Of a stretch of 64,000 nt of DNA, positions 1 through 64,000 are shown one piece after another. This stretch comes from an uncultured Verrucomicrobiae bacterium. GTDB lineage: Bacteria; Verrucomicrobiota; Verrucomicrobiia; Chthoniobacterales; UBA10450. Numbering within the stretch: the stretch's first letter is position 1; every line of letters begins with the position of its first letter. Under the pieces are notes generated by a model that did no database searches, was not told the DNA's origin, and saw only the letters and a program-made list of their open reading frames with translations. The position numbers were made by a program, and so were the translations under genes. Location: positions 704,001 to 768,000 of the forward strand of contig CAVSDR010000006.1 in the NCBI GenBank assembly GCA_963726745.1. The letters are read 5' to 3'.

Positions 1-2
1 AC

Positions 3-722
3 TTTATTTTCGATAATTCCCTCCGCTATGCCGAAAACCACGACGAGGTGCGACTGGCCGCGAAATCGCAGTGGGGCGGACTGGGTCAGGATGTCGGCAA
101 ACCGGTTACCGCGCTGCTTTACAGTTTGGGACGCGGCGCGGTCATGCTCTACAACGGCCAGGAAGTCGGCGAGCCCGGCGCGGGCGTGGAAGGATTTGGC
201 AGGGACGACGCTCGCACGTCGATCTTCGATTACTGGTCGATGCCGGAAATGGTGAAGTGGGTGCGTGGCGGAAAGTTTGACGGCGCCGCGCTCGCGCCGG
301 AGCAGGCCGCGCTGCGCGACTTCTACGCGCGCTTGCTGCAGCTGGTAAACGAGCCGGCCTTTCGCGACGGCGGCTTCTTTCCGCTGAACGCGGCGAATCA
401 TGACAACCCAAAGTTTGGCCGGCTGGAAGGCGAAAGCGCGAGCGGCCACTGGCTCTACGCCTGCCTGCGGTTCGATCCCCTTTCCGGCCAGCGTTTCCTG
501 GTGGTAATTAATCTCCATCCCCACGAAAGCGTGCGCGAGGTCGAGCTGCTCCTGCCCGCAGCGGCCCGGAAATTCCTCGAGCTCCCTGAGAAAACAGCCC
601 TCCGCCTGACGGAGCGGCTCCGTGCTGGCGGCCGCTTCGAAGCCGAGACCGCCGACCACATCTCGCTGCCTGTTTTACCTGCGCTCACCCCTTACTTTTT
701 CGAGCTCGAGGCCATCCCCTAG
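3..722 (+). CDS. alpha-amylase family (GH13) protein, 5'-truncated by the window edge
   Basis: Open frame from base 3: FIFDNSLRYAENHDE (GH13 region IV) ...MLYNGQEVG...RTSIFDYW. Confidence 0.8.
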   Translation, partial: FIFDNSLRYAENHDEVRLAAKSQWGGLGQDVGKPVTALLYSLGRGAVMLYNGQEVGEPGAGVEGFGRDDARTSIFDYWSMPEMVKWVRGGKFDGAALAPEQAALRDFYARLLQLVNEPAFRDGGFFPLNAANHDNPKFGRLEGESASGHWLYACLRFDPLSGQRFLVVINLHPHESVREVELLLPAAARKFLELPEKTALRLTERLRAGGRFEAETADHISLPVLPALTPYFFELEAIP

Positions 723-784
723 TCCGGGAGAAAGAACGCGCCGCCCGCCTTGCAAAGGAGGCGCAGAAAGCGAAAAGAGAAAGC

Positions 785-1573
785 GTGTACGAAGAAAGCG
801 GCATTCTCATCGCGCTGGTTCTTTTCCTCGCACTCCTGCTCTCGATCGAGGTGGGTTATCGCGTGGGCCGGCCGGGCGCGACGGCGGTTAATGACTCCAC
901 ACGCACGCACGTAAACGTGCTCCAGGGATCGCTCCTCGGGATGCTGGCGCTCCTGCTCGGGTTCTCTTTTTCCCTCGCGCTGCAACGTTACGAAAGCCGC
1001 AGCGCGGCCGCGATCGAGGAAGCGAATGCCATTGGCACGGCCTACCTTCGGGTCGATCTTCTACCGCCGGCAATGCAGGCGGAAGTGCGCGGGAAGTTCC
1101 GGACCTACCTCGACCTGCGTTTGCAATCCGGCGCCGTCACCATGGCTAACCCAGCTGAGCGGCGTGCGCTCCTCGCCCGCACGGATCTGGCCTTGCGCGA
1201 CCTCTGGACTTCGGCGCGGCAAGCGGTGGAATTGGACGGGCGCCCGGTGACCGCGGGGCTTTTCGTCCCCGCGGTGAACGCGATGATCGACAGCTATGGA
1301 TCGCGCAACGCCACCCTCGAGCGCCATGTCCCCGCACTGGTCATGTGGCTCCTCTTCAGCACCTTCATCTTCTCCGGCGCCGTCGTCGGTTACGCCGCCG
1401 GGCTGGCGGGCCACCGCGCTTCTTTCGCCACTTACATGATGGTCGCGCTGATCGTGCTGGTTGTTTTCATGATCATCGACCTGGACCGGCCGCGGCGCGG
1501 TTTTATCCGGGTGAATCAGGCCAGCCTGCTCGACTTGCAACAGGCGATCGCGCGCGACGTCCCGGCGCGCTAA
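785..1573 (+). CDS. membrane protein, DUF4239/bestrophin-like
   Basis: Several TM helices; LLGFSFS...EANAIGTAYLR...IIDLDRPRRG pattern. Confidence 0.65.
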   Translation: MYEESGILIALVLFLALLLSIEVGYRVGRPGATAVNDSTRTHVNVLQGSLLGMLALLLGFSFSLALQRYESRSAAAIEEANAIGTAYLRVDLLPPAMQAEVRGKFRTYLDLRLQSGAVTMANPAERRALLARTDLALRDLWTSARQAVELDGRPVTAGLFVPAVNAMIDSYGSRNATLERHVPALVMWLLFSTFIFSGAVVGYAAGLAGHRASFATYMMVALIVLVVFMIIDLDRPRRGFIRVNQASLLDLQQAIARDVPAR

Positions 1574-1581
1574 GCACTCCG

Positions 1582-2472
1582 CTAGTAGGCCGCCTCGGCG
1601 GCGCGGGTCCGTTTCAAAAAGACCTGCGAGAAGGTAAAGAGGATCAAAAAGATCACGACCGACAAGGCCGCAGCCCAGCCGAAGCGATACATATTAAAGG
1701 CCGCCTTGTAGACGTAGGAGACGAGGATGTGCGTGGAATCGGCCGGCTCGCCGCCGTTCGAAACCAGCCAGACGACGTTGATGTTATTAAACGTCCAGAT
1801 CACCCCGAGGGTGATCGCCGGGATCATCACCGGACGCAGCAACGGCACGGTAATATTCCAAAACTGAAACCACTTCGAGGCGCCATCGACATCGGCCGCC
1901 TCGTAAAGATCGTCCGGGATCGATTGCAACCCGCCAAGCGCAATCACCATCATGAAAGGAAAGCCGAGCCAAATGTTAGCCAGGATCACCGCGAGGAAAG
2001 CTTCCGTGGGCGAGGTGAGCCATTGCACCGCCGGCAGGTGGAGATATTTAGTCAGCAGGATGTTCACCGCGCCGTATTCATAGTTAAACATGCTGCGCCA
2101 GGTCAGAGCGGTGATGTATTGCGGCAAGGCCCAGGGCAGGATCAAGGCAATACGCCAGGCGCCTTTTCCGCGGATGAACTTCTGGTGCAGGACAACCGCA
2201 AGAAGCACGCCGATGCTCACGTGGAAGACGATATTTACTGCCGTCCAGATGACCGTCTTAAGTAGAATAGCCCAAAACAACTGCTGCTGAAAAACCGAGG
2301 CATACTGCGCGAAGCCGATCAGCCGCCAGTCGCGGATGTGATAGATGTTCGCGTTTGAAAACGAGAGAATGACGTTGAAAGCGAAGGGAAAAGCGACCAC
2401 GGCCAAAACGACGAGCAGGGCCGGCGCGAGCAGAAAGCCAAGGAAAAGTCGGATCTTGGTCTTTTCGTTCAC
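1582..2472 (-). CDS. sugar (maltodextrin) ABC transporter permease
   Basis: TM helices plus EAA loop LQSIPDDLYEAADVDGAS. Confidence 0.9.
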   Translation of the reverse strand: MNEKTKIRLFLGFLLAPALLVVLAVVAFPFAFNVILSFSNANIYHIRDWRLIGFAQYASVFQQQLFWAILLKTVIWTAVNIVFHVSIGVLLAVVLHQKFIRGKGAWRIALILPWALPQYITALTWRSMFNYEYGAVNILLTKYLHLPAVQWLTSPTEAFLAVILANIWLGFPFMMVIALGGLQSIPDDLYEAADVDGASKWFQFWNITVPLLRPVMIPAITLGVIWTFNNINVVWLVSNGGEPADSTHILVSYVYKAAFNMYRFGWAAALSVVIFLILFTFSQVFLKRTRAAEAAY

Positions 2473-2475
2473 AAG

Positions 2476-3708
2476 CTAAAGATTGCTGTCGGCAATGTTC
2501 TTCTCCGCCTCGCGCTGCATCCGGCGCGCAGCTTCCTCTGCGGTGATCGCGCCGTTCATGACCAATTGATAGGGCCCGCGCATGCCTTCCCAGATCTGCC
2601 GCATCTGCGGCAGGATTGGCATTGGCCGGCCATGCGCGATCTGCTCCATGGAAGCGAGGAGCGCGGGATGGTTTTGCATCACCGGGGAAGCGAGCACCGC
2701 GCGATCGGTCGGCGTGGTCGAAAGCTGCTCCGCCATCTCCGTCTGCACCGCGGCGCTCGTGAGGTAGTCGACTAATTCACGAATCGCCGGCAATTTGCCA
2801 GCCGCGGCGGTAGTGCTTACCGAGTAACCCTTCGCGGAAATCATCGGCTCGCAATATAAGCCCGTGGTTTCGTTTCGCGGAAGCGGCGCGATCATAGATT
2901 CATCCGGGATGTGGTAGCCGCCCCAGGACCAGGGGCCGTTGATGATCATGGCCGTGCGCTTCTCCTTGAAGAGCATGTCGGCGATTTCGTAATCCCCTTC
3001 CTTCGGGATGATTTGATACTTGTCGCGCAGGTCGAGCACGAACTGGATCGCGCGCACCGTTTCGGGGGTGTCGAGTGTGGGATGGCCCTCAGCATCCATG
3101 ACCCAGCCGCCAAAGCCGGTGAGAAAGGGAATGAAGAAGAAGGGCTCGCGATAGTTCCAGGTCAGCCCGTATTGGTCGACCTTGCCGTCGCCATCGAGAT
3201 CTTTCGTTAAGCTCTGCCCGAGCGCGACCATTTCCGCGAGCGTCTCCGGTGGCTTTGGCACCAGGGTCTTGTTGTAGACCATGGTCAGGTGATTCCCAAT
3301 TTGGTCCGCCACCAGCCAGCGCTTTCCCTTCCAGCCGACCACTCCCTGCGGGGCAAAGCGGGCAAAGAATTCCTCGGGGAAAACATCCTCGAGCGGCCGA
3401 ATGGTATCCGTGGTCACAAGCACGCCGACATTATCGGCTGGCCCGTAAATTAATTCCGGTCCCTGCCCCGCGACCGCGGCGATGACAAACAGATTCCGCA
3501 GTTCTTCGTTTTCCTTATAGAGCGTTTCGACCACCACCTCGGGATGGGCCGCATTGAAGCGCTTGATTTGCTCGTGAAAAAGGTCGCGCTCCGCGCTGAT
3601 CTTTTGGTGCCAGATGCGGAGGTGCGTCCGCTGGTCCGGCGCCTGGTCGCAAGCCCCGAGCGTGACCGCAAGCAGGAGCCCGGCAAGAAGTCCACGCAGG
3701 AGGCGCAC
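2476..3708 (-). CDS. sugar ABC transporter substrate-binding lipoprotein (MalE-like)
   Basis: Likely GTG start at 3708; lipobox LGAC; YNK..VPKPPET, INGPWS, PMPILPQM motifs. Confidence 0.85.
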   Translation of the reverse strand: MRLLRGLLAGLLLAVTLGACDQAPDQRTHLRIWHQKISAERDLFHEQIKRFNAAHPEVVVETLYKENEELRNLFVIAAVAGQGPELIYGPADNVGVLVTTDTIRPLEDVFPEEFFARFAPQGVVGWKGKRWLVADQIGNHLTMVYNKTLVPKPPETLAEMVALGQSLTKDLDGDGKVDQYGLTWNYREPFFFIPFLTGFGGWVMDAEGHPTLDTPETVRAIQFVLDLRDKYQIIPKEGDYEIADMLFKEKRTAMIINGPWSWGGYHIPDESMIAPLPRNETTGLYCEPMISAKGYSVSTTAAAGKLPAIRELVDYLTSAAVQTEMAEQLSTTPTDRAVLASPVMQNHPALLASMEQIAHGRPMPILPQMRQIWEGMRGPYQLVMNGAITAEEAARRMQREAEKNIADSNL

Positions 3709-3712
3709 GGCG

Positions 3713-5545
3713 TTAGTTGTAGCTAAAGACCACGCCGGTGAGCGGCGGCAAGGTAAGCTCCGCGCCGTCCGTCGTCTCCTTCGGCTCCATCGCCTCCGCT
3801 TCCTTGCTCGTCGCAAAAACTGCCTTCAACTTCTTCGCTGCGACATGGAGCGGGATCGTCGCGGGCTGCCCGCCGCGATTTAATGCCACCACGAGCGACT
3901 GCTTCGGCGTGCGTCGGGTGAAGACCATCGAGCGCTGGAGGTCATCGGTGGAAAGCACCGCATACTCGCCATGGTTCAGCGCGTCGCTGCTTTTGCGCAG
4001 GGCAATCGCGCGCTTGTAAAAGTCGAAGAGCTCCTGGTCGAATTCCACCTTGTCCGGCTCGTGCGCGGTCCCGCGGGGATCGATCACCTGCGGGTCGTAG
4101 GTCATGTCCGGCCAGACCATCGGCATCCGCTCGTCCGGATCATGCCCGCCCCACATGCCCGCTTCGTCGCCGTAGTAGATCATCGGTGCGCCCACATAAG
4201 TCATCTGGAAGAGGACGATCATCCGCTGGAGAGCGCGATCGGTCTCCGAAGGCTTCCGGATGCTGTAAGACTTCGAGGCACGGGCATCGTTATTATTGTT
4301 GTATTCGATTTGATCTTCGCCCGAGTAGTTCGCCAGGTCGCGGTTCACGATCATCGAGGCCAGGCGGTCGGTATCGTGCGAGTCCATCAGGTTCTGCATC
4401 ACCGCGGAAACACCGGGCGGAAACTGCCGGCGGCGTTCATCGAGAATCTTTGCGAACTTCGAGGGCGCGACCTTGTCGTCGATCAGGAAACCTTTCACCG
4501 GGATGGCGAAGGCATTGTAATTCATGCAGGCGGAGAACTCTCCCTTCGTCACCAGCTCGACGGCGTTCTTCCAAATTTCCGCCGAGGTATAGGCCTGCGG
4601 GTTTAACTGCCGGACAAGGCGATTCCAATCCGCCCAGAACTTTGCCGGGCGCTCATCGGCCACGTCCAAACGCCAGCCGTCGATCCCGTCCTCCATCTTG
4701 CCGTTAGGTCGCATCCAGCGCCTGGTCGCCTCGAAGATGTAAGCCTTCGGGCCGGCAGCGACGTCCTGATTATCCTTGGTCGCGGCAAAGACCGGGAGCG
4801 AGGCATGGCCCCACCAGCCTTTATAGGAAAATTCATTTCGCTTGGTTTTCGGGTCATCGAAACTGCTGACCACATACCAATCCTTGTAGGGCGAATTTTG
4901 TTGCTGCGTGCGCAGGTTCTGGAAGGCAAAGAAGTCGCGCCCGGTGTGATTGAAGACGCCGTCTAAAATCACGCGCATCCCGCGCGCATGGCATTTCTTT
5001 ACCAGCTCGAGGAAGAGCTTGTCGGCCGCGGTCCATTGCCAGGTCTTTGGATCGCTCGTCTCCTTGGCCATGAGCGCGAAGTCCCCCTTGGGGTCCGGTC
5101 CAAAGTAAGGATCGATGTGATGGTAGGAACTCCCGTCATACTTGTGCAGGGAGCGCGCGTAGAACACCGGATTAAAATAAATCGTGTTCACCCCCAGCTC
5201 GGCGAGGTAATCGAGTTTGTCGATGACCCCCTGGAGATCGCCGCCGTAACGCCGCTCGAAGACCCCGTGGCGGTAGAAGTCGTCGCCTAAATTTTTCTCC
5301 CACTCATCTCGCGCATACCAGTCAGCGGTCCACGGAGAGATCTTCCAGTCCGTCCCGGCGGCTGGCGGAGTCTCCAGGGAATCACGTGTCGGATCGTTCT
5401 TCGGATCACCGTTTCGGAAGCGTTCTGGAAAAAGCTGGTAGAAGATTGCTTCTGCCGCCCAGGCGGGCGTCGGCTCTTTCTGAGCCAGCGCTGACGACCA
5501 CAGAAAGGCGCCGAGTAAAATTGCGAAAGTCGTGGGTCGAAGCAT
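3713..5545 (-). CDS. secreted GH13 neopullulanase/cyclomaltodextrinase-like glycosidase
   Basis: Signal peptide; YQLFPERFRNGD, YGGDLQG, LDGVFNH, DGWRLDVA, DSHD, IYYGDE. Confidence 0.9.
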   Translation of the reverse strand: MLRPTTFAILLGAFLWSSALAQKEPTPAWAAEAIFYQLFPERFRNGDPKNDPTRDSLETPPAAGTDWKISPWTADWYARDEWEKNLGDDFYRHGVFERRYGGDLQGVIDKLDYLAELGVNTIYFNPVFYARSLHKYDGSSYHHIDPYFGPDPKGDFALMAKETSDPKTWQWTAADKLFLELVKKCHARGMRVILDGVFNHTGRDFFAFQNLRTQQQNSPYKDWYVVSSFDDPKTKRNEFSYKGWWGHASLPVFAATKDNQDVAAGPKAYIFEATRRWMRPNGKMEDGIDGWRLDVADERPAKFWADWNRLVRQLNPQAYTSAEIWKNAVELVTKGEFSACMNYNAFAIPVKGFLIDDKVAPSKFAKILDERRRQFPPGVSAVMQNLMDSHDTDRLASMIVNRDLANYSGEDQIEYNNNNDARASKSYSIRKPSETDRALQRMIVLFQMTYVGAPMIYYGDEAGMWGGHDPDERMPMVWPDMTYDPQVIDPRGTAHEPDKVEFDQELFDFYKRAIALRKSSDALNHGEYAVLSTDDLQRSMVFTRRTPKQSLVVALNRGGQPATIPLHVAAKKLKAVFATSKEAEAMEPKETTDGAELTLPPLTGVVFSYN

Positions 5546-5602
5546 AGGATGGAGGGCCGCCACTTTGCGGATTCAGCCCCGGCGAAGCAACGCTTTTTCC
5601 GC

Positions 5603-8600
5603 TTAGGGCACGAGCTTTACACGGAAAAATGCCGGGCCCGCAGAGACTGTGGACGTGAGCGTGGGACCGCTCGCGGTAATGACTGGACCGATGCTGGTGA
5701 AGGTGCCCTTCAAGCTCGCCGCGCCCTCGACCTGGTATTTCCGCCCACTCACGCTACTCCAGCTAATCACCAATCCGCCGCCGCCGCGCGTGACCTCGGT
5801 GATGCGGAAGACCGAGGTGGGATCGAACGGATTTGTTCCGGCCGCGTCCTCCTCTGCATTCGTCCGGCCGTCGCCATCCTCGTCGCCCTCGGCCGAGAGC
5901 ACCGTGATCGAAGAATTCGCGCTCGTGGGTCCCGCCGGCGTGCTCGCGCTCAAGTTGTCATTGGGGTTCACCGCCTGCACATAGACGCTCAGGTTTGTGC
6001 CCGGATTTATTGCAAAAGTATGGCTGGTCAAGGTGGTGTAAAAGAACGCCGCCGGTCCGTGGTTTAGGCTGTAGGTCACCTTGTAGATCGGCTGAATGCC
6101 TTCCGCATCCGGCGGCACGGCCGCCCAGCTAACGAATGCCCCATTCCCGATGGTGTAGAAGTAGACGTTGTTCGGTAGCGGCTGCCCCGGGGCCGCTGTC
6201 GGCACGGTGACGTCGTAAAGCTTGAGGTATTGCGCCTCATAGGGATTCGTTCCCCACCCCGCATCCATAGACGGCACTTTGTTTAGGCCAACAAAAAGGC
6301 CATTCGCGAGCAATTGCGTGCCGCTCCGGCGATTCAGGAAGAGATTGCGCCGCCCGGGATCGCTCCCGAGGTAAGCGGCCAGGTTCTTGAAGTCGTAAGT
6401 CCGCCCGGCTTTGATCCCGTAATCATTCTGCCCGTTGCCATCGACATCCTGGTTCAAGTCGAAGCTTCCCTGCTGGTCGTTATTCCGGTCGAGGTTCACG
6501 AAACCGAAGACCACATCCCGGCTCGCGGGGGAACCATTCAAGGTCTCATACTTCGCGATCGAGAAGATCTTCTGCTGGATGCTGCCGCCGATCTGGTTGA
6601 GATAGTAACGATTCGAACTCCGCAACGCCGGGCTGAATTGCCGCGCCTGGGTGATGGCTCCGTAGACCGGGTAAAGCTGCTGCAGGCCAAAGGTTTGGTT
6701 GCCCATGATCGGGCCCAGATCGTTGAAGACCTTAAAGTTCGGAATGTACTTCCCGAAGTTTACCTCGTACTGACTAAAGCCAAAGGTGCGCGAGACGCCG
6801 TTCTCCTGCCCGTAAAAGATCAAGGGCGCACCGTCGACCGTGTTGCTCACTCCGTAGCGAACTAAAGCTTCGAAAGGATCATCGTAGTTTTCTTCGTCGT
6901 GCGAGGTGCTGTTGAGCAACACCAGACCCTGGCCGTAGGCGTTGCGGCGCTCGTCGAAGATTCCGCGGTAGTCGCTCGTCTGCGTGGCCGCCTTGAAGGG
7001 GAAAACAATGTTCTCGTTCAAAATGTCGAAGTGGCGGTTTGAGCGATAAGTCACGGCGCCGCCGTCGAGCGATTCCGTCATGAAAACGAAATTCCACTTA
7101 TGGCTGCGGGCGACGTTGATAATATACTCCCAACACTGCGGCGGCAGGCCCTGACCAAAGTCCGCGCGGAGGGCATCGATCCCTTTGCGGTCGAGCGTGC
7201 GCCGGGTGGCGGGATCGCCATCGGCCGGAGTGCTGTTCACGCCCGAATGGCCGGTCTGCGTGAGCCAATAGGGAATGTAGGCCGCGAAATAGCGCCAAAC
7301 ATTGCGGGTGATGTTTTGGTTTAAGCCGCTGCTGGTGAAGTCCGTACTGGTCCACTGCGGGTCGGTATAGTTAAAGACGTCGCCCTCGTTCTGGTAGTTG
7401 CCGTTGTCGGCGTTGTTCTGGCAAACCAACGCCGAGTATTGCCCATAGAAAACGTCGAAGGTGTCGCCAAATTTCCCGAAGTCGTTCCGGTCGGGCGCGG
7501 GCGCGATGTTCATGCTGCTGGAGGCGCGCAGGCAGTAGTTATTGTTTGAGAAGTTGAAGATGTCGCCGCGGGAATAGAAGCGGGCTTCAGCATTCCGGAT
7601 TTGATCGGTGGGGCTGGCGCCAGGTTTGAGGAGTGTGGTCCCGAGCTGCGCCAATTCCGCGTCGTAGGAAGTGTGGTTATACGGTGCATCCAGCATGATG
7701 CCGACCTGCTCGCTGTCGGCATCGGCCACGAACCCCTGGAACTCACTCATCGCTCCAGGCCGGGTATTGTCGCGCCCCATGAGTTCCATCACCTGGAAGA
7801 AATTCTTGACCGCATACGGGCTGCCGACGGTGAAAGGCTGTCCGGTATTCGGATCGATTTGCCTTCCATCGATGCCATTGGGATGGATCGGCTGAAACCA
7901 AAGGTAGTTTGCCCCCAGGTTCTTCAGGTAGGTTAAGTTGAAGCGTTTCGCCGGATCATGCAGATCGGCAAAGGTGCTCCGCTGGCTCATCTGGTTGCCG
8001 GTGGCGTCGATCGTGAGCGTGTTTAACTCATAGAGGCTGATATCGCGCGCCTCTTTCGGCGAAACCACGATCGCGTGATCGCGCCGTCCCGCATCGGTGT
8101 AGTAATTCCAGGTGCCGCTGCCGTTCAGCCGATAGCGCGCGGTCAAGCGATAGGCGCCGGTCTTTTGCGCGGGCAAAGTGACGGCAAATTGTTCGCCGCT
8201 CCCGGCCATCGCATAAGCCTTGTAATAGTGCGCGTCGTCCGTGCCGACGACGTTGCCATTCGGCGGCTGGATGCCTTCCTCGGTCGCCAGGCCATTCGCG
8301 TCGGTGTAAGCCAGGGTGGCGAAGTCGCGCCGATTCAAGTTGGTAAATACCTGCACCGTAGCCGGGTCGACGTTCGCCACGTTCGGGTTGAAGACCACCG
8401 TCAGCGGAATGGAGTCGCCGACGATCTCGTCCACAAAAAGATGACTGGTGGTGTAGTTCGCATTCACCCCGCTTACCGTCAGGGTGGGATTCATCTGGAA
8501 GGTAAATGCGTTTGTCGCGGCGACCGACTGCGTCGCGGTGACATTGCTCGTGCTGTTGGTGCCGTAGACGAAGGTATTCGCGTGGTCGCTGTAGTTAATT

Positions 8601-8977
8601 TGCAGGTAATACTGGATGACGCCATTGGCAGAAGGCGGCGCCGCGAAGCTCGCGCGCCAGAACTTATCGTTCCCATTCTGGGTGGCGAAGCTTAGCGCGA
8701 CCGATTGCCATGCTCCCGAAGCGGACTTGTAGAAAAGAGCGCCGCCGGTTTGGTTCCCAGGGTTGCCACTACCCTGGTATTGGTTGCCGTTGTAAATTGT
8801 CACCGTGGTCCCCGTATCCATCCCGGATAAGGGCGAGCGCATGTTGCCGCCTATATTCGGGACGGCATTCGCAGGCACATGCCAGGCATTGCCCAGGCCT
8901 TGGGCCGCCGCGAACTGCACGCCGGCCCAGCCAAAGAGGATAACGAAAAGGATCTTGGACAATCGATTCATAGACAA
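5603..8977 (-). CDS. large secreted GH13-like alpha-glucanase with C-terminal Asp-rich/anchor-like domain
   Basis: Signal peptide; GSPYAVKNF, DAPYNH, GIDALRADF, MTES, TSHDE; C-terminal DEDGDG..EE..AGTNP...FFRVKL. Confidence 0.75.
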   Translation of the reverse strand: MSMNRLSKILFVILFGWAGVQFAAAQGLGNAWHVPANAVPNIGGNMRSPLSGMDTGTTVTIYNGNQYQGSGNPGNQTGGALFYKSASGAWQSVALSFATQNGNDKFWRASFAAPPSANGVIQYYLQINYSDHANTFVYGTNSTSNVTATQSVAATNAFTFQMNPTLTVSGVNANYTTSHLFVDEIVGDSIPLTVVFNPNVANVDPATVQVFTNLNRRDFATLAYTDANGLATEEGIQPPNGNVVGTDDAHYYKAYAMAGSGEQFAVTLPAQKTGAYRLTARYRLNGSGTWNYYTDAGRRDHAIVVSPKEARDISLYELNTLTIDATGNQMSQRSTFADLHDPAKRFNLTYLKNLGANYLWFQPIHPNGIDGRQIDPNTGQPFTVGSPYAVKNFFQVMELMGRDNTRPGAMSEFQGFVADADSEQVGIMLDAPYNHTSYDAELAQLGTTLLKPGASPTDQIRNAEARFYSRGDIFNFSNNNYCLRASSSMNIAPAPDRNDFGKFGDTFDVFYGQYSALVCQNNADNGNYQNEGDVFNYTDPQWTSTDFTSSGLNQNITRNVWRYFAAYIPYWLTQTGHSGVNSTPADGDPATRRTLDRKGIDALRADFGQGLPPQCWEYIINVARSHKWNFVFMTESLDGGAVTYRSNRHFDILNENIVFPFKAATQTSDYRGIFDERRNAYGQGLVLLNSTSHDEENYDDPFEALVRYGVSNTVDGAPLIFYGQENGVSRTFGFSQYEVNFGKYIPNFKVFNDLGPIMGNQTFGLQQLYPVYGAITQARQFSPALRSSNRYYLNQIGGSIQQKIFSIAKYETLNGSPASRDVVFGFVNLDRNNDQQGSFDLNQDVDGNGQNDYGIKAGRTYDFKNLAAYLGSDPGRRNLFLNRRSGTQLLANGLFVGLNKVPSMDAGWGTNPYEAQYLKLYDVTVPTAAPGQPLPNNVYFYTIGNGAFVSWAAVPPDAEGIQPIYKVTYSLNHGPAAFFYTTLTSHTFAINPGTNLSVYVQAVNPNDNLSASTPAGPTSANSSITVLSAEGDEDGDGRTNAEEDAAGTNPFDPTSVFRITEVTRGGGGLVISWSSVSGRKYQVEGAASLKGTFTSIGPVITASGPTLTSTVSAGPAFFRVKLVP

Positions 8978-8979
8978 AG

Positions 8980-11900
8980 TTAAGGAGCGAGACTGACGTC
9001 GAGTTTATAGAAGCGGCGCTGCGCCACGGTGGGAGGCGAACCGGTGCCGGAACCATCATCTAGGTATTCCGTGGCGGTGCCGCTGCCAGCGATGTCGCCG
9101 CCAGCCTGCTGCCACGGACCGGTAGGACTGGCAGAGTAGAGAATGCGGTAGATGCGATCGCGCACCGTGCCGAACTGCAACCGCATCGCACTCGGCGAAT
9201 TGCGGGAAATAATCAATCCGAAGCTCGCGCGGTCCGCAACCGCGGGGTTGGTGCCCAGAATGTATTCCTCGTAGTTAGTCAGGCCGTCCTGGTCGAGGTC
9301 GCCACCGGCCCCGTTCGCCCCGGCGGGATCATTGGGATTCAGGCCATATTTGGTTTCGAACCAATCCGGCAAGCCGTCGCCATCGCTATCGTAGGTCAGT
9401 GCGTTACCGGTCTCGAAACCAAGCTGGAAGTTCATGCCGCCGGTGCCTTGCAATTCCACCTGCTGAGTCTGCGCCTGGTTCCGCATGGAGACGGTATCGA
9501 GAACGTTTGGGTCCTGGTCGGAAGCGGCCGCGTTGTAGTTTGCGCCGCTCAGTCCCGCGCCGCCGTAGCGCAGGTAAGCCCGGACAGTGCGTTCATTATT
9601 CGAGTTAAAAAGATTCACTTCCTGCGCACCGTTAACGACCAGTGGGCTTAGGTGGCTCTGGCCATATTTGAGCAGGTCGAGTAAGTCTGGCGATAGGCCG
9701 AAGCGAATGAACAGATTGCTCACGCCGGTGGTGATGTAACTCGCCGAAAGCGCGCTCTTATTCGCTGGCAAAGTGATCGACTTGGCGATTTTCCCATCGC
9801 TGCTGGTAAACTTCCACCCGTTTGCAACCGGGGCGACCGTGTAAAGACTGTTCACGTAAGCTGAGGAGCCGGTGCTGCCGGTCTGCGCATACCAATCCTT
9901 AAAGCCGGAGGTGCGGAAGGCATTTACCGCCGTGCCGGCAAAATTAGTCGCGCCTTCTTCCTCGCCTTCGACTCCCGCGTAGCTCGTCATGTTGCCGACT
10001 ACCTGGACGACGACGCCGGTATCGAGGTCGCGCAGCCAGGCTCCGGTCATGCGGCCGCCCAGGCGTTCGAACAAAGCCAATAACCTGTCGTTGTAGATTA
10101 GGTATTCATCCTCGCCGTCGAGGTCGACATCCGCCTGCTCGGTTACGCTCCGGCCGGCATAACTATTCTGGCCGGCCGCGGTCGCCCAGCTACTCACGCG
10201 TGCATAGATCGCCGCCATGCGGGTCTGCGCCTGCGCGGTTTTCGAGAAGCCGGCCAAGGCCTGGAAGCTGGTATCGGGACTGATGTACGCCCCGGTGCTG
10301 AACTTGTTCAAGTTCGCCGCGGGTTGGAGATGGAAGCCAGTCTCGAAGCCGGCTGCGTGCAGCACAGAACGACCCAAAGCCAGCAGCCCGCTCTGCGCCG
10401 GCGCGGCGGTGATCCCACTGACTGCCTGCCAGGCACCCGCCAGAATTCCGGTTCCGCCTAACGAGCCGTAAGCCGTCGGCAGGGCCACGCCGGCGCGCAG
10501 GTCGAACTTTTTCGCGCTCAGGCTCTCCTCGTAGGGCGAGCCGAAGTACCAGTTATCATAGTTTTCCTCGGTGGCGTAATCGACAAAGTCCTTGGCTACG
10601 AGCGGCAGGCTCGGGGAACCACGATTCACGGTGCCCCAGACGCCGGTGCTGCCGCCGTTGTAAGGCACCTGGTTCGACGCAATTTGATCCGGCGTGACCA
10701 GCTGAATCCAAGGGCGCGAAGCAAGCCAGCGGATGTTCTTGTCGTAGGCATCGGCGTTGGCCGCGACCGCGAAGTCCTCCCATTGATTCAGAAAAGTGAT
10801 CACCTGATCCTGCTGGCTATCGCGCGCCTTGCGGCTGAGTAACTGCCGCAGCAGGACGGGCGCGCCATTGTCGTCATTGACAAAAAGCTGGCTGCTGACG
10901 CCATCATTGATCACGAACGCCTTGGTATTGCCGATCTGGTTAACCCGGTAGCCATCGCTCCCGAGAGCCGAGCTCCGGCCAAACCACTTAAAGACATGGC
11001 GCATCTGGTCGACGAAAGTGTAGCCAAAGCCGGCGCCGCTGACCTTTTGCAAGACATCGGAACTGGAGACGCGCTCGGGCGTCCAGAGGACACTTCCGGA
11101 AGGGGCGCGCCCGTAGATGCTGCTGAGGAAATTCCCTGCGAGGGCAATGTTGTCGACGTTATAATGCGTGGAGAAGTAAGGCAGGATGTGATCGGAGAAG
11201 GTCGAGCCTAACAAGTCGACCGTGCCCGCAGCTGCGAGACTGCCGATGCGGGCGTTTAAGGCGGGGCCGTCGCGGAAAGGCCGGGGCGAAGCTGCGGCGG
11301 TCTTAGCCCACTGGATCGCGGACGCCAGCGTCGGCGTAACGTGCAAGGCCAGCGGCGTGCTGAAAGCTTCGTGCGCATCGAGTGGCCGATAGTAACCCGC
11401 CCCGGAGCCATTGCTGATCAAGTTCTGGGTTACCGACCCCGGCTGGATCGCCTGGTTGCCATGAATAATAGACATCACTTTGACGCGCTTTCCGCGGTCG
11501 TTATCCGCCTGAAGGCCGACCCAGGAGCTAAGGACGCTATTGGCACCGGTGATGTTCGCCTGGTCTTGGTAATAATCGGACGCGATCCAATCATTCCGGA
11601 TGGAATCGCGGATGTCGGAACGGCCGCCAATATCGCCGCCGCCGGCGGGGCTGTTCTGCGTGCCATCCTTGGTGGTGAAAACCTGGTAGATCAGGCGGCT
11701 GGCATCATTCCCATCCCAGCCGGCATCTTTCAAAGCCTGCCGGCTAATCGAAAACTCCACCGCGTCGAGGGTGGAATCGTAATAAGCTTTCTTGAAACCA
11801 TTCGTCGCGCTCTGGTCGCGCACGGTTACGCCATTGGCGAAGAGATCCTGGCCGATGCCGGTGGTGTGGGTGGGCGAGTTCTTGTCCCAAAGGTAGACTC

Positions 11901-14900
11901 GGCCGTTATCCGTGCTGTAGCTCGCGATCACTGCCTGCCATTTCATCGCGCTGCCGGTATCGACCTGATCGGGCAGGTTAAATTCTCCGGTGCCCGGATT
12001 TCCGAAATTCACGACCACGTAGATGTCGAGCCGGCCTTGTTCCGCATAAGCCTGCAGGTCCTGCAGGTCGACGCGGAAGTAGAAGTTGCCGTCTCCGTTC
12101 TGGCCAGTGGAGGGATTGATCGCCGCAGGATCGCCGCCGTCGTGCGCATAAAAGGCTACGAGATCGCGCGACGAATCGAAGCCATCGTAACCATGGTAGA
12201 TATCTGCCTGCTGGTTATTCGAGCCATCGCCATCGTAAGGATCGAGCGCGATCAGATCATCCGCGGTCCAGTCGGTGAACTCATGGCGATTCGTCACCGC
12301 GCCCACGGTGGTGGTGATACCCGGGCCGATGGTGATCGCACCGGGCGGCGGAGGGGCCGGCGTGCCGCTGACGCGCGGGTCGGTGCCATTGAGAAACTCC
12401 TGGCCATTGTCGATCCCATCGCCATCGGGGTCGCCGCTCGGGCCGTTGTCCGTGTTGGTGATGACCTTGCCCGTGCGCAGGTTGTAATGGCCAATGACGC
12501 CGTCGTCGAAAGGATCGAGGCCATGCAAGACTTTCCAGCCATCCGGCAAAGTGTCGCCCGAGGTGCTGTAACGTCGCGGATCGGTCTCCAGCCAGATGAC
12601 GTCCAAACCATCGGCCCGGAGATTGCCGGCAGGACGGAAGACCGTATTGAGCTTGGCTTTCGAAAGCGCCGTGGAGAGGTAAGCCTTACCGTCGGTCGGC
12701 TCGGTGTAACTGAGACAAAAGTCGGTGTAGTAAAACGTCTGCTGCGCGCCCCCAGCGGAGGGCTGCACAGTTACCGGCGCGAGCGGATTATTCAGGACCG
12801 CGAGGACGACGAAGTTTCCCTGCGCATCAGTCTGGTTTCGATCGACGATTGCAAGATCGACGATGCCATTGTGGTTCGCATCTTCCTGCCCATCGCTCAG
12901 GCCGTCGCCATCGCTCTCGCCATTGTTCGGATCAGTCTCCAGCCAGACCGCACTGGGAGAAACAGCCAGCACGCGGCTGCGATCCACAGTCGAGCGGTTA
13001 TAGATCGTCGGCGGATGCCGAATGACCGCGGAGCCATCCACGCCGGAGGGCAGGATGTCGACCCGTCCATTGTGCACCTTGCGATAGGTCGCATGGCCAT
13101 TGGCATCGAGGATGGGATTGCCACCGGCATCCAGACGGGCGGCGAAGGTGAGGTCTTCGATGCCGTCGTCGACCCCATCGCCTTCCGTGTCGGCCTTGTT
13201 CGGGTCCGTCATGGAACCGGCCAGCAAATCGGTGCGGGAACGGTTTAAGTTATAAGGCCAGGGATTGAAGTATTCATAGAAGGCCGGCGCGTTGGCGTTA
13301 TCCGTTGTGTTGAAGATCGGCGGGTCGAGGTCGGGCTGGAAGTTCGGCACGCCGTCGCCGTTGGTGTCGGTCGCGACGTTGGTATCATCGACCGCGCCGC
13401 CCCAGCCCAGCTCGAGCCCATCGGAGAGATTATCGCCGTCGGTATCGGGACTTAGCGGATTCGTCCGCCCAGAGATGGCCCAGAGGTGCACCTGCGCGTT
13501 GGTCCACGTCTCTGAGTTCGTGGTTGGCAATGGGATCGCGGTGGTCTCGATCGCCGTGCCGTTATTCCAGCCAAGCCCGTCATCATCGACGTCGTGCTTG
13601 TTCGGGTCGGCCGCGACGAGTTGGCGGAATAGAATGTGGGCGTTGCGCGTGGCACTGCCGCTCCCTGCCGGAGTAGTCGCGGTGGCGACGAAGCGATAGT
13701 CACCCGGGCTGCTGATGTTGCTCCAGGTAAAGTCCCAGAAGAGTGAAGAACCGACGATATGCGGGTTAGGCGATTCCGCGGTGCCAGGATTTAGGGTAAC
13801 CGTGCCGCTACCGAGGTTGAAGCTAATCTGCACGCTGGTCGCGTTCTGGTCGGTCTCGACCCGGATGGGAAGAGCACGATCGGCCGGAGTCGGGTTAGTT
13901 ACATCTGGCAGGATAATTTCGTAAGGCTTGCCGTCGGAATCGACCTCCAGCGGCGTCACGATATTGACCTTGATCGTAGTGGCCGGTTGCGCCTTCACCA
14001 AACGGCGGGTTTGCAGCGTCGGCAGGCCGGTCGCGGAATAAGTCACATCGATCGTGTGCAGGAAGTCGGGCGTGCCGTTGTAGAGATTCGGCAACTGGAA
14101 GGCGAGTTCGTGATACTCGCTGTTGATGTCGTAGTTAATCTGGTAAGCGCTGCGGCTTTGCGCGACGCCATTCGCAGGCGAACCGCTCTCGCTACTGGCG
14201 AGCTTGATCAGGAAACGGTTGATCAAGCTTTGCCGGTCGAGGCCGTCGGCTAGCGACTTGCTGAACCAGACCTTCATGACGTAATTCGAGCCCACCGTCT
14301 GGCCGTCACTGTTAGGGAAGGCCACGAAGAGACGCGTGACCGGGCCGTTCGTGTTCACATTGCGCACCAGGGTGGTGTAATGCTTTGCGGCGTCGTCGGC
14401 AGGGCTGGCGGCGGCGGCAAATTGCGTGGCCGCGGCGGAACTGGCCTCTCGCAGCCGCACCAGAATTTGCGCGTTCCCAGCCGAAGGAATGTTTACGTAG
14501 TTAAAGCGCCACTCGTTCGGGTAGGTGCTTTGGATGGAAAGCGTGGGCGTGAATTGCGCAGCCTTGACCCAGGCATTGTTTCCATTGGCCACACCCGTCG
14601 CGCCGTCGTCGTTATTCGCGTCCGCGTCGACGATCTTATACCAGACCTCCGTGACCGTCGGATCCGTGCGCACAACGACTCCATATTGCTGGCCGCCCAC
14701 GCCATCGCCATCGTTCGACGGGAACTTAATTTCTCCCTTCGGCAGTTGCGCGTCGTAGTAAAACGTCTGGGTGAAAGTGTTATAGATCGAAGCGCGGCCG
14801 AAACGATTTAGGAAGGCGCGCGCGCGGAGGACATGGAAGCCTTCGGTCAAACCGGTCTGGGTTTGGCCGAAGTCGTTATGCGGATAAAAGACCGCGTTGT

Positions 14901-17563
14901 TCCCGTTGAAATGCGGCACTTGAAAAGTAGTCAGCATTTTGGTTTTGCGCGCGACCTCGGCGGCGCCGGTGGGAAACACGCTCGGCTGGCCGGTCTTGAA
15001 GATGCCGATCTTATACCGCAACGTCCCTGCGGGTTTCGCGATGCTGGCGGCGCCCCACCAGTTGCCGTTGTCGGCCGTATTCGGCGCCTGGTAATTCATC
15101 TCCGCGGCCTTCGTCGTGCCCAGGCCAACGCCGCCGGCGCCTTCGGGATTCGAACCGTCGCTGGTGTAGTAGAAGAACATCCGAAAACCGCCGCCGACGG
15201 AATCCGTCTTCGCGTAAACCGTAACCGTCGCGCCGTTGTCGGTGAAACTGTTTCGCGGGATGGGTGCCACTCCAGGTTCCAAAGTCTCCGTTCGGGTCGT
15301 GGTAGACGAAGACGGCGGCGGCGGCATCCTGCGGGTTGGTGCCGTTGCCATTGATCGTGGGCGCACCGGCGGTGTAGGTCTCGGCCCCGCCGAACCAAAG
15401 GTGCAGCGCGCGGTATTGATTGCGGCAAACTTCTCCGGGCCCTGGCGATCGATGTAGGCGGCCTGCTCGTAGCCGGTGAAAACATCCGTCGTCAGGCCGG
15501 GCGGCTGGTCGCGTTTGCCGACGGGATCGCTTGTCGGCCCGGTGCCGTTCAAATCGACGCCGCCATCGAGCGCGAGAAGAACATTCTCAGCCGAGCCGTC
15601 CACGCGCGCGACGAAAGAAAGGTCGCTGGCGTCCGTGATCCGCGGGACGGTGTAAGGATAGGAGTAGCTCCCGGGAACGGCGCCCGCGATCCCATAAGGA
15701 TTGAAGTTGGGATCGCCGTCCGGCCCGTCGGTGCGCAGGTAGGTCAACGTGCTCGTGGGTTGGCCGTTTTGCAGGATGGTGAGCGGTGCACCACCGCCGC
15801 CGGCCCAGAGCGTGGAAGGATCGGGATTCTTCCAGGAGAAGGCAAAGTAACCACCGGGCGGGACCAGGGTGGAGCCGTTGACGATGTTGCTGGCGTATTG
15901 GTAGAAGCCGCCGCCAAAGGCCGAGTAATTGTAGAGGTAAGCGTCGCTCCCGCCGGCGGTGTGGGGAAAGCTGGTGTTGAAAGTGCGGCCGAGGCCGTTG
16001 GCGAAGTTGTCGTTTAAAAGGAAAAGCAGGGTCACGCCATCGGCGTCGCTCATGCTGGGGTTCTCGCGCTTGTCGATCCGCTCGTAGGCGACGACATCAT
16101 TGTCGCTCCAGCGCCCGACCTGGGTGCCGCGAGCAAACTGGTTGTGGATGTAGAGCAGATTGGGAATTTTGTTGTCGCCGAATTGCCCCAGGAAATTGGT
16201 GTTCGCATGGCGCGGAAAAGCGCCGCCGCTTTCGCCTAGAGTTTGCGCCTGGTGATTGCCGTCGGTGTAGATCAAGCCAATGCCGGCGCGGGTAAAATAG
16301 AGCGCATGCTGAAGCTCGCGGCGGGAAGCGTAATCGTTGTCGTGACTCTGCGCGTGCGTGACCGCGAGACTGCTGGCAAAGCCATAGCTACCGTCGCTAT
16401 CCAAGCCGCCAAGGGTCGCGCTCGGGTTACCGAGAATATTGTTAAGGTTATTGCGCAGGACGTTATCCACCAGCCGCATGCCGACATTGAAGTAATCGCC
16501 ATAAGGTGGCGGCTCGCCGAGGTGCTCGCCGAACATCATCGCATTATGGCGCGGCTTCTCGGTGTCGAAGACCGACTCGCGCAGGTTCACGTTGGCGCCT
16601 TGGGGAGTGGAATTGAAACGCGAGTCGTTGAAGCCGCGAGTGAGATTATATTGCCGCTGCGCCTGCCCGAGGTAGCCGTAGTCGTTGTAGTCCTTGTCTG
16701 CGCCGTAGCTCGCGCCGAAGAAGTCGTAACGCACGTGCTTGACTGCATCGAGGCGCAGCCCATCGGCCTTGGTGCGATCCAGTAGCCAGCGGGCCGAGCG
16801 GTTGAGCATCTCCTCCACACGTTCGGAGTAGAAGGCGGAATTAGCCGACAAGATGGCGGCGGTAATCCCGTTGTTCGGGCCGAAGCCGACGTAGCTGCCA
16901 TCCGGCTTGATAGCAGTAGTATTCGGGATTGTTCGGATGGCGGACGAATTTGATCTTCTGGAAGGTGCTGCCTTCGGTATAGCCGAAGTTTTCATTCGTC
17001 GCGCCGGGCTCCTGCGCGATGTCGATCAAGTCGGCCAGGCCCAGATGCTGCACCTGCCAGGCGCTGTTCCAATCGCGGGTGTTATCCCATTTGCGATAGA
17101 AACCCTCCTGCGTCAGGCGCAGGTGGAAATCCTCCGGGACGAAGCCGGGATAGACATCGATCGGGGTGGAGGCGTTGTAGCCCGGCACGTCGAACGCATT
17201 ATGGTTCATGATGTTGTCGAGGTAGACGCGAATGCCGAAGCGGTGCGCGATCTCGATCATGCGCAGGAGCTCGGCCTCGGTGCCATAGCGGGTGCGGACG
17301 GAGCCGCGTTGATCCTTGCTTCCGAGGTCAAAGCGATCCCACAAATCGTAACCCACGGAGAGGCCGCCGGAACCTTTCGTCGGCGGCGGCACCCAGATGG
17401 AATCGTAACCGGCTTCCGCGAGCTCCGGCATCTTCTGCGCGATCTCGTTCCAGTCGGTGTTGAAATACTGGATCATGGCCTCGCCGTGGAGCGTGACCTG
17501 TCCGCAGAGCGCAAGAATCGCGCAGGCGAGGAGGACACGAAATCCGACGGGGCGAGACATCAT
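8980..17563 (-). CDS. giant secreted alpha-glucanase: N-terminal GH13 alpha-amylase plus GH57-like domain (frameshifted near 16910 and 15300-15390)
   Basis: ORFs 16841..17722 and 8980..16995 join; SVGYD, TRYGT, DNIMNH, DGLRLDAVKH, FGEH, QSHD; later IIHGNQ, WTPERV, DVDLDGEDEY; many DxDGDG repeats. Confidence 0.75.
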
Positions 17564-17688
17564 GAAGGGAACGTGAGACGGGTGAGAGAGACCGACGACG
17601 GATAACCCCTTCTGACGTGGCACTATCCTACCGCGATTACGAAAATAATTCGCGTGATTTCTGCCAAGGGGTTTTGTACAGTTCAAGG

Positions 17689-18772
17689 GTGGAAAAGGGG
17701 CCGACGATCCGCGACGTCGCACGCGCCGCGGGCGTCGGGGCGTCGACCGTTTCCCTCGCGCTGCGGAACGATCCGCGCCTGCGCCCTGCGATGCGCGAGC
17801 ACGTGCAAAAGATCGCCGCCGAGCTGGGGTACCGTCCGAACGCGACCTTGGCCAGCTTGATGACGCAACTGCGGGCGAGCCGGACCACAGGCTACCAGGC
17901 CACGCTGGCTTTTCTAAACGCGTCCGAGAACGAACGCATCCTGCGCGAGATCCCGACCTTTCGCGAGTGGACGCGCGGGGCGCTCCGGCGCGCGGCCGAA
18001 CTCGGCTACGCCGTGGATTTTTTTTGGCTCCAGAAACCGGGGCTTACGCCGACGCGCCTCCGGGAAATCCTGCAAGCGCGCGGGATCCACGGCGTGATCT
18101 TGGCCGCCCTCCAGAGCAACGGATCTTTACCGGCGGGCTACGATGATTTTTGGCCGCACTTTTCCAGCGTGGTCTTGGGAATGCGGCCGACGTCTCCTTC
18201 GTTGCACTTCGCGGCGAATGACCAATTTTCGACCGGCCGCCTGGCCGCGGAGAACGCCTTAAAGCTTGGCTACACGCGCCCGGGCCTGGTCCTTTCCTCG
18301 AGGATCGACCAATGGCTGGAGCGGCGTTTCAGCGCCGGTTTCCGGGCAGGACTTCCGGAGGGCGACGGAAACGTATTTGCCGCCGTTTTCTTTTTCACTC
18401 AAAGCCAGCCAAGCCTTCCACCAGTGGGTCGCAACCTACGAACCGGAGGTCATCGTGACGCTGCATGCGGAAGTGAAAGCCTGGCTCGAAGCGATGGGGC
18501 GGCAGATTCCACGGGACATCGGGCTGATCCACCTCGACCGCGGCGAGGACTTGGTCGACTGGGCCGGCTTGAACCAGAACAGCGAATGCGTGGGCGCGGC
18601 TGCTACCGATGTGGTCGTGGGTCAATTGCACCGGGGCGACGTGGGTGTCCCGGAGTTTTCCAAGGCCATCCTCGTCCAGAGCACCTGGGTGCCGGGCGCG
18701 ACAGTGCGCTTCCAGGAAAGCAAAAAGCCCCGCTTGCGGCGGGGCTTTTCGAAAACTGAACTCGCTGGCTAA
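17689..18772 (+). CDS. LacI-family transcriptional regulator (frameshift near 18400)
   Basis: PTIRDVARAAGVGASTVSLALR...LGYRPN helix-turn-helix; C-terminus continues in ORF 18266..18772; divergent from the amylase genes. Confidence 0.85.
18723..18749. terminator. possible bidirectional intrinsic terminator
   Basis: AAAAGCCCCGC-ttgcg-GCGGGGCTTTT hairpin at the junction of convergent genes (overlaps the LacI 3' end). Confidence 0.55.
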
Positions 18773-18773
18773 A

Positions 18774-19412
18774 TTAGCCGACGCGACGGCGACGGATGAA
18801 GAACCAAGCCCCGAGCACTCCCGGGCCGGCGAGAAGCGCGAGGCTGGAGGGCTCCGGCACCACGGTGAAAGTCGCGGTGTAATTCGCACCGCCGTTGTTG
18901 TTGAAGATCGTCGGCGAGGCATTCACCCCATTGGTCGAGATCAGCGAGAATAATTCCAGCGTATAGGTCCCGGGGGTGAAGCCCGCGAGACTAATGTTGA
19001 TCGCGCCGTTACTGGCGTTGGCTCCCTCAACATTGGTGCCCCACTGCTGGTCACCAGGGCTATTGAGATTCCCGGGCGCACCCGCGTCGCCGCTGTTCCA
19101 TTGGAAGGAGTAATTGACCACGTTAAAGGTCCCGCTCGGCGTTCCCTGCCAGATCCGCCAATCGAGCTGATGACCGGTCACGTCCGTGCCGGTGTTCTTG
19201 TAGGACTTCTGCTGGCCGCCGAGGGATAGCGAACTCGCGGTGCCGAAGCTGCCAAGGAAGGATCCTTGATAGTCGGGATTCACCGTGGCGGCACCCAAAT
19301 CATAAAAAGTGCCGTTGACGATCGCGAACGGGTCGTAGATGCCGGCGTCGCCGAAGGCCACGCTGCCTGTGACCACAACTGCAAAGAGGGGAAGAAGAAG
19401 TTTTTTGAACAT
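18774..19412 (-). CDS. PEP-CTERM sorting domain protein
   Basis: Signal peptide; C-terminal VPEPSS + TM helix + RRRR. Confidence 0.85.
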   Translation of the reverse strand: MFKKLLLPLFAVVVTGSVAFGDAGIYDPFAIVNGTFYDLGAATVNPDYQGSFLGSFGTASSLSLGGQQKSYKNTGTDVTGHQLDWRIWQGTPSGTFNVVNYSFQWNSGDAGAPGNLNSPGDQQWGTNVEGANASNGAINISLAGFTPGTYTLELFSLISTNGVNASPTIFNNNGGANYTATFTVVPEPSSLALLAGPGVLGAWFFIRRRRVG

Positions 19413-19554
19413 AGATTTAATGAAGCTCGACTTGATAGGGAGCATGGGTGATTCGCATCGCGCGGTCAAGCGTGCCGTCTCGATCAAGCCATCCTTTCGT
19501 TGCACGGTTCAATCAGCCCCGCGCGTTGCTCGAGAAGATCGTGGCCCAGCGAGA

Positions 19555-20301
19555 TTAACCCTTCCGTCGGCGAGCCAACACGCCCAAGAGGAGGGGTGCG
19601 CTCAGGAGCACAATCGTCGAGGGCTCCGGGACGGTCACAAAGTTAGTGGCCATCGCTGCGTTGCGAGCAAAGTTGCCATTGCCGTCGCCAGCGGTGCCAC
19701 TGAGGCCGTTGCCGATCGACTCGTTCGAACGATAAGCATCATTCGCATTGAGGTAACTGGTAGTGATCTTGAAAGTGTTTCCTGCCGTCAAACCGATATC
19801 ACCGAGAGAAAACGAAAAAGTGTAGGTCGGCGCCGTCGTGTTGTTGTTCGGCGTCAACATCAAATCGGCGACAAAAGGCAGATTCGTTGGATCAGACAGG
19901 CTCCAAAGACCGCCAAACTGCGCAGGACCAACTGCCAGGGCAATCGCGAAGTCCGCTTGGAAACCTGCAGCAAAGCTCAGGGTCGAACGGTCCGTTCCAT
20001 TGAAGCCCGAAATCATCTTGCGGTTATAATCAGCGTTCATTCCGGTATCAGTCAGCGAGCTGGTATCGGTCAATCCGCCGGCGATCGAATCAATGTAGAT
20101 GACGAAACCGTCGTTGAATCCACCGCCCGTCCCACGGGTAAAAGTGCCGGTCACCGATGTGCCAGAGACATTGAAAGATAACGAGCCGCCGCCGACTGGT
20201 CCACCGAAGCCCGTCGCGCCGTTCCCGTTGAACGTCTGTCCGAGTGCGGCTCCGACGAGCGCTACTGAGATTCCAAGGAAAGTGACGAATGTTTTCTTCA
20301 T
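19555..20301 (-). CDS. PEP-CTERM sorting domain protein
   Basis: Signal peptide MKKTFV...; C-terminal VPEPST + TM helix + RRRK. Confidence 0.85.
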   Translation of the reverse strand: MKKTFVTFLGISVALVGAALGQTFNGNGATGFGGPVGGGSLSFNVSGTSVTGTFTRGTGGGFNDGFVIYIDSIAGGLTDTSSLTDTGMNADYNRKMISGFNGTDRSTLSFAAGFQADFAIALAVGPAQFGGLWSLSDPTNLPFVADLMLTPNNNTTAPTYTFSFSLGDIGLTAGNTFKITTSYLNANDAYRSNESIGNGLSGTAGDGNGNFARNAAMATNFVTVPEPSTIVLLSAPLLLGVLARRRKG

Positions 20302-20440
20302 ATGCTGATACCCGATTGCCGCTGCTGTAATGCCGAGTTTGCGAAAGACCGTCAACGAAATTTCCGATGTTCTTTCCACCAGCACTCAAGAGGTGGCCGA
20401 TAGCGCTTCCCCCGACGCACGGCCGCTGTAAACTAACCCC

Positions 20441-21460
20441 ATGGAATCCTTCACCCTCGTGGGCGGTGCGATCATTGCGATCCTCGTCTTCGTTTTCGTC
20501 ATCATCCTTTTCAACTTCTTTGGCCTCTGGCTGCGCGCCAAGATCGCCAACGCTCCGGTCAGCCTCGGCAAAATGATCGGCATGCGCCTCCGAAAAGTGC
20601 CCGTCGGCTTGATCGTCGATAACCGCATTACCGCGGTCAAAGCCGGGATCGATGTCCCGAGCGATCCGCTCGAGGCGCACTACCTCGCGGGCGGCGATGT
20701 CGGGCATGTGATCCTGGCCCTGATTGCGGCCGACAAGGCGGGCATCTCGCTCGATTTCAACCGCGCCTGCGCGATCGACCTCGCGACCAAGGGCACCGGC
20801 AAAACCGTCCTCGAGGCGGTGCGCACGAGCATCAATCCTAAGGTGATCGATTGCCCGAACCCGGCGATGGGTCGTCCGACAATCGATGGCGTGGCGCAGG
20901 ATGGCATCGGCGTGAAGGTGAAAGCGCGCGTCACCGTGCGCTCGCACCTGGACCGCTTCGTCGGCGGTGCGACCGAGGAGACGATCATTGCGCGCGTCGG
21001 CGAGGGCATCGTCAGTTCGATCGGCTCGGCTCCGTCCTATAAGGAGGTGCTGGAAAATCCCGACCGCATCTCGAAGACCGTCCTCGCCAAGGGCCTCGAT
21101 AGCGGGACCGCCTTTGAAATTCTCTCGATCGACATTGCCGACGTCGACGTGGGCGAAAACATCGGCGCGAAACTCCAGGCCGAGCAGGCCGATGCCGACA
21201 AGCGTGTCGCCCAGGCGAAAGCCGAAGTGCGCCGCGCCGCCGCGGTCGCGGTCGAGCAGGAAATGCGCGCCAAGACCCAGGAGCAGCGCGCCAAGGTGGT
21301 GGAAGCCGAGGCGCAGGTGCCGCTGGCGATGGCCGACGCCTTCCGCTCGGGGAACTTCGGGATCATGGACTACGTGCGGATGAAAAATGTCCAGGCCGAT
21401 ACGAACATGCGGGAAAACATCGCCACCGGCGAAAAAACGCGCACCGAATCGCAGAATTAG
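20441..21460 (+). CDS. floA: flotillin-like protein FloA (YqfA/UPF0365)
   Basis: [46 protein letters not shown]. Confidence 0.9.
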
Positions 21461-21492
21461 CCGGCAACTTCTCCCGCGCCTAACGAGTCCTC

Positions 21493-22102
21493 ATGGAGCA
21501 AATCTTCTTCATCGCCCTGGTCGCGATCGTCGGCCTGGTGCGCTGGCTGGCGCAGAACGCCGAGAACAAAAGGAACGAGGCCCAGGCCACGAAGGAAAAG
21601 CCCGCCTCGGCCGCGCCCCTCGCCCGGCCCGCGGGCCAAACCGAGGAAGAGCGCGTGCGCAAATTCTTCGAGGCGCTCGGCGTTCCGCCTACCTCCGCGC
21701 CCCCGGCGCAGCCGTCGCGCCGCCGCGAGATCAAGCCGCAGGTGCAGCCGGCTGCCGAAACGCCGCTTCCAGCCGATCGATCCCTTTCCGGTCCCGCGCA
21801 CCGCTGCCGTCCCGCGCCCGGTCGTCGTCGTTCCCACCCCGTTCCCGGCGCCGATCGCCGCGGATTTGCCGAAAGCCGCCCGCGCTCCCTTGGCCCCTGC
21901 CATCTTTGAGGTGCGCGAGAGCGACGAGGTCGAAGCCGAAACTCACCGTTCCACCCCCACGGTTGCGCGGCCAGTCCGCGCGGCCCAGAGCTGGACCGAT
22001 CGCCTGGCGACCCCTGCCGGCCTGCGCGATGCCATCGTCCTGCGCGAGATCTTCGGCCCGCCGCGCAGCCTCCAGTCGCTCGACGGCCACTCGTTAGGCT
22101 AA
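21493..22102 (+). CDS. hypothetical Pro-rich membrane-anchored protein (frameshifted)
   Basis: N-terminal TM in 21493..21909; conserved-looking end LRDAIVLREIFGPPRSL in 21866..22102. Confidence 0.6.
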
Positions 22103-22106
22103 ATCG

Positions 22107-24314
22107 CTAGAGCGCGCGCACGCGGATACGCACCTCCCGGCGTTGGCCGGTCTTGGTGTCGGTCACGCTCAGCCGGTGCTCGCCCTCTTCGCCGAGGGCA
22201 AAGTCGCGGCCGTTTTCGTTCGTTAGGCGGAGCGAGGCGCTCTCCCAGCGCACGGCTTCCCCGCCGCTGGCCCCGAGCGGAATCCGCCGGCTCGAAGGCA
22301 CGTCGGGATCGAGCAGGTAAACCGCGTCTGGCAACGGCGAGACGATCCGAAATTCCTCGCCCAGCACCGCGCGCGCCCCCAGGAAATTCTCCGCACTCGC
22401 AAACCAGTCCGCATAATCAGCCGGCAACTTCACCCGCCCGCCCGCGTCGTAATCTTCCGCCGCCGCCAGCCCTGGCCGTTGCCCGGCGACGAATTTTTCC
22501 CGCACCCCACCGGCCGCGTTTTCCGCGAGCACCTTGCCGGTCAAAGGATCGATCTGCCGCTCGACCAAACCCGCCGGCGGCGCATACCAGCTCGTCCCGC
22601 GCTCCGCGTGCAATTTCTCGAAGATCGCATGCAGGATCGGCCCGGCGCCGGTCACCCCGGAGACCTCGTGCATCGGCGCGCCGTCGAAATTTCCCACCCA
22701 CACGCCGACGGTGAACTCCGGGGTGTAGCCGATCGCCCAGTTATCGCGAAAGTCGGTGCTCGTGCCGGTTTTGCAGGCTACCGGAAAATCGAAGCGCAGC
22801 GCCGAGTGAATCCCAAACGAGAGCGTGCGCGCGGCATTGTCGCTCAAGATGTCGGCTATTTGCCAGGCGAGCTCTGGCCGGGTGTAGCGCCGCGTAAACG
22901 TGGGCGCATCCGCCCGCAGGCGCCACGGCCGGTACTCGCCCAGGCGCGCCAGGCTGGCGTAAGCATTCGCGATTTCGAGCAGCCGGCCCTCGCAATTTCC
23001 CAGGGTCAGACCCAGTCCGTAAACCTCCGGCGCTTGCTCCAGACTCGTTAGGCCAACGGCTTGCAAGCGCGCCGCCAGCGCCGCCGGACCGCCGTTGGCT
23101 TGCAGCACTTTGACCGCCGGAATGTTCAGCGAACTGGCCAGCGCCGTCCGGTAAGTCACCGGCCCGTAACAACGGCGGTTGTAATTTTCTGGCCGATAAA
23201 AACCACCCGCTGCCGGGAAGCTGGCGCGCACGTCGGCCACGATCGTCGCCGGGGTCGCGCCCCGCTCGAGCGCGAGCAGATAAGTGAACGGCTTGAGCGT
23301 TGAGCCCGCGGAGCGCTTCGCCCAGGCGCCGTTCACCTGCCCGCTCCCGGGCGCGAAGTAGTCCGCCGAGCCGACGAGCGCGAGCACATCGCCACTGGCA
23401 TTGTCGAGCACGACCGCGGCGCCGTTGCGCACGTTTTGCTCGCGCAATTGCGCCAGCCGTTCCTGCAGGAGACGCTCGATCGCTTCGTTCAGCGGCAGGT
23501 CGAGCGTGGTCCGCACTTCGCCCGCGCCGGCCTCGAGCGGCTGGTTCAACAACAGGTCGGTGAAATGCGGCGCGCGGAAGCGGCGCCGCGGCGGGCGCAG
23601 GTGCAGCGGTTCCGCGGCCGCCATCTGCCAGCGCTCCCGAGACAGCCAGCCGTTCTCGTGCATCCGGCGCAGCACAAGTTGCTGTCTCTTTTGCGCGGCC
23701 GGAAGCGCGCGCTGCGGGTTGAGCTTGCGCGGATTCCGCGGCAAGCCGGCGAGGAGCGCGGCTTCCGCTTCGCTCAGGTCGCTCACGGGTTTGCCGAAGT
23801 AATAATCCGCCGCCGCGGCCAGGCCGAGGTTGAGATTGCCGAAGTCGACCCGGTTCAGGTAGGCGGCGAGGATTTGCTCCTTCGACCAGACTTGCTCGAG
23901 CCGGAGCGCGGTCAGCGCCTCGACTACTTTAGCCAGCAACGTGCGCGGGCGGCGCTGGCTAATTTTCACTAGCTGCTGCGTGATCGTCGACGCGCCGGAG
24001 GTGATGTGGCCGTGGGTGAGACCATTCGCAAGGGCGCGCGCCGTCGCCAGCCCGTCGACCCCGTGATGCGCGAAAAAGCGCTTGTCCTCGGCCGCGATGA
24101 TCGCCCGGACCACGTGCGCCGGGAGATCGGCCGCGGTGAGTTCGCGCCGGAAATGCTCCTCCGTGCGCGCCTCGCGCAGCGGCAGCCCGTTTCGATCCAG
24201 CAGCACCGTGCTCGCCCGCGGCGGCGCGACCAAAGCCGCCGGCAGCGGGAGGAAGCGCAGCGCCAGCCAGCAGGAGAGCGGCAGGACGAGCGTGCCCAGG
24301 AGAAGCCGCTTCAT
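22107..24314 (-). CDS. pbpC: penicillin-binding protein 1C
   Basis: EDKRF..HHGVD, GASTITQQ, GSTLKPF, SLN, KTGTS; ATGA overlap with the upstream alpha-2-macroglobulin gene. Confidence 0.9.
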   Translation of the reverse strand: MKRLLLGTLVLPLSCWLALRFLPLPAALVAPPRASTVLLDRNGLPLREARTEEHFRRELTAADLPAHVVRAIIAAEDKRFFAHHGVDGLATARALANGLTHGHITSGASTITQQLVKISQRRPRTLLAKVVEALTALRLEQVWSKEQILAAYLNRVDFGNLNLGLAAAADYYFGKPVSDLSEAEAALLAGLPRNPRKLNPQRALPAAQKRQQLVLRRMHENGWLSRERWQMAAAEPLHLRPPRRRFRAPHFTDLLLNQPLEAGAGEVRTTLDLPLNEAIERLLQERLAQLREQNVRNGAAVVLDNASGDVLALVGSADYFAPGSGQVNGAWAKRSAGSTLKPFTYLLALERGATPATIVADVRASFPAAGGFYRPENYNRRCYGPVTYRTALASSLNIPAVKVLQANGGPAALAARLQAVGLTSLEQAPEVYGLGLTLGNCEGRLLEIANAYASLARLGEYRPWRLRADAPTFTRRYTRPELAWQIADILSDNAARTLSFGIHSALRFDFPVACKTGTSTDFRDNWAIGYTPEFTVGVWVGNFDGAPMHEVSGVTGAGPILHAIFEKLHAERGTSWYAPPAGLVERQIDPLTGKVLAENAAGGVREKFVAGQRPGLAAAEDYDAGGRVKLPADYADWFASAENFLGARAVLGEEFRIVSPLPDAVYLLDPDVPSSRRIPLGASGGEAVRWESASLRLTNENGRDFALGEEGEHRLSVTDTKTGQRREVRIRVRAL

Positions 24315-27300
24315 CGCAGCCCCTGCGCGGAGACACGCTCGGTAGCCGTCGTCCCGAAGCGTTCCGGATGATACATCTCCTCGATCTTCGCCGCGGGCGC
24401 GAGCGCTTCGCCGGCGCAGACGACGCGCGCGAGGTAGCGCAGGGTGTAGCGACCCGGCCGGAGGACATCGGCAAAAAAGACTGCGCGATCCGTCGCGCAG
24501 CTCGGAGTAATCGCTGACCCACTCCGTGCCTAACGACTCGCCGGCGAGCGTCTCCTGCGACTTGAAGGCCGGGTTGATCGGCGCGAGCACGCTCGGCAGC
24601 GGATCCTCCAGTGCGAGGAAAGTCGCGCGCCGGCGCGCCTCCACCTCCAGGGTCACGAGAATGCGGTCGCCCACCCGCAGGTTTTCCGCCGGGCTCAATT
24701 TCCCGTCGGCGCCGATCTTCGCGTAACGTCTCGTTAGGCCATAGCCCTGGTCCTGGCGCGGCTGCTCCGCCAGCTTCGAACGCGCGGTGACCGTGGTTTC
24801 CGCATAAACTTTCCCGCCGTGACGCGTGATCATCAACGGTTGCGCAGAGCGCTGGCCTTCCAGCGGAAAGGTTAGGCTCACCCTGATCCTTTCCTGGTCG
24901 AGTTCGTAGGCGGCACTGGCGCCCGGCCAGCGCACTTCGCCGCTGGCTTCGCGCGGGCCGGTCTCGACCAGCCGCAGATAATTAGCCAGCGAGATCAGCG
25001 CCCAGGCATTGCTTTGCGTGGTCCCCCAGTGGCCGTTTTCCCGGCGGGTAAAAAGCTCGAGCGCGAGCTGGTCGACCCGCGGCGACTTTGGCGCGTGCCG
25101 CGTCCAGGCGAGCAACTGGAGCGCGTGCTCGCGCGTGACCGAACCGAACCATTGCTCGACGTAGCCTGCATCGGTCGCCGGGCCGCGGAGCAATTCCTCG
25201 ATCATCGACCGCGGGCCCTTCGCCTCGATCACCGCGAGCGCGACCAAGGCGCGATCTTCCGCGCTCAACTGCGCGCGCTTTTGAAAGAGCAAATCGTGAT
25301 ACGCCGGCTCCGCCTTGCCCGCGAGCGCGAGCGCATAGACCGCGAGGCAGCGATCCGACAAGCCGTAGCCGCTGCGCTCGCGCGCGGTCCCGCGGAGCTG
25401 CTCGCTCAGGTAGCGTTGCAACCGCGCGAACTCCGCCTCCGGCACCGCGAAGCCTTGCTGCTGCGCAAGGGTGAAGGCAATCGCTCCGTAGGCGCTGCCC
25501 CAAAGCATCGGCTCGCGGCCTCGCGGCCAATAGCTCAGGCCGCCGCTGCTGGTCTGCATCGAGAGCAGCAGACGCAGGCCGCCATTGACCGCCTCCGCGA
25601 TTTCGCCCTCCGGCCGGTTCGAGCTCCCGGAACATCCTCGCCCAGGTCGCGGACCGTGAGCCACGGGAGCAAACTCGAGGTCGTCTGCTCGACGCACCCG
25701 TAGGGATAATGGAGCAGCTGCCGCACGGCCTCGCCGAGATTGAGCACGCGCGTGCTCGCAAGATTCACCGTGACCTCGCCGTGGCCTTCGAGGATTTGGC
25801 CATTGGTGATCCGAAGCAGCTCAGCCGACTCTTTTTCCACGCGCTGCGTCTCGACCTGGCGGATGAGCGGCGCAGGATCACCCACCTGCACGATCGCTTC
25901 CACCGCGTCCAGGTTGTCGGCTAATTTCACCGCCCACTTCCAGTGCGCCTCGCCCGGTGCCCACGATCTCCACCGGGAAATCCACCGCGACCGAGCCACC
26001 CGCGGGCAGGTCGAGCTCGCGCCGCGTTTCGCCGGTGGCGCGCGCGGTTTCGTCGAGAAAGAGCTGCACCTCGGCCTTCCCGCCGACAGCAGTGGTGTTG
26101 TGCGCAACCGCGCGGAGCGTGAGCCGGTCGCCTTTATTAGCGAAGGCCGGCAGCGCGCTCTCGATCATGACCGGCTTGTTGATCTCGAAGGCCGACTGCG
26201 CGCTGCCAAACGCCCCCGCGCGCGTGACCGCCACCGCGACCAGCCGATATCTCGTTAGGCTATCGGGCGCGGCGAACTCTGCCCGCACCTTGCCCTGCGC
26301 ATCGGTGCGCAGGGTGGCGTTCCAAAACGGGCAGGCGACGAAGTTTTTCCGGAGGCCATTCAGCAAGGCCGGGCCGCCCTTGCCGTCGCCCACGAGGTAG
26401 CCCTTGTTCGCGAAATCTGCTTCCGCCATGTCCTCGCGCAGGAGCGTTGGCAGCGTCAAATTCGTGCTCACGCCGAGGCCGCGCGGCTGATTGAAAAACG
26501 CCAGCGGGTCGGGTGTTTCGTAGCCGGTCAGGCTGAGCACGCCTTCATCCACCGCATAGAGCGTGACCTCCGCATCGGCCGCGATTTGCCCGCGCCAATC
26601 GCGCACTTCCGCCTCCACTTGCACCGGGTCGTTAGGCCGTGCGCTCGGCGCACGCGGCTTGCACCGTGACCGTAAGTTGGTCGTCCGGCCGCGCGACCTT
26701 CAAGCTGGCGTAGCCGATGCGATACTCCGGCACTTTCATTTTGCGCGGGCTCTCCTCGGCTCCGCGCAGGAGCAGCACCGAGACGAAGACATTCGGAGCG
26801 TCGGTCGCGAGGATCGGCACCTGCACGGAAGGAGCGTTGCCCGTGAGGCGAACAACGAAAGAGCGCAGCACCTGGTCGCGTTCCACGGTCACCAGCGCAT
26901 CGCCGGCGATCGGAGTTTTAACCAGCAAGTTGGCGGTTTCGCCCGGCGCGTAGGTGTCCTTGTCGGAGACTAAATCGATCACGTAGGGGTTGCGATAATT
27001 CCAGTCGGTCTCCGCTTCACCCGAGACCTCGAAGACGAGCGAGGTCAACACCGGCCGGCCGCCGGCATCCTGCGCGCTCACCTCGAGGAGATACTCGCCC
27101 GGCGGACCCGCGAGCGCGTCGGCCAGCGCCGCGGTCTTCGGCTTGCGGTCCTCGCCCCGGCCGGGCGCGGTCAGGAGCTCGTGCTCCCAAAGTTTCTCGA
27201 GCTGCGGGGTGCTTTCGAATTCGCTCGTGTCGCCGGCGGTTGCGAGCCGGTTGGTCTGCCAGCGAATGCGCGAGACGCGCACGTTCGCCTTCGCCGGCTG

Positions 27301-29996
27301 GTCGAGGGTCTGGCCATCCGGGCGGAGCGCGATCACCTCGAGCGGAAGCGGCGCGCCTTCCGTGAGCACGGCGTCGAAGCGCCGCACGCCGAGGTAAAAC
27401 TCCGAGGCGTGCTGGGTAAATTGGCGCGCCTCCGAAACCGTCTGCTGATTCTGGTCGGTCACTTCCACGAACAGCCTGGCCGCGCGCGGCTGCGGCGCTT
27501 TCGCATTCACCGGCAGCGGCGTCTGCACGAGCGCGACGCCGTGGGCATCGATCGCCACTTCACCCTGCGCATTGAATTGCGCGAGCTTGTCGAGCGCGCG
27601 GTTGAAGCGGTAATCGGCGATCGCGTTGCCGAAGGCAAAGTCGCCCAGGCCTTCCGGCGCGAAAGTCTCGTCGCGCGCGACCAGCGACCAGCTCAGCCGG
27701 GCCTGCGAGAGCGGCTGGCCCATGTAGTACTTCGAGGTCACGGGGAGCGCGAGCGCAGTGCTGCCTAACGAGTCGGGCGGCTTCGGGATCACGACCTCGA
27801 AGGCGTTCGGCTTGTATTCCTGCACCTGGAAAGAACAGGAGCCGCCGAGCCGCGTTTCCTTTTCGCCCACGGCCGCGACCTGAAATTTCCCGAGCGTGCC
27901 CGCAGGCACGGTGAACTCGAGCTCGAAGGAGCCGAAGTCCGAGAGCGTGACCGTGCTCGAGTGAATCTGCCGGTCCTTCGCGTCGTTGATCGTGACCGTG
28001 ACCGGCTTCCCCGCGGGGATGCGCTGCTGACCGCTACGGAGGTCCTGCGCGTAGCCCTTGAGGTGCAATTTGTCGCCTGGCTTGTAGACCCCGCGTTCGG
28101 TGAAAAGAAAAATCGTCTGGAGGAAGCGGCCTTCCTCGAAGTCGTTGATCCCTTGGTCGTAAACGCCCAGCCGGTAGAGCGGAATTTCGCCGGAGTAGAC
28201 TGGGATCACGTGCGTGTCGTCGCCGGCGGAAACGGAAAACCAACGAGGCTTTTCCGTCGGCGGCAGGTGCGCCTGGCCCTGCGCGTCGCTCGTGCTTTGC
28301 GCCACCGGAGCGGCCTCGGCATCGAGCAAGGCGACCGTCGCCTTCGCCAGCGCCTGTCCTGTCGCGAGCGAGAAAAGATGGAGCGTGTAGCCGCCGCGAT
28401 CGCGCTTCCAGGCCGCGCCGATGTCGGTCAATTGCATCAGCGTCTGCGTGCCCACGCGCTTGCCGGTGGCGGTCACCGGGTCGACCGATTCCGCGGTGAA
28501 GAGAATCGTCCCGGTGCGGCCCGCGCCGATTTCGTCCCACTTCAATTCCACCACCTGCTGGGTATCGACCGCGCCGCCGGGCGTGAACTCCTGTTGCCAG
28601 ATCAGCTCTCCCGGCAAAGCCTCCGCGTCGACCCGCGAGTAATACTCGTCCGACGCGTCTTCCGGCGGCTTGTTGTAGTCGTCGAAAGCCTTAAGCGCCG
28701 CGGCGATCTGCGGACCGCGGAAGAGCCGCGCAGTCACGCGCACCCGCGGGACATTCACCGAGACCAGGCGGAGCAAACGCGAACCGCCGGCACGCTGGTG
28801 GCCATCGAACTCGGGAAAATAAAGGCGCGCCTCGTAGGGCTGGAAGCTGAACTCGCGGGTGAAAGCGCTGGCTAATTCTGCCGGCTCGGCCGCAGGCATC
28901 CCGGCAGCGACGGTTACGCGATAGGTCGCGCCGAGGGCGAAATCGCCGCTCGCAGTCACGCTGCTGTCGTCGCGCGTCAGCTTGAGCTTCGGCACCGTCG
29001 GCTCGACCTGGACCCAGCGCGCGAGATTCTCGCGCGTGACGTCGTCCGCCAGCGTCTTGGTGAAATCAATCCGCAAGCGCCGGCCGGCGACGCGGTTTCC
29101 TTCCGCGGCCACGGCGCTGATCGCGAATGGCTGCACCTCCCCCACTTCGATGCGTTTCGGCGCGGGCAATTTTGCCGGCCACTCGGCCGCGGGCAGGCCG
29201 GCGTCGATCACTAGATGCCATGCTTTCCCCGGCGGGAGCGGTTTCGCTGGGCGCACCAGGAGAAGATTGCCGCGCGGCGGCGCTGGCTTCTCGGCGTCGG
29301 GCACCAGCGGCTCGCCGTTTTCGTCGAAGTCGTTGGCCGCTTCCTCGGGCTGCAGCTCTGCGGTCCAGGAGCCTAACGAGTTATCGTCGCTCTCCGAGCG
29401 CGCGAAGAGGCGCGTGCTTTTCGCGTCTGCGGCCTGCTCGACCTGCGCCTCGACCCGCTGGTGCGCCGCGTCCTCGAAATGGAAGAAGCCCGCCGCCGCG
29501 CCCGCCTGCACCCCGGCGTTAAACAGGACGGCGAGGCGCGGACGCATCGACGCGTTCGCCGGGTCGAAGCCGCCCAAGTGGGTCACTCCCTTGACCCGGA
29601 GCGGCGGCGTCTCCGCGCTTTCGCGAAACTTCGCGCCCACCTCGCGGCCGGCGAGGTCGCGGAGATTTTTTGCCAGCGAGATCTGGAATTTCGTCCCCAG
29701 CGGAAGGACGCCGGCGGGGGCGAAGGAACCGCTGCGCGTGCTCAGCCAGGTGAAGTCGCCGGCGACCGGCGGTTCGAAAAGCGAGCGGCGACGGGGCGGC
29801 CGATTTTGCCGACCTCCTCCGGGCGCACCATCTCGCTGCCAAAACGGACCTCGAAAGTGCTGCGGGGCTCGAGCGTGCGCGAGGGCAGGAGGAGTTGCGC
29901 CGAGGGCGCCTGGGCCAGCAATCCTTCGCCTAACGAGAGGAGAAGGCCGAGCGAGAGAAGAGAGAAAGAGCGCAAGCGGGAGCGATTAGGCGACAA
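24311..29996 (-). CDS. bacterial alpha-2-macroglobulin (several frameshifts)
   Basis: FTERGVYKPG, QEYKP, AVDEGVLSLT, PDSLTRYR, thioester motif PYGCVEQ; spread over ORFs 29742..29996, 26632..29640, 25878..26624 and the start of 22107..25697. Confidence 0.85.
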
Positions 29997-30099
29997 ACCC
30001 GGAGGCGCGACAAACCTTTTCCGCCAACGCCGCCGCGCCGCTCAGCGCCCTACTTTGCGCTTGCGCGCGCGCCATCCTGCGGGACGATATCCGCCTGCC

Positions 30100-30183
30100 G
30101 CCGGCGTGGCGGAATTGGCAGACGCGCTAGACTCAAAATCTGGTACTCGCAAGAGTGTGTGGGTTCGAGCCCCTCCGCCGGTA
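30100..30183 (+). tRNA. tRNA-Leu (CAA)
   Basis: Acceptor GCCGGCG/CGCCGGT, D-loop GGAATTGGCAGAC, anticodon arm CTAGA-CTCAAAA-TCTGG, long variable arm, TTCGA loop. Confidence 0.95.
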
Positions 30184-30227
30184 ATTCCCCTCCTCCGCCC
30201 ACTGCCGTGGCCGGGCGAAAGCGTCGC

Positions 30228-30803
30228 CTAATTCCCGGGCACGCCGCCCTGCATCCCGCGATCCTGCATATTCTGCACGCCCTCGCCGCTGATGCGGTGG
30301 AGATTCTGCGCTTCGGCGCTGCCTTCCTCGACCCAACGGCCGCCGATGTTGCTCCCGGTGCCGCCGCCGGCGACCCAGATGAAACGCTTGCCGTTCACGA
30401 TCTTCACTTTCGTATTGCTCGAGGCCGCGGCGACAGTCGCAACTTTCCCGGTGGAAACCTGGCCGGTGATGTTAAGGCCCTTGCCTACTTTCACTTTCAT
30501 GGCCACGCCCCCGGCGGCGAATTTCGAACCGGGCACCGCTTCCGCCATCACCTTCTGTTTCCCGGCGGAAACGACCACCGCGAGGTTGCCCTTGGGGGCG
30601 CCATTGCGGGCATTGAACTGCACCACGTATTCGCCTTGCTCGAGCGTCTTGGTGGCAAAGGTGCCGTCCGCGCCGGTGCGGCCTTTGAAGGCAACTTTGC
30701 CAGCAGGATCAGAGACGGTCACATCCAGCGCAGGCATGCCCGCAGCGGACGCCATCGCCGCAAAAGCCGTGGTGGCCAGGAGAGAAAGAAGAAGCTTTTT
30801 CAT
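30228..30803 (-). CDS. secreted hypothetical protein (beta-sandwich-like)
   Basis: Signal peptide MKKLLLSLL...; GC-rich codon usage. Confidence 0.65.
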   Translation of the reverse strand: MKKLLLSLLATTAFAAMASAAGMPALDVTVSDPAGKVAFKGRTGADGTFATKTLEQGEYVVQFNARNGAPKGNLAVVVSAGKQKVMAEAVPGSKFAAGGVAMKVKVGKGLNITGQVSTGKVATVAAASSNTKVKIVNGKRFIWVAGGGTGSNIGGRWVEEGSAEAQNLHRISGEGVQNMQDRGMQGGVPGN

Positions 30804-30856
30804 GGTTCCGCAGGCTAGGCCCGGCCGCCCGCGCCAGCCAAGCCAAAACTTCCGCC

Positions 30857-31204
30857 TCACCGTTGCCCTACCTGGCTCCTGGCCGAACGGCTCGGCCGCT
30901 TCCGCGCCGCCACCCGCTCTGCTTTCTCGCGCTCGTTCTTCAAGATCTCCCGCAGGCCCTGGATGTTTGCGCGGAGATAAACCAGGTCCGCATGGAACAT
31001 GGACACTCCCCGCCGGAGCCGCGCGGTTTCGCGCGCATACTTCGGCGATTCCAGAATGCGCTCCAACGACCGCACATGCCGCAGCAGCGGCTCCAGGCGC
31101 AGCTTCCGCCAATTCGTTTCCGTGGCCGTAGCGGCAAACTCCACCCGCAACGCCTCCAGCGCGTGCCTGTATTTCGGGATGTCCTCCTGGTAAGCCTTAT
31201 CCAT
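30857..31204 (-). CDS. hypothetical helical protein
   Basis: Plausible ORF MDKAYQEDIPKY... Confidence 0.5.
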   Translation of the reverse strand: MDKAYQEDIPKYRHALEALRVEFAATATETNWRKLRLEPLLRHVRSLERILESPKYARETARLRRGVSMFHADLVYLRANIQGLREILKNEREKAERVAARKRPSRSARSQVGQR

Positions 31205-31528
31205 GATTGCCTCGCGCCTCCGCGCCCGGGCGCAGCGCTCCGCCACCGAAAGCCAGTCCGCCAGCCACACCCCCCAGATTCCATCCCGCCCTCCCCAGCG
31301 GCATCGACGCCAGCCGCCGCCACCGCAAAAGATTCTTCATGGCGAGCACCATAACCAAGCCCGCCAGCTAAAGGCCAGACGCTCCTTCCCTGGCAACCAC
31401 GCCTTAACTACCGGGGAGGCCACACCGGGCCACCCCCAGCGCGAGGCCCTGGGACGGAGCTTTTCCCTCTCCCGTCCCCTTCTTCCTGCGCTTTACATTC
31501 CACCACCCGTTAGGCAAAATCCGCGCCC

Positions 31529-32220
31529 ATGAACGACCGCCAGGAAAACAAGCTCGGGATGTTTCGCGCCACCGCTCAAGTCCTCACCGACCACGCCAGC
31601 GCCTTTGCCGGCGTGCCCGCGATGGCGACGCAACATCAGAACCTCCGCGACAGCATCACCCTCATCGATTCCCTCGCCCAGGCGCAGGCCGCCGCCACCA
31701 CCGGCGTCACGGTCGATAAAAAGAATTTCCAGGAGCAGATGACCTCCTACGCCCTGCGCGTGGCCGGCGCGGTCAAGGCCTGCGCGAGCGTGGCCAACAA
31801 CCAAACCCTCGCGAAGAAAACCGAGCTGCACGAGAGCGATTTCTCCCGCGCGCGCGACGACGCTCGCGACGACCTCGCCCAGGGCGTGCACGACGACGCC
31901 CAAGGCGTCCTCGCCTCGTTAGCCGACTACGGCGTCACCGCCGCCACCCTCAGCCGCCTTGCAAACCCGGATCGACGCCTACCGCCTGGCCGTCTCGCAA
32001 GCCCGCCGTCGCCCGCGCCCAGCGCAGCACCCACACCACCCTCTTAGCCGACGAGATCCACCGCGCCGACATGATCGTAAAAGAGCGCCTCGACGGCCTC
32101 ATCCTCCAGTTCCGGGAAACCAACCCGCAATTCGTCGCCAACTACCAGAACGCCCGCAAAATCATCGACACCGGCGCGCAACCGAAAGGCCCGGCAACGC
32201 CCACGCCGCCTTCGCCGTGA
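31529..32220 (+). CDS. hypothetical helical protein (frameshifted near 31960-32010)
   Basis: MNDRQENKLGMF... continues to ...QFRETNPQFVANYQNARKIID; host-like codon usage. Confidence 0.6.
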
Positions 32221-32303
32221 GGTGAGGGAGTAGGTAGGTCTAGGAGACAAAGTCTCAGCAATCTGCCGAGATTCTAGGACTGACCCCTAGCTTTACCTAT
32301 AAA

Positions 32304-32570
32304 CTAGACATCGGAACGGCCAGCCGTTCGCTGCATCGCTTGGTTAGGCCTTGGCGTTGCGTCGCCAGCAAATAAGGCAACGACGGCCCCGTGTCCATCG
32401 CCCAAAGGCCAAGCCGTCTCCAAGCTGCTAATCAGGTGGACTGGCGAATCGCCGTCGACGCGAAAAGTGATGACGCGGTAGTAAAGCCAAGGGCGCCACT
32501 TGGCGATGACCGTATAGCCGACGCGATCTCCTTCGATTGTGCGATCATCATCCACCCAGCGCGGTCTCAT
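32304..32570 (-). CDS. cassette hypothetical protein (runs into the truncated attC)
   Basis: ATG just after the GTTAGGC core. Confidence 0.45.
   Translation of the reverse strand: MRPRWVDDDRTIEGDRVGYTVIAKWRPWLYYRVITFRVDGDSPVHLISSLETAWPLGDGHGAVVALFAGDATPRPNQAMQRTAGRSDV
32310..32349 (-). repeat. truncated attC (R''/L'' half only)
   Basis: Minus strand GCCTAAC-CAAGC-GATGCAGCGAACGGC, then no matching right arm. Confidence 0.7.
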
Positions 32571-32572
32571 AA

Positions 32573-32695
32573 GCCTAACGAGAACAAGATGAGCGACGGC
32601 GGACGAGAGCGCGCATCGCTCGCAGTGGAAGTGTGGAGGTCATCTCAAGTGTGAACGCACAGCGGTCCGCCGTTCGCTCCATCGCATGGTTAGAT
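32573..32695 (-). repeat. attC site (family A)
   Basis: ATCTAAC..ATGGAGCG..CGCTCAT-CTTGTTCTC-GTTAGGC. Confidence 0.9.
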
Positions 32696-32754
32696 GGTTC
32701 GGCGCGCGACTAATCAGGACGACAGGAGAACATGTCGCTGGTGATGGCGCAGAG

Positions 32755-33441
32755 TTAATAGTCGTCTTCGGGGTTCGGATACGTTGCTTCGGGATCCTCG
32801 AGATGCTCGAGCCCTTCGAGGCCAGTGGCGGGCGAGGTCTGCGGCAGCTCCGGCGGTGCCTTGTCCTGTGGCAGCAACTCGATTAATTTCGCACCCCTCC
32901 GAGTGATCTTGTATGACGGCGTGGACCCCGAGTAACCTGTAATCAGCATTCCGAACGAAACCAGCGTTTCGAGATCATCCTGCAGGAAACGGCCATTATC
33001 GCTCGACGAGTAAACATAGTTGTCCACCAACAGTTGGGTCGTGTCACCTGGCGGGATGAATAACATCCCCTGCTTAGAATTGGCTACCAAGCGCAATATC
33101 CCAACCGCGTCATCTGACAAGCCCTGTTGCGGCGCGACAGCGATTGTCAATTCGCTGAAGCCTTCCACGTGGCGCAGGATTTCGACGACCATCGTGTTCA
33201 CCTGGTCAAGCTTCGAAATGATTTCGGCGTGATCTTGCCGCAGCAACTCATCGACTTGCGTCTGCAGGTGATAGGTCTCCGTGACCAGTTCCTTTATCTC
33301 CTCGTGCCGATGGTATTCTAGCCACTCGATAAATTCGCGATGACTCAGATCCTTTCGCGTCCCCATTTCCTGGCGGAACATCCCGATTAGCTGCACCACT
33401 GTGGCAAAGCCAGTGGAGACTGTGAAGGGATCCGCTTTCAA
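32755..33441 (-). CDS. cassette hypothetical protein with C-terminal winged-helix-like part
   Basis: Intact ORF filling the cassette (DPFTVSTGFATVVQL...YKITRRG); start codon uncertain. Confidence 0.7.
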   Translation of the reverse strand: MKADPFTVSTGFATVVQLIGMFRQEMGTRKDLSHREFIEWLEYHRHEEIKELVTETYHLQTQVDELLRQDHAEIISKLDQVNTMVVEILRHVEGFSELTIAVAPQQGLSDDAVGILRLVANSKQGMLFIPPGDTTQLLVDNYVYSSSDNGRFLQDDLETLVSFGMLITGYSGSTPSYKITRRGAKLIELLPQDKAPPELPQTSPATGLEGLEHLEDPEATYPNPEDDY

Positions 33442-33444
33442 ACC

Positions 33445-33568
33445 ATCTAACGAGAACAAGATGAGCGACGGCGGACGAGAGCGCGCGTCGCTTGGAGTGG
33501 AAGTGTGGAAGTCATCTCAAAGTGTGGACGCGGAGCGGTCCGCCGTTCGCTCCATCGGCTGGTTAGAG
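33445..33568 (-). repeat. attC site (family A)
   Basis: Same repeat family as 32573. Confidence 0.9.
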
Positions 33569-33832
33569 CCTTGGCGTCGTCATCGGAGCCTCCCCAACGC
33601 CATCTCGGTCGTTCCCCTTTCCAGAAGCACAGCGCGATCAAGAGCACGCTAAAAAAGATAACCGCCGCGTAAAAGCTGTGTGGATGCGCACGCTCGAACA
33701 ACAGTCCAGCGGAGGAGAGGAGCGCAAATGTAGAAAACCAGATGCGAGCACTCCCTGCCAACGTCTCGGCCATCCCCAGCCGTAGCCATAGCGCTTCGTC
33801 GGGAACCAAGCCTCGTCTTTCGGGAGCGGCAT
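33569..33832 (-). CDS. cassette small membrane protein (frameshifted)
   Basis: MPLPKDEAWFPTKRYGYGWGWP..WQG and ...WKGERPRWRWG in different frames. Confidence 0.55.
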
Positions 33833-33841
33833 ACCTTTTAG

Positions 33842-33968
33842 GTCTAACGAGCACAAGATCAGCTGCCGCGAGCCCTCTGTGCATGCCACGCAGCATACGC
33901 TCCCGACGGCAGACACTCAAGCGTAAATCGCAGGCTTGCTCGCGGTCAGCTGCATCGCCTGGTTAGGC
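33842..33968 (-). repeat. attC site (divergent)
   Basis: GCCTAAC..GATGCAGC..GCTGATC-TTGTGCTC-GTTAGAC. Confidence 0.85.
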
Positions 33969-34361
33969 TGCTCGTCAACCGTATACATAAATCGCGATCA
34001 TCGCGACGCCGATACAGAAGAATATCAGTTCGGGTGCGTGCCGGAATAAGAAGCGATCGATCGTGGCGTCCGGGCCGGATCGATGGTAAAGCACGTTCAC
34101 GGTAGCGCCGAGCTTTAGTGCACGGAGCTCGTCGCAATTTGGGAGACGAAGCATATCGTTTGACCATCCGCGAGCTTGAAACGAGACACGTGGAGCAAAG
34201 GCAACGCCTTCGCCGTTATAATTGCGCGACGAGTTCGATGACCGTGCCGGCTGTCTTCACCCACCGGCGGTAAAGCGCCGCTTCGTGGCAAAAGGTCAAC
34301 GCGGACATGCAGCCGATCGATGACGCCGATGGCAAGATAGGCAGACTGCGCTGTCATGACG

Positions 34362-34485
34362 GCCTAACGAGAACAAGATGAGCGACGGCGGACGAGAGCG
34401 CGCGTCGCTCGGAGTGGAAGGGTGGAAGTCATCTCAAAAGTGGCGCGCAGAGCGGTCCGCCGTTCGCTCCATCGCATGGTTAGAT
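34362..34485 (-). repeat. attC site (family A)
   Basis: Same repeat family. Confidence 0.9.
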
Positions 34486-34832
34486 GGTTGGCGTGCACGG
34501 AGTAGTGGCTCTGTCACGCCGATCACGAAAGCGGCAAAGCTGATAATAAAGGCGCCGAGAGCCAGAAAAAGGAAAACTCCGCATGACCGTGAGCGCAGAT
34601 CGTTTGCAACCTGCGTGTGACGGAAGTGACGAGCCCAAGACCCGCAATACTCGGCGAAGCCAGCAGCACACAGCGACCAAAACCATGCGCAGCGCTGTAA
34701 GCGCAGCAATGCGAAGGAATACGGATGCAACTCGACGGCAGGCTGCCCGGACAAGATGTGCGAGGTAAACTGCGAGAGCCACGAGCAAAAGCGGCGAAGA
34801 TCGCAGCGAACAGAATCTCTTGCGCGCTTTCC

Positions 34833-34955
34833 ATCTAACGAGAACAAGATGAGCGACGGCGGACGAGAGCGCGCGTCGCTCGGAGTGGAACGGTGGAAAT
34901 CATCTTCAATGTGAACGCACAACGGTCCGCCGTTCGCTCCATCGCCTGGTTAGGC
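34833..34955 (-). repeat. attC site (family A)
   Basis: Same repeat family. Confidence 0.9.
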
Positions 34956-35462
34956 GGTTCGCGCCGCATGCGAGTGAAGCTCTGATCTAAGGCGCTGAAA
35001 AAACGTCGGAATAAGCTCTCGATCAGGAGACTTCCATTTCCGTCGTTCTGCTCCCTCAACATATCTGGTCGCGGTCATCGGCACGACATAACGTCCGGCC
35101 CACTTCAGATATTCTTGCAGCCGTATCAGCAAGTCCAGCTCAGCGTCAGATACGGTGGTTACGCGACGCACATATTGGCTGAGGCCGTGACCACCATCCT
35201 CTCGGAGAGTTTGCCAATCAATCCCCTGTGCCACTGCCAATCCCTTGATCACGCCTTCGAAGGCGAGCGCGGTCAGAAGCATGAACGAATGCATAAACGC
35301 GAGTTGCTGCTCCCGAATCCCCGGAAGACTAGGATGCTGCGCTCGAGCTTCCATGAAGCGTGGAAAGATGACTTCGGCGGACATGAAGGCGCCCTCAGCC
35401 TGCTCCGACCACGCAAGCGAATCGCTTTCAACGATGCTGTAGATGGACGCTGGATCAGCCAC
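34950..35462 (-). CDS. cassette protein, HEPN-like helical fold
   Basis: LAFEGVIKG...GHGL...LQEYLKWAGRY pattern; stop codon lies in the attC R'' box. Confidence 0.6.
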   Translation of the reverse strand: MADPASIYSIVESDSLAWSEQAEGAFMSAEVIFPRFMEARAQHPSLPGIREQQLAFMHSFMLLTALAFEGVIKGLAVAQGIDWQTLREDGGHGLSQYVRRVTTVSDAELDLLIRLQEYLKWAGRYVVPMTATRYVEGAERRKWKSPDRELIPTFFQRLRSELHSHAARTA

Positions 35463-35472
35463 GACGCTTACC

Positions 35473-35575
35473 GCCTAACGACCCCAAGCTCAGCGACGGC
35501 GGAGGGACGGCGCGTCGGCTGCGCAAGCAGCCGGCGTGACGGCCCGGAGCAGTTCGCTGCAGCGCATGGTTCGGC
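35473..35575 (-). repeat. attC site (divergent, R'' = GCCGAAC)
   Basis: GCCGAAC..GCTGCAGC..GCTGAGC-TTGGGGTC-GTTAGGC. Confidence 0.85.
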
Positions 35576-35596
35576 AACGTTGGGTTCATTGGTGAC

Positions 35597-35926
35597 TCAC
35601 GGACCTGGGCCATAACGGTAGCCTGACATGGTGAGCACCGCACCGGCGACAACTGCGAGAAGCGCGAACAGAATGAAGCGGTAGAACGGATAGGTGTCTC
35701 TGCGAAAGAGTGCGACGCAGCCGAGAATGAATGTAATAGCTGCAAGCGGGAGCAAGACGACTCGGAAGAACATAGCTGCAATAAAGAAGACGTTCTGGCC
35801 GGATGCCGACGGTGGCAAAAGCACCGTCACGGCGATGACTCCGAATGGAATCGTGAGCATAGGCAACAACACGCAAAATGGCGCACGTCTCCGGCCGGAG
35901 CCTGAGTTAATCGTGGTTTCGGGCAT
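35597..35926 (-). CDS. cassette membrane protein (about 3 TM)
   Basis: Hydrophobic ORF filling the cassette. Confidence 0.6.
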   Translation of the reverse strand: MPETTINSGSGRRRAPFCVLLPMLTIPFGVIAVTVLLPPSASGQNVFFIAAMFFRVVLLPLAAITFILGCVALFRRDTYPFYRFILFALLAVVAGAVLTMSGYRYGPGP

Positions 35927-35940
35927 ACGCGTGGCTAGTC

Positions 35941-36063
35941 GCCGAACGAGAACAAGATCAGCTACCCTCGGAGCACGGCGCGACGGCTGCTCCGGTAGGT
36001 TCTGCGGGCTTGCAGCAGCCGGCGTGACGTGCGGAGAGGGTTAGCTGCATCGCATGGTTAGGC
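35941..36063 (-). repeat. attC site (divergent, R' = GTTCGGC)
   Basis: GCCTAAC..GATGCAGC..GCTGATC-TTGTTCTC-GTTCGGC. Confidence 0.85.
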
Positions 36064-36076
36064 GCTTTCGGGCGAT

Positions 36077-36616
36077 TCACTTCCTCTTGGTAGAAAGGCT
36101 CGCGAGACGGTCAGTCAGGCTAACAATTGCCTGAGCCATAAAGGGAGCGGCATCGCCACTCAGCATGCTGCTTATCTTGGTGGTTGCCTTTCCGGCTGCG
36201 GCGGCGTCTTGCGGAGGAGCACCGGCTGCTGTTGCGCCAGCAGCGATGATATATCCCCAAGGGTTTTTACCTTTTGCAGGTGTAACTGTAGACTGTGTCT
36301 TCCCCGCTTTTGCGGTAAATGAAACTAAGATGTGGTCGGCAGGACGCTTTTTGAATGGGCCCGCTTTATACAGGTGGGTTAGCGTAAATGTGCCAGTAAT
36401 AGTTCTTCCGTTTTTATCCGGATAGGCGTTCATAACCACGTTCTCTAAGCGAAGGTCATGATTCGCCCGCTTGAAGTCAAATTTTCCATCACCGGCCTTC
36501 TTCACCGTCCCGAGAGCGGGTGTTAAAGCAGTTGCCGCAATTGGTGTATCGGCGAGGCAAATGGATGCAAAAGCCAAAATGGCCGAGCAGGTAACAAATG
36601 TAGTGTATTTATTCAT
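36077..36616 (-). CDS. cassette secreted hypothetical protein (AT-richer than host)
   Basis: Signal peptide MNKYTTFV...CLA; intact ORF. Confidence 0.7.
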   Translation of the reverse strand: MNKYTTFVTCSAILAFASICLADTPIAATALTPALGTVKKAGDGKFDFKRANHDLRLENVVMNAYPDKNGRTITGTFTLTHLYKAGPFKKRPADHILVSFTAKAGKTQSTVTPAKGKNPWGYIIAAGATAAGAPPQDAAAAGKATTKISSMLSGDAAPFMAQAIVSLTDRLASLSTKRK

Positions 36617-36673
36617 GATGTTGATGTTTGGATTGGTTATTGGTGTGTTCTATTAAGAGTGGGACGAGGAAGC

Positions 36674-36796
36674 GCCTAACGAGAACAAGATCAGCGACCG
36701 CGGGCGAGGGCGCGCGTCGCAAACACGAGAGGGGTTGGAATCATGGAAAGTGTGAACGCAGAGCGGCCCGCGGTTCGCTGCATCGCCTGGTTAGAT
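36674..36796 (-). repeat. attC site (family B)
   Basis: ATCTAAC..GATGCAGCGAACCGCGGGC..GCCCGCGGTCGCTGATC-TTGTTCTC-GTTAGGC. Confidence 0.9.
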
Positions 36797-37240
36797 GCGT
36801 TGCGTGGCATCGCTGACGATCATCGGTGAGTTCGCGCCTGCAACGAGTTGATCGCCGAAGCCGACTTTGGCGAGCTGCCTCGACTCGACCGGACATGACT
36901 CGATGCCTTCGACGACGACACGCAGTAGCCTGTCGCAATGTCTGTACGAATCGAGCTGCAGACTGCGACCTGCTGCCGAAGCGATCGCCGCTCGTCGGCG
37001 AGCCGGACGATAACATCAGTAGCGAGCGCGTCGATCGCCGCGACCGCGAACGCGAATGTGCGGCAGCATCCATCGTGCGCAGCGCGATCGTGACAGACTG
37101 CGGAGACGCTCGAGCAACGCTCGAGCAGTCGCAGCGAGCCGTCGATCATGCTGTCGAGCTGCAACGCACGCGCCAAATGCGCAAGCGATGCACGTGCAGT
37201 AGCGCATGCGTGAGCGCGATGAGCGATGCGCTCATGCAGC

Positions 37241-37364
37241 ATCTAACGAGAACAAGATGAGCGACGGCGGACGAGGGCGCGCGTCGCTCGGAGTGGAAGG
37301 GTGGAAGTCATCTCAAAAGTGGAGCGCACAGCGGTCCGCCGTTCGCTCCATCGCATGGTTAGAG
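37241..37364 (-). repeat. attC site (family A)
   Basis: Same repeat family. Confidence 0.9.
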
Positions 37365-37765
37365 CCTTGCGTCGTGAGCGATCATGCATCGCGAACTTGC
37401 TGCGATCTCCGACGCAGCGTCGGAACAGCTAGCGTGTCCGCCAGACGTGCAGCACTGCCGCCAGATCGACGCTCGGCTCGAACGAGTCGAAACTCCGCGA
37501 CAATGCGCGAAGCTCGCGATGATCGAGCGAGCTCGATCTCGCGAATCGTGTGAACGCGCCGACGCACCGAGGGTTGCGCGATCGAAGCTCGACGCGGATC
37601 GCACGCGTGCGACTCGCGCGACGTGCCGCGTGATGCGCAGCGCGATGACTGAACGACGATCGTGCCGAGCAGACGCGAACGCAGCGACCGCTCGCACGAC
37701 GATGCGCGCGAACGCACGGCAGTGAACCGCGCGATCGCACGTCGATGACGCGAGCGCGTTCATAG

Positions 37766-37889
37766 GCCTAACGAGAACAAGATGAGCGACGGCGGACGAG
37801 GGCGCGCGTCGCTCGGAGTGGAAGTGTGGAAGTCATCTCAAAAGTGGAGCGCACAGCGGTCCGCCGTTCGCTCCATCGCATGGTTAGAT
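37766..37889 (-). repeat. attC site (family A)
   Basis: Same repeat family. Confidence 0.9.
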
Positions 37890-38245
37890 GCTTGCGTGTG
37901 CACGCGATGCGCATGTCGAGAAGCTCATCGATCGGCGTCTGCATGACGATCCATGCGTCGAAGCATCTGCCGAATGCGCGGCGATGACGTGACGACAGCG
38001 CGATCGCTGGCGAGTCGCTGCGCACGACAGCGTGCGAGACATGCTCGGCGACGTGCGCGAGCATGAAGCGCACGCATGCCGGCATCCGTGAGCGCGATGC
38101 GCAGAGTCGACGCCGACTGCGCACTGCCGGTGCGACCGCACGATGCGAGCACTCGCGCGGCCAGCGAGATCGACTCGATGCCGCAGCGACGCGCAGCACA
38201 TACGTCGCAGCGCTGATCGGCGATGCGATACGAGTGCGCTCATAC

Positions 38246-38368
38246 ATCTAACGAGAACAAGATCAGCGACCGCGGGCGAGGGCGCGCGTCGCAAACACGA
38301 GAGGGGTTGGAATCATGGAAAGTGTGATCGCAGAGCGGCCCGCGGTTCGCTGCATCGCCTGGTTAGAT
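38246..38368 (-). repeat. attC site (family B)
   Basis: Near-identical to 36674. Confidence 0.9.
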
Positions 38369-38731
38369 GCTTAAGCGCGCCATCGAAAGAGTTCTGCGAT
38401 GACGATCCACTTCTTTTCTGAGGAAACCATAGCCGTAGCAATCGTGATACGCTGTGGACCGCAGAACATCAATGCCAAAAGTGTCGGTGTCGGGGTGCGT
38501 GACGAATGTCCCACTGACTTCGCGTCCAGATCGCGGACTGCTCAATCGCGGCGACGTATCGGAGCACAGTTGTGAGAGCCGAGCGACGATAAGCGCTGCG
38601 ATCGTCGCGATACTTCGTCCAGCGCAGCGATGACTGATGTCGCCGCGCGGAATATCGCGATGACGACGCATAGCAGCCGGCGAGAACTGAGCGAAGCAGT
38701 CCGAGCAGCAGGCGAGTCGCGATGCTCAGCG

Positions 38732-38855
38732 ATCTAACGAGAACAAGATGAGCGACGGCGGACGAGGGCGCGCGTCGCTCGGAGTGGAAGTGTGGAAGTC
38801 ATCTCAAAAGTGGAGCGCAGAGCGGTCCGCCGTTCGCTCCATCGCATGGTTAGAT
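38732..38855 (-). repeat. attC site (family A)
   Basis: Same repeat family. Confidence 0.9.
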
Positions 38856-39204
38856 GCTTGGGCGTCGCATCAGCGCGAGCTCATCGGCAGACGCGATCGA
38901 ATCGCCGCGAGCTCGCGACGTCATCGAGCAAGCGGCAGATCGCGAACGCAGACGCACGTCGCAGTCCGAAACTCGCCATGCGTGAAGCTCGCGAGATCGC
39001 CGTCGAGCGATCTGCTGCCGGCGAGATGCTCGAGCACGACGCATCGGCTGAAGCGCACGACTGTCGCGATCGATCGCATGCCGCATGCCGCAGCGACCGC
39101 TCGAGCGGCACGCTATCGATGAGCCGCACAGCGCATGCCGAGCGACGCCAGACGCAGCCGCGAATCGGCGACTGCGATGCGATAGGCTGCGAGCGCGCAT
39201 CAGC

Positions 39205-39328
39205 ATCTAACGAGAACAAGATCAGCGACCGCGGGCGAGGGCGCGCGTCGCAAACACGGGTGGGGTTGGAAGTCATGGAAAGTGTGAACGCAGAGCGGCC
39301 CGCGGTTCGCTGCATCGCCTGGTTAGAT
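39205..39328 (-). repeat. attC site (family B)
   Basis: Same repeat family. Confidence 0.9.
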
Positions 39329-39724
39329 GCTTGCGTGCGATCGCATTCGAGCACGATCCGCGATGCATCGCAGTCACCGAACTGCTGTGCCAACGGCGAT
39401 CCAGAATCGTGAATGCGCTCCGCGAACATGCGTCAGAGCCGCAACAGATGCTTCGCTGTCGAGACGACGCGCATCGCGACATCGACCGACTCGTCAGCGT
39501 GAGGCAGAGTGCCATCGAGACAGCCATCGTGGATCCGAGACGTGCGATCCGAGGCGTCGCACGAATCGCGAGCGTCGCGGTAGCTCAGCCGAACGAGCTG
39601 CCGCTGACGCCCGACTCGCAGATGTACCGCGATCGCGGCGCGCTCGACATGCGCTGCCACGCGCAGCGCATGCTGACGACGGACGAGCGTGATCGCAGCG
39701 ATGACGCATGAGCGTGCGCACAGC

Positions 39725-39843
39725 ATCTAACGAGACCCAAGATCAGCGACCGCCGAGGGCGCGTATGGCTGCTGGTTGAAGGTGGAAGTCACGGAAAGTA
39801 GGAACGCGGAGCGGTGGCGGTTCGCTGCATCGCATGGTTAGGT
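39725..39843 (-). repeat. attC site (B-related)
   Basis: ACCTAAC..GATGCAGCGAACCGC..GCGGTCGCTGATC-TTGGGTCTC-GTTAGAT. Confidence 0.85.
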
Positions 39844-40078
39844 GCGAGCGTGGCCTCGCCACCAGCGTGGCACGTGACCGCCCGCAGTGAACGCATCCTG
39901 TCGGCAAAAGAGCCAGCAACCTGAAGCCGAACGTCGACTGACGCTCCCCTGCTCTGCTCCCGTGCGCGTCGCCATCGTCCTGCGCTTTCTGCAAAATGCT
40001 GTTCGCTCGGCGAGCCACTGCACCGCTCGACGTCCGCCCGGAGAAATTAGCCAGCAACTTCATCGCGACGGTCTCAGC

Positions 40079-40202
40079 ACCTAACGAGAACAAGATCAGC
40101 GACCGCGGGCGAGGGCGCGCGTCGCAAGCACGTGGAGGGGTGGAAGTCATGGAAAGTGTGAACGCAGAGCGGCCCGCGGTTCGCTGCATCGCCTGGTTAG
40201 GC
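40079..40202 (-). repeat. attC site (family B)
   Basis: Same repeat family; R' = GTTAGGT. Confidence 0.9.
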
Positions 40203-40770
40203 CTATTCGCGTGACTTAGCAGAAGCGCGAGTGATAATGTGACGTTGCAGCCCTCGCGACTCGCGTGCCGCACCAGCCTGAGAATAGTTGTAATCGCCCG
40301 CGTCGTAGCCTCGATTCGGATGCTCGGCATAGCTCTGTCAAGCCTGGACAAACAGCCTCTCGCTCGATCCTGGTTGACCAGATGTCACTACGCGGTGGCC
40401 ATCAGTAGCGCTGTGGCGCAGCCACGTCTCATCGGCCACGCGCCTAATCTTCCGACAAAAGCGTCCACCAGAAGCGCCATCCGGTAGCGTCTGAAAGACG
40501 GTAGCGCAGAAAGATCTTCTCGGGCGCTACTGGATCGACAAGAAAGTGAGAGGCCAAGACGGGTTGAGAGAAGAAGTCGGCGATTCCGCGGAGTAGCGCG
40601 CACGTTGCAGCGGCGCACGCTGTCGGCTAGTGCGCTGCCGGGAATCGGAAGCTAGCGAGGATGACGAATCCAACGCTTGCTGCCTCGCAGCGTCTTCGAC
40701 CGTGCCGCCGAGCTGCCGAGATCAGAATGACGGAAAGGAAAAATAACGCGAGCATGATGTTCGCATCCAG

Positions 40771-40893
40771 GCCTAACGAGACACAAGATCAGCGACCGCT
40801 GGCGAGGGCGCGCGTGGCTGCAGGTGGAATGTGGAAGTCATCGAAAGCTAGAACGCGGAGCGGCCAGCGGTTCGCTGCATCGCCTGGTTAGGC
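40771..40893 (-). repeat. attC site (B-related)
   Basis: GCCTAAC..GATGCAGCGAACCGCTGGC..GCCAGCGGTCGCTGATC..GTTAGGC. Confidence 0.88.
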
Positions 40894-41266
40894 GTTGGTG
40901 TGGGATCGAAGGAGTCTCTCGTCGTCCCCGGGTAATACTTCAGCAAGAGGTCGTGAACGCGAAAGAATGAACCGAAAGCAGCGAGTAGTGATACAGCAAG
41001 TTTCCATGAGACGGTGGCGATGCAGAAACCTGCAGCAGCGCCAAGCAGAAGCCCAATATGAAAACCGTGCTCGGCGGAGCGGGACTCTGAAGCAATGTCG
41101 CCCAGGCCGCGAATCATGCGAGGGATCGCGCAGAGGATGCCGACGAGAACGAGGCCGTAGACAACACTTAGGGCGATGGCGACCTTCCGATTGGCTTTTG
41201 TCTGGCGGCAGATGCGCTCGACGAACTCATCGTCGGTGAGTGTGCGGCGGCGAAAACTGGAGCATG
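40894..41266 (-). CDS. first cassette: small membrane protein (frameshifted)
   Basis: ATG shortly after the attI-like core; hydrophobic stretch IGLLLGAAAGFCIATVSWKLAVSLL...LLKYY. Confidence 0.45.
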
Positions 41267-41280
41267 ACGTGTCGGCAGAC

Positions 41281-41298
41281 GCCTAACGAGAATTAGAC
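41281..41298 (-). other. attI-like recombination site
   Basis: Minus strand GTCTAAT-TCTC-GTTAGGC: core site with an inverted L-like box, no attC hairpin, at the head of the array. Confidence 0.65.
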
Positions 41299-41360
41299 GA
41301 AGGTTCGTCTTTAAAGGCGAACATTTTTTCGCCTATCAAACTTTTGGGGACTTCGAGTGA

Positions 41361-41714
41361 TCACTTTGCCGGGCGCTTGAAGATGGCGGCGCCTTCGCCG
41401 AGGGAGCAGAGTTCCCAGCCGGCGCGGCCTTGTTCGTTGAGGTAGGCTTCGAGGCGCGGGGCGTAGGCGTCGTAGAGGATCTTTTGCAGGTCGGCGGCGA
41501 TGGAGTAGAGGTCTTCGTGTTCCGCCGCCGGCGTGGGGGTGGGTGGCGGTTTTGGCTCGGGTGTTTTCTCGGGCGGCTCGCTCCTCCAGGCCTGGATGAG
41601 AGGGGCGAGGGAGACGACTTTGTATTCCCATTTCGTGGCCTGCGCGTGCGCCGGGCGCGGCGGCAAAAGCAGGGCGAGGGAGATGGCCAGGAGGAGGTTC
41701 GTTTTCCGGATCAT
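41361..41714 (-). CDS. small secreted DUF4177-like protein
   Basis: Signal peptide; KWEYKVV...LNEQGRAGWEL. Confidence 0.65.
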   Translation of the reverse strand: MIRKTNLLLAISLALLLPPRPAHAQATKWEYKVVSLAPLIQAWRSEPPEKTPEPKPPPTPTPAAEHEDLYSIAADLQKILYDAYAPRLEAYLNEQGRAGWELCSLGEGAAIFKRPAK

Positions 41715-41917
41715 CGGCGCGGAGGAAGGGGGTTTCTCGGCTTGGCTCCGGAGCTGGCGCCGTGGCGATTTCAGCCAAGGGGCGAGCGCCGGATGGACAC
41801 CGTTATAGGCACTCGGTCGGTCGGCGGCAACCGGGAAGGTGGATCCCTTCCCGCAAGGTTCCAGCAAAGCCGCCACCAAGAATCGTAAGTGGCTCGGGTT
41901 CAGGCGCGATGACGCCC

Positions 41918-42130
41918 AATCAGCGGCCGTTTACATCCGATCAGGGGCGATTTACGGCGGCTCAGGGACGGCTGACATCCGAGCAGGGCGCGATTACTTT
42001 CGCTCGGGGGCGGGTGACGTGGAATCAGGGGCGATGCGCAGGCGCGCAGCGGCGGGGCGCGGAGAATCGGGGGCGGTTGACGCTGGCTCTGGGGCGATTT
42101 GCGGGCGAGCGGCGGCGGATGACGGGGATC
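41918..42130 (+). repeat. degenerate 21-nt tandem repeat (about 10 units)
   Basis: Units such as GATCAGGGGCGATTTACGGCG / GCTCAGGGACGGCTGACATCC / AATCGGGGGCGGTTGACGCTG; translates as QGRFTAA-QGRLTSE-QGAITFA. Confidence 0.6.
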
Positions 42131-42250
42131 AAGGCCGGGTGGCGGCGGAGCGGCGACGAAGGACGCGCGCTCGGCGGCGGGGCGCGGGCGCTCGGCGGCC
42201 GGTGACGGTGGAGCAGCGGCGGATCGCGGCGGCGGGCGGGCGGCCGGCGG

Positions 42251-43799
42251 TCAGTGCGCGGTTTCGGCTTTTTCTGCGCCCAGGCCGGTGTTCGCGCGGA
42301 CGGTGAGCTCGGCGAATTTCGCTTCGGCCGAAGGCTCGCGGGTGAGGATGGTCCCGAGCCAGGCGCCGAGGAAACCGAGCGGGATGCTGACGATGCCGGG
42401 GTTCTTGAGCGGGAAGAGCGGGTGCGTCTGGAAATCGGGGCTGAGGAGGATGAGGACGATGCTGGAGACGAGGCCCACGGCGAGACCGGCGACGGCGCCG
42501 GTGGTGTTGAAGCGCTTCCAGAAGATCGAGAAAATGATCACCGGCAAGTTGGCGCTCGCGGCCACGGCAAAGGCGAGGCCGACGAGGAAGGCGACGTTCA
42601 CTTTCGGCCCGAGGAGGATGGCGATGACGATCGGCGAGCGCGCCGACGACGAAGGCGGTGATGCGGGCGACGCGCACTTCCGCGCCGGGGCGGTGTTCCT
42701 TCCCGTGATGGAGCACGTTGGTAAAGAAGTCGTGCGCAAAGCTGGTGCTGGCGCTGATGGTGAGACCGGCCACGACCGCGAGGATGGTGGCAAAAGCGAC
42801 CGCGCTGATGAAGGCGAAGAAGACTTCGCCGCCGAGCATCCGCGCGAGCTCAGGCGCGGCCATGTTCGTGCCGCCATGGAGCTTCATGTGGTCCGGCCCG
42901 AGGAGGGTGGCCGCGCCGAAGCCGAAGAAGGTGGTCATGATGTAGAACAAGCCGATCAGGACCATCGCCCAGACGACACTGGTGCGGGCGGTCTTGGCAT
43001 CGGGCACGGTGTAGAAGCGGATGAGGATATGCGGCAAGCCGGCGGTGCCGAAGACGAGGGCCAGGCCTAACGAGATCTGGTCGAGCGGATTCTTGAAGAG
43101 CAGGCCGGGGGTGAGGAAATTGCGCGTCACCGGGAGGCCATCGGCGCCGGTGCAGGTGACGGCGCTCACCGCCTGGAAGAAGCTCGTTAGGCTAAAGTTG
43201 AACCGGCTCATCACGAGCACGCTCAGGAAAAGGCTGCCGCTCATGAGCAGGACCGCCTTGACGATTTGCACCCAGGTGGTCGCGAGCATCCCGCCGAAAA
43301 CCACGTAGACGACCATGAGCACGCCCACGCCGATGACCGCGACCTCGTAGCTCACCCCGGGGATAAGCTGCCTAACGAGAGTGCCGGCGCCGACCATCTG
43401 CGCGATCATGTAAAAGATCGAGACCGTGAGCGTGGAGAGCGCGGCCATGGCGCGCACCGGCCGCTCTTTCAGCCGATAGGCGAGCACGTCGGCCATGGTG
43501 TATTTGCCGGCGTTGCGCAGCGGCTCGGCCACGATGATGAGCACCGTGAGGTAGGCCACGAGGAAGCCGACGGAATACATGAAGCCGTCGTAGCCGTTGA
43601 GCGCGATCATTCCGGCGATGCCGAGAAAGCTGGCCGCGCTCATGTAATCGCCCGCGATCGCGAGGCCGTTTTGCCAGCCGGTAATCCGGCGGCCGGCGGC
43701 GAAGTAAGCGCTCGTCCCCTGGCTGCGGCGGGCGCTGAAGTAAGTGATGACCAGCGTGGCCGCGACGAAGGCCAGGAACATGAGCAGGGCGACGTTCAT
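42251..43799 (-). CDS. actP: cation/acetate symporter ActP (frameshift near 42640)
   Basis: [39 protein letters not shown]. Confidence 0.9.
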
Positions 43800-43815
43800 A
43801 GAAGTGGTCGGCTAA

Positions 43816-44160
43816 TTACCGGCGGAAGCGCGCGAGCACGTCGGCGGCCTTGCGATCCCAGCCAGTGGCGACCATCACGTAGATCGCCGCCAGCACCCAG
43901 GCCATGAGGAATTGCGAAAGCGCAAAGGCGTAGGCCAGGTTCATCTCGCCCCAGACTTTTCGCTGCATGAAAGCGGTGTGGTAGCCGACGAGATAGGGCA
44001 GCGCGAAGTAGTAAACGAGGAAGAAGACCGTCGCCGGGACGATGAAACGCGCCTTCGCTTTAATCAGCGCCTTGAACTCCGGCGAGTCCGCGATTTTTTG
44101 CCAGTCGGCCTGGGCGCGCTGGTCCTGCGCGGAGCGTTCGTCGGCAGGTTCCATGGGCAT
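43816..44160 (-). CDS. DUF485 (YjcH-like) membrane protein
   Basis: SPEF..L motif plus two TM helices; typical actP neighbour. Confidence 0.8.
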   Translation of the reverse strand: MPMEPADERSAQDQRAQADWQKIADSPEFKALIKAKARFIVPATVFFLVYYFALPYLVGYHTAFMQRKVWGEMNLAYAFALSQFLMAWVLAAIYVMVATGWDRKAADVLARFRR

Positions 44161-44203
44161 CGCGCCTGCATCTAAAGCGGGCCGCTGCGCACGGAAGCAA
44201 TCT

Positions 44204-44545
44204 CTATTTCCCGCAGACGTGCGTGGAGCGGTAGAGCCGTGCGTCCTTCGGATCGGCCGGGTTGACGCAGACCTTGTAGGTCCACTCCGGATGATACCAG
44301 GTCACCTTCTCGAGCGTTTGCGTGAAAGTCTGGCTGCCAGCCATGTAGGCATACGTGAGCGTGTGGCCTTCCACCCGTTTGTCGTCTTCCTCCCAATGGA
44401 CGGGCAAGGCCGCAAAGCCGAGCGCTTCGGTCTCCTGCGAGAGGCGCTTGCTCACGCGCGCCTCGTCCCACAGGACGAAGGCAATGATGGCCGCAGTCAC
44501 TCCACCGACGATGAGGATGGTCCAAATCCAGGTCTTCTTTTCCAT
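44204..44545 (-). CDS. hypothetical membrane-anchored protein (DUF3592-like)
   Basis: N-terminal TM; YAY...V.VNPADP. Confidence 0.55.
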   Translation of the reverse strand: MEKKTWIWTILIVGGVTAAIIAFVLWDEARVSKRLSQETEALGFAALPVHWEEDDKRVEGHTLTYAYMAGSQTFTQTLEKVTWYHPEWTYKVCVNPADPKDARLYRSTHVCGK

Positions 44546-44634
44546 AAACGCGGGCCAATAAAGCGAGCCGCAGCGCACCGTGCGACTGCGAATTTTAGGC
44601 AGCAACTTCACCCGCCCCGTGTATCTAGCGGGGG

Positions 44635-46170
44635 ATGCGCACGCGCTGGCTTACTTTCTTGTTGCTGGCGCTCATCCTGGCCGCGCCCTCGGTTTACTTC
44701 CTCGCGAAAGTGCCGCCGCTTTGGCGCGATCTCGATGGCTACCACCAGGTGACGCTCGGGCCGGGGAGAGCCGCCGGGAACGGCCATGGCCTGCTTTACA
44801 GCCTGCTCGCCCGACCACCGCTCTGGGCCGGCTATACCCTCGAACGGCTGCGAGGGATAACGCCCGCCGCGAAGGGGAATTTTTACCTCGAGCCGCAGCT
44901 GACCGACAGCGGAGTCTTCGCGCTCGTGCTAAGCCAACATCTCGGGCTCTGTGCCGGAGCGCTCGCCCTGGTGCTTAGTGCCAGTCGTGTCCCCTGGGTG
45001 CAGGGCGCGCTGGCCTTTTTCTTCGCCAGCAATCCGTCGTTCTATGCGCTGGCGCACTCGGTCGGCTCGGAAAGTCTAAGTCTTCTCGGCACGTTGGCGC
45101 TGGTGGTCGCCGGGGTGCGATTGCTGCGCGGGCCCACGCGGCGCCGCTGGATTTGGTTCGCCGGCGCGCTTTTCGTCTGCATCGCGACGCGCCACGCCAA
45201 TCTCCTGCTCCTGTTGGCGCTGCCGCTGACATTTGCGCTGGTCGCGCTCGAGGGTCGCACGCGCCGGTCGTTGCTTCATGCCGGGATCGCGCTCGGCCTC
45301 GGCTTGCTGGCACTGCTCGCGGGACGCGCCGCCACGCTCGCGCTCACGCGAGCCGAGGGGGTGAAGTTTTACTCCAAGGCCGGGTTCACTTTTCTCTGGC
45401 GGCTCCCGTTTCTCCAGGAGGTGCCAGAGCCGCGCCGGAGCGCACTTCTCGCGGAGGTGAAGGCGCGTGCGCGCACGCCGGACGCGCGGGCGATTGTGGA
45501 CCTCCTCGCGCAGAGGCTGGCGCGCGGAGAACCTCTGGGCCCGGACGCGGTCAACCCCGCCATTCGCCAGGCGCTCCCGGCGAAACCCGGCGAGTCGATT
45601 GTGCGCACGCGCGCGGCGCATGCGGCGCTTAACGAAACGGTGCGCGCCTTCCTCTTGCCGCCGGTGCCAGAACATTGGGCGGCGGCGCACCGCGATTTCA
45701 TCCGCAGCCGAGATGTGACGCCCGCATCCCTGGTGGACGCGCTTTTTCTTTCCACGACCTACTATTTCGACCACCGCGAGATCATGCCGCAGGCCGCCGG
45801 TCTCACCACCTTCCGGCAATACACCGCGCCGGCGCTGATGGCTCTGCCGGAGCGGAATGCCTACCTCCATGCCTGGTCACGGGCCACCGTGCCGCGCGCG
45901 CTGCTTGTCTGGCTGGCGCTTGGTCTTGGATCCCTCCTCCTGGGCGCGCGCCTTCGCGGCGATTTTTTTCCGCTCTGGAGCTATAGCGCGGTGCTTGTAG
46001 GGCTGGGCTTGCTGATGATGCAGCTGACCGCAATGATCGGCGCGCTCATCCCGCGCTACACTTTTCCGCTCTGGGAGCTGCTCTGGTTTGGCAGCATTCT
46101 CTTCGCCGGCGCCATCGGCGATACGCTCAGCCATGGGGAAAAAGTCCGCCGGGCGGCGGAGCCTGGTTAA
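44635..46170 (+). CDS. multi-pass membrane protein (possible GT-C fold)
   Basis: Many TM helices, SE.LS and terminal PRY motifs. Confidence 0.6.
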   Translation: MRTRWLTFLLLALILAAPSVYFLAKVPPLWRDLDGYHQVTLGPGRAAGNGHGLLYSLLARPPLWAGYTLERLRGITPAAKGNFYLEPQLTDSGVFALVLSQHLGLCAGALALVLSASRVPWVQGALAFFFASNPSFYALAHSVGSESLSLLGTLALVVAGVRLLRGPTRRRWIWFAGALFVCIATRHANLLLLLALPLTFALVALEGRTRRSLLHAGIALGLGLLALLAGRAATLALTRAEGVKFYSKAGFTFLWRLPFLQEVPEPRRSALLAEVKARARTPDARAIVDLLAQRLARGEPLGPDAVNPAIRQALPAKPGESIVRTRAAHAALNETVRAFLLPPVPEHWAAAHRDFIRSRDVTPASLVDALFLSTTYYFDHREIMPQAAGLTTFRQYTAPALMALPERNAYLHAWSRATVPRALLVWLALGLGSLLLGARLRGDFFPLWSYSAVLVGLGLLMMQLTAMIGALIPRYTFPLWELLWFGSILFAGAIGDTLSHGEKVRRAAEPG

Positions 46171-46215
46171 GTTGCCCGGCGGACCTCTCCCCTTTCGCTG
46201 GGAAAATTTCGGCCG

Positions 46216-47366
46216 CTACGTGATCACGTAGTTGAGGCTGATCCATTGCCGCCCAGGGTTCCGGCTTGGGCCGCCGCAAGGCATGATCTCATTCGCGCGC
46301 ACTTGCAGGACGTCGACTGTTTCCGCGTCGTCTTCGGTGTCATCGCCGATCGAGCGCGTGGGCGGCACCGGCGGGACGGGCGCGACCGGCGGCACGGGCG
46401 CGATCGCGGGCAGGTCCTTTTGCTCGAGCTTTTCGTAACGCCCGCGCACTTCCGGCGGGAGCTTGGCGCGGTCTTCCTCGGTGTCGACCGGTCCGCTGAA
46501 GAGCAGACGGCCCTGCGGGTCTTTGGCCGTGAGCACTTTTTTGTCGCCCACCATCTCGAGGTTCAATTCTCCCTGCGCGTCGCTGTAGGCGATCTTCGCC
46601 TTGCCGAGATCGATCCGCGTGGTCTTGAGCGCGCCGTTATCGTTCGAAGTAATGATGCGCACTCCGCGGGCCGCGGCCCGGGCGTCGCGGGCGATCTGGC
46701 GGGCTTCGGTGCGGGCCCGGCGCGCTTCTTCCCGCGCCTGGCGCACGGTCTGGTCGATCATCCCGAAATTCATCTCCTTCATCTGGTCGCCTAACGACTC
46801 CAATTCCTGCTCCATCCCGGTCTCGAACTGGTAGCCGAAGTGGTTCCCGGGCCCGCGAAAGTTCGGGCCGCGCCGCGACCGCACCTCGCGTTTGCCGAGC
46901 TTCGCGCTCAATTTCGTCTCCGCGCCTTTGCGCAGGACGGTGAGCGTGACCGTGGCGCCTTCGCTTTGGCTACGGACTAACTTCGAGAGCTGGTTGGGCT
47001 CGGTCAGGACCTGGTCGTTGAACATCTTCAGGATGTCGTTTTGCTGGAGGCCGGCAGCGGCCGCGGGCCCATCCGGGACGACATACTCGACCACCAGGCC
47101 GAAACCTTTCGCGAGCCCGAGCTGATCCGCGACCACGCCGGGGACTTCCGAGGTTTCCACCCCGAGAAAAGTAACCGGCACTTTGGCGCGGCGATCGTCG
47201 CTCTCGTCGTCGTCCTTGTCTTTGTCTTTATCCTTGGTGCGCTCGTTAGGCACGGGCGCGACTTGCGGCGCGGCGCGGGCGCGGGTGGCGGCGGCGGGTT
47301 TTGGGCGGAGGCGGCCAGCGGCAGAAGGCTGGCGGCGGTGAGGAGAGCGAGGCAGGTGGCTTTCAT
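46216..47366 (-). CDS. secreted PDZ-domain protein (frameshift near 47255)
   Basis: Signal peptide MKATCLALL; FLGV...GLVVEYVVPDGPAAAAGLQQNDIL. Confidence 0.75.
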
Positions 47367-47391
47367 GATCGTGGGGTTTTCGGGTTGAGAT

Positions 47392-47877
47392 TTACTGGCC
47401 GGAAATGGGGATGAACTCGACCTCATCGGTCGGGTAGGAAACCCGGAGCGATGCGCCCGTGCTCGGGTTGCGCCAATGCAGTGTTTCCTCGGCGCGGGAA
47501 TGCATCCGGCGCACCGGCCGGGTGGCATTGGCCGGGTAGACCAGGCCTTCATTGCGCTGGTTGTAGAGCACGCGGGTAAGCCCGTCGGAGACGTAGCCGG
47601 GCGCGGTCGCCGGGGCGGGTGCGGCCGCCACGCGCGCCGGCTGGCTCGCCGGCCGCGAGGCCCGCTCGTGGCGCGCGAGCAGGAGGAGCGCAGCCGCGGC
47701 AGCGAGGCTGGAACCGAGGGCGAGCCACTGGAAGCGCGGCGCCTTTGGCTGCGGCAACACGGCGGCGGTGGGACGCGACTCGGCGAGCGCGCGTGCCACC
47801 CGGCTTACGAGAGCGGCGTCCGGCGTCGCGGGGCGCAGTTGCTTCAATTCAGCTTCGAGTTCGGAGAAATCATTCAT
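47392..47877 (-). CDS. putative anti-sigma factor
   Basis: LEAELKQLRP + single TM; directly downstream of the ECF sigma gene. Confidence 0.65.
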   Translation of the reverse strand: MNDFSELEAELKQLRPATPDAALVSRVARALAESRPTAAVLPQPKAPRFQWLALGSSLAAAAALLLLARHERASRPASQPARVAAAPAPATAPGYVSDGLTRVLYNQRNEGLVYPANATRPVRRMHSRAEETLHWRNPSTGASLRVSYPTDEVEFIPISGQ

Positions 47878-48364
47878 GGGAAGTGAAGTGCTTTTTCAAG
47901 GCCGCAAGCGCATAGCGATAACGCGAGGCCGCGGTGTTTTGGGAAATGCTGAGCACCTGCGCGATCTCGGCAAAAGTGAGTTCGTTCCAGATCTTCATCA
48001 CCAGGACTTCGCGCTGTTCCGCCGGCAGGCGCTCGATCGCAGCCGCGAGCTCGATTTGCGCGTCATCTTGCAGGCTAAATTCTGGCACCGCGACCTGGGC
48101 CCCCTCGGCTACGACAGTGGCTTCGCGGCGCGCCCGGCGGCTGTCGCGGCGGAGCGCATCGAGCGCGATCGAGCGCACGGTGGCGAAGAGCAGCCCGCGG
48201 TTCTCCAGCGAATGCTGCTTGCGCCAGAAACGCACAAACGCTTCCTGCACGATGTCCTCGGCGTCGGCCGCAGTGCGCACGAACTGCCGCGCAAAAAGGA
48301 CCAGCCCCGGCGCCTGCGCGGCAAAGCCCGCCTTCCAGTCCTCCTGCGTGCCCGAACGCTCCAT
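47870..48364 (-). CDS. ECF sigma-70 factor
   Basis: DAEDIVQEAFVRFW; LPAEQREVLVMKIW..LTFAEIA..L.IS.NTAASRYRY. Confidence 0.9.
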   Translation of the reverse strand: MERSGTQEDWKAGFAAQAPGLVLFARQFVRTAADAEDIVQEAFVRFWRKQHSLENRGLLFATVRSIALDALRRDSRRARREATVVAEGAQVAVPEFSLQDDAQIELAAAIERLPAEQREVLVMKIWNELTFAEIAQVLSISQNTAASRYRYALAALKKHFTSHE

Positions 48365-48390
48365 CACTTCCTCATCGTCTCTGTTCTGGG

Positions 48391-48415
48391 AACGCCGCCA
48401 ATCGCCGAATTTGTC
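48391..48415 (-). promoter_or_regulatory. putative ECF promoter GACAAA-N15-CGTT upstream of the sigma gene
   Basis: One of three identically spaced copies. Confidence 0.65.
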
Positions 48416-48506
48416 TGCAGTGCGCGCGGCCTCGCGGCTCGCGGGGACGAAAGGGGAAAACATGATCGATGGGGAGAGGGTCACGGATTGAATGCTTTAA
48501 TAAGGA

Positions 48507-48531
48507 GACGCCGCCCGCGGGCTTTTTTGTC
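48507..48531 (-). promoter_or_regulatory. putative ECF promoter GACAAA-N15-CGTC
   Basis: Second copy, intergenic. Confidence 0.6.
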
Positions 48532-49466
48532 TACCAGACCCGGGTCTTCGCGTCCGTCGCGGACGGACTACCGGGCGTCTCCACGGCGCGCACGAAACGG
48601 ACGCGGCTGTTCTTCAGGTCGAAGGTGACCGCAAAATCCTGCAGCGCTTTGGCGCCGATATTAACCACGTCGCCGAGCGCAGGATGCGTCACTAACGGCT
48701 CGCGGAATTCGTGCCGCCCCAGCCGGAATGTCTCCTGCACGCGCAGCTGTTTGATCTCGATGTCGCCGCTCAGGCTGCGCGCGCGGCCGACCACCGCGGG
48801 CTCCGAAAGAGGCTTCAGCTGCTCCGCCATGGACGTCGGGAGAACGAACGGTCCGATGACGTTGCCGCTGTCGAGATGCGCAGGCGTCTCTGTCCCGCCC
48901 ACTGCCAAGGGCACTGTGAAGATGCCACCGTCGAGCTGCGCGGCGATGATCTCTTTCCCATCGGCCGGGGGAAGCTCGCCCCGCGTGAGACGCAGTGCCT
49001 TTCCCGGAAAATCGAGCGTGACCAGGTAGCCGGCGAAAAGGTCAAGGCCCACGAGGCCATCGAGTTCGCTGAGGCGCGGCATGGCTTTCAGGTTGCGCGC
49101 CCCGGCGGTCACGTCGGCGAAACGCTGGCCGGCGATTTCCAGCGTCTCGAGCTTCACCAACTGAATCTTTTGCGGGCCGCGCCGGCCACCATCGGTCGCG
49201 AGTGCCTCACCAGCGGGAGCAATTCCGAGCTTCGCCGCGACCGACGAATCGATCCGCGCCTGCCCCTGCGCGCCGGTGTCGATCCCAAACAGGAACGGCC
49301 CTTGCCCGTTCAGTTTCACCTCCACAGCCGGTATCGAGTGAATGAACTGGAGTGGAACTTCCTGGGGGCTTTCGGCACCGGCCAGCAAGGCAGGCGTGGC
49401 GAAGAGAACGGCGGCAACAGCGCCGAGAGAGCAGGGAGCGAAGGGGGTTTTGGGAAGACGCAGCAT
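48531..49466 (-). CDS. secreted double-domain retropepsin-like aspartyl protease
   Basis: IDTGA and LDSGN; DGLVGLDLF...VTLDF. Confidence 0.8.
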   Translation of the reverse strand: MLRLPKTPFAPCSLGAVAAVLFATPALLAGAESPQEVPLQFIHSIPAVEVKLNGQGPFLFGIDTGAQGQARIDSSVAAKLGIAPAGEALATDGGRRGPQKIQLVKLETLEIAGQRFADVTAGARNLKAMPRLSELDGLVGLDLFAGYLVTLDFPGKALRLTRGELPPADGKEIIAAQLDGGIFTVPLAVGGTETPAHLDSGNVIGPFVLPTSMAEQLKPLSEPAVVGRARSLSGDIEIKQLRVQETFRLGRHEFREPLVTHPALGDVVNIGAKALQDFAVTFDLKNSRVRFVRAVETPGSPSATDAKTRVW

Positions 49467-49474
49467 AACTACAA

Positions 49475-49499
49475 AACGTCGCGGCCGGCCTTTTTTGTC
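49475..49499 (-). promoter_or_regulatory. putative ECF promoter GACAAA-N15-CGTT upstream of the protease
   Basis: Third copy, 8 nt before the ATG. Confidence 0.65.
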
Positions 49500-49642
49500 C
49501 GAACCGCGCGGCGCCTGACGGATATTGCCGGCAAGTTCATCCTCCGAGGAGACCGGGCGAATCTCCGGGGCTGACAGCGCGCAGGCTGGCCTCTACGTTC
49601 CAGAAAAGCCGCCGCTAGGCGGCCAATTTTCCCAACGGATTC

Positions 49643-50542
49643 ATGAAGACGACTGCCTGCTGCCTCTTGCTTTCCCTGGCGCTCCTTCCCGGCGGCGCGC
49701 AGGCGCAAGCACCGGAAAACGATCCCTACGCGGCCGCGCGCGCGATCGCCGAGACGGAAGCGAAGTTCTACGAGATGGGCCAGGCCGAGGGAACGCGGGC
49801 CGCCTTTCTCGCCTATCTCGCGCCGGAAGCGATCGTCTTCAGCCCGGGTCCGGTAAGCGCGCGCTCGGTCTGGGAGAAGCGGCCGGCCGCGGGTCTGTCG
49901 CTCAAATGGAAGCCGGCCTTCATCGGGGTGGCGCAAAGCGGCGATCTCGCCTTCAGCACCGGCCCGGCGGAATGGCGCAAGGCGAAGGAGGACGAGAAGC
50001 CCTTCGGCTACGGACAATTTGTGACCATCTGGAAGAAGCAGGCCGACGGTGCCTGGAAGGTGGCGCTGGATGTCGGCATCGAAGTTCCCGGAGCAACCCG
50101 GGAAGAGCCCGCAGAGACGGTCTTCTCCGTCGGCGAACCGTTTGCCCCCGGCGTTTCCACGGAGAAAAAAGCGGTCGCGCGCATGCTCCGGAACGCCGAG
50201 GCGAAGTCGGCTAACGTGGCCCGCACTGATTCCACCGCCTCGGTCATCGGCTCGGCCAACGACGACGTCATCGTCCTGCGCGAGGGGGTTTTCCCTGCCG
50301 CCGGGAAGGCCGCGGCCACGCTCATGCTCAGCGTCGGGCGCGGCGCCTTGACCCGCGAGAAATTAGGCGGCGGGATGAGCGCCGCGGGCGACCTGGTCTA
50401 CAGCTACGGGAGTTACACTCTGAAGCACCCGGAGAAAACCGAGCGCGGGAATTACCTCCAGGTCTGGCGCGCGGAGAGCGACGGCACCTTCAAGCTCGCG
50501 CTCGATTACCAGTCGCCGCTCCCGGCCGAGGAAAAGAAATAG
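49643..50542 (+). CDS. secreted tandem NTF2-like (DUF4440-like) protein
   Basis: SGDLAFSTG...TIWKKQADGAWKV; repeated AGDLVYSYG...QVWR..DGTFK. Confidence 0.7.
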   Translation: MKTTACCLLLSLALLPGGAQAQAPENDPYAAARAIAETEAKFYEMGQAEGTRAAFLAYLAPEAIVFSPGPVSARSVWEKRPAAGLSLKWKPAFIGVAQSGDLAFSTGPAEWRKAKEDEKPFGYGQFVTIWKKQADGAWKVALDVGIEVPGATREEPAETVFSVGEPFAPGVSTEKKAVARMLRNAEAKSANVARTDSTASVIGSANDDVIVLREGVFPAAGKAAATLMLSVGRGALTREKLGGGMSAAGDLVYSYGSYTLKHPEKTERGNYLQVWRAESDGTFKLALDYQSPLPAEEKK

Positions 50543-50553
50543 CGGCGAGCAAT

Positions 50554-52796
50554 TTAGCGCGGCGGCGGCGGTGGCGAAGGGCGGAAGGTGATCGTGGTCG
50601 ATTGCTGCTGCACATTCGGCGTCGCGCTGCCGGTGGTGGCGTCGTAGATCGAGCGGTTCAAATAGATCAGCGCGTCCCGCTGTTCGACGGATCGAAGGAG
50701 GGATCGCCCGCAGGCACCGCGATGTCGAAGGCCGTATCGCCGGTCGTGGTCAGGTCGAGATCGTGATCGATGAACTGTCCCCAGCCATAAATCCAATCGG
50801 AGAGAAAGCGCGCGTTCCCGGAGCCCGCGGTCTGATCGCAGAGCGCGTTGCTGATGAGTCGCGCGCTTGGGCGCGCGCTTCCGGCGGGCGTGGAGATGGA
50901 GTCCTCGTAGGCGGCCGGGGCGAAGCGGAGCAGACCGATCCCGGCCGCGCCCCACGTAGCGTGCCCGGGATTGTTCCCGGTTCCATCGAGCGGCGCAGGC
51001 GCGGAACGAGGGACCGGCGCATTGACCAGCGCAGGCGGCAGAAAGCCGGGCTTCGCCTGCAGGGTCGCGAGCGTGGTCGGTTGGAAGAAGAAGACGTTAT
51101 CCTGCAACTTGGTGAGCGCGGTGTTCCGGCGAATGATGTCAGAGAGACGCGTTTGCTCGAGGGCTTGCAACTGCGGGCCGGAGAACAACCTGCGCATACC
51201 AGAAGCGATCGCCATCGCGGAGTGCGTTCGAATTGATCTGCAATGATGCGTTGGAATGTCGGACCGACGCTTGACCCAGGAGCATGATCTTCCGCCAGGC
51301 CAGCCGACCCAGAGGTCGAGCGCGTCGATGCGCCGTAAACCGAGAGCAATTTGCCTGCAGGCCGACATCGCTCGTGATCTGCGAGAAGTTCGGAGGCGCG
51401 ACAATCCGTAGGCGACGCGTGTGGCGTTGTAATCCGAGAGGCCGTGATCGCGGCCGCGCTGAAGGTTGAGCGAAGCAAGGTCGAGACCGCCGGCCCCGGG
51501 AGGGCCGAAGAGGAAATCTCGCAGCCCGGACACGAGCTGCGTGTCGACTTCGCGAGCATTATCGCTCGCGAGATATTTTAAGAGCGGGTCGGGCCCGGTG
51601 GCCTTGAGGACGGCGGGATTGAAGAAGACTTGAGCGAGCGAGAGCGCCGGGCTGAATCTCGCTGCCGTCATTATCGAGGAACTCGACGTCGTCATTGACC
51701 AGGGTGTGGCCGATGCGATAAGCCGCGGTGGAGAATTCCGTCGCGATGCCGGGATTGACGTCGGGATTGTAGCCGGCGTAAGGCCGGAGAGCGTTCGGAC
51801 CGAGGAGCGCGGGCAGAAATTCGCGATAAGTGATGACCTGCAATTCACCCACGACGAGGCGCCGCGCGGCCTGGAAGATCTGCTCATCGTTCAGCAGCGG
51901 ATTGGCGGCCTTGATCGCGCGCGCAAGCAGATTGTGCTCCGCAGGAAGAGCGTCTGGATAGCCGACAACTCGACGTTTTCATTCGCGCGGACATCGCCCG
52001 CGATGAAGAGCTGATCGTCGGGGAAGATATGCGCGTCATTCGCGTTGGGCAGCCCGAGCGTGTTCAGCGGTGGCAAATTGCCCGCGCTCGTGCGGAGCAG
52101 GCCGTTTTGGAAAGAACGCAGCGCGGCCGCGCGCGACGCATCCGAGCCGTAAATCACCGAGCCGTCCAGGTAGCCGGAAATTTGGGTCGTCTGCTGCCGC
52201 GGATTCGGAGTGCGACGCGCGCAGCGCAAAGGTGTTCGCCCGGGGACGCAGCGTGACCGGCAGGGAGAAATTTCCGTCGCGATCGAGCGGCACGTTGCGT
52301 GCCATTAATGGAGAACGAAACCAACGGCAGCGCGTAGCTGTCGTTGTCACCTTGCCCGCGCAGGAGCAGACCCGGCGAGCCGACGGTCGCGCCATTCGGG
52401 AGATTGAGACTAACGAATGAAAGCGCGCCGCCCGATGGAGGTGGCGGCGGCGGGGCCGCGTCCCGCCGAGGCGCGGACCGGCTGGCTGTCCGCCGGGGCC
52501 GCGGAGTTGCCGCTCCGCGACCCAGCCTTCCGGGCCGTTATCGAAGCGCACTTTCCACCACCACAGATCGCTCGCGCGCACCGGCCCGTCGCTGATCGCG
52601 CCGGGCGCGAAGGCTGGTTGATTCGAGGCCACGCTTCCTGCCAGCGGCGGCGCGGCCCAGAGCGGCGTCGCTCCGACGTCTGCACCGATCGCCGATTTGG
52701 AAGGGCGCCGAATTCGCTCGCCGGCCGCTCGGAGCGGCCCGGACCAGTAATGATGAGACTCGCGAGGACGACAAGGAAGCGGCTGGATTGGCGCAT
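50554..52796 (-). CDS. secreted heme peroxidase (peroxidase-cyclooxygenase superfamily), circularly permuted, N-terminal SH3/Ig-like domains; multiple frameshifts
   Basis: YLDGSVIYGS, AGDVRANEN, ITYREFLP, AAYRIGH, LNLQRGRDHG, then DGTGNN and WGQFIDHD at the C-terminus. Confidence 0.8.
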
Positions 52797-52911
52797 TTGT
52801 CAGTTGGTGGTTCCGCCTCGGTCGTTATATGACAACAAAATGATCGCGGCAGAATTTCGCGGAATCCGCGCACGGTCGGTCATATAAATCCCACTTGCGC
52901 CCACTAATTGC

Positions 52912-53470
52912 ATGAATGGGCAGGAACTGGAGACGAGGAGCGAAGCGGCGAGCGAGCCGGCTGACCTTTCGGCGCAGCTCGCCGAGCTTCACGAAATGAG
53001 CTACGGCTGGGCGTTGAGTTGCTGTTCGCCAATGCCGCCGACGCGGAGGATATTTTGCAGACGTTTACCAGAAAATTTTGCAGGGCCGGGCAGTTTCGAC
53101 GGCCGCTCCACGCTCAAGACCTGGCTCTTCGCCGTGATCCGCAGAACGGCGGCCGAGAACGGCGGCGGCGCTATTTCCGGCTGCTCCGATTGGGCGGCTA
53201 TGCGCGCGAACACGAAGACGATTTCGAGCCGGCAGAACGCGGCGCCGGCCTGGAGAACGCCGAGCGCCTGGGAATTTTCGCCAAGCCTTGGCGAAACTGC
53301 CGCGCCGCCAACAGGAGGTGCTCCATCTGGTTTTTTACCAGGACCTGACGATCGAGTCCGCCGCGCAGGCGATGGGCGTCTCGTTAGGCTCGGCCGCACG
53401 CACTACGAACGCGGAAAACGCCGGCTGGGCGAACGGCTGCGCACCTCGGAGCAATTTCATGAGGCTGAAG
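52912..53470 (+). CDS. ECF sigma-70 factor (several frameshifts)
   Basis: DAEDILQ, FDGRSTLKTWLF.V, LPRRQQEVLHLVFYQDLTIE.AA..MGVS.GS across frames. Confidence 0.75.
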
Positions 53471-53826
53471 ACCAGCAACTGCGCGAGCTTTTTGCCGGTC
53501 TCCGCCAGGAAGACGCGAAGCGAGCCCCGGCGTTTCACCGCGTCGTGCGCCCGGCTTCTGCGAAAGCGGCGGCCCGGTCTTCGCGTGGTGGCCGATCGCC
53601 GCGGGACTGGCGGTGGTCGTCTGGTCTTGGCGCTCGGGCATGTGCGCGAGAGCCGGCCCATCTACGCGAGCAACCCGAAAGCTGGGCCGCGCTTACCAAT
53701 TGGCGCGCCTCGACGACGACCTCCTGCCGACTTCGACCGCGGCCTTATCCGGCAAATTCAGCACCCCACCGATTCCTGGATCGACGATTCGCCAACACCA
53801 CCACCAGCGAGGACCAGAAACTATGA
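53459..53826 (+). CDS. putative anti-sigma factor (frameshifted)
   Basis: DQQLRELFAGLRQED...AP.F, a TM remnant and W..PTD.L-like ends; between sigma and Spy-like genes. Confidence 0.45.
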
Positions 53827-54345
53827 AGATCAAATACTACCTCCTCAGCATGCTTCTTATCGCAGCAGCACCGTCTGCGCGCAAGGCCCACCGCCCGGTG
53901 GTCCATGGGGGGACCGATGGGCCCGCCACCGGGGGGACCGGGCGGCGGCGGTCATCGAGAGGGCGGCGGCCCACCTCCTGGCGGCGATAAGTTAATGGAG
54001 AATTTCTTCCCGGGGGATTTGGTCATGCGCAATCAGAAGGCGATCAGCCTGACCGCCGAGCAGCAGACCGCTATCCGCACCGAGATGCAGAAAACCATGT
54101 CGCGTTTCACCGAGTTGAAGTGGCAGCAGAGCGCCGAGGAAGAAACCATGGACGCGCTGGTCAAGGCGGATCACCCGGACGAAAAGCAGGTGCTCGCACA
54201 ACTGGACAAACTCCTGAGCATCGAGGACGAAATGAAGCGCCTCCATCTCGGCACGATGGTCCGGATCAAGAACATCCTGACCACTGAGCAGCAGATGTAA
54301 ACTGCGCGAGTTGAAGCGGCAGAACCGTCCGGCGGAACAAGGTAA
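53823..54345 (+). CDS. Spy/CpxP-like periplasmic protein (frameshifted)
   Basis: Signal peptide, Gly/Pro linker, LTAEQQ...ILTTEQQ motifs. Confidence 0.7.
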
Positions 54346-54417
54346 ATCGCAGCAATCGATGCAGCCGCCCCGTGGCGCGCAACCACCCCCGCGGCGGGCG
54401 CATACCGGTGCTGAAAC

Positions 54418-56721
54418 CTAAAAGCGCATCTTCACGCCACCGTAGTAATTCCGGCGCGACGCGGGGACGATGCCTTCGTCGCGCACTTCGGCCCAGAAAT
54501 CTTCGTCGAAGAGATTGTTGATCCCGGCGAAGACTCCGAAGCGCTCCTCCCGGCCGAAGTTATACTCCGCGGTCAGGTCCCAGACGGTGTGCGCCGGGAT
54601 CTCGCGTTGGAAGGTGTTGTTCGCGTCGGCAAAACTCTGGTCGACATACGTCCCGATGAGGCCGGCCTTGATCGTTTCGTGGAAGTGATAAACGCCGCCG
54701 ACCTTAACCAGGTAATCCGGCGCGTAGCTCGGGGTGAAGCCGCTGTTTGGCCCAGAGGTAAACTCGGCATCGAGCAGGGTGATGTTGCCGTAGAAGTTGA
54801 GCTTGCCGAAAGGCGATTCGCTCCCGCCATGGAGCACCGCGAGCAGGTCGACTTCGGCTGCGGCCTCGATCCCGCGGAAGCGCGCATCGCCCACGTTCCC
54901 GGTGGAGGCGGCGCCATTAGCCAGCGAGATGTCGCCCACCTGGTCCTCGAAATTGAAGAAGAATCCGCTCACGTCGAAACTCAGGTAAGGCAAAGGCTTC
55001 CCGCGCAGGCCGAGCTCAAACTGAAGCGAGCGCCCTTCTTTCAGGTCGCCATTGACCACGCCGTTCGCGCTGGTCGGCACGAGCTCGCCATAGGTCCGCG
55101 GGCGGTAAGCCTGCGCCACTGTCCCGTAAACTTCGAGGCGCGGCGGGCCTTGCGGGGTCATCACCGGGACGATGTTTTTGCCATCGCTGCCGGCGGTGGT
55201 GGGCGCGACGCCTTCGAGGAGGACGTAGTTTGCGCCGAGGCCGAAGAGCGGGATGAAATTGAAGTCCGAGCTCGAGTTCAAGGTCGCGCGGCTGATGTTG
55301 AACTCCTCCTCCACCCCTTGGTCGAGGAACTCCAGCCGCATCCCTGGGGTGATCGAAAGCCGCCCGAACTTGAAGCGGTTCTCGGCGAAGATCGCGCCGT
55401 CCCAGGTCTCGCCCGTGTTCAGGTTGCGCAGTTGCCCGTCGCTCGCGCCTGGAGTGGCGCCGCGTTTGTCCGTCCGGTCCTGGACCGCGTGGTAGAAATA
55501 CAAGCCGCCGGCAAAAGTCGAGGTGTCGCCGCCTAACGAGTAATCATGCCGCAGGCGCAGCTCCGCGCCCTCGGTCCAATCCTCGCGATCCTGGATCGAG
55601 TTCGTGGCCGCCGCGCCGCCGCTCGGCCGCGTGCCGAATCCGCCGCCGCGCTGGCGCTGGCTATAGCGCGAGAGGTAGCCGCCCCAAGCCTTCACCTCGA
55701 GACGCGTCTGCTCGCCCAGGAGCTTCTGGTATTCCAGGGTCGCGAAGTAGCGCTCCAGGCGGAAGAGATCGAAGAAGCGCGTGCTCGCGTTCCGATCGTC
55801 CTCGTAGTAGCGGGAGTTCGCCGGGTTCACCGCTTCGCGCCGACGCAAGCCGCCGGGTTCGCCGTGCTCTTCGTAGTAGGCGTCGAGCGTCAGGATAAAG
55901 CGGCTGGAATCGTCCACGTCCAGGACCAGCTTCACGCTCCCGGCATTCAAATCGTAGCCGCCGTTCGCCTCGCGAAAACCTTCGCGCTCGCGGTGATCGT
56001 AGTAGGCGTAGTAGCTCGCCGCGCCCAGCTTCCCGCTCAGCGAAGTGAAATTTTGGAAGAGCTCGTCGGAGCCGTAGAGATTCTTGGTGAAGAACTCAAA
56101 CGGCACATCGCGCCGCGGCATCTTGCTGATGAAATTGATCGCGCCGCCGGGTTGCGGACCGAACTGCAGCGAGGCCCCCGCGCGCAGGAACTCGATCCGC
56201 TCGACCGCGTCCAGGATCGGCGTGTAATGCGCTTCCGGGAAGCCGAACTGCTCGTTCTTGATCGAGACGCCGTCCTTCAAAATTTGGGTGAACTCACTGC
56301 GCTGCGAGTCGAGCCCGCGGTAGCCGAAATTGATGATCGGCGACGACGGCTCCTCGCTCACGAGCAGACCGGGCGTGGTCGCGAGCACCTCGCGGTAATT
56401 GTTGTTCGCCACGCTCGGGAATTCCTCCGGCTTCACGAACGAGCTCTTCTTGCCGGAGTTAATCCGCGTCCCTTCCACTTCCGGCAGCGCGGGATATTCC
56501 ACCGGCTCGACTTCGAAGCCGCGCACGACCACGTGCTCCAGGTCGACCGTGCGGCCGCTCACCTGCGCGAGCGTGATCTCGCTGTCTGTTTGCGGAAGGC
56601 GCTCACCCTGGGCGTTAAACGACGGTCGCGCTTCGGTCTCGCCAAGCACTGCGGTGATCGCACAAAAAGGCGTGGCGGCGACGAGCGTGAGGGGGAGAAC
56701 CGAGGAAAACAACGAGCGCAT
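54418..56721 (-). CDS. TonB-dependent receptor (FecA-like)
   Basis: Plug RIEFLRAGASLQFGPQPGGAINF; GINNLFD; C-terminal F. Confidence 0.9.
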   Translation of the reverse strand: MRSLFSSVLPLTLVAATPFCAITAVLGETEARPSFNAQGERLPQTDSEITLAQVSGRTVDLEHVVVRGFEVEPVEYPALPEVEGTRINSGKKSSFVKPEEFPSVANNNYREVLATTPGLLVSEEPSSPIINFGYRGLDSQRSEFTQILKDGVSIKNEQFGFPEAHYTPILDAVERIEFLRAGASLQFGPQPGGAINFISKMPRRDVPFEFFTKNLYGSDELFQNFTSLSGKLGAASYYAYYDHREREGFREANGGYDLNAGSVKLVLDVDDSSRFILTLDAYYEEHGEPGGLRRREAVNPANSRYYEDDRNASTRFFDLFRLERYFATLEYQKLLGEQTRLEVKAWGGYLSRYSQRQRGGGFGTRPSGGAAATNSIQDREDWTEGAELRLRHDYSLGGDTSTFAGGLYFYHAVQDRTDKRGATPGASDGQLRNLNTGETWDGAIFAENRFKFGRLSITPGMRLEFLDQGVEEEFNISRATLNSSSDFNFIPLFGLGANYVLLEGVAPTTAGSDGKNIVPVMTPQGPPRLEVYGTVAQAYRPRTYGELVPTSANGVVNGDLKEGRSLQFELGLRGKPLPYLSFDVSGFFFNFEDQVGDISLANGAASTGNVGDARFRGIEAAAEVDLLAVLHGGSESPFGKLNFYGNITLLDAEFTSGPNSGFTPSYAPDYLVKVGGVYHFHETIKAGLIGTYVDQSFADANNTFQREIPAHTVWDLTAEYNFGREERFGVFAGINNLFDEDFWAEVRDEGIVPASRRNYYGGVKMRF

Positions 56722-56790
56722 AGCCGCGAAGAAAAGTCGAAGCTCCAGCGCCGCGCAAGAACTTTATGACAAACCTGTAATTTTCACGCC

Positions 56791-57351
56791 ATGCCGACAA
56801 TTGATCCCCTGCCTACCGGCCACGCCGGGTTTGCCCAGCGTCTCGCGCTTGGGCCGCGCCTCGATCCGACCGCTTTCGTCGTGCCCGGCGCCACCGTCGT
56901 GGGCGATGTCACGCTCGAAGCCGAGGCGAGCGTTTGGTTCGGCGCCGTCCTCCGCGGCGACATCAACCGCATCGTCGTTGGCCCGCAATCCAACGTGCAG
57001 GACAACGCCGTCCTCCATCTTTCCGACGACTTTCCCGCACTCCTCGGCGCGCGCGTGACCGTAGGCCACGGCGCGATCGTGCACGCCTGCGCGGTCGACG
57101 ACGAATGCCTCATCGGCATGGGCGCGGTCGTGCTCGACGGCGCGGAAATCGGCGCGCGCTCGATCATTGGCGCAAACGCCCTCGTCACTGTCGGCGCGAA
57201 GATTCCGCCCGGCTCGCTCGTGCTCGGTTCGCCGGGGAAAGTGGTGCGCTCGCTCTCACCGGAGGAGCAGGCCGGCATCCGGCATTGGGCGCTCAAATAC
57301 GTCGAGAACGCGCGTCTCTTTAGGGAGCACTACGAAGCAACTGCTCGTTAG
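56791..57351 (+). CDS. gamma-carbonic anhydrase family protein
   Basis: Hexapeptide repeats; VLRGD, SNVQDN..LH, GHGAIVHAC. Confidence 0.9.
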   Translation: MPTIDPLPTGHAGFAQRLALGPRLDPTAFVVPGATVVGDVTLEAEASVWFGAVLRGDINRIVVGPQSNVQDNAVLHLSDDFPALLGARVTVGHGAIVHACAVDDECLIGMGAVVLDGAEIGARSIIGANALVTVGAKIPPGSLVLGSPGKVVRSLSPEEQAGIRHWALKYVENARLFREHYEATAR

Positions 57352-58426
57352 CCAATTCCCGCGCGCGTTCGCGCAAAAACTCCGCCGGCCGCGCGAGCGC
57401 GTCGGCTATTTCCACCGGCGGCCGCGCCACTTCGTAGACCGCGTCGAACACGCTTCCGGCGGCGATGTCTTCCACGGTTCCGACAATCGCGAAGACCCGC
57501 TTCCCGGCAGCACGCGCCATGGCGGCCACGCCCGCCGGCGCCTTCCCCTCGGCGGTCTGCGCATCGAGCCGGCCTTCGCCGGTAATCACGATGTCGGCCG
57601 CGCGAATCGCCTCCCGGAGGCCGATCTGCTCCGCCACGATCTCAAATCCCGGGCGCACGGTCGCGCCGCAAAAAGTCATCAACCCGAAGCCCAAACCACC
57701 CGCCGCGCCCGCGCCCGGCGTCGCTCGAAAGTCGCGCCCGAAAGTTTCCGCCGCCACGTCAGCCAGTCGCTCCAACGCGCGCTCCAAGGTTGCTGTCTGT
57801 TCCGGCGTCACGCCCTTCTGCGGACCAAAAACGCGCGTCGCCCCACGCTCGCCGAGGAGGGGATTGCGCACGTCCGCCGCGGCTGTCATTGGCGGCAACT
57901 TCAAGCCGCGCGGCGCCTCGATTCGCTGGAGCCGCGCGAGCCCCGGGACGCGCTCGCCGATCTCCGCGCCCTTCGCATCGAGCAAGCGAAAACCGAGCGC
58001 GCGCGCCAGGCCGGACCCGCCGTCATTGGTCGCGCTCCCACCTAGGCCGATGATGATCTTCTCAACCCCGAGCCCGATCGCAGCCAGCAACATCTGCCCG
58101 GTGCCAAAAGTGGAAGCTGCCAGCGGATGGTGCTCGTTAGGCCGCAACCGCCACAGCCCGGAGGCCTGGCTCATCTCCAGGACCGCGACGCGCTCCGCCG
58201 CCACGCGATAGCGCGCCGTAACCGCACGTCCCAGCGGATCGCACACCGTGCATTCCTGTTCCTCGCCGCCAATCGCTTCCGCCGTTCCCTCCCCGCCATC
58301 CGCCACCGGCAGGCAGACAATCTCCGCCGCCGGCAAAACCTCGCGCAATCCCTCAGCGATTGCTGCCGCCACCGCCGCCGCGCCTAACGAGCCCTTGAAC
58401 TTATCCGGCGCGATCAGGATGCGCAT
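57320..58426 (-). CDS. glycerate kinase
   Basis: APDKFKGSL, ADGGEGT, GLGGSATNDGG, FGPQKG, GAAGGLG, TGEGRLD. Confidence 0.92.
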   Translation of the reverse strand: MRILIAPDKFKGSLGAAAVAAAIAEGLREVLPAAEIVCLPVADGGEGTAEAIGGEEQECTVCDPLGRAVTARYRVAAERVAVLEMSQASGLWRLRPNEHHPLAASTFGTGQMLLAAIGLGVEKIIIGLGGSATNDGGSGLARALGFRLLDAKGAEIGERVPGLARLQRIEAPRGLKLPPMTAAADVRNPLLGERGATRVFGPQKGVTPEQTATLERALERLADVAAETFGRDFRATPGAGAAGGLGFGLMTFCGATVRPGFEIVAEQIGLREAIRAADIVITGEGRLDAQTAEGKAPAGVAAMARAAGKRVFAIVGTVEDIAAGSVFDAVYEVARPPVEIADALARPAEFLRERARELANEQLLRSAP

Positions 58427-58433
58427 TGGAGAG

Positions 58434-59882
58434 CTAGCCTCCAAGCTTCCGCGCAAGGATCTCGCCGACGAGCTGCGGGTTCGCCTGCCCCTTCGAGAGC
58501 TTCATCACCTGCCCCTTGAGGAAATTGAGCGAGGCCACATTCCCCGCGCGATAATCCGCCGCCGGCTTGGGGTTCGCCGCGATCGCCTCGTCGCAGAAGG
58601 CCTCGATCGCGCCGGCATCGCTCACTTGCTCGATCCCCTTTTCGCGCACGATTTCGGCCGCGCCCTTTCCGCTGGCGAACATCTCCGCGAAAACTTCCTT
58701 CGCCTGTTTGCCGCTGATCGTCCCGGCCTCGATCAGGTTGACTAATTCGTCGAGCGACTCGGGCGTCACCGGGCAATCGGCGATCGTTTTGCCGGAATTA
58801 GCCAGCGCATTCTGGAGCTCGTTCAGGATCCAGTTGGCCACGCTCTTGGGCTTCCGCGCGCCGCGGGCCGCGCGCTCGAAGTAGTCGGCTAACGACAAGT
58901 CGCTGGCTAAAACGCCGGCGTCGTACGCGCTCACTTCATACTGCGCGATGAAGCGCGCCTGCTTCGCCGCGGGCAACTCCGGCACACGCGCGCGCATCTC
59001 CTCCAGCAGCGGTGCGGTGTGCACCGGGACGAGGTCGGGATCGGGGAAATAGCGGTAGTCATGCGCGCTTTCCTTCGTGCGCATGAGGAAGGTTTTGCCG
59101 GCGGCGTCGTCCCAACCGCGCGTCTCCTGCGCGAGTGTTTCGCCCGCGGCCAGGGCCGCCGCCTGCCGCTCGATCTCGTAGGCTAAAGCCCGGCGCACTC
59201 CGCTGATCGAGTTCATGTTCTTGATCTCGATTTTCGCGCCTAACGACTCCTGTCCCGCCGGCCGCAGCGAGACGTTGCAATCGCAGCGGAGCTGGCCCTT
59301 TTCCATATCCGCATCGCTCACCCCGCCATAGATCAGGATTTGCCGGAGGGCGGTCAGGAAAGCGAAAGCTTCCTCCGGCGTTTCGATCGTCGGCTCGGTC
59401 ACGATCTCCATCAAGGGCGTGCCCGCACGGTTGAAATCGATTCCGCTCTGGCTCTCGAAGTGGAAGCTCTTGGCCACATCTTCCTCCAGATGAATTCGGA
59501 CTAACGACACCTGCTTCTCGCGCGCTTTCTTTTGCGCGTCCTTCGGGAAGGCGAGCGGATGCAGCGTCACCCGGCCGCCGGTGCAAAGTGGCTCGTCGTA
59601 TTGCGTGATCTGATAATTCTTCGCGACGTCGGGGTAGAAGTAATTCTTCCGGTCGAATTTGCTCACCGCCGGGATCGCACAGTCGAGCATCAAGCCAGTG
59701 AGCACGGTCAGCCGCAGCGCCTCGTGATTGATCACTGGCAAGGCGCCCGGCAAACCAAGACAGGTCGGGCAGGTCTGCGTGTTTGCCTCCGCGCCGAAGC
59801 CGGTCGCGCAGGCGCAGAACATCTTCGAGCGCGTGCGCAATTGCACGTGCACCTCGAGGCCGATGGAGGTCAGATACTTCAC
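58434..59882 (-). CDS. gatB: Asp/Glu-tRNA amidotransferase subunit B
   Basis: IGLEVHVQL, FDRKNYFYPD, HLEED, NRAGTPLMEIV, YRYFPDPDL. Confidence 0.95.
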   Translation of the reverse strand: MKYLTSIGLEVHVQLRTRSKMFCACATGFGAEANTQTCPTCLGLPGALPVINHEALRLTVLTGLMLDCAIPAVSKFDRKNYFYPDVAKNYQITQYDEPLCTGGRVTLHPLAFPKDAQKKAREKQVSLVRIHLEEDVAKSFHFESQSGIDFNRAGTPLMEIVTEPTIETPEEAFAFLTALRQILIYGGVSDADMEKGQLRCDCNVSLRPAGQESLGAKIEIKNMNSISGVRRALAYEIERQAAALAAGETLAQETRGWDDAAGKTFLMRTKESAHDYRYFPDPDLVPVHTAPLLEEMRARVPELPAAKQARFIAQYEVSAYDAGVLASDLSLADYFERAARGARKPKSVANWILNELQNALANSGKTIADCPVTPESLDELVNLIEAGTISGKQAKEVFAEMFASGKGAAEIVREKGIEQVSDAGAIEAFCDEAIAANPKPAADYRAGNVASLNFLKGQVMKLSKGQANPQLVGEILARKLGG

Positions 59883-60730
59883 GGCTTCTCCTTCTCCTCT
59901 TCCGCGAAGCCAAGCGCTTTCCGGAGGTCGAAGCGCTTGACCGCGCGCGCGATTTCCGGGTCGTTGGCCACCTCGATCAAACGGGGATCTTGCAGGAGCT
60001 GCCAAAATTTTCCCTCAGCCAGCAGGCGCTGGATTTCGGGGTCGGCGCGGAGCGCGAGGATCTTCGGGTGATCAGCCACTTCGGCGACGCCGGGATAGGA
60101 GAGGAAGCGCGAGGCGCGCTCCGGCTTGCTGAAGGTTTCGCCCAGTTTAGCCAGCGTTTCGTAGACGCCCGCGGGGAGGATATCGGCCTGCCGCACGACT
60201 TCGCCCACCGGTCCGAGCTCGATCGAATTTTTCAGCCGCGCCATCGAGGCCACAAGGTCTTCGCTTGACCGCGGGGTAGCCGCGCGGGTTTGCGCTTCCG
60301 CGACGGCGCCGATCGAGCGGATCCCGATGACCAGCAGCCAGATGAAAAAGATTCCGAAGAACAAGCCAAGGACCGCGCCGGTGATCCCATAGACCATCCG
60401 CACGAGCGAAGAACCCTGCTGCGCGGTGCGCTTGAAGAGGATCGTGCCGACCGCGTTGATGATGGAGTAGACCACCGCCGCGAGGATGATCCCGCCGACC
60501 GCGGAGATGACGAAATCCGGCACCTGCAAAACTGGTCGCAGGAAAGGCAGCAGGAGTCCTCCGCCGAAAAACGCCGCTGCATAAGCCGCCAGGAGCGCGC
60601 CCAGCCTAACGAGTTGTCGGGGAAGCCCGAGGCGCCAGCCGCGCACGACCTCGAAGAGGAGCAGGACGACCGCGAAAGAAACAAAAACCGTCTGCCAAAG
60701 CGGCGAGCCGGCGATGAAGCTTTCCTTCAT
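59879..60730 (-). CDS. CvpA-family membrane protein
   Basis: RGWRLG, four TM helices, GAVLG. Confidence 0.7.
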
Positions 60731-61818
60731 CTCGCTGGCAAATTCACCGCGCGCTGGCGTAGCGCATGGTCGCAGAGGACGAGCGCCGCCATCGCCTCGA
60801 CCATCGGCACGGCGCGCGGCAGGACGCAAGGATCGTGGCGTCCGCGGGCCGCGAGCGTCGTCTCCTCGCCGGAAGTGGTCACGGTCTGCTGCGGGCGCGC
60901 AATCGTGGCCGTGGGCTTGAAAGCGACCCGGAAAACGATGTCCTCGCCGTTGCTGATCCCGCCCTGCACACCGCCGGAGCGGTTCGACTGCGTCCGCACC
61001 GCACCGCCGCGCATTTCGAAAGCGTCGTTATGCTCCGAGCCTTTCATCCGCGTGGCCGCAAACCCGGAGCCAAGCTCGAAGCCTTTCGTCGCTGGCAGGC
61101 TCAACATTGCTTTCGCGAGGTCGGCCTCGAGCTTGTCGAAGACCGGCTCACCCAGGCCCGCGGGCACGCCGCGCAGGACGCACTCAATGATGCCGCCTAA
61201 CGAGTCGCCTTCCGCGCGTGCTTGCTGGATGGCCTCGATCATCCGCGCGGCGGCGTCGCGGTCGGGACAGCGGACGGCATTGGCTTCCACCTGTGCGCGC
61301 GTGATCGCCGCCGGATCGAGCGCAGCCGCGATCGTGTGCACGCTGGCGACGTAAGCCACGATCTCCAACTCGCTGGCTAAATGAGCCAGCACTTTGCGCG
61401 CGACCGCGCCGGCAGCGACGCGGCCAATGGTTTCGCGCGCGGAAGCGCGGCCGCCGCCCTGCCAGTTTCGAATGCCGTATTTCGCCTCGTAGGTGAAGTC
61501 GGCATGCGACGGGCGAAAAGTTTGCGCCATCTCCGCGTAGGCCTCCGGCCGCGCGTCGGTGTTGCGGACCAGGATGGCGATCGGCGTGCCGAGCGTGTGG
61601 CCCTCGAAAATGCCGGATAAAATCTCCGCGCGATCGGCTTCTTTACGCTGGGTCACGATCTCGCTCTGGCCGGGACGCCGGCGATCCAATTCGACCTGCA
61701 GGTCCGCTTCGCTTAGGGCGATCCGCGGCGGGCAGCCATCGATGACCACACCCACGCCGCCGCCGTGGGATTCGCCCCAGGTGGTGATGCGGAAAAGGTG
61801 GCCAAAGGTGTTCGGCAT
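60727..61818 (-). CDS. aroC: chorismate synthase
   Basis: GESHG, RPSHAD, RASARET, GGISNG, FKPTAT, GRHDPC. Confidence 0.97.
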
Positions 61819-61832
61819 CGCGCGCGCAGCGT

Positions 61833-62993
61833 CTACATCGCGGCAAAGGCCGTGCGGAGATCGTCCTTCAAATCCTCGACGTCCTCGACGCCGACACTTA
61901 ACCGGACGAGCGAATCAGTGATCCCGAGCTTGGCCCGCGTTTCCGGCGGGATCGAGCCGTGGGTCATGAGCGCCGGATGATTAATCAGGCTCTCGACGCC
62001 GCCTAACGACTCCGCGAGCGAGAAGAGGTGAGTGTTCTCGAGAAAACGCCGGGTGCCGGCGAGATCGGTGTCGAGCACGACCGTGACCATGCCGCCGAAG
62101 CCGCGCATCTGGCGCTTGGCCAACTCGTGCTGCGGATGGTCAGGCAGGCCCGGGTAGAAGAGCTTCGCGAGCTTCTTCTCGCTGGTGAGCCACTGTGCGA
62201 TCTCGAGGGCGTTTTGCGAATGTCGCTCCATCCGCAGGGCCAGCGTCTTCAAGCCGCGCATCGCGAGGAAGCTGTCGAACGGCCCGGCGATCGCGCCGAC
62301 CGCGTTCTGCAGGAATTGCATCTGGTCGGCTAATTCCTGGTTTTCCCCGACAACCGCGACGCCGCCAACCATGTCCGAGTGGCCGTTGAGATATTTCGTG
62401 GCCGAATGGATGACCATGTCGAAGCCAAGCTCGAGCGGCCGCTGCGCCCATGGGCTGGCGAAAGTGTTGTCCGAAACGCTGACCGCGCCGTGCTTCCGCG
62501 CGATCTGCGCGACCGCTTCCAGGTCGATCAATTTCAGCAGCGGATTGCTCGGCGTTTCCACCCAAACCATGCGCGTGTTCGGCTTGAAATGCTGCTCGAT
62601 CGCGGCCGCGTCCGACATGTCGATGAAGCTGAAATCGAGATTGGCCGAGCGGCGGCGGACTTTCTCGAAGAGGCGGAACGTCCCGCCATAGAGATCGTCG
62701 CTCACGAGCACGTGCGAGCCGCTCTCGAGAGTGTCGAGCGCGGTCGACATCGCGGCCAATCCGGAGGCAAAGGCCCAGCCGCGGGTGCCGCTCTCGAGAT
62801 CGGCGACGCACTTTTCGTAGGCCAGGCGCGTGGGATTGATCGAGCGCGAGTAATCGTAGCCCTTGTGCCGGCCCGGGCTTTCCTGGACGTAGGTCGAGGT
62901 CTGGTAGATCGGCGTCATGATCGCGCCCGTAGACGGATCGGGGGATTGGCCGGCGTGGATCGCGCGCGTGGCGAAGTCGTGCTGCTTCTTCAT
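61833..62993 (-). CDS. cystathionine gamma-synthase/lyase
   Basis: [47 protein letters not shown]. Confidence 0.93.
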
Positions 62994-63072
62994 TGGCCGG
63001 AGAGATTACCCAGAATCTGTCCTTGCGCGATCTCCGCTGAGAATGCTGCCAATCGAAGTGACGCGCTGCGGG

Positions 63073-64000
63073 CTACGGCAGGGTCAAATCGTCGGCGGCC
63101 GGCGGCGTCTTCGACATCTGCAGCCGCAGGTAAGCGAGCAGGTCGGTGCGCGTGATCAGGCCGAGGAATTTCTCGCCGTTCATCAAGATGGCGACGCGGC
63201 CGCGATCGAAGACCGCGAGCAGGTCGGAGATCTTCGCGGTCGGCGAGAGCGTCTCCAGCCGATCGGTCATGGCGCTGCCTACTTTTTCGTTAAAGGCGGC
63301 CGCGTCCTGCGTCACTTTCACCAAGAGGTCGGACTCGTCGAGAATGCCGACGGCGCGGTTGGTCTCGTCGACCACCGGGAGCTGCGAGACGTCGGCGGCG
63401 CGCATGCGCTTAAAGGCCGTGAGCAAGCTGTCGTTAGGCCCCACGGAGATGACTTCGCCCTTCTCGTGCCGGCGCGAGATCAGGTCGCTCAGGTCGCCGT
63501 GCATCGGGCGCTTGGTGAAGCCCTGCTCGGCCATCCAGAAGTTGTTGTACATCTTCGAGAGGTATTTGTTGCCGGTGTCGCAAACGAAGGTGACCACGCG
63601 TTTCGGCTTGGTCTGCTGGCGGCAATAGCGGAGCGCGGCGGCCACGAGCGTGCCGGTGGAGGAACCGCCGAGAATGCCTTCCTGGCGCAAGAGTTCGCGC
63701 GCGACCGCGAAGCTTTCCGCGTCCGGGATTTCGAAGGCGTCGGTCACGTAGGAGAGGTCGGCGATATCGGGAATGAAATCCTCGCCAATGCCCTCAACCG
63801 CCCAACTGCCGGCTTCGGTCATCTTCTTGGTCTTGATGTACTCGTAGAGGATCGAGCCCTGCGGGTCGGCCAGGATCATCTCGATCCCGCGGCGCGGGCG
63901 GCAACGGGAGAAGAATTTCCCGAGTCCGCTCAACGTCCCGCCGGAGCCAACGCCAACTACGACCGCGTCCACTTCGTGGCGCATTTGCTCCCAGATTTCC
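63073..64000 (-). CDS. cystathionine beta-synthase with CBS domains (5'-truncated by the window edge)
   Basis: GVGSGGT, EGIGEDF, EGILGGSSTG, CDTGNKYLSK, C-terminal CBS pair. Confidence 0.9.
   Translation of the reverse strand, partial: EIWEQMRHEVDAVVVGVGSGGTLSGLGKFFSRCRPRRGIEMILADPQGSILYEYIKTKKMTEAGSWAVEGIGEDFIPDIADLSYVTDAFEIPDAESFAVARELLRQEGILGGSSTGTLVAAALRYCRQQTKPKRVVTFVCDTGNKYLSKMYNNFWMAEQGFTKRPMHGDLSDLISRRHEKGEVISVGPNDSLLTAFKRMRAADVSQLPVVDETNRAVGILDESDLLVKVTQDAAAFNEKVGSAMTDRLETLSPTAKISDLLAVFDRGRVAILMNGEKFLGLITRTDLLAYLRLQMSKTPPAADDLTLP

What the first reader, a model, noticed from the sequence alone, without database searches (positions are those of the whole stretch)
10456..63439. Highly iterated non-palindromic word (C)TCGTTAGGC written into host genes: candidate new uptake/recombination signal
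Seen: hand count of 26 exact copies of the 9-mer outside the cassette array. GCCTAACGA on + at 10456, 21478, 24528, 27763, 29371, 29928, 43065, 43370, 46789, 55531, 58382, 59238, 60604, 61195, 62001. TCGTTAGGC on + at about 22091, 22220, 23045, 24731, 26252, 26629, 43184, 47243, 53381, 58134, 63431. Most extend to CTCGTTAGGC, and there are near-matches at 31915, 57344 and 58887. At an assumed ~65% GC about 0.4 copies are expected. Copies sit inside conserved genes in different frames and use codons rare for a GC-rich genome: TCG-TTA-GGC (SLG in gatB, aroC GDSLGG, AESLGG, KGSLG), CTC-GTT-AGG (LVR in actP and cvpA), AGC/GGC-CTA-ACG-AGA (SLTR/GLTR in the macroglobulin), CCT-AAC-GA (PN[DE]). So the constraint acts on DNA, not protein. 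Known analogues: Neisseria/Pasteurellaceae DNA uptake sequences and cyanobacterial HIP1. Inference: a lineage-specific uptake, recombination or protein-binding signal. I know of no description of it.
Basis: partly seen in the sequence, partly recalled or inferred. Interest (0 to 1): 0.92.

Follow-up and report, generated by a model that had tools for sequence, protein, structure and literature searches.

The report
Genome-wide DNA word matching integron core
This soil bacterium and most of its family have written the nine-letter DNA word TCGTTAGGC into their genes hundreds to thousands of times against their own codon habits, much like the 'self' tags that Neisseria and Haemophilus use for DNA uptake, and the word is letter for letter the crossover end of the family's integron gene cassettes.

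Summary
The window holds 33 exact copies where 0.41 are expected. All 26 listed outside the cassette array are at the stated places. The genome (3.41 Mb) holds 1,312 copies against about 20 expected, and CTCGTTAGGC is its commonest 10-mer.

A synonymous-codon shuffle gives about 21 copies in genes against 947 seen. Of 746 Ser-Leu-Gly tripeptides, 427 are spelled with the word.

Copies are equal on both strands and show no replication or gene-strand skew. They avoid each other at short range and are nearly absent from low-GC islands.

The 9-mer exceeds twice its reversed-word control in 104 of 121 sampled family genomes, with up to 4,336 copies. The 8-mer CGTTAGGC exceeds its control in no other family of 301 sampled phylum genomes.

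In a close species trio, silent codon positions inside the word change 3.6-5 times less than flanking ones.

The word equals the right end of this order's attC and attI-like sites (TCG|TTAGGC). That sequence also sits in relatives with no genome-wide word.

Integrase, attC load and competence genes track word density weakly or not at all.

Best reading (0.38): a DUS/USS-like signal kept by a sequence-specific drive, reader unknown.

The scan noted (C)GTTAGGC words before on other DNA. I could not check those notes.

The parts
10456..10464 (-). Exact word. Sense, frame 0 (Ser-Leu-Gly) in the 2671-aa ORF 8980-16995. It is the only copy in the low-GC first 20 kb.
21478..21486 (-). Exact word, in overlapping ORFs next to the FloA gene.
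22091..22099 (+). Exact word. Its TAG is the stop of ORF 21387-22097.
22220..22228 (+). Exact word, antisense frame 1 (RLTN) in the PBP1C / macroglobulin-C-terminal ORF 22107-25697.
23045..23053 (+). Exact word, antisense frame 1 (GLTS), same ORF.
24528..24536 (-). Exact word, sense frame 0 (SLG), same ORF.
24731..24739 (+). Exact word, antisense frame 1 (GLTR), same ORF.
26252..26260 (+). Exact word, antisense frame 1 (SLTR) in ORF 25878-26624.
26629..26637 (+). Exact word. Its complement TAA ends macroglobulin ORF 26632-29640. The protein continues in another frame (frameshift just upstream of the word).
27763..27771 (-). Exact word, sense frame 0 (SLG) in alpha-2-macroglobulin.
29371..29379 (-). 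Exact word, sense frame 0 (SLG) in alpha-2-macroglobulin.
29928..29936 (-). Exact word, outside my gene calls.
32573..32581 (-). Exact word as the right end (R' box) of an attC site of the cassette array.
34362..34370 (-). Exact word as an attC right end.
35473..35481 (-). Exact word as an attC right end (variant attC, GGGGTCGTTAGGC).
36674..36682 (-). Exact word as an attC right end.
37766..37774 (-). Exact word as an attC right end.
40771..40779 (-). Exact word as an attC right end.
41281..41289 (-). Exact word at the head of the array, in an attI-like sequence CGTCTAATTCTCGTTAGG that also heads two other small arrays of the genome. No attC lies upstream.
43065..43073 (-). Exact word, sense frame 0 (SLG) in the sodium:solute symporter 42129-43799.
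43184..43192 (+). Exact word, antisense frame 1 (SLTS), same gene.
43370..43378 (-). Exact word, sense frame 1 (LVRQ), same gene.
46789..46797 (-). Exact word, sense frame 0 (SLG) in the PDZ-domain ORF 46216-47253.
47243..47251 (+). Exact word, antisense frame 2 (VPNE), same ORF.
53381..53389 (+). Exact word, outside my gene calls (within listed ORF 52912-53826).
55531..55539 (-). Exact word, sense frame 0 (SLG) in the TonB-dependent receptor ORF 54418-56721.
58134..58142 (+). Exact word, antisense frame 2 (RPNE) in glycerate kinase 57320-58456.
58382..58390 (-). Exact word, sense frame 0 (SLG) in glycerate kinase. The word stands at the same site in G018, G013 and G024.
59238..59246 (-). Exact word, sense frame 0 (SLG) in gatB 58434-60005.
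60604..60612 (-). Exact word, outside my gene calls (between gatB and aroC).
61195..61203 (-). Exact word, sense frame 0 (SLG) in aroC 60727-61818. The word stands at the same site in G013, G002 and G024.
62001..62009 (-). Exact word, sense frame 0 (SLG) in the Cys/Met PLP enzyme 61833-62993. Word-poor relatives spell the same SLG as AGCTTGGGC or AGCCTGGGC.
63431..63439 (+). Exact word, antisense frame 2 (GPND) in a gene that runs off the window.

Best explanation
TCGTTAGGC is a family-wide genomic 'self' word. Its strict core is TCGTTAG, then any base, then mostly C, with weak preferences for five bases upstream. The word is written into double-stranded DNA wherever the protein tolerates it and is kept there by a sequence-specific force that acts on the DNA itself.

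Shown here: the enrichment, its independence from coding, strand and replication, its absence from foreign-looking DNA, its conservation at silent sites, its spread through one family, and its identity with the crossover end of that lineage's integron attC and attI-like sites.

Inferred: the force is most likely a molecular drive of the DUS/USS type. In that model a DNA-binding reader prefers fragments that carry the word. Word-bearing alleles would then replace word-less ones by homologous recombination.

Because every cassette of the local integrons ends in the same word, such a reader would also favour cassette DNA.
For: Scale and specificity:
- The genome holds 1,312 copies against 19.7 under an order-3 Markov model, and the 10-mer holds 820 against 6.1. 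CTCGTTAGGC is the commonest 10-mer.
- One-mismatch neighbours at core positions sit at or below expectation, for example TCATTAGGC 0 against 9 and GCGTTAGGC 3 against 23. Positions 2, 8 and 9 tolerate some changes.

DNA-level force, not protein:
- The codon-shuffle null gives about 21 copies against 947 observed.
- 427 of 746 SLG tripeptides use the word, although TTA is 2.9% of Leu codons.
- There are 746 SLG tripeptides against 411-550 for its permutations.
- 24 of 36 SLG-class words differ in amino acid from word-poor G002.
- The flank preferences are the same in genic and non-genic copies.

DUS/USS-like layout:
- 631 forward and 681 reverse copies, spread over all contigs.
- No correlation with GC skew or with gene strand.
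- Gaps under 200 bp make up 2.5% against 7.5% for a random scatter.
- Density rises from 0.02 per kb in 10-kb bins with GC below 0.59 to 0.56 per kb at GC 0.65-0.67.
- The largest word-free stretch (35 kb) is a polysaccharide/O-antigen cluster.

Lineage:
- 2 of 301 sampled phylum genomes exceed the reversed-word control, and both belong to family f1.
- 104 of 121 family genomes exceed twice the control. The median ratio is 4.9 and the maximum 55.6.
- It is the same word everywhere, and no other dialect word appears in 400 kb of word-poor G002.

Maintenance, in a trio of genus g162:
- 48 of 64 and 47 of 68 words are identical at orthologous sites, at 9.6% and 13.2% flank divergence. By my arithmetic 40% and 28% would be expected.
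- Third codon positions inside SLG-frame words changed at 2 of 48 sites, against 144 of 960 and 204 of 960 in flanks (Fisher p 0.035 and 0.0027).

Machinery in G000: ComEC, DprA, three secretins and six PilT-family ATPases.
Against:
- A canonical ComEA was not found in G000. TIGR00426 gives no hit, and HHH_3 gives only a half-domain match of 29 bits.
- The family's HHH_3 protein is a secreted nuclease-HhH fusion and not a classic ComEA.
- ComEC is in 115 of 121 family genomes, including all 8 of word-less genus g165. It does not track the word.
- In the polarised trio analysis, 0 of 42 conserved one-mismatch neighbours became the word. Losses were 18 of 96, only about half the 32.6 expected from the flank rate. 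Recent positive drive is therefore not demonstrated.
- An arbitrary uptake bias does not explain why the word equals the integron crossover end. That sequence also occurs in attC sites of relatives with no genome-wide word.
- No inverted-pair terminators of the Neisseria kind are present.
Confidence: 0.38

Rival explanations
1. Integron-dependent sites. The words are secondary attachment sites (attI- or attG-like) read by the integron integrase or a related tyrosine recombinase. They would accumulate either through abortive strand exchange and repair toward the att core, or because landing pads for cassettes are favoured.
For: - The word equals the attC right end and the attI-like head of arrays in the same genome, TTCTCG|TTAGGC.
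- The same attC family with the same end occurs in another family of the order (G028) and in word-less genera of f1. The att sequence is therefore older than, or independent of, the genome-wide spread.
- CGTTAGGC also ends the attC sites of a record titled Blastocatellia.
- Integrons are unusually common in the family: intI in 73 of 121 genomes and this attC family in 101 of 121.
- All 24 genomes with a ratio of 15 or more have at least one attC, against 11 of 17 with a ratio under 2. Spearman rho is 0.25.
- intI is present in 18 of 24 against 5 of 17 in the same two classes.
- A preprint shows that integrases insert cassettes at many double-stranded genomic sites (10.1101/2022.09.11.507474; passages read).
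Against: - G000 (94.7% complete, 1,312 words) has no intI over the cut-off, only Xer-like hits and one 54-residue remnant. Word-rich G024 has none either.
- The genus-level correlation of intI with word ratio is 0.14 and not significant. None of these tests is corrected for kinship or completeness.
- Of 50 intI-bearing genomes from many phyla, only two exceed three times the control and a third reaches 1.8 times. All three records are titled Chthoniobacterales. Integrons alone are therefore not sufficient.
- The attC variant end TCGTTAGAT makes up 7 of the 15 aligned attC ends in the array. It occurs 7 times in the whole genome, all of them in this array, so it has not spread.
- The published attG consensus is only GWT.
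- No known recombinase chemistry writes a 9-mer without inserting a cassette (established knowledge of tyrosine recombinases).
Confidence: 0.2
2. Binding site selected in cis. Each copy is a site for an abundant chromosomal protein (nucleoid organisation, a self/non-self discriminator for a nuclease, or similar) and is kept by ordinary selection, without any uptake.
For: - The specificity is sharp.
- Silent sites are conserved.
- Copies avoid each other at short range.
- Foreign-looking DNA is depleted in the word.
- The word is the same across 36 genera.
All of these would also follow from a selected site.
Against: - No known nucleoid or partition protein needs over 1,000 exact 9-mers inside genes (established knowledge: parS, matS, NBS and SBS sites number tens).
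- Selection per site would have to outweigh amino-acid changes at about two thirds of SLG-class sites.
- Density varies 100-fold between genera with the same word. That fits a drive of variable strength better than an essential function.
Confidence: 0.17
3. Repair- or methylation-linked bias, as proposed for HIP1. A methyltransferase with a mismatch-specific endonuclease, or another biased repair route, converts near-matches into the word.
For: - The word contains a CpG.
- TTGTTAGGC is the commonest core-side neighbour (121 against 8 expected). Its mirror product TCATTAGGC is absent (0 against 9).
- Some one-mismatch neighbours are depleted.
Against: - No Vsr was found in G000.
- The single C5 methyltransferase lies in the word-free, low-GC end of contig C5.
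- Very-short-patch repair fixes one position, not nine (established knowledge).
- It does not explain the identity with the integron site.
Confidence: 0.08
4. Polar recombination or segregation signal (Chi-like or KOPS-like).
For: The word is short, frequent and non-palindromic.
Against: - Correlation of orientation with GC skew is -0.01 and with gene strand -0.02.
- Forward and reverse copies number 631 and 681.
- The enrichment of 67-fold is far above that known for Chi (established knowledge).
Confidence: 0.02
5. Assembly or base-calling artefact at a modified motif.
For: One frameshift lies just upstream of the word at 26629.
Against: - The same word is enriched in 104 of 121 family genomes of very different assembly quality.
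- Genes that end in a word-derived stop are not more often followed at once by a same-strand gene: 45 of 182 against 810 of 2,656.
- Words stand at orthologous sites in different species.
Confidence: 0.01

Closest known systems
DNA uptake sequences: USS of Pasteurellaceae and DUS of Neisseriaceae
   Same: It is a short non-palindromic word at about one copy per 0.7-2.6 kb. Copies are equal on both strands and lie in all open reading frames and at gene ends. They are evenly spaced at short range, rare in foreign DNA, and shared by a whole family with varying density. They are conserved at orthologous sites, and turnover is mostly by single substitutions.
   Different: The phylum differs (named records with the word are titled Chthoniobacterales, Verrucomicrobiota). 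No transformation is known there and no receptor is known. No canonical ComEA was found in G000. No dialects were seen across 36 genera, and there are no inverted-pair terminators. The word coincides with an integron recombination site. The comparison features of DUS and USS are from my knowledge of the literature, not from a call.
Integron core site GTTRRRY (R' box of attC, crossover point of attI) and genomic attG sites
   Same: The word contains GTTAGGC. It is identical over 10-12 bases to the right end of the attC sites and attI-like heads in the same genome. Its strict core TCGTTAG straddles the G|TT crossover point. The position of that crossover is established knowledge and was not tested here.
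   Different: About 98% of copies (1,312 against 25 attC hits) have no attC hairpin, no cassette and no integrase nearby. The published attG consensus is only GWT. The attC variant GTTAGAT is not spread through the genome.
HIP1 (highly iterated palindrome, GCGATCGC) of cyanobacteria
   Same: It is a hyper-abundant exact word inside genes, it overrides codon usage, and its function is unknown.
   Different: HIP1 is a palindrome linked to methyltransferases (recalled, not from a call). This word is asymmetric, and no Vsr was found.
Chi and KOPS polar sequences
   Same: They are short, over-represented, asymmetric words.
   Different: Those are strongly skewed with replication direction and only a few-fold enriched. 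Here there is no skew and the enrichment is 67-fold.

Membership tests
DNA uptake sequences (DUS/USS) | Short word present hundreds to thousands of times, far above composition-based expectation | tested here: met
   1,312 copies against 19.7 expected, and the commonest 10-mer in the genome. The codon-aware null gives about 21 against 947.
DNA uptake sequences (DUS/USS) | Both orientations about equal, with no replication polarity | tested here: met
   631 forward and 681 reverse. Rho with GC skew is -0.01.
DNA uptake sequences (DUS/USS) | Rare in recently acquired DNA | tested here: met
   0.02 per kb at GC below 0.59 against 0.56 per kb at GC 0.65-0.67. A 35-kb word-free polysaccharide cluster. 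One copy in window 1-20000.
DNA uptake sequences (DUS/USS) | Shared by related species and genera | tested here: met
   104 of 121 family genomes exceed twice the control. Sixteen other families of the order hold 0-14 copies of the 10-mer. 2 of 301 phylum genomes exceed the control.
DNA uptake sequences (DUS/USS) | The host has a DNA uptake machine (type IV pilus, secretin, ComEA, ComEC, DprA) | tested here: inconclusive
   ComEC, DprA, three secretins and six PilT-family genes were found. No canonical ComEA was found. These genes are widespread in non-transformable bacteria too.
DNA uptake sequences (DUS/USS) | Uptake or transformation depends on the word, and a receptor binds it | not testable with these tools
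   This needs uptake assays or binding assays.
Integron attC site | Imperfect inverted repeats R''-L''...L'-R' that fold as a hairpin and bound a cassette | tested here: not met
   An nhmmer profile of the window's 15 attC sites finds 25 sites in the genome, 17 of them in the window's array. The other copies of the word have no conserved flanks beyond five bases.
Integron attC / attI site | Core GTTRRRY at the crossover point | tested here: met
   The word contains GTTAGGC and matches the array's attC ends and attI-like heads over 10-12 bases.
Integron (complete) | An intI gene next to attI | tested here: not met
   No TIGR02249 match over the cut-off in G000. No integrase next to the array. 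tblastn with a family IntI finds only Xer-like genes and one short remnant.
Chi / KOPS | Strand skew tied to replication direction | tested here: not met
   The caveat is that skew is weak and the assembly has 7 contigs.
HIP1-type palindromic words | Palindromic word with a cognate methyltransferase | tested here: not met
   The word is not a palindrome. There is no Vsr, and the one C5 methyltransferase lies in a word-free island. Methylation itself was not testable.
REP / MITE-type repeats | A longer conserved, mostly intergenic unit | tested here: not met
   72% of copies lie wholly inside my gene calls (947 of 1,312). Flanks are not conserved.

The most novel reading that the evidence does not exclude
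The integron crossover site has been co-opted as a family-wide chromosomal tag. A still unidentified reader recognises TCG|TTAGGC on any DNA. It could be an uptake receptor or a protein derived from, or working with, the integron recombination system. The host chromosome and every circulating gene cassette would then carry the same password. That would couple self-recognition or DNA uptake to cassette traffic and explain why the same core word is reported genome-wide in an unrelated phylum.
Probability: 0.2. Interest if true: 0.9.

Novelty: new variant of a known kind. Interest (0 to 1): 0.78.

Why it matters
Genome-wide 'self' words with a known reader are established only for two proteobacterial families, the DUS of Neisseriaceae and the USS of Pasteurellaceae. 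This statement is recalled, not from a call.

Here is a whole family of abundant soil Verrucomicrobiota-type bacteria with up to 4,336 copies of one exact 9-mer. The force is strong enough to respell 57% of all Ser-Leu-Gly tripeptides in this genome and to change proteins.

If it is an uptake signal, it would be the first outside Proteobacteria. It would imply frequent natural transformation in a dominant, hardly cultivable soil group.

The identity with the integron attC/attI crossover end is unexplained by any published model that I could find. It offers a testable link between DNA uptake or self-recognition and the capture of gene cassettes, whose origin and traffic are open questions.

Practically, the word is a ready marker for host DNA against foreign DNA, and for binning, in this family.

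Tried and rejected
- Dialects. 400 kb of word-poor G002 showed no other hyper-abundant word. The same 9-mer is still 22 against 0.9 expected, and the copies are dispersed.
- Second array. A run of eight same-strand words at C6:250463-254022 is ordinary coding DNA, not an attC array.
- Artefact by frameshifts. There is no excess of split genes at word-derived stops.
- Inverted pairs as proto-attC or terminators. 2 to 3 pairs under 100 bp per orientation class, no excess.
- ComEC as a marker of word-rich lineages. It is present in 115 of 121 genomes, so it is not informative.
- intI, attC count and the nuclease-HhH gene against word ratio. These give weak positive trends. For intI, Mann-Whitney p is 0.03. 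For attC, rho is 0.25. The nuclease-HhH gene is present in 22 of 24 genomes at a ratio of 15 or more, against 41 of 97 below. All vanish or are non-significant at genus level (rho 0.14 and 0.11). None is corrected for kinship or completeness.
- Public sequencing runs. The best holders carry 0.14 and 0.05 of the sampled words. Laid contigs were short and of mixed relatives, so they allowed no statement on polymorphism at words.
- Literature. A search for the word letters gave primers only, judging from the 20 of 130 papers listed, by title and abstract start. 'DNA uptake sequence' with Verrucomicrobia gave 3 papers, none on this, judged from title and abstract start only. Udaeobacter with competence, transformation or integron terms gave nothing relevant among the 10 listed.
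- Cross-phylum check. I could not reach any Gemmatimonadota genome with the tools, so the earlier notes on that phylum stay untested. No Gemmatimonadota record was among the 80 IntI loci.
- Size limit.

Full report
OBSERVATION.
TCGTTAGGC occurs 33 times in the window, where shuffles give a mean of 0.41 and a largest value of 3. Nineteen of them extend to CTCGTTAGGC, and the three near-matches are TCGTTAGCC. I did not check cvpA.

GENOME SCALE.
- The window's genome (G000) has 3.41 Mb in 7 contigs and is 94.7% complete. It holds 1,312 copies, 0.32-0.53 per kb on every contig.
- An order-3 Markov model expects 19.7 copies. The 10-mer CTCGTTAGGC has 820 copies against 6.1 expected and is the commonest 10-mer of the genome.
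- I made my own ORF-based gene calls (2,843 genes, 86% coding). By these copies lie wholly in genes, in all four frames that the word leaves open. The classes are sense frame 0 (Ser-Leu-Gly) 427, sense frame 1 99, antisense frame 1 220 and antisense frame 2 201.
- A further 208 copies are intergenic and 157 overlap gene ends.
- Thirty synonymous-codon shuffles within each gene give 7.2 plus 13.6 copies, against 526 plus 421 observed.
- 427 of 746 SLG tripeptides are spelled with the word, although TTA is 2.9% of Leu codons.
- SLG itself is inflated, 746 against 411-550 for its permutations.
- 24 of 36 SLG-class words differ in amino acid from the orthologous site of word-poor G002.
- 182 genes take their stop codon from the word, 78 as TAG and 104 as TAA on the other strand. 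The force therefore acts on DNA and overrides both codon choice and, often, the protein.

ANATOMY OF THE WORD.
- The strict part is TCGTTAG, with 2,025 copies against 194 expected.
- Position 8 prefers G (1,312 copies), then C (240), T (123) and A (80), with C at position 9.
- Position 9 prefers C, then G (134), then T (52).
- Position 2 tolerates T (121 copies).
- Other single changes sit at or below expectation.
- Upstream there are weak preferences: W at -5, S at -4 and -3, A at -2 and C at -1. They are the same in genic and non-genic copies.
- Nothing else in the flanks is conserved, so this is not a longer repeat.

LAYOUT.
- Forward and reverse copies number 631 and 681.
- Orientation does not follow GC skew (rho -0.01) or gene strand (rho -0.02). 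That speaks against a Chi- or KOPS-like signal.
- Copies avoid each other at short range. Gaps under 200 bp make up 2.5% where a random scatter gives 7.5%, and no orientation class is enriched among close pairs.
- Density rises with local GC, from 0.02 per kb in 10-kb bins below 0.59 to 0.56 per kb at 0.65-0.67, although the word is less GC-rich than the genome.
- The longest word-free stretch is 35 kb with GC 0.593. It is a polysaccharide/O-antigen cluster.
- The low-GC first 20 kb of the window hold one copy.

WHO HAS IT.
- All 24 sampled genomes of the genus hold the 10-mer at or above the reversed-word control, with 51 to 1,549 copies against about 13-57 for the control. Sixteen other families of the order have 0-14 copies.
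- In 301 genomes spread over the phylum, the 8-mer CGTTAGGC exceeds its control in only two, G000 and G344, both of family f1. Elsewhere it is depleted.
- I sampled 121 genomes of family f1 in 36 genera. The ratio of the 9-mer to its control runs from 0.4 to 55.6, with a median of 4.9. 104 genomes are above 2, and the maximum is 4,336 copies in 3.2 Mb.
- The ratio is structured by genus. Genera g162, g184, g163, g1, g177 and g18 are high. Genera g165, g172, g17 and g182 are at background.
- The word is the same throughout. 400 kb of word-poor G002 hold no other hyper-abundant word, and the 9-mer there still stands at 22 against 0.9 expected, dispersed.
- Six of these genomes (G001, G008, G042, G396, G400, G407) are flagged unpublished. 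They enter only the tallies, and no conclusion depends on them.
- The tool leaves the family unnamed. Named records that hold the nearest integrases and show the word are titled Chthoniobacterales.

IS IT MAINTAINED?
- G000's relatives are 67-82% identical in DNA. At 13 word sites of the window, word-rich G024 and G013 share the word at 5 of 9 and 4 of 9 aligned sites.
- Word-poor G002, G005 and G018 share it at 1 of 10, 0 of 11 and 1 of 11. At several sites they spell the same SLG as TCGCTCGGC or AGCCTGGGC.
- I also compared three closer species of genus g162 over 120 kb. 48 of 64 words of G476 are identical in G463 (flank divergence 9.6%) and 47 of 68 in G429 (13.2%). By my arithmetic the flank rates predict 40% and 28%.
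- The non-shared sites differ mostly by one or two bases.
- In SLG-frame words, third codon positions changed at 2 of 48 sites, against 144 of 960 and 204 of 960 flanking third positions (p 0.035 and 0.0027).
- I polarised the changes with G429 as outgroup. 18 of 96 ancestral words were lost, where my arithmetic from the flank rate gives 32.6. 0 of 42 conserved one-mismatch neighbours became the word.
- By inspection, three gains in G476 are clear, needing 1, 2 and 4-5 changes.
- Words are thus long-lived and protected at silent sites. A strong recent gain process is not shown.

THE INTEGRON LINK.
- Window 32.3-41.3 kb is a cassette array read on the minus strand. Its attC sites run GCCTAACCA ... 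GTCGCTSATCTTGTTCTCGTTAGGC.
- An attC profile finds 25 sites in the genome, 17 of them in this array.
- The heads of three arrays share CGTCTAATTCTCGTTAGG with no attC upstream.
- The word is therefore the last 9-10 bases of attC, or of the attI-like site, joined to the first bases of the next cassette. It straddles the G|TT crossover. The position of that crossover is established knowledge, not tested here.
- This att sequence is not a product of the genome-wide spread. The same attC family with the same end stands in G028, which belongs to another family and has no genome-wide word. It also stands in word-less genera of f1, for example 21 and 14 sites in two g165 genomes. CGTTAGGC also ends the attC sites of a record titled Blastocatellia.
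- Integrons are not sufficient either. Of 50 intI-bearing genomes from many phyla, only two exceed three times the control and a third reaches 1.8 times. All three records are titled Chthoniobacterales.
- G000 has no intI.
- In the family, intI (73 of 121 genomes) and attC count show only weak trends with word ratio. They vanish at genus level and are not corrected for kinship.
- The frequent attC variant end TCGTTAGAT occurs 7 times in the genome, all in this array. The genome-wide reader is thus pickier than the cassette system.
- I judge a chance coincidence of the top genomic word with the local att end to be unlikely, below about one in a thousand by my own rough estimate. What the causal link is remains open.

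UPTAKE MACHINERY.
- G000 has ComEC, DprA, three secretins and six PilT-family ATPases. It has no canonical ComEA.
- The family's HHH_3 protein is a secreted nuclease-like domain fused to a ComEA-type HhH domain. G000's orthologue lacks the HhH part.
- That gene is present in 22 of 24 genomes with a ratio of 15 or more, but also in 7 of 8 genomes of word-less g165. The genus-level rho is 0.11.
- ComEC is nearly universal, in 115 of 121 genomes.
- No Vsr was found. The one C5 methyltransferase lies in a word-free island.

READING.
The pattern is the one known from USS and DUS: abundance, symmetry, even spacing, exclusion from foreign DNA, family-wide sharing and conservation at silent sites. I rank a drive by preferential uptake and recombination first, at 0.38. 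The rivals are an integrase-linked site (0.20), a cis-selected protein-binding site (0.17), repair bias (0.08), polar signals (0.02) and artefact (0.01).

PRIOR WORK.
- I found no paper on this word.
- I read passages of the preprint 10.1101/2022.09.11.507474 (attG sites, consensus GWT). I read only the abstract and outline of PMC12614218 (natural transformation recruits cassettes into a chromosomal integron).
- Earlier notes of this scan report genome-wide (C)GTTAGGC words in Gemmatimonadaceae and other soil bacteria, and also note the integron match. I could not test them.

Noticed in passing
window 32300-41300 (minus strand): An integron cassette array with 17 attC hits and no integrase nearby. 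ORFs next to its head have no Pfam match, and the next gene is a symporter. Cassette starts alternate between TTAGGC and TTAGAT.
   Followed up: partly
window 41281-41360; G000 C4:149616; G000 C3:632371: Three cassette arrays of the genome are headed by the same attI-like sequence CGTCTAATTCTCGTTAGG. In the window it is preceded by two short hairpins. No integrase is adjacent.
   Followed up: partly
window 26600-26700: The alpha-2-macroglobulin reading frame breaks about 20 bases upstream of the word at 26629. The first part ends in the TAA of the word's complement, and the protein continues in another frame. This is either a real pseudogene or a single-base assembly error.
   Followed up: partly
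G000 C4:17254-17847; L152, L153, L154: The family encodes a secreted nuclease-like domain fused to a ComEA-type helix-hairpin-helix domain (about 310 aa). The G000 orthologue keeps the nuclease part only. This could be an extracellular-DNA processing protein.
   Followed up: partly
G000 C2:58733-60493: A 54-residue remnant similar to IntI lies next to two attC sites. This is probably a decayed integron platform.
   Followed up: no
window 1-20000: A lower-GC region (0.59-0.61) with a 2671-aa ORF (weak GH57 match only) and a 1124-aa ORF holds one word in 20 kb. It is likely acquired DNA.
   Followed up: no
whole genome G000: By my rough gene calls, stop codons are used about equally (TAG 978, TGA 938, TAA 927). 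That is unusual for 64% GC. 182 stops come from the word.
   Followed up: no
whole genome G000: The hexamer repeat GTTGGC/GCCAAC in tandem gives the commonest 12-mers (about 145 copies). I did not locate it.
   Followed up: no
G000 C7:60030-95400: A 35-kb polysaccharide/O-antigen biosynthesis cluster (Wzy, Wzz, DegT-type aminotransferases, glycosyltransferases) with GC 0.593 and no word.
   Followed up: yes
L157-L192, G476 C7:579531: One word in G476 differs by 4-5 of 9 bases from both close relatives, which resemble each other, on a short branch. It is a possible import by recombination or a multi-base event (n = 1).
   Followed up: no

Follow-up and report, generated by a model that had tools for sequence, protein, structure and literature searches.

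Uptake sequences have been established in two pathogen-containing families (PMC7811141). The DUS of Neisseria and the USS of Pasteurellaceae are non-palindromic 9–10-mers with more than 1,000 copies on both strands; they lie mostly in coding regions, are sparser in foreign-looking genes and are restricted to a family (PMC2397512, PMC2817400). The tripeptides that they encode are enriched, and a doubling has been reported (PMC2817400). HIP1 of cyanobacteria is a palindromic, hyper-abundant short word of coding DNA whose density differs among relatives (PMC5861425). As for integrons, Vibrio cholerae recruits cassettes from transforming DNA, a route by which taken-up DNA can feed attI sites; the kin filter described there is the attC preference of the integrase, and no uptake tag is mentioned in that account (PMC12614218). 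Secondary integrase sites designated attG are chance sites that require GWT only (10.1101/2022.09.11.507474).

We analysed a stretch of 64,000 nucleotides from an uncultured Verrucomicrobiae bacterium (GCA_963726745.1 CAVSDR010000006.1:704001-768000, hereafter the window), together with its genome and related genomes. The 10-mer CTCGTTAGGC is the most frequent one in this genome, with 820 copies against approximately 4 expected under an order-2 model. The word shared by the whole family (f1) is the 9-mer TCGTTAGGC, with 1,312 copies against 16 expected (~82-fold). The window contains 25 copies of the 10-mer (0.10 expected), and the 19 copies outside att sites span 10456..61204 (starts 10456, 21478, 22090, 23044, 24730, 26251, 27763, 29371, 29928, 43065, 43183, 43370, 47242, 53380, 55531, 58133, 58382, 60604, and 61195). 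As in DUS and USS, the word is non-palindromic (which also distinguishes it from HIP1), the 9-mer is found on both strands (631/681), and 634 of the 820 10-mers are wholly within predicted coding sequences of our own gene calls. The proteome is distorted much as by DUS and USS, with the tripeptide SLG occurring 762 times (464 expected) and PNE 252 times (100 expected). The word is sparser in foreign-looking genes, as judged from GC3 classes and a gap list as a proxy for recent acquisition; its density is 1.6 copies per 10 kb in lower-GC3 genes and 3.4–4.0 in genes of typical GC3. Pairs of TCGTTAGGC less than 100 bp apart occur at 0.24 of expectation, with recovery by ~300 bp. This self-exclusion is partial in three relatives (20 pairs within 300 bp versus ~33 expected) and was not seen in G477. 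Unlike Chi and KOPS, the word has no replichore polarity (522 versus 493 copies on the G-rich and C-rich strands, p = 0.38). Inverted pairs of the Neisseria DUS type were not found: the counts of opposite-strand pairs at distances up to 50 bp were 4 and 0, against 12.4 expected in each case.

In alignments of orthologue-like genes, 113 of 130 copies of TCGTTAGGC were inside the aligned regions and 17 were at or beyond the edges. The alignment was ungapped at 106 of these 113 copies (background 96%), and S-L-G stands at the word copies in place of S/A/E/D-L-G. The word copies are products of point substitution in colinear genes.

A minus-strand cassette array extends from 32573 to 40893 of the window and comprises 16 complete attC sites (103–127 nt) with a spacing of 397–1,202 bp. 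R''/R' and L''/L' boxes are present in all 16 sites. Three sites were folded; the core stem was formed in all of them, and R''/R' were paired in one of the three minimum-energy structures. The array is headed by an orphan attI on the minus strand (41281..41338), which has an upstream inverted repeat, an L box (GTCTAAT), the spacer TTCTC and the crossover G/TTAGGC, with no adjoining intI. The first-pass annotation had described an attI-like site ending in TTCTC-GTTAGGC, and this is borne out at 41281. The site aligns with intI-adjacent sites of the relatives G002 and G189, and this homology, the L box, the spacer and G/TT identify it as attI. With its attC sites clustered at cassette-sized spacing and no intI match in the array loci, the array is a CALIN of the ordinary kind with an orphan attI at its head. 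In terms of the CALIN definition (PMC9668308), the 16 attC sites, the genome without an intact intI and the canonical G/TT junctions agree, while the full attI module at the head is a difference. This genome has three attI modules with no intI remnants nearby, and all three of its arrays start at attI; several modules per genome occur in relatives.

Five of the 16 attC sites, as well as attI, end in CTC-GTTAGGC, which is exactly CTCGTTAGGC: attC 1 (40771..40893, 123 nt, the bottom strand of which folds with R''/R' paired), attC 7 (37766..37889), attC 9 (36674..36796), attC 13 (34362..34485), and attC 16 (32573..32695). The commonest end is GTTAGAT, preceded by CTC in all seven cases: attC 3 (39725..39843, 119 nt), attC 4 (39205..39328), attC 5 (38732..38855), attC 6 (38246..38368), attC 8 (37241..37364), attC 12 (34833..34955), and attC 15 (33445..33568). 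The end is CTC-GTTAGGT in attC 2 (40079..40202), CTC-GTTCGGC in attC 10 (35941..36063) and CTC-GTTAGAC in attC 14 (33842..33968, 127 nt). attC 11 (35473..35575, 103 nt) is of the order-wide type and ends in GGGGTC-GTTAGGC, a 9-mer match without the C; CTC precedes the crossover in the other 15 sites. These sites are all on the minus strand, as is a truncated terminal attC with R'' and L'' only (32308..32349). The earlier statement that nearly all attC sites end in TCTC-GTTAG(GC/AT) is right for 12 of the 16 and wrong for the other four. Two minus-strand cassette ORFs, of 179 aa (36077..36616) and ~228 aa (32755..33441), are without a Pfam match, and a Pfam search with four cassette ORFs gave zero matches. 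Base runs are nearly absent from six cassette bodies at 36800..39723 (same-neighbour fraction 0.06–0.14 versus 0.25 genome-wide), which are probably a consensus artefact of the assembly.

The same word had been proposed to stand at att ends and in host genes. This is exact for the five attC sites and attI, while the commonest end, GTTAGAT, is at chance level genome-wide: CTCGTTAGAT/TCGTTAGAT has 7 genome copies against 5.6 expected, essentially the att sites themselves, and neither TCGTTAGAT nor TCGTTCGGC, both of which serve in att sites, is enriched in the genome. Within the array the 9-mer occurs seven times, always at an att junction, and these junctions are its sole tagged spots. The stretch in which the word is strict, TCGTTAG, coincides with what is invariant in the family junctions, and the last two bases, where the word is tolerant, are also where the junctions vary. 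An in-register match of nine bases across the crossover has a chance of ~1e-4 per word, as a post hoc figure. So exact an overlap should not be dismissed, and chance is an unlikely source of it, on this post hoc figure and an att link from one lineage (n = 1). In literature listings, with subscription journals outside their coverage, we found no report of a word that equals an attC end. The same listings gave no report on uptake sequences, integrons or natural transformation relevant to the word or this link in Verrucomicrobia, Udaeobacter or Chthoniobacterales.

The first-pass annotation had offered the possibility that the chromosome is seeded with integrase half-sites, equivalent to attG-like secondary sites of IntI. 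In agreement with this, GTT is present in every copy, the word has GWT in the matching register, and the right attG motif CRGM is in weak excess, being found at 243 of 1,312 copies (18.5%) versus a background of 9.9%, in a comparison confined to the right motif. An intI is also present in 16 of 25 other family genomes. However, attG sites are chance sites, unlike this enriched word, and since they need GWT only (10.1101/2022.09.11.507474), seeding would be superfluous, and damaging within genes. No breakpoints were seen at word copies in colinear orthologues, and no L-box partner was found beside dispersed copies. Cassette insertion at a bare copy was not found among 30 family array loci and the three arrays of this genome; 16 of the 30 begin at attI modules, 14 could not be resolved and none was shown at a bare copy. 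The att ends that lack enrichment, including the commonest one, also disagree with seeding. The genome (94.7% complete) was presumed to have its own IntI, but it has no intact intI, only XerC/XerD and, on contig C2, a decayed remnant of ~50 aa. The word and intI also occur apart: G000, G024, G169, and G083 bear the word without a detected intI, and IntI-like hits were obtained in 76 of 195 non-family genomes, which lack the word. Seeding is therefore most improbable, and it would be a mistake to take the 1,300 copies for landing sites of the integrase.

The junction TCGTTAGGC is common to integrons of several families and phyla. It ends 21 of 68 attC sites in the word-free family f6, and 17 of 20 in f8 and 26 of 33 in f5, where the picks were biased towards the word. 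In three genomes of another phylum, TCGTTAGGC heads clusters of at least 50 copies, and 6 of 7 examined copies are attC ends. Such an attC end without enrichment of the word had been named in advance as evidence against a link, and it was found in these word-free families and the other phylum. A second proposal, in which the spacers of att sites adapted to a host tag and every junction thereby became a signal for uptake or recombination, conflicts with this distribution: word-free lineages of two phyla commonly have the 9-mer end, so that a fit to the family word cannot be its origin. At most one base is left to the proposal, in that the near-fixed CTC could be host-fitted. CTC-ended attC sites occur in all of 26 family genomes but in just 9 of 195 others and are near-diagnostic of the word-rich family; in two sets of attC sites from the family, CTC is present at 30 of 31 and at 55 of 59, whatever the integrase clade. 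The confinement of the array copies to junctions also suits a fitted tag, and so does a rise in the share of GGC ends from 28% to 38% over the density bins, which is not significant (p = 0.12). On the other hand, GGC is present at only 579 of 1,781 family attC sites (33%) versus 52 of 68 in f6. CTC ends are kept in the word-poor family genomes G464 and G066 and in the word-free G189, G040, and G054. The CTC of attI tracks the IntI clade in 15 of 15 visible cases, word-free G189 included, and is absent from three family hosts with other integrases. We regard this proposal as improbable. A phylum-level search with the attC pattern gave hits in 5 of 201 genomes; in five non-Verrucomicrobia bins with family-type attC, which may be binning errors, the 10-mer was unenriched (2–14 copies).

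Enrichment of the word above a reversed-word control was observed in 126 of 131 family genomes and in none of 195 other genomes of the order; non-family genomes have 0–44 copies of TCGTTAGGC each, many of them at att sites. Within the family, word density has a 500-fold range (131 genomes); this variation among relatives and the great abundance in coding DNA are shared with HIP1. The expected co-variation with attC was not observed in the family, with Spearman rho values of 0.08 for attC number (n = 131) and 0.03 for GGC share (n = 76). At least three words have arisen in the family, and two of them match no att site. TTAGCCRRCRRNNT has 466 copies here and 44 or fewer in 60 relatives, and AAGATCGACA is the top word of genus g24 (3,589–4,653 copies in three of three genomes); both are without an att counterpart. 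The att ends of g24 are unchanged despite the different top word, which also argues against fitting of att sites to a host tag. Most of the outcomes that the first-pass annotation had named as refuting thus speak against a present-day coupling of word and att sites. Contrary to that annotation, the C of CTC is a variable rather than a fixed component of the word: it precedes 820 of the 1,312 TCGTTAGGC copies here and 0.14–0.71 of copies in 13 sampled relatives (6–165 copies each). These observations are those expected of a coincidence, in which a host process writes the word, the attC end matches it by chance and CTC is kept via one shared family cassette pool. The same end in many word-free genomes and the many motif types able to give comparable surprise point the same way. 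The exact match straddling the crossover and the mirroring of strict and tolerant parts in the junctions speak against a coincidence, which we consider rather unlikely.

The genome has comEC, dprA and 14 pilin-like genes, and comEC is also present in five of five word-free genomes. ComP_DUS (PF16732) gave sub-threshold hits only (three of five genomes), and the single ComEA-like hit is weak and apparently broken. The absence of a ComP above the cut-off and of inverted terminator pairs, and the possible coexistence of two unrelated words in one genome, are differences from DUS and USS (PMC2397512, PMC2817400), and an uptake role is putative. A stand-alone N-terminal domain of IntI was rejected as a reader, as PF13495 matches the Xer gene only, and no strong candidate for the reader emerged.

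HIP1 is linked to a methyltransferase, and sites of MmeI/PglX-type enzymes are asymmetric with a penultimate A, which TCGTTAG resembles. A single mutational process, such as a methylase-linked repair bias of HIP1 type, could have written both the word and the att ends, and lineage-specific second words would suit fast-changing target domains. A counterpart of the HIP1 enzyme was not found here. No shared MmeI/PglX-type methyltransferase was found in a search for one enzyme family: the MmeI-type enzyme is absent from G000, G024, and G477 (two of five genomes searched were positive). A motif scan of G000 gave only one RsmD-like and two HsdM-like genes, labelled from motif reading. The att ends are also independent of word density. 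A XerD arm was rejected as the word source: a strict dif search was empty, and the arms of a relaxed dif-like candidate at the skew peak are unlike the word. A common mutational origin is very improbable.

Because the cassette end is also found in word-free bacteria, the word probably serves as a self tag of the host rather than as a set of integrase landing sites. Our tentative preference, held with considerable doubt, is that TCGTTAGGC is a tag written by point changes and read by a non-integrase host protein, probably in DNA uptake, whose target was first set on an older attC end and is now diverging. In the family ancestor, the very rare 9-mer would have stood mainly at cassette junctions, and these may have been the first plentiful target from kin for a weak reader. 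Transfer between kin would favour fragments with a word copy, so that near-matches in genes would be converted by molecular drive, with the gain saturating at one copy per few hundred bases. The distribution across lineages suggests that it is likelier for the genome word to have been taken from the attC end than for the att sites to have adapted to a signal of the host. Two-thirds of the family junctions differ from the full word and the most frequent one (GAT) is unenriched, a difficulty for any function directed at cassettes. A more specific version is unlikely, namely that the ancestor evolved a DNA-uptake receptor for the junction TCGTTAGGC, fishing cassettes from environmental DNA, that biased uptake spread the word over the chromosome, and that duplicated receptors wrote new words; if true, it would explain how an uptake sequence arose and add a third bacterial family to those that have one. 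Should the word derive from the attC end, the acquisition of cassettes and the kin-biased exchange of genes would have a common origin, and otherwise tag-less cassette arrays would be tagged at about one-third of junctions. If uptake is real, the full tag at these junctions would make foreign cassette genes pre-tagged. The case bears on how uptake target words are first chosen. An abundant soil lineage with a DUS-like word, its wide density range and lineage-specific second words offers a natural density series for a reader search by phylogenetic profiling and for tests of molecular drive.

A copy of the second, genome-specific word (word B, TTAGCCAGCAACT) is located inside a cassette body at 40047..40059 (+). 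A bipartite site of word A (the family word) and word B was rejected, as the two have no fixed spacing save for an overlap at their shared TTAG and show no mutual exclusion. The idea that relatives of low density had switched to another dialect of word A was also rejected, as all nine that were sampled have the same 9-mer.

The iterated word of the host genome, a 9-mer (TCGTTAGGC, word A), is present in 1,312 copies (16 expected), and its 10-mer form with a preceding C (CTCGTTAGGC) in 820 (4 expected). The first-pass annotation had counted this C, as part of CTC, to the scattered word; the base is not fixed, since C precedes 820 of the 1,312 copies in the host and only 0.14–0.71 of the copies in 13 relatives. 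In our own gene calls, 634 of the 820 10-mer copies lie within coding sequences and are mostly read TCG-TTA-GGC. Strand bias and replichore bias were both absent in this genome. The word is strict at its first T and at GTTAG and tolerates single changes at its last two positions, while TCGTTAGAT, with both last positions altered, showed no enrichment in the host genome. The encoded tripeptides SLG and PNE exceed expectation in the proteome by 1.6- and 2.5-fold, and passages of PMC2817400 likewise report tripeptide enrichment for DUS/USS. In the host, copies avoid one another up to about 250–300 bp, a feature partly replicated in three relatives but not in genome G477; PMC2397512 relates the spacing of DUS to the size of conversion fragments.

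Among word A copies in orthologue-like genes compared with nine relatives, 113 of 130 fell within alignments, 106 of them ungapped, and the aligned relatives carry ordinary codons or similar residues there. The copies are therefore products of point changes, not scars. This speaks against one explanation in the first-pass annotation, that the chromosome is seeded with integrase half-sites. The motif CRGM, described as a hotspot motif at attG sites where GWT suffices (sections of 10.1101/2022.09.11.507474), follows 243 of the 1,312 copies against 9.9%, a modest enrichment in its favor; however, no L-box partner was found for the dispersed copies and the assigned array starts are attI modules, so that a seeding with integrase sites is highly implausible. 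Scattered mini-arrays begin at such modules in 16 of 30 loci of the host's family (f1), 3 of 3 in the host, 4 of 6 in genome G189 and 3 of 6 in family f5. Two of the other 14 f1 mini-arrays, whose starts were not assigned, have a bare word copy 1.1–1.2 kb upstream that is not tied to a cassette. The orphan modules, about 60 bp long (window 41281–41338, contig C4 about 149606, contig C3 about 632370, and loci L297–L333), number several per genome, whether or not the host is rich in the word. Each stands at the head of a mini-array, and no intI remnant lies within several kb of it.

Besides an attI-like site at 41281, the minus-strand array in the window comprises 16 complete attC and one truncated attC. 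The first-pass annotation had equated the attC and attI ends with the iterated word. CTC does precede the crossover in 15 of the 16 attC, but the exact CTCGTTAGGC end is found in only 5, and GTTAGAT is the commonest end (7), with GTTAGGC in 6 and GTTAGGT, GTTAGAC and GTTCGGC in one each. Six cassette bodies at 36800–39723 are nearly without base runs and sensible ORFs. All 7 of the 300-nt windows this poor in runs in the host genome fall there, and the relatives' cassettes are normal. The stretch between these near-identical attC repeats is probably a consensus artefact of the assembly, and the number and order of its attC are less secure. The attI is alignable with intI-adjacent sites of genomes G002 and G189. 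No intact intI was found in the host genome (3.4 Mb, 94.7% complete, about 64% GC), which has XerC and XerD; a decayed fragment, frameshifted and interrupted by an insertion, adjoins a half attC at about 58690–58900 of contig C2. The array is thus a CALIN with an orphan attI, an ordinary member of the class as defined in part of PMC9668308. Among the 80 listed of 165 stretches with the attC type of this array, most record titles name Chthoniobacterales/Verrucomicrobia.

Enrichment of the word is limited to f1. The 10-mer occurs in 51–1,749 copies in all 36 f1 relatives, and the 9-mer exceeds its reversed control in 126 of 131 f1 genomes; since this control overstates the baseline, weak cases may be relics. 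The 195 genomes of the order outside f1 hold at most 44 copies each, under their controls. In another phylum, that of G061 (whose record is titled Acidobacteria), no genome of 201 exceeds 69. Three of its genomes (G580, G608, G709) have at least 50 TCGTTAGGC copies each, in two to four same-strand clusters that are large attC arrays; 6 of 7 inspected copies are attC ends. Tallies include rows for the unpublished G001, G008, G030, G035, G208, G533 and G568, and no argument rests on these alone.

The att end does not need the word. In the word-free families f6 and f8 the typical attC end is GGGTCGTTAG, and TCGTTAGGC itself ends 21/68 attC in f6, 17/20 in f8 and 26/33 in f5 (f5 and f8 regions were chosen by word matches). 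Att ends without word enrichment are thus found in f6, f8, the other phylum, and G040, G054 and G189 (13–19 CTC-ended attC each), an outcome that the first-pass annotation itself had named as refuting its reading. On an unrooted tree of 52 IntI-like proteins, where f1 hosts are not one clade, CTC before the attI crossover tracks a single integrase group (83/92 support, internally open), in which 15 of 15 rows with visible attI have it, word-free G189 included. Where attI is visible in hosts outside f1, 12 are without CTC, as are three f1 hosts whose integrases belong elsewhere. Word and intI also occur apart: word-rich G000 (the host), G024, G169 and G083 gave no intact intI or IntI-like match in their incomplete assemblies, while IntI-like matches were obtained from 16 of the 25 other f1 genomes and from 76 of 195 word-free non-f1 genomes (some long ones may not be true integron integrases). 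CTC-ended attC in 26/26 f1 genomes versus 9/195 others would suit att sites fitted to a host signal. Across 131 f1 genomes (1,781 CTC-ended attC; 2–1,350 dispersed words per Mb), however, density correlated neither with attC number (rho 0.08) nor with GGC share (rho 0.03, n = 76), the genomes being kin and not independent. The GGC share, 33% overall and 28–38% across density bins, is below that of f6 (52/68). Together with the unchanged att ends of genus g24 described below, these results make such fitting quite improbable. Compared with f5, f6 and f8, the R box of f1 cassettes has moved off GTTAGGC and is now GTTAGAT/GAC/GGT in most cases (67%), which takes it further from the word; on one reading, this may be avoidance of a host reader.

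The top word of the f1 genus g24 (G070, G169, G489; loci L345–L348) is AAGATCGACA, with 3,589–4,653 copies per genome (about one per 650–800 bases), on both strands and also within genes, versus 883–1,803 of word A; G000 and G104 have 22 copies of AAGATCGACA. Its att ends stay CTCGTTAG despite the different top word. The host has its own second word, word B (TTAGCCRRCRRNNT; pattern (A/T)TTAGCCRRCRRNYT; one copy at window 40047), which has TTAG in common with word A and shows little self-exclusion. As TTAGCCRRC it exceeds 1,100 copies and is nearly private to the host, with a weak presence in G011 and G015. Word A and B together take up about a third of the host's rare TTA codons, and word copies contain the stop codons of predicted genes in 105 cases of TAA and 88 of TAG.

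Words in f1 are written by a host process whose specificity can change without the att sites following, which suggests that IntI is not the reader. Biased DNA uptake fits the pattern best. The host has comEC, dprA and 14 pilin-like genes; comEC is also present in word-free genomes, ComEA evidence is weak, and ComP matches fell below the cut-off. A shared mutational process writing both word and att ends, also raised in the first-pass annotation, is very improbable, as a search along the methylase route gave no shared enzyme. A dif-like 28-mer at C5:120899, within 15 bp of the contig's GC-skew peak, was rejected as the word source, its sequence being unlike the word.

The attC end is far more widespread than the word, so any causal link would run from attC to word. 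Coincidence appears unlikely, given that the probability of an exact 9-base match spanning the crossover, calculated post hoc, is near 1e-4 and that the strict core of the word is the invariant part of f1 junctions. We tentatively favor, at slightly less than even chance, a word seeded from the attC end and later uncoupled. In the simplest version, the 9-mer was very rare when the reader arose, and only at cassette junctions would it have been abundant among kin. Capture of cassettes from transforming DNA was shown in V. cholerae (part of PMC12614218); two thirds of the junctions are without the full word, which argues against a present cassette-fishing role.

Judged by genomic signature, word A behaves like DUS/USS and is a candidate member, whereas it fails the palindrome test of HIP1 (as described in part of PMC5861425) and the polarity test of Chi/KOPS. 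In the literature searched, neither word A nor any uptake word identical with an attC end is reported; the tests of word–att coupling and its direction, and the second words, are new here. Three integron relic loci of the host each have a neighboring gene whose product is alanine-rich and helical, the three looking similar (window 31529–32220, C4:151291, C2:57328), the first being frameshifted and without a Pfam match. The start of a short ORF-less cassette at window 39852–40076 reappears after the attC that closes the mini-array on C4 (about C4:151067).
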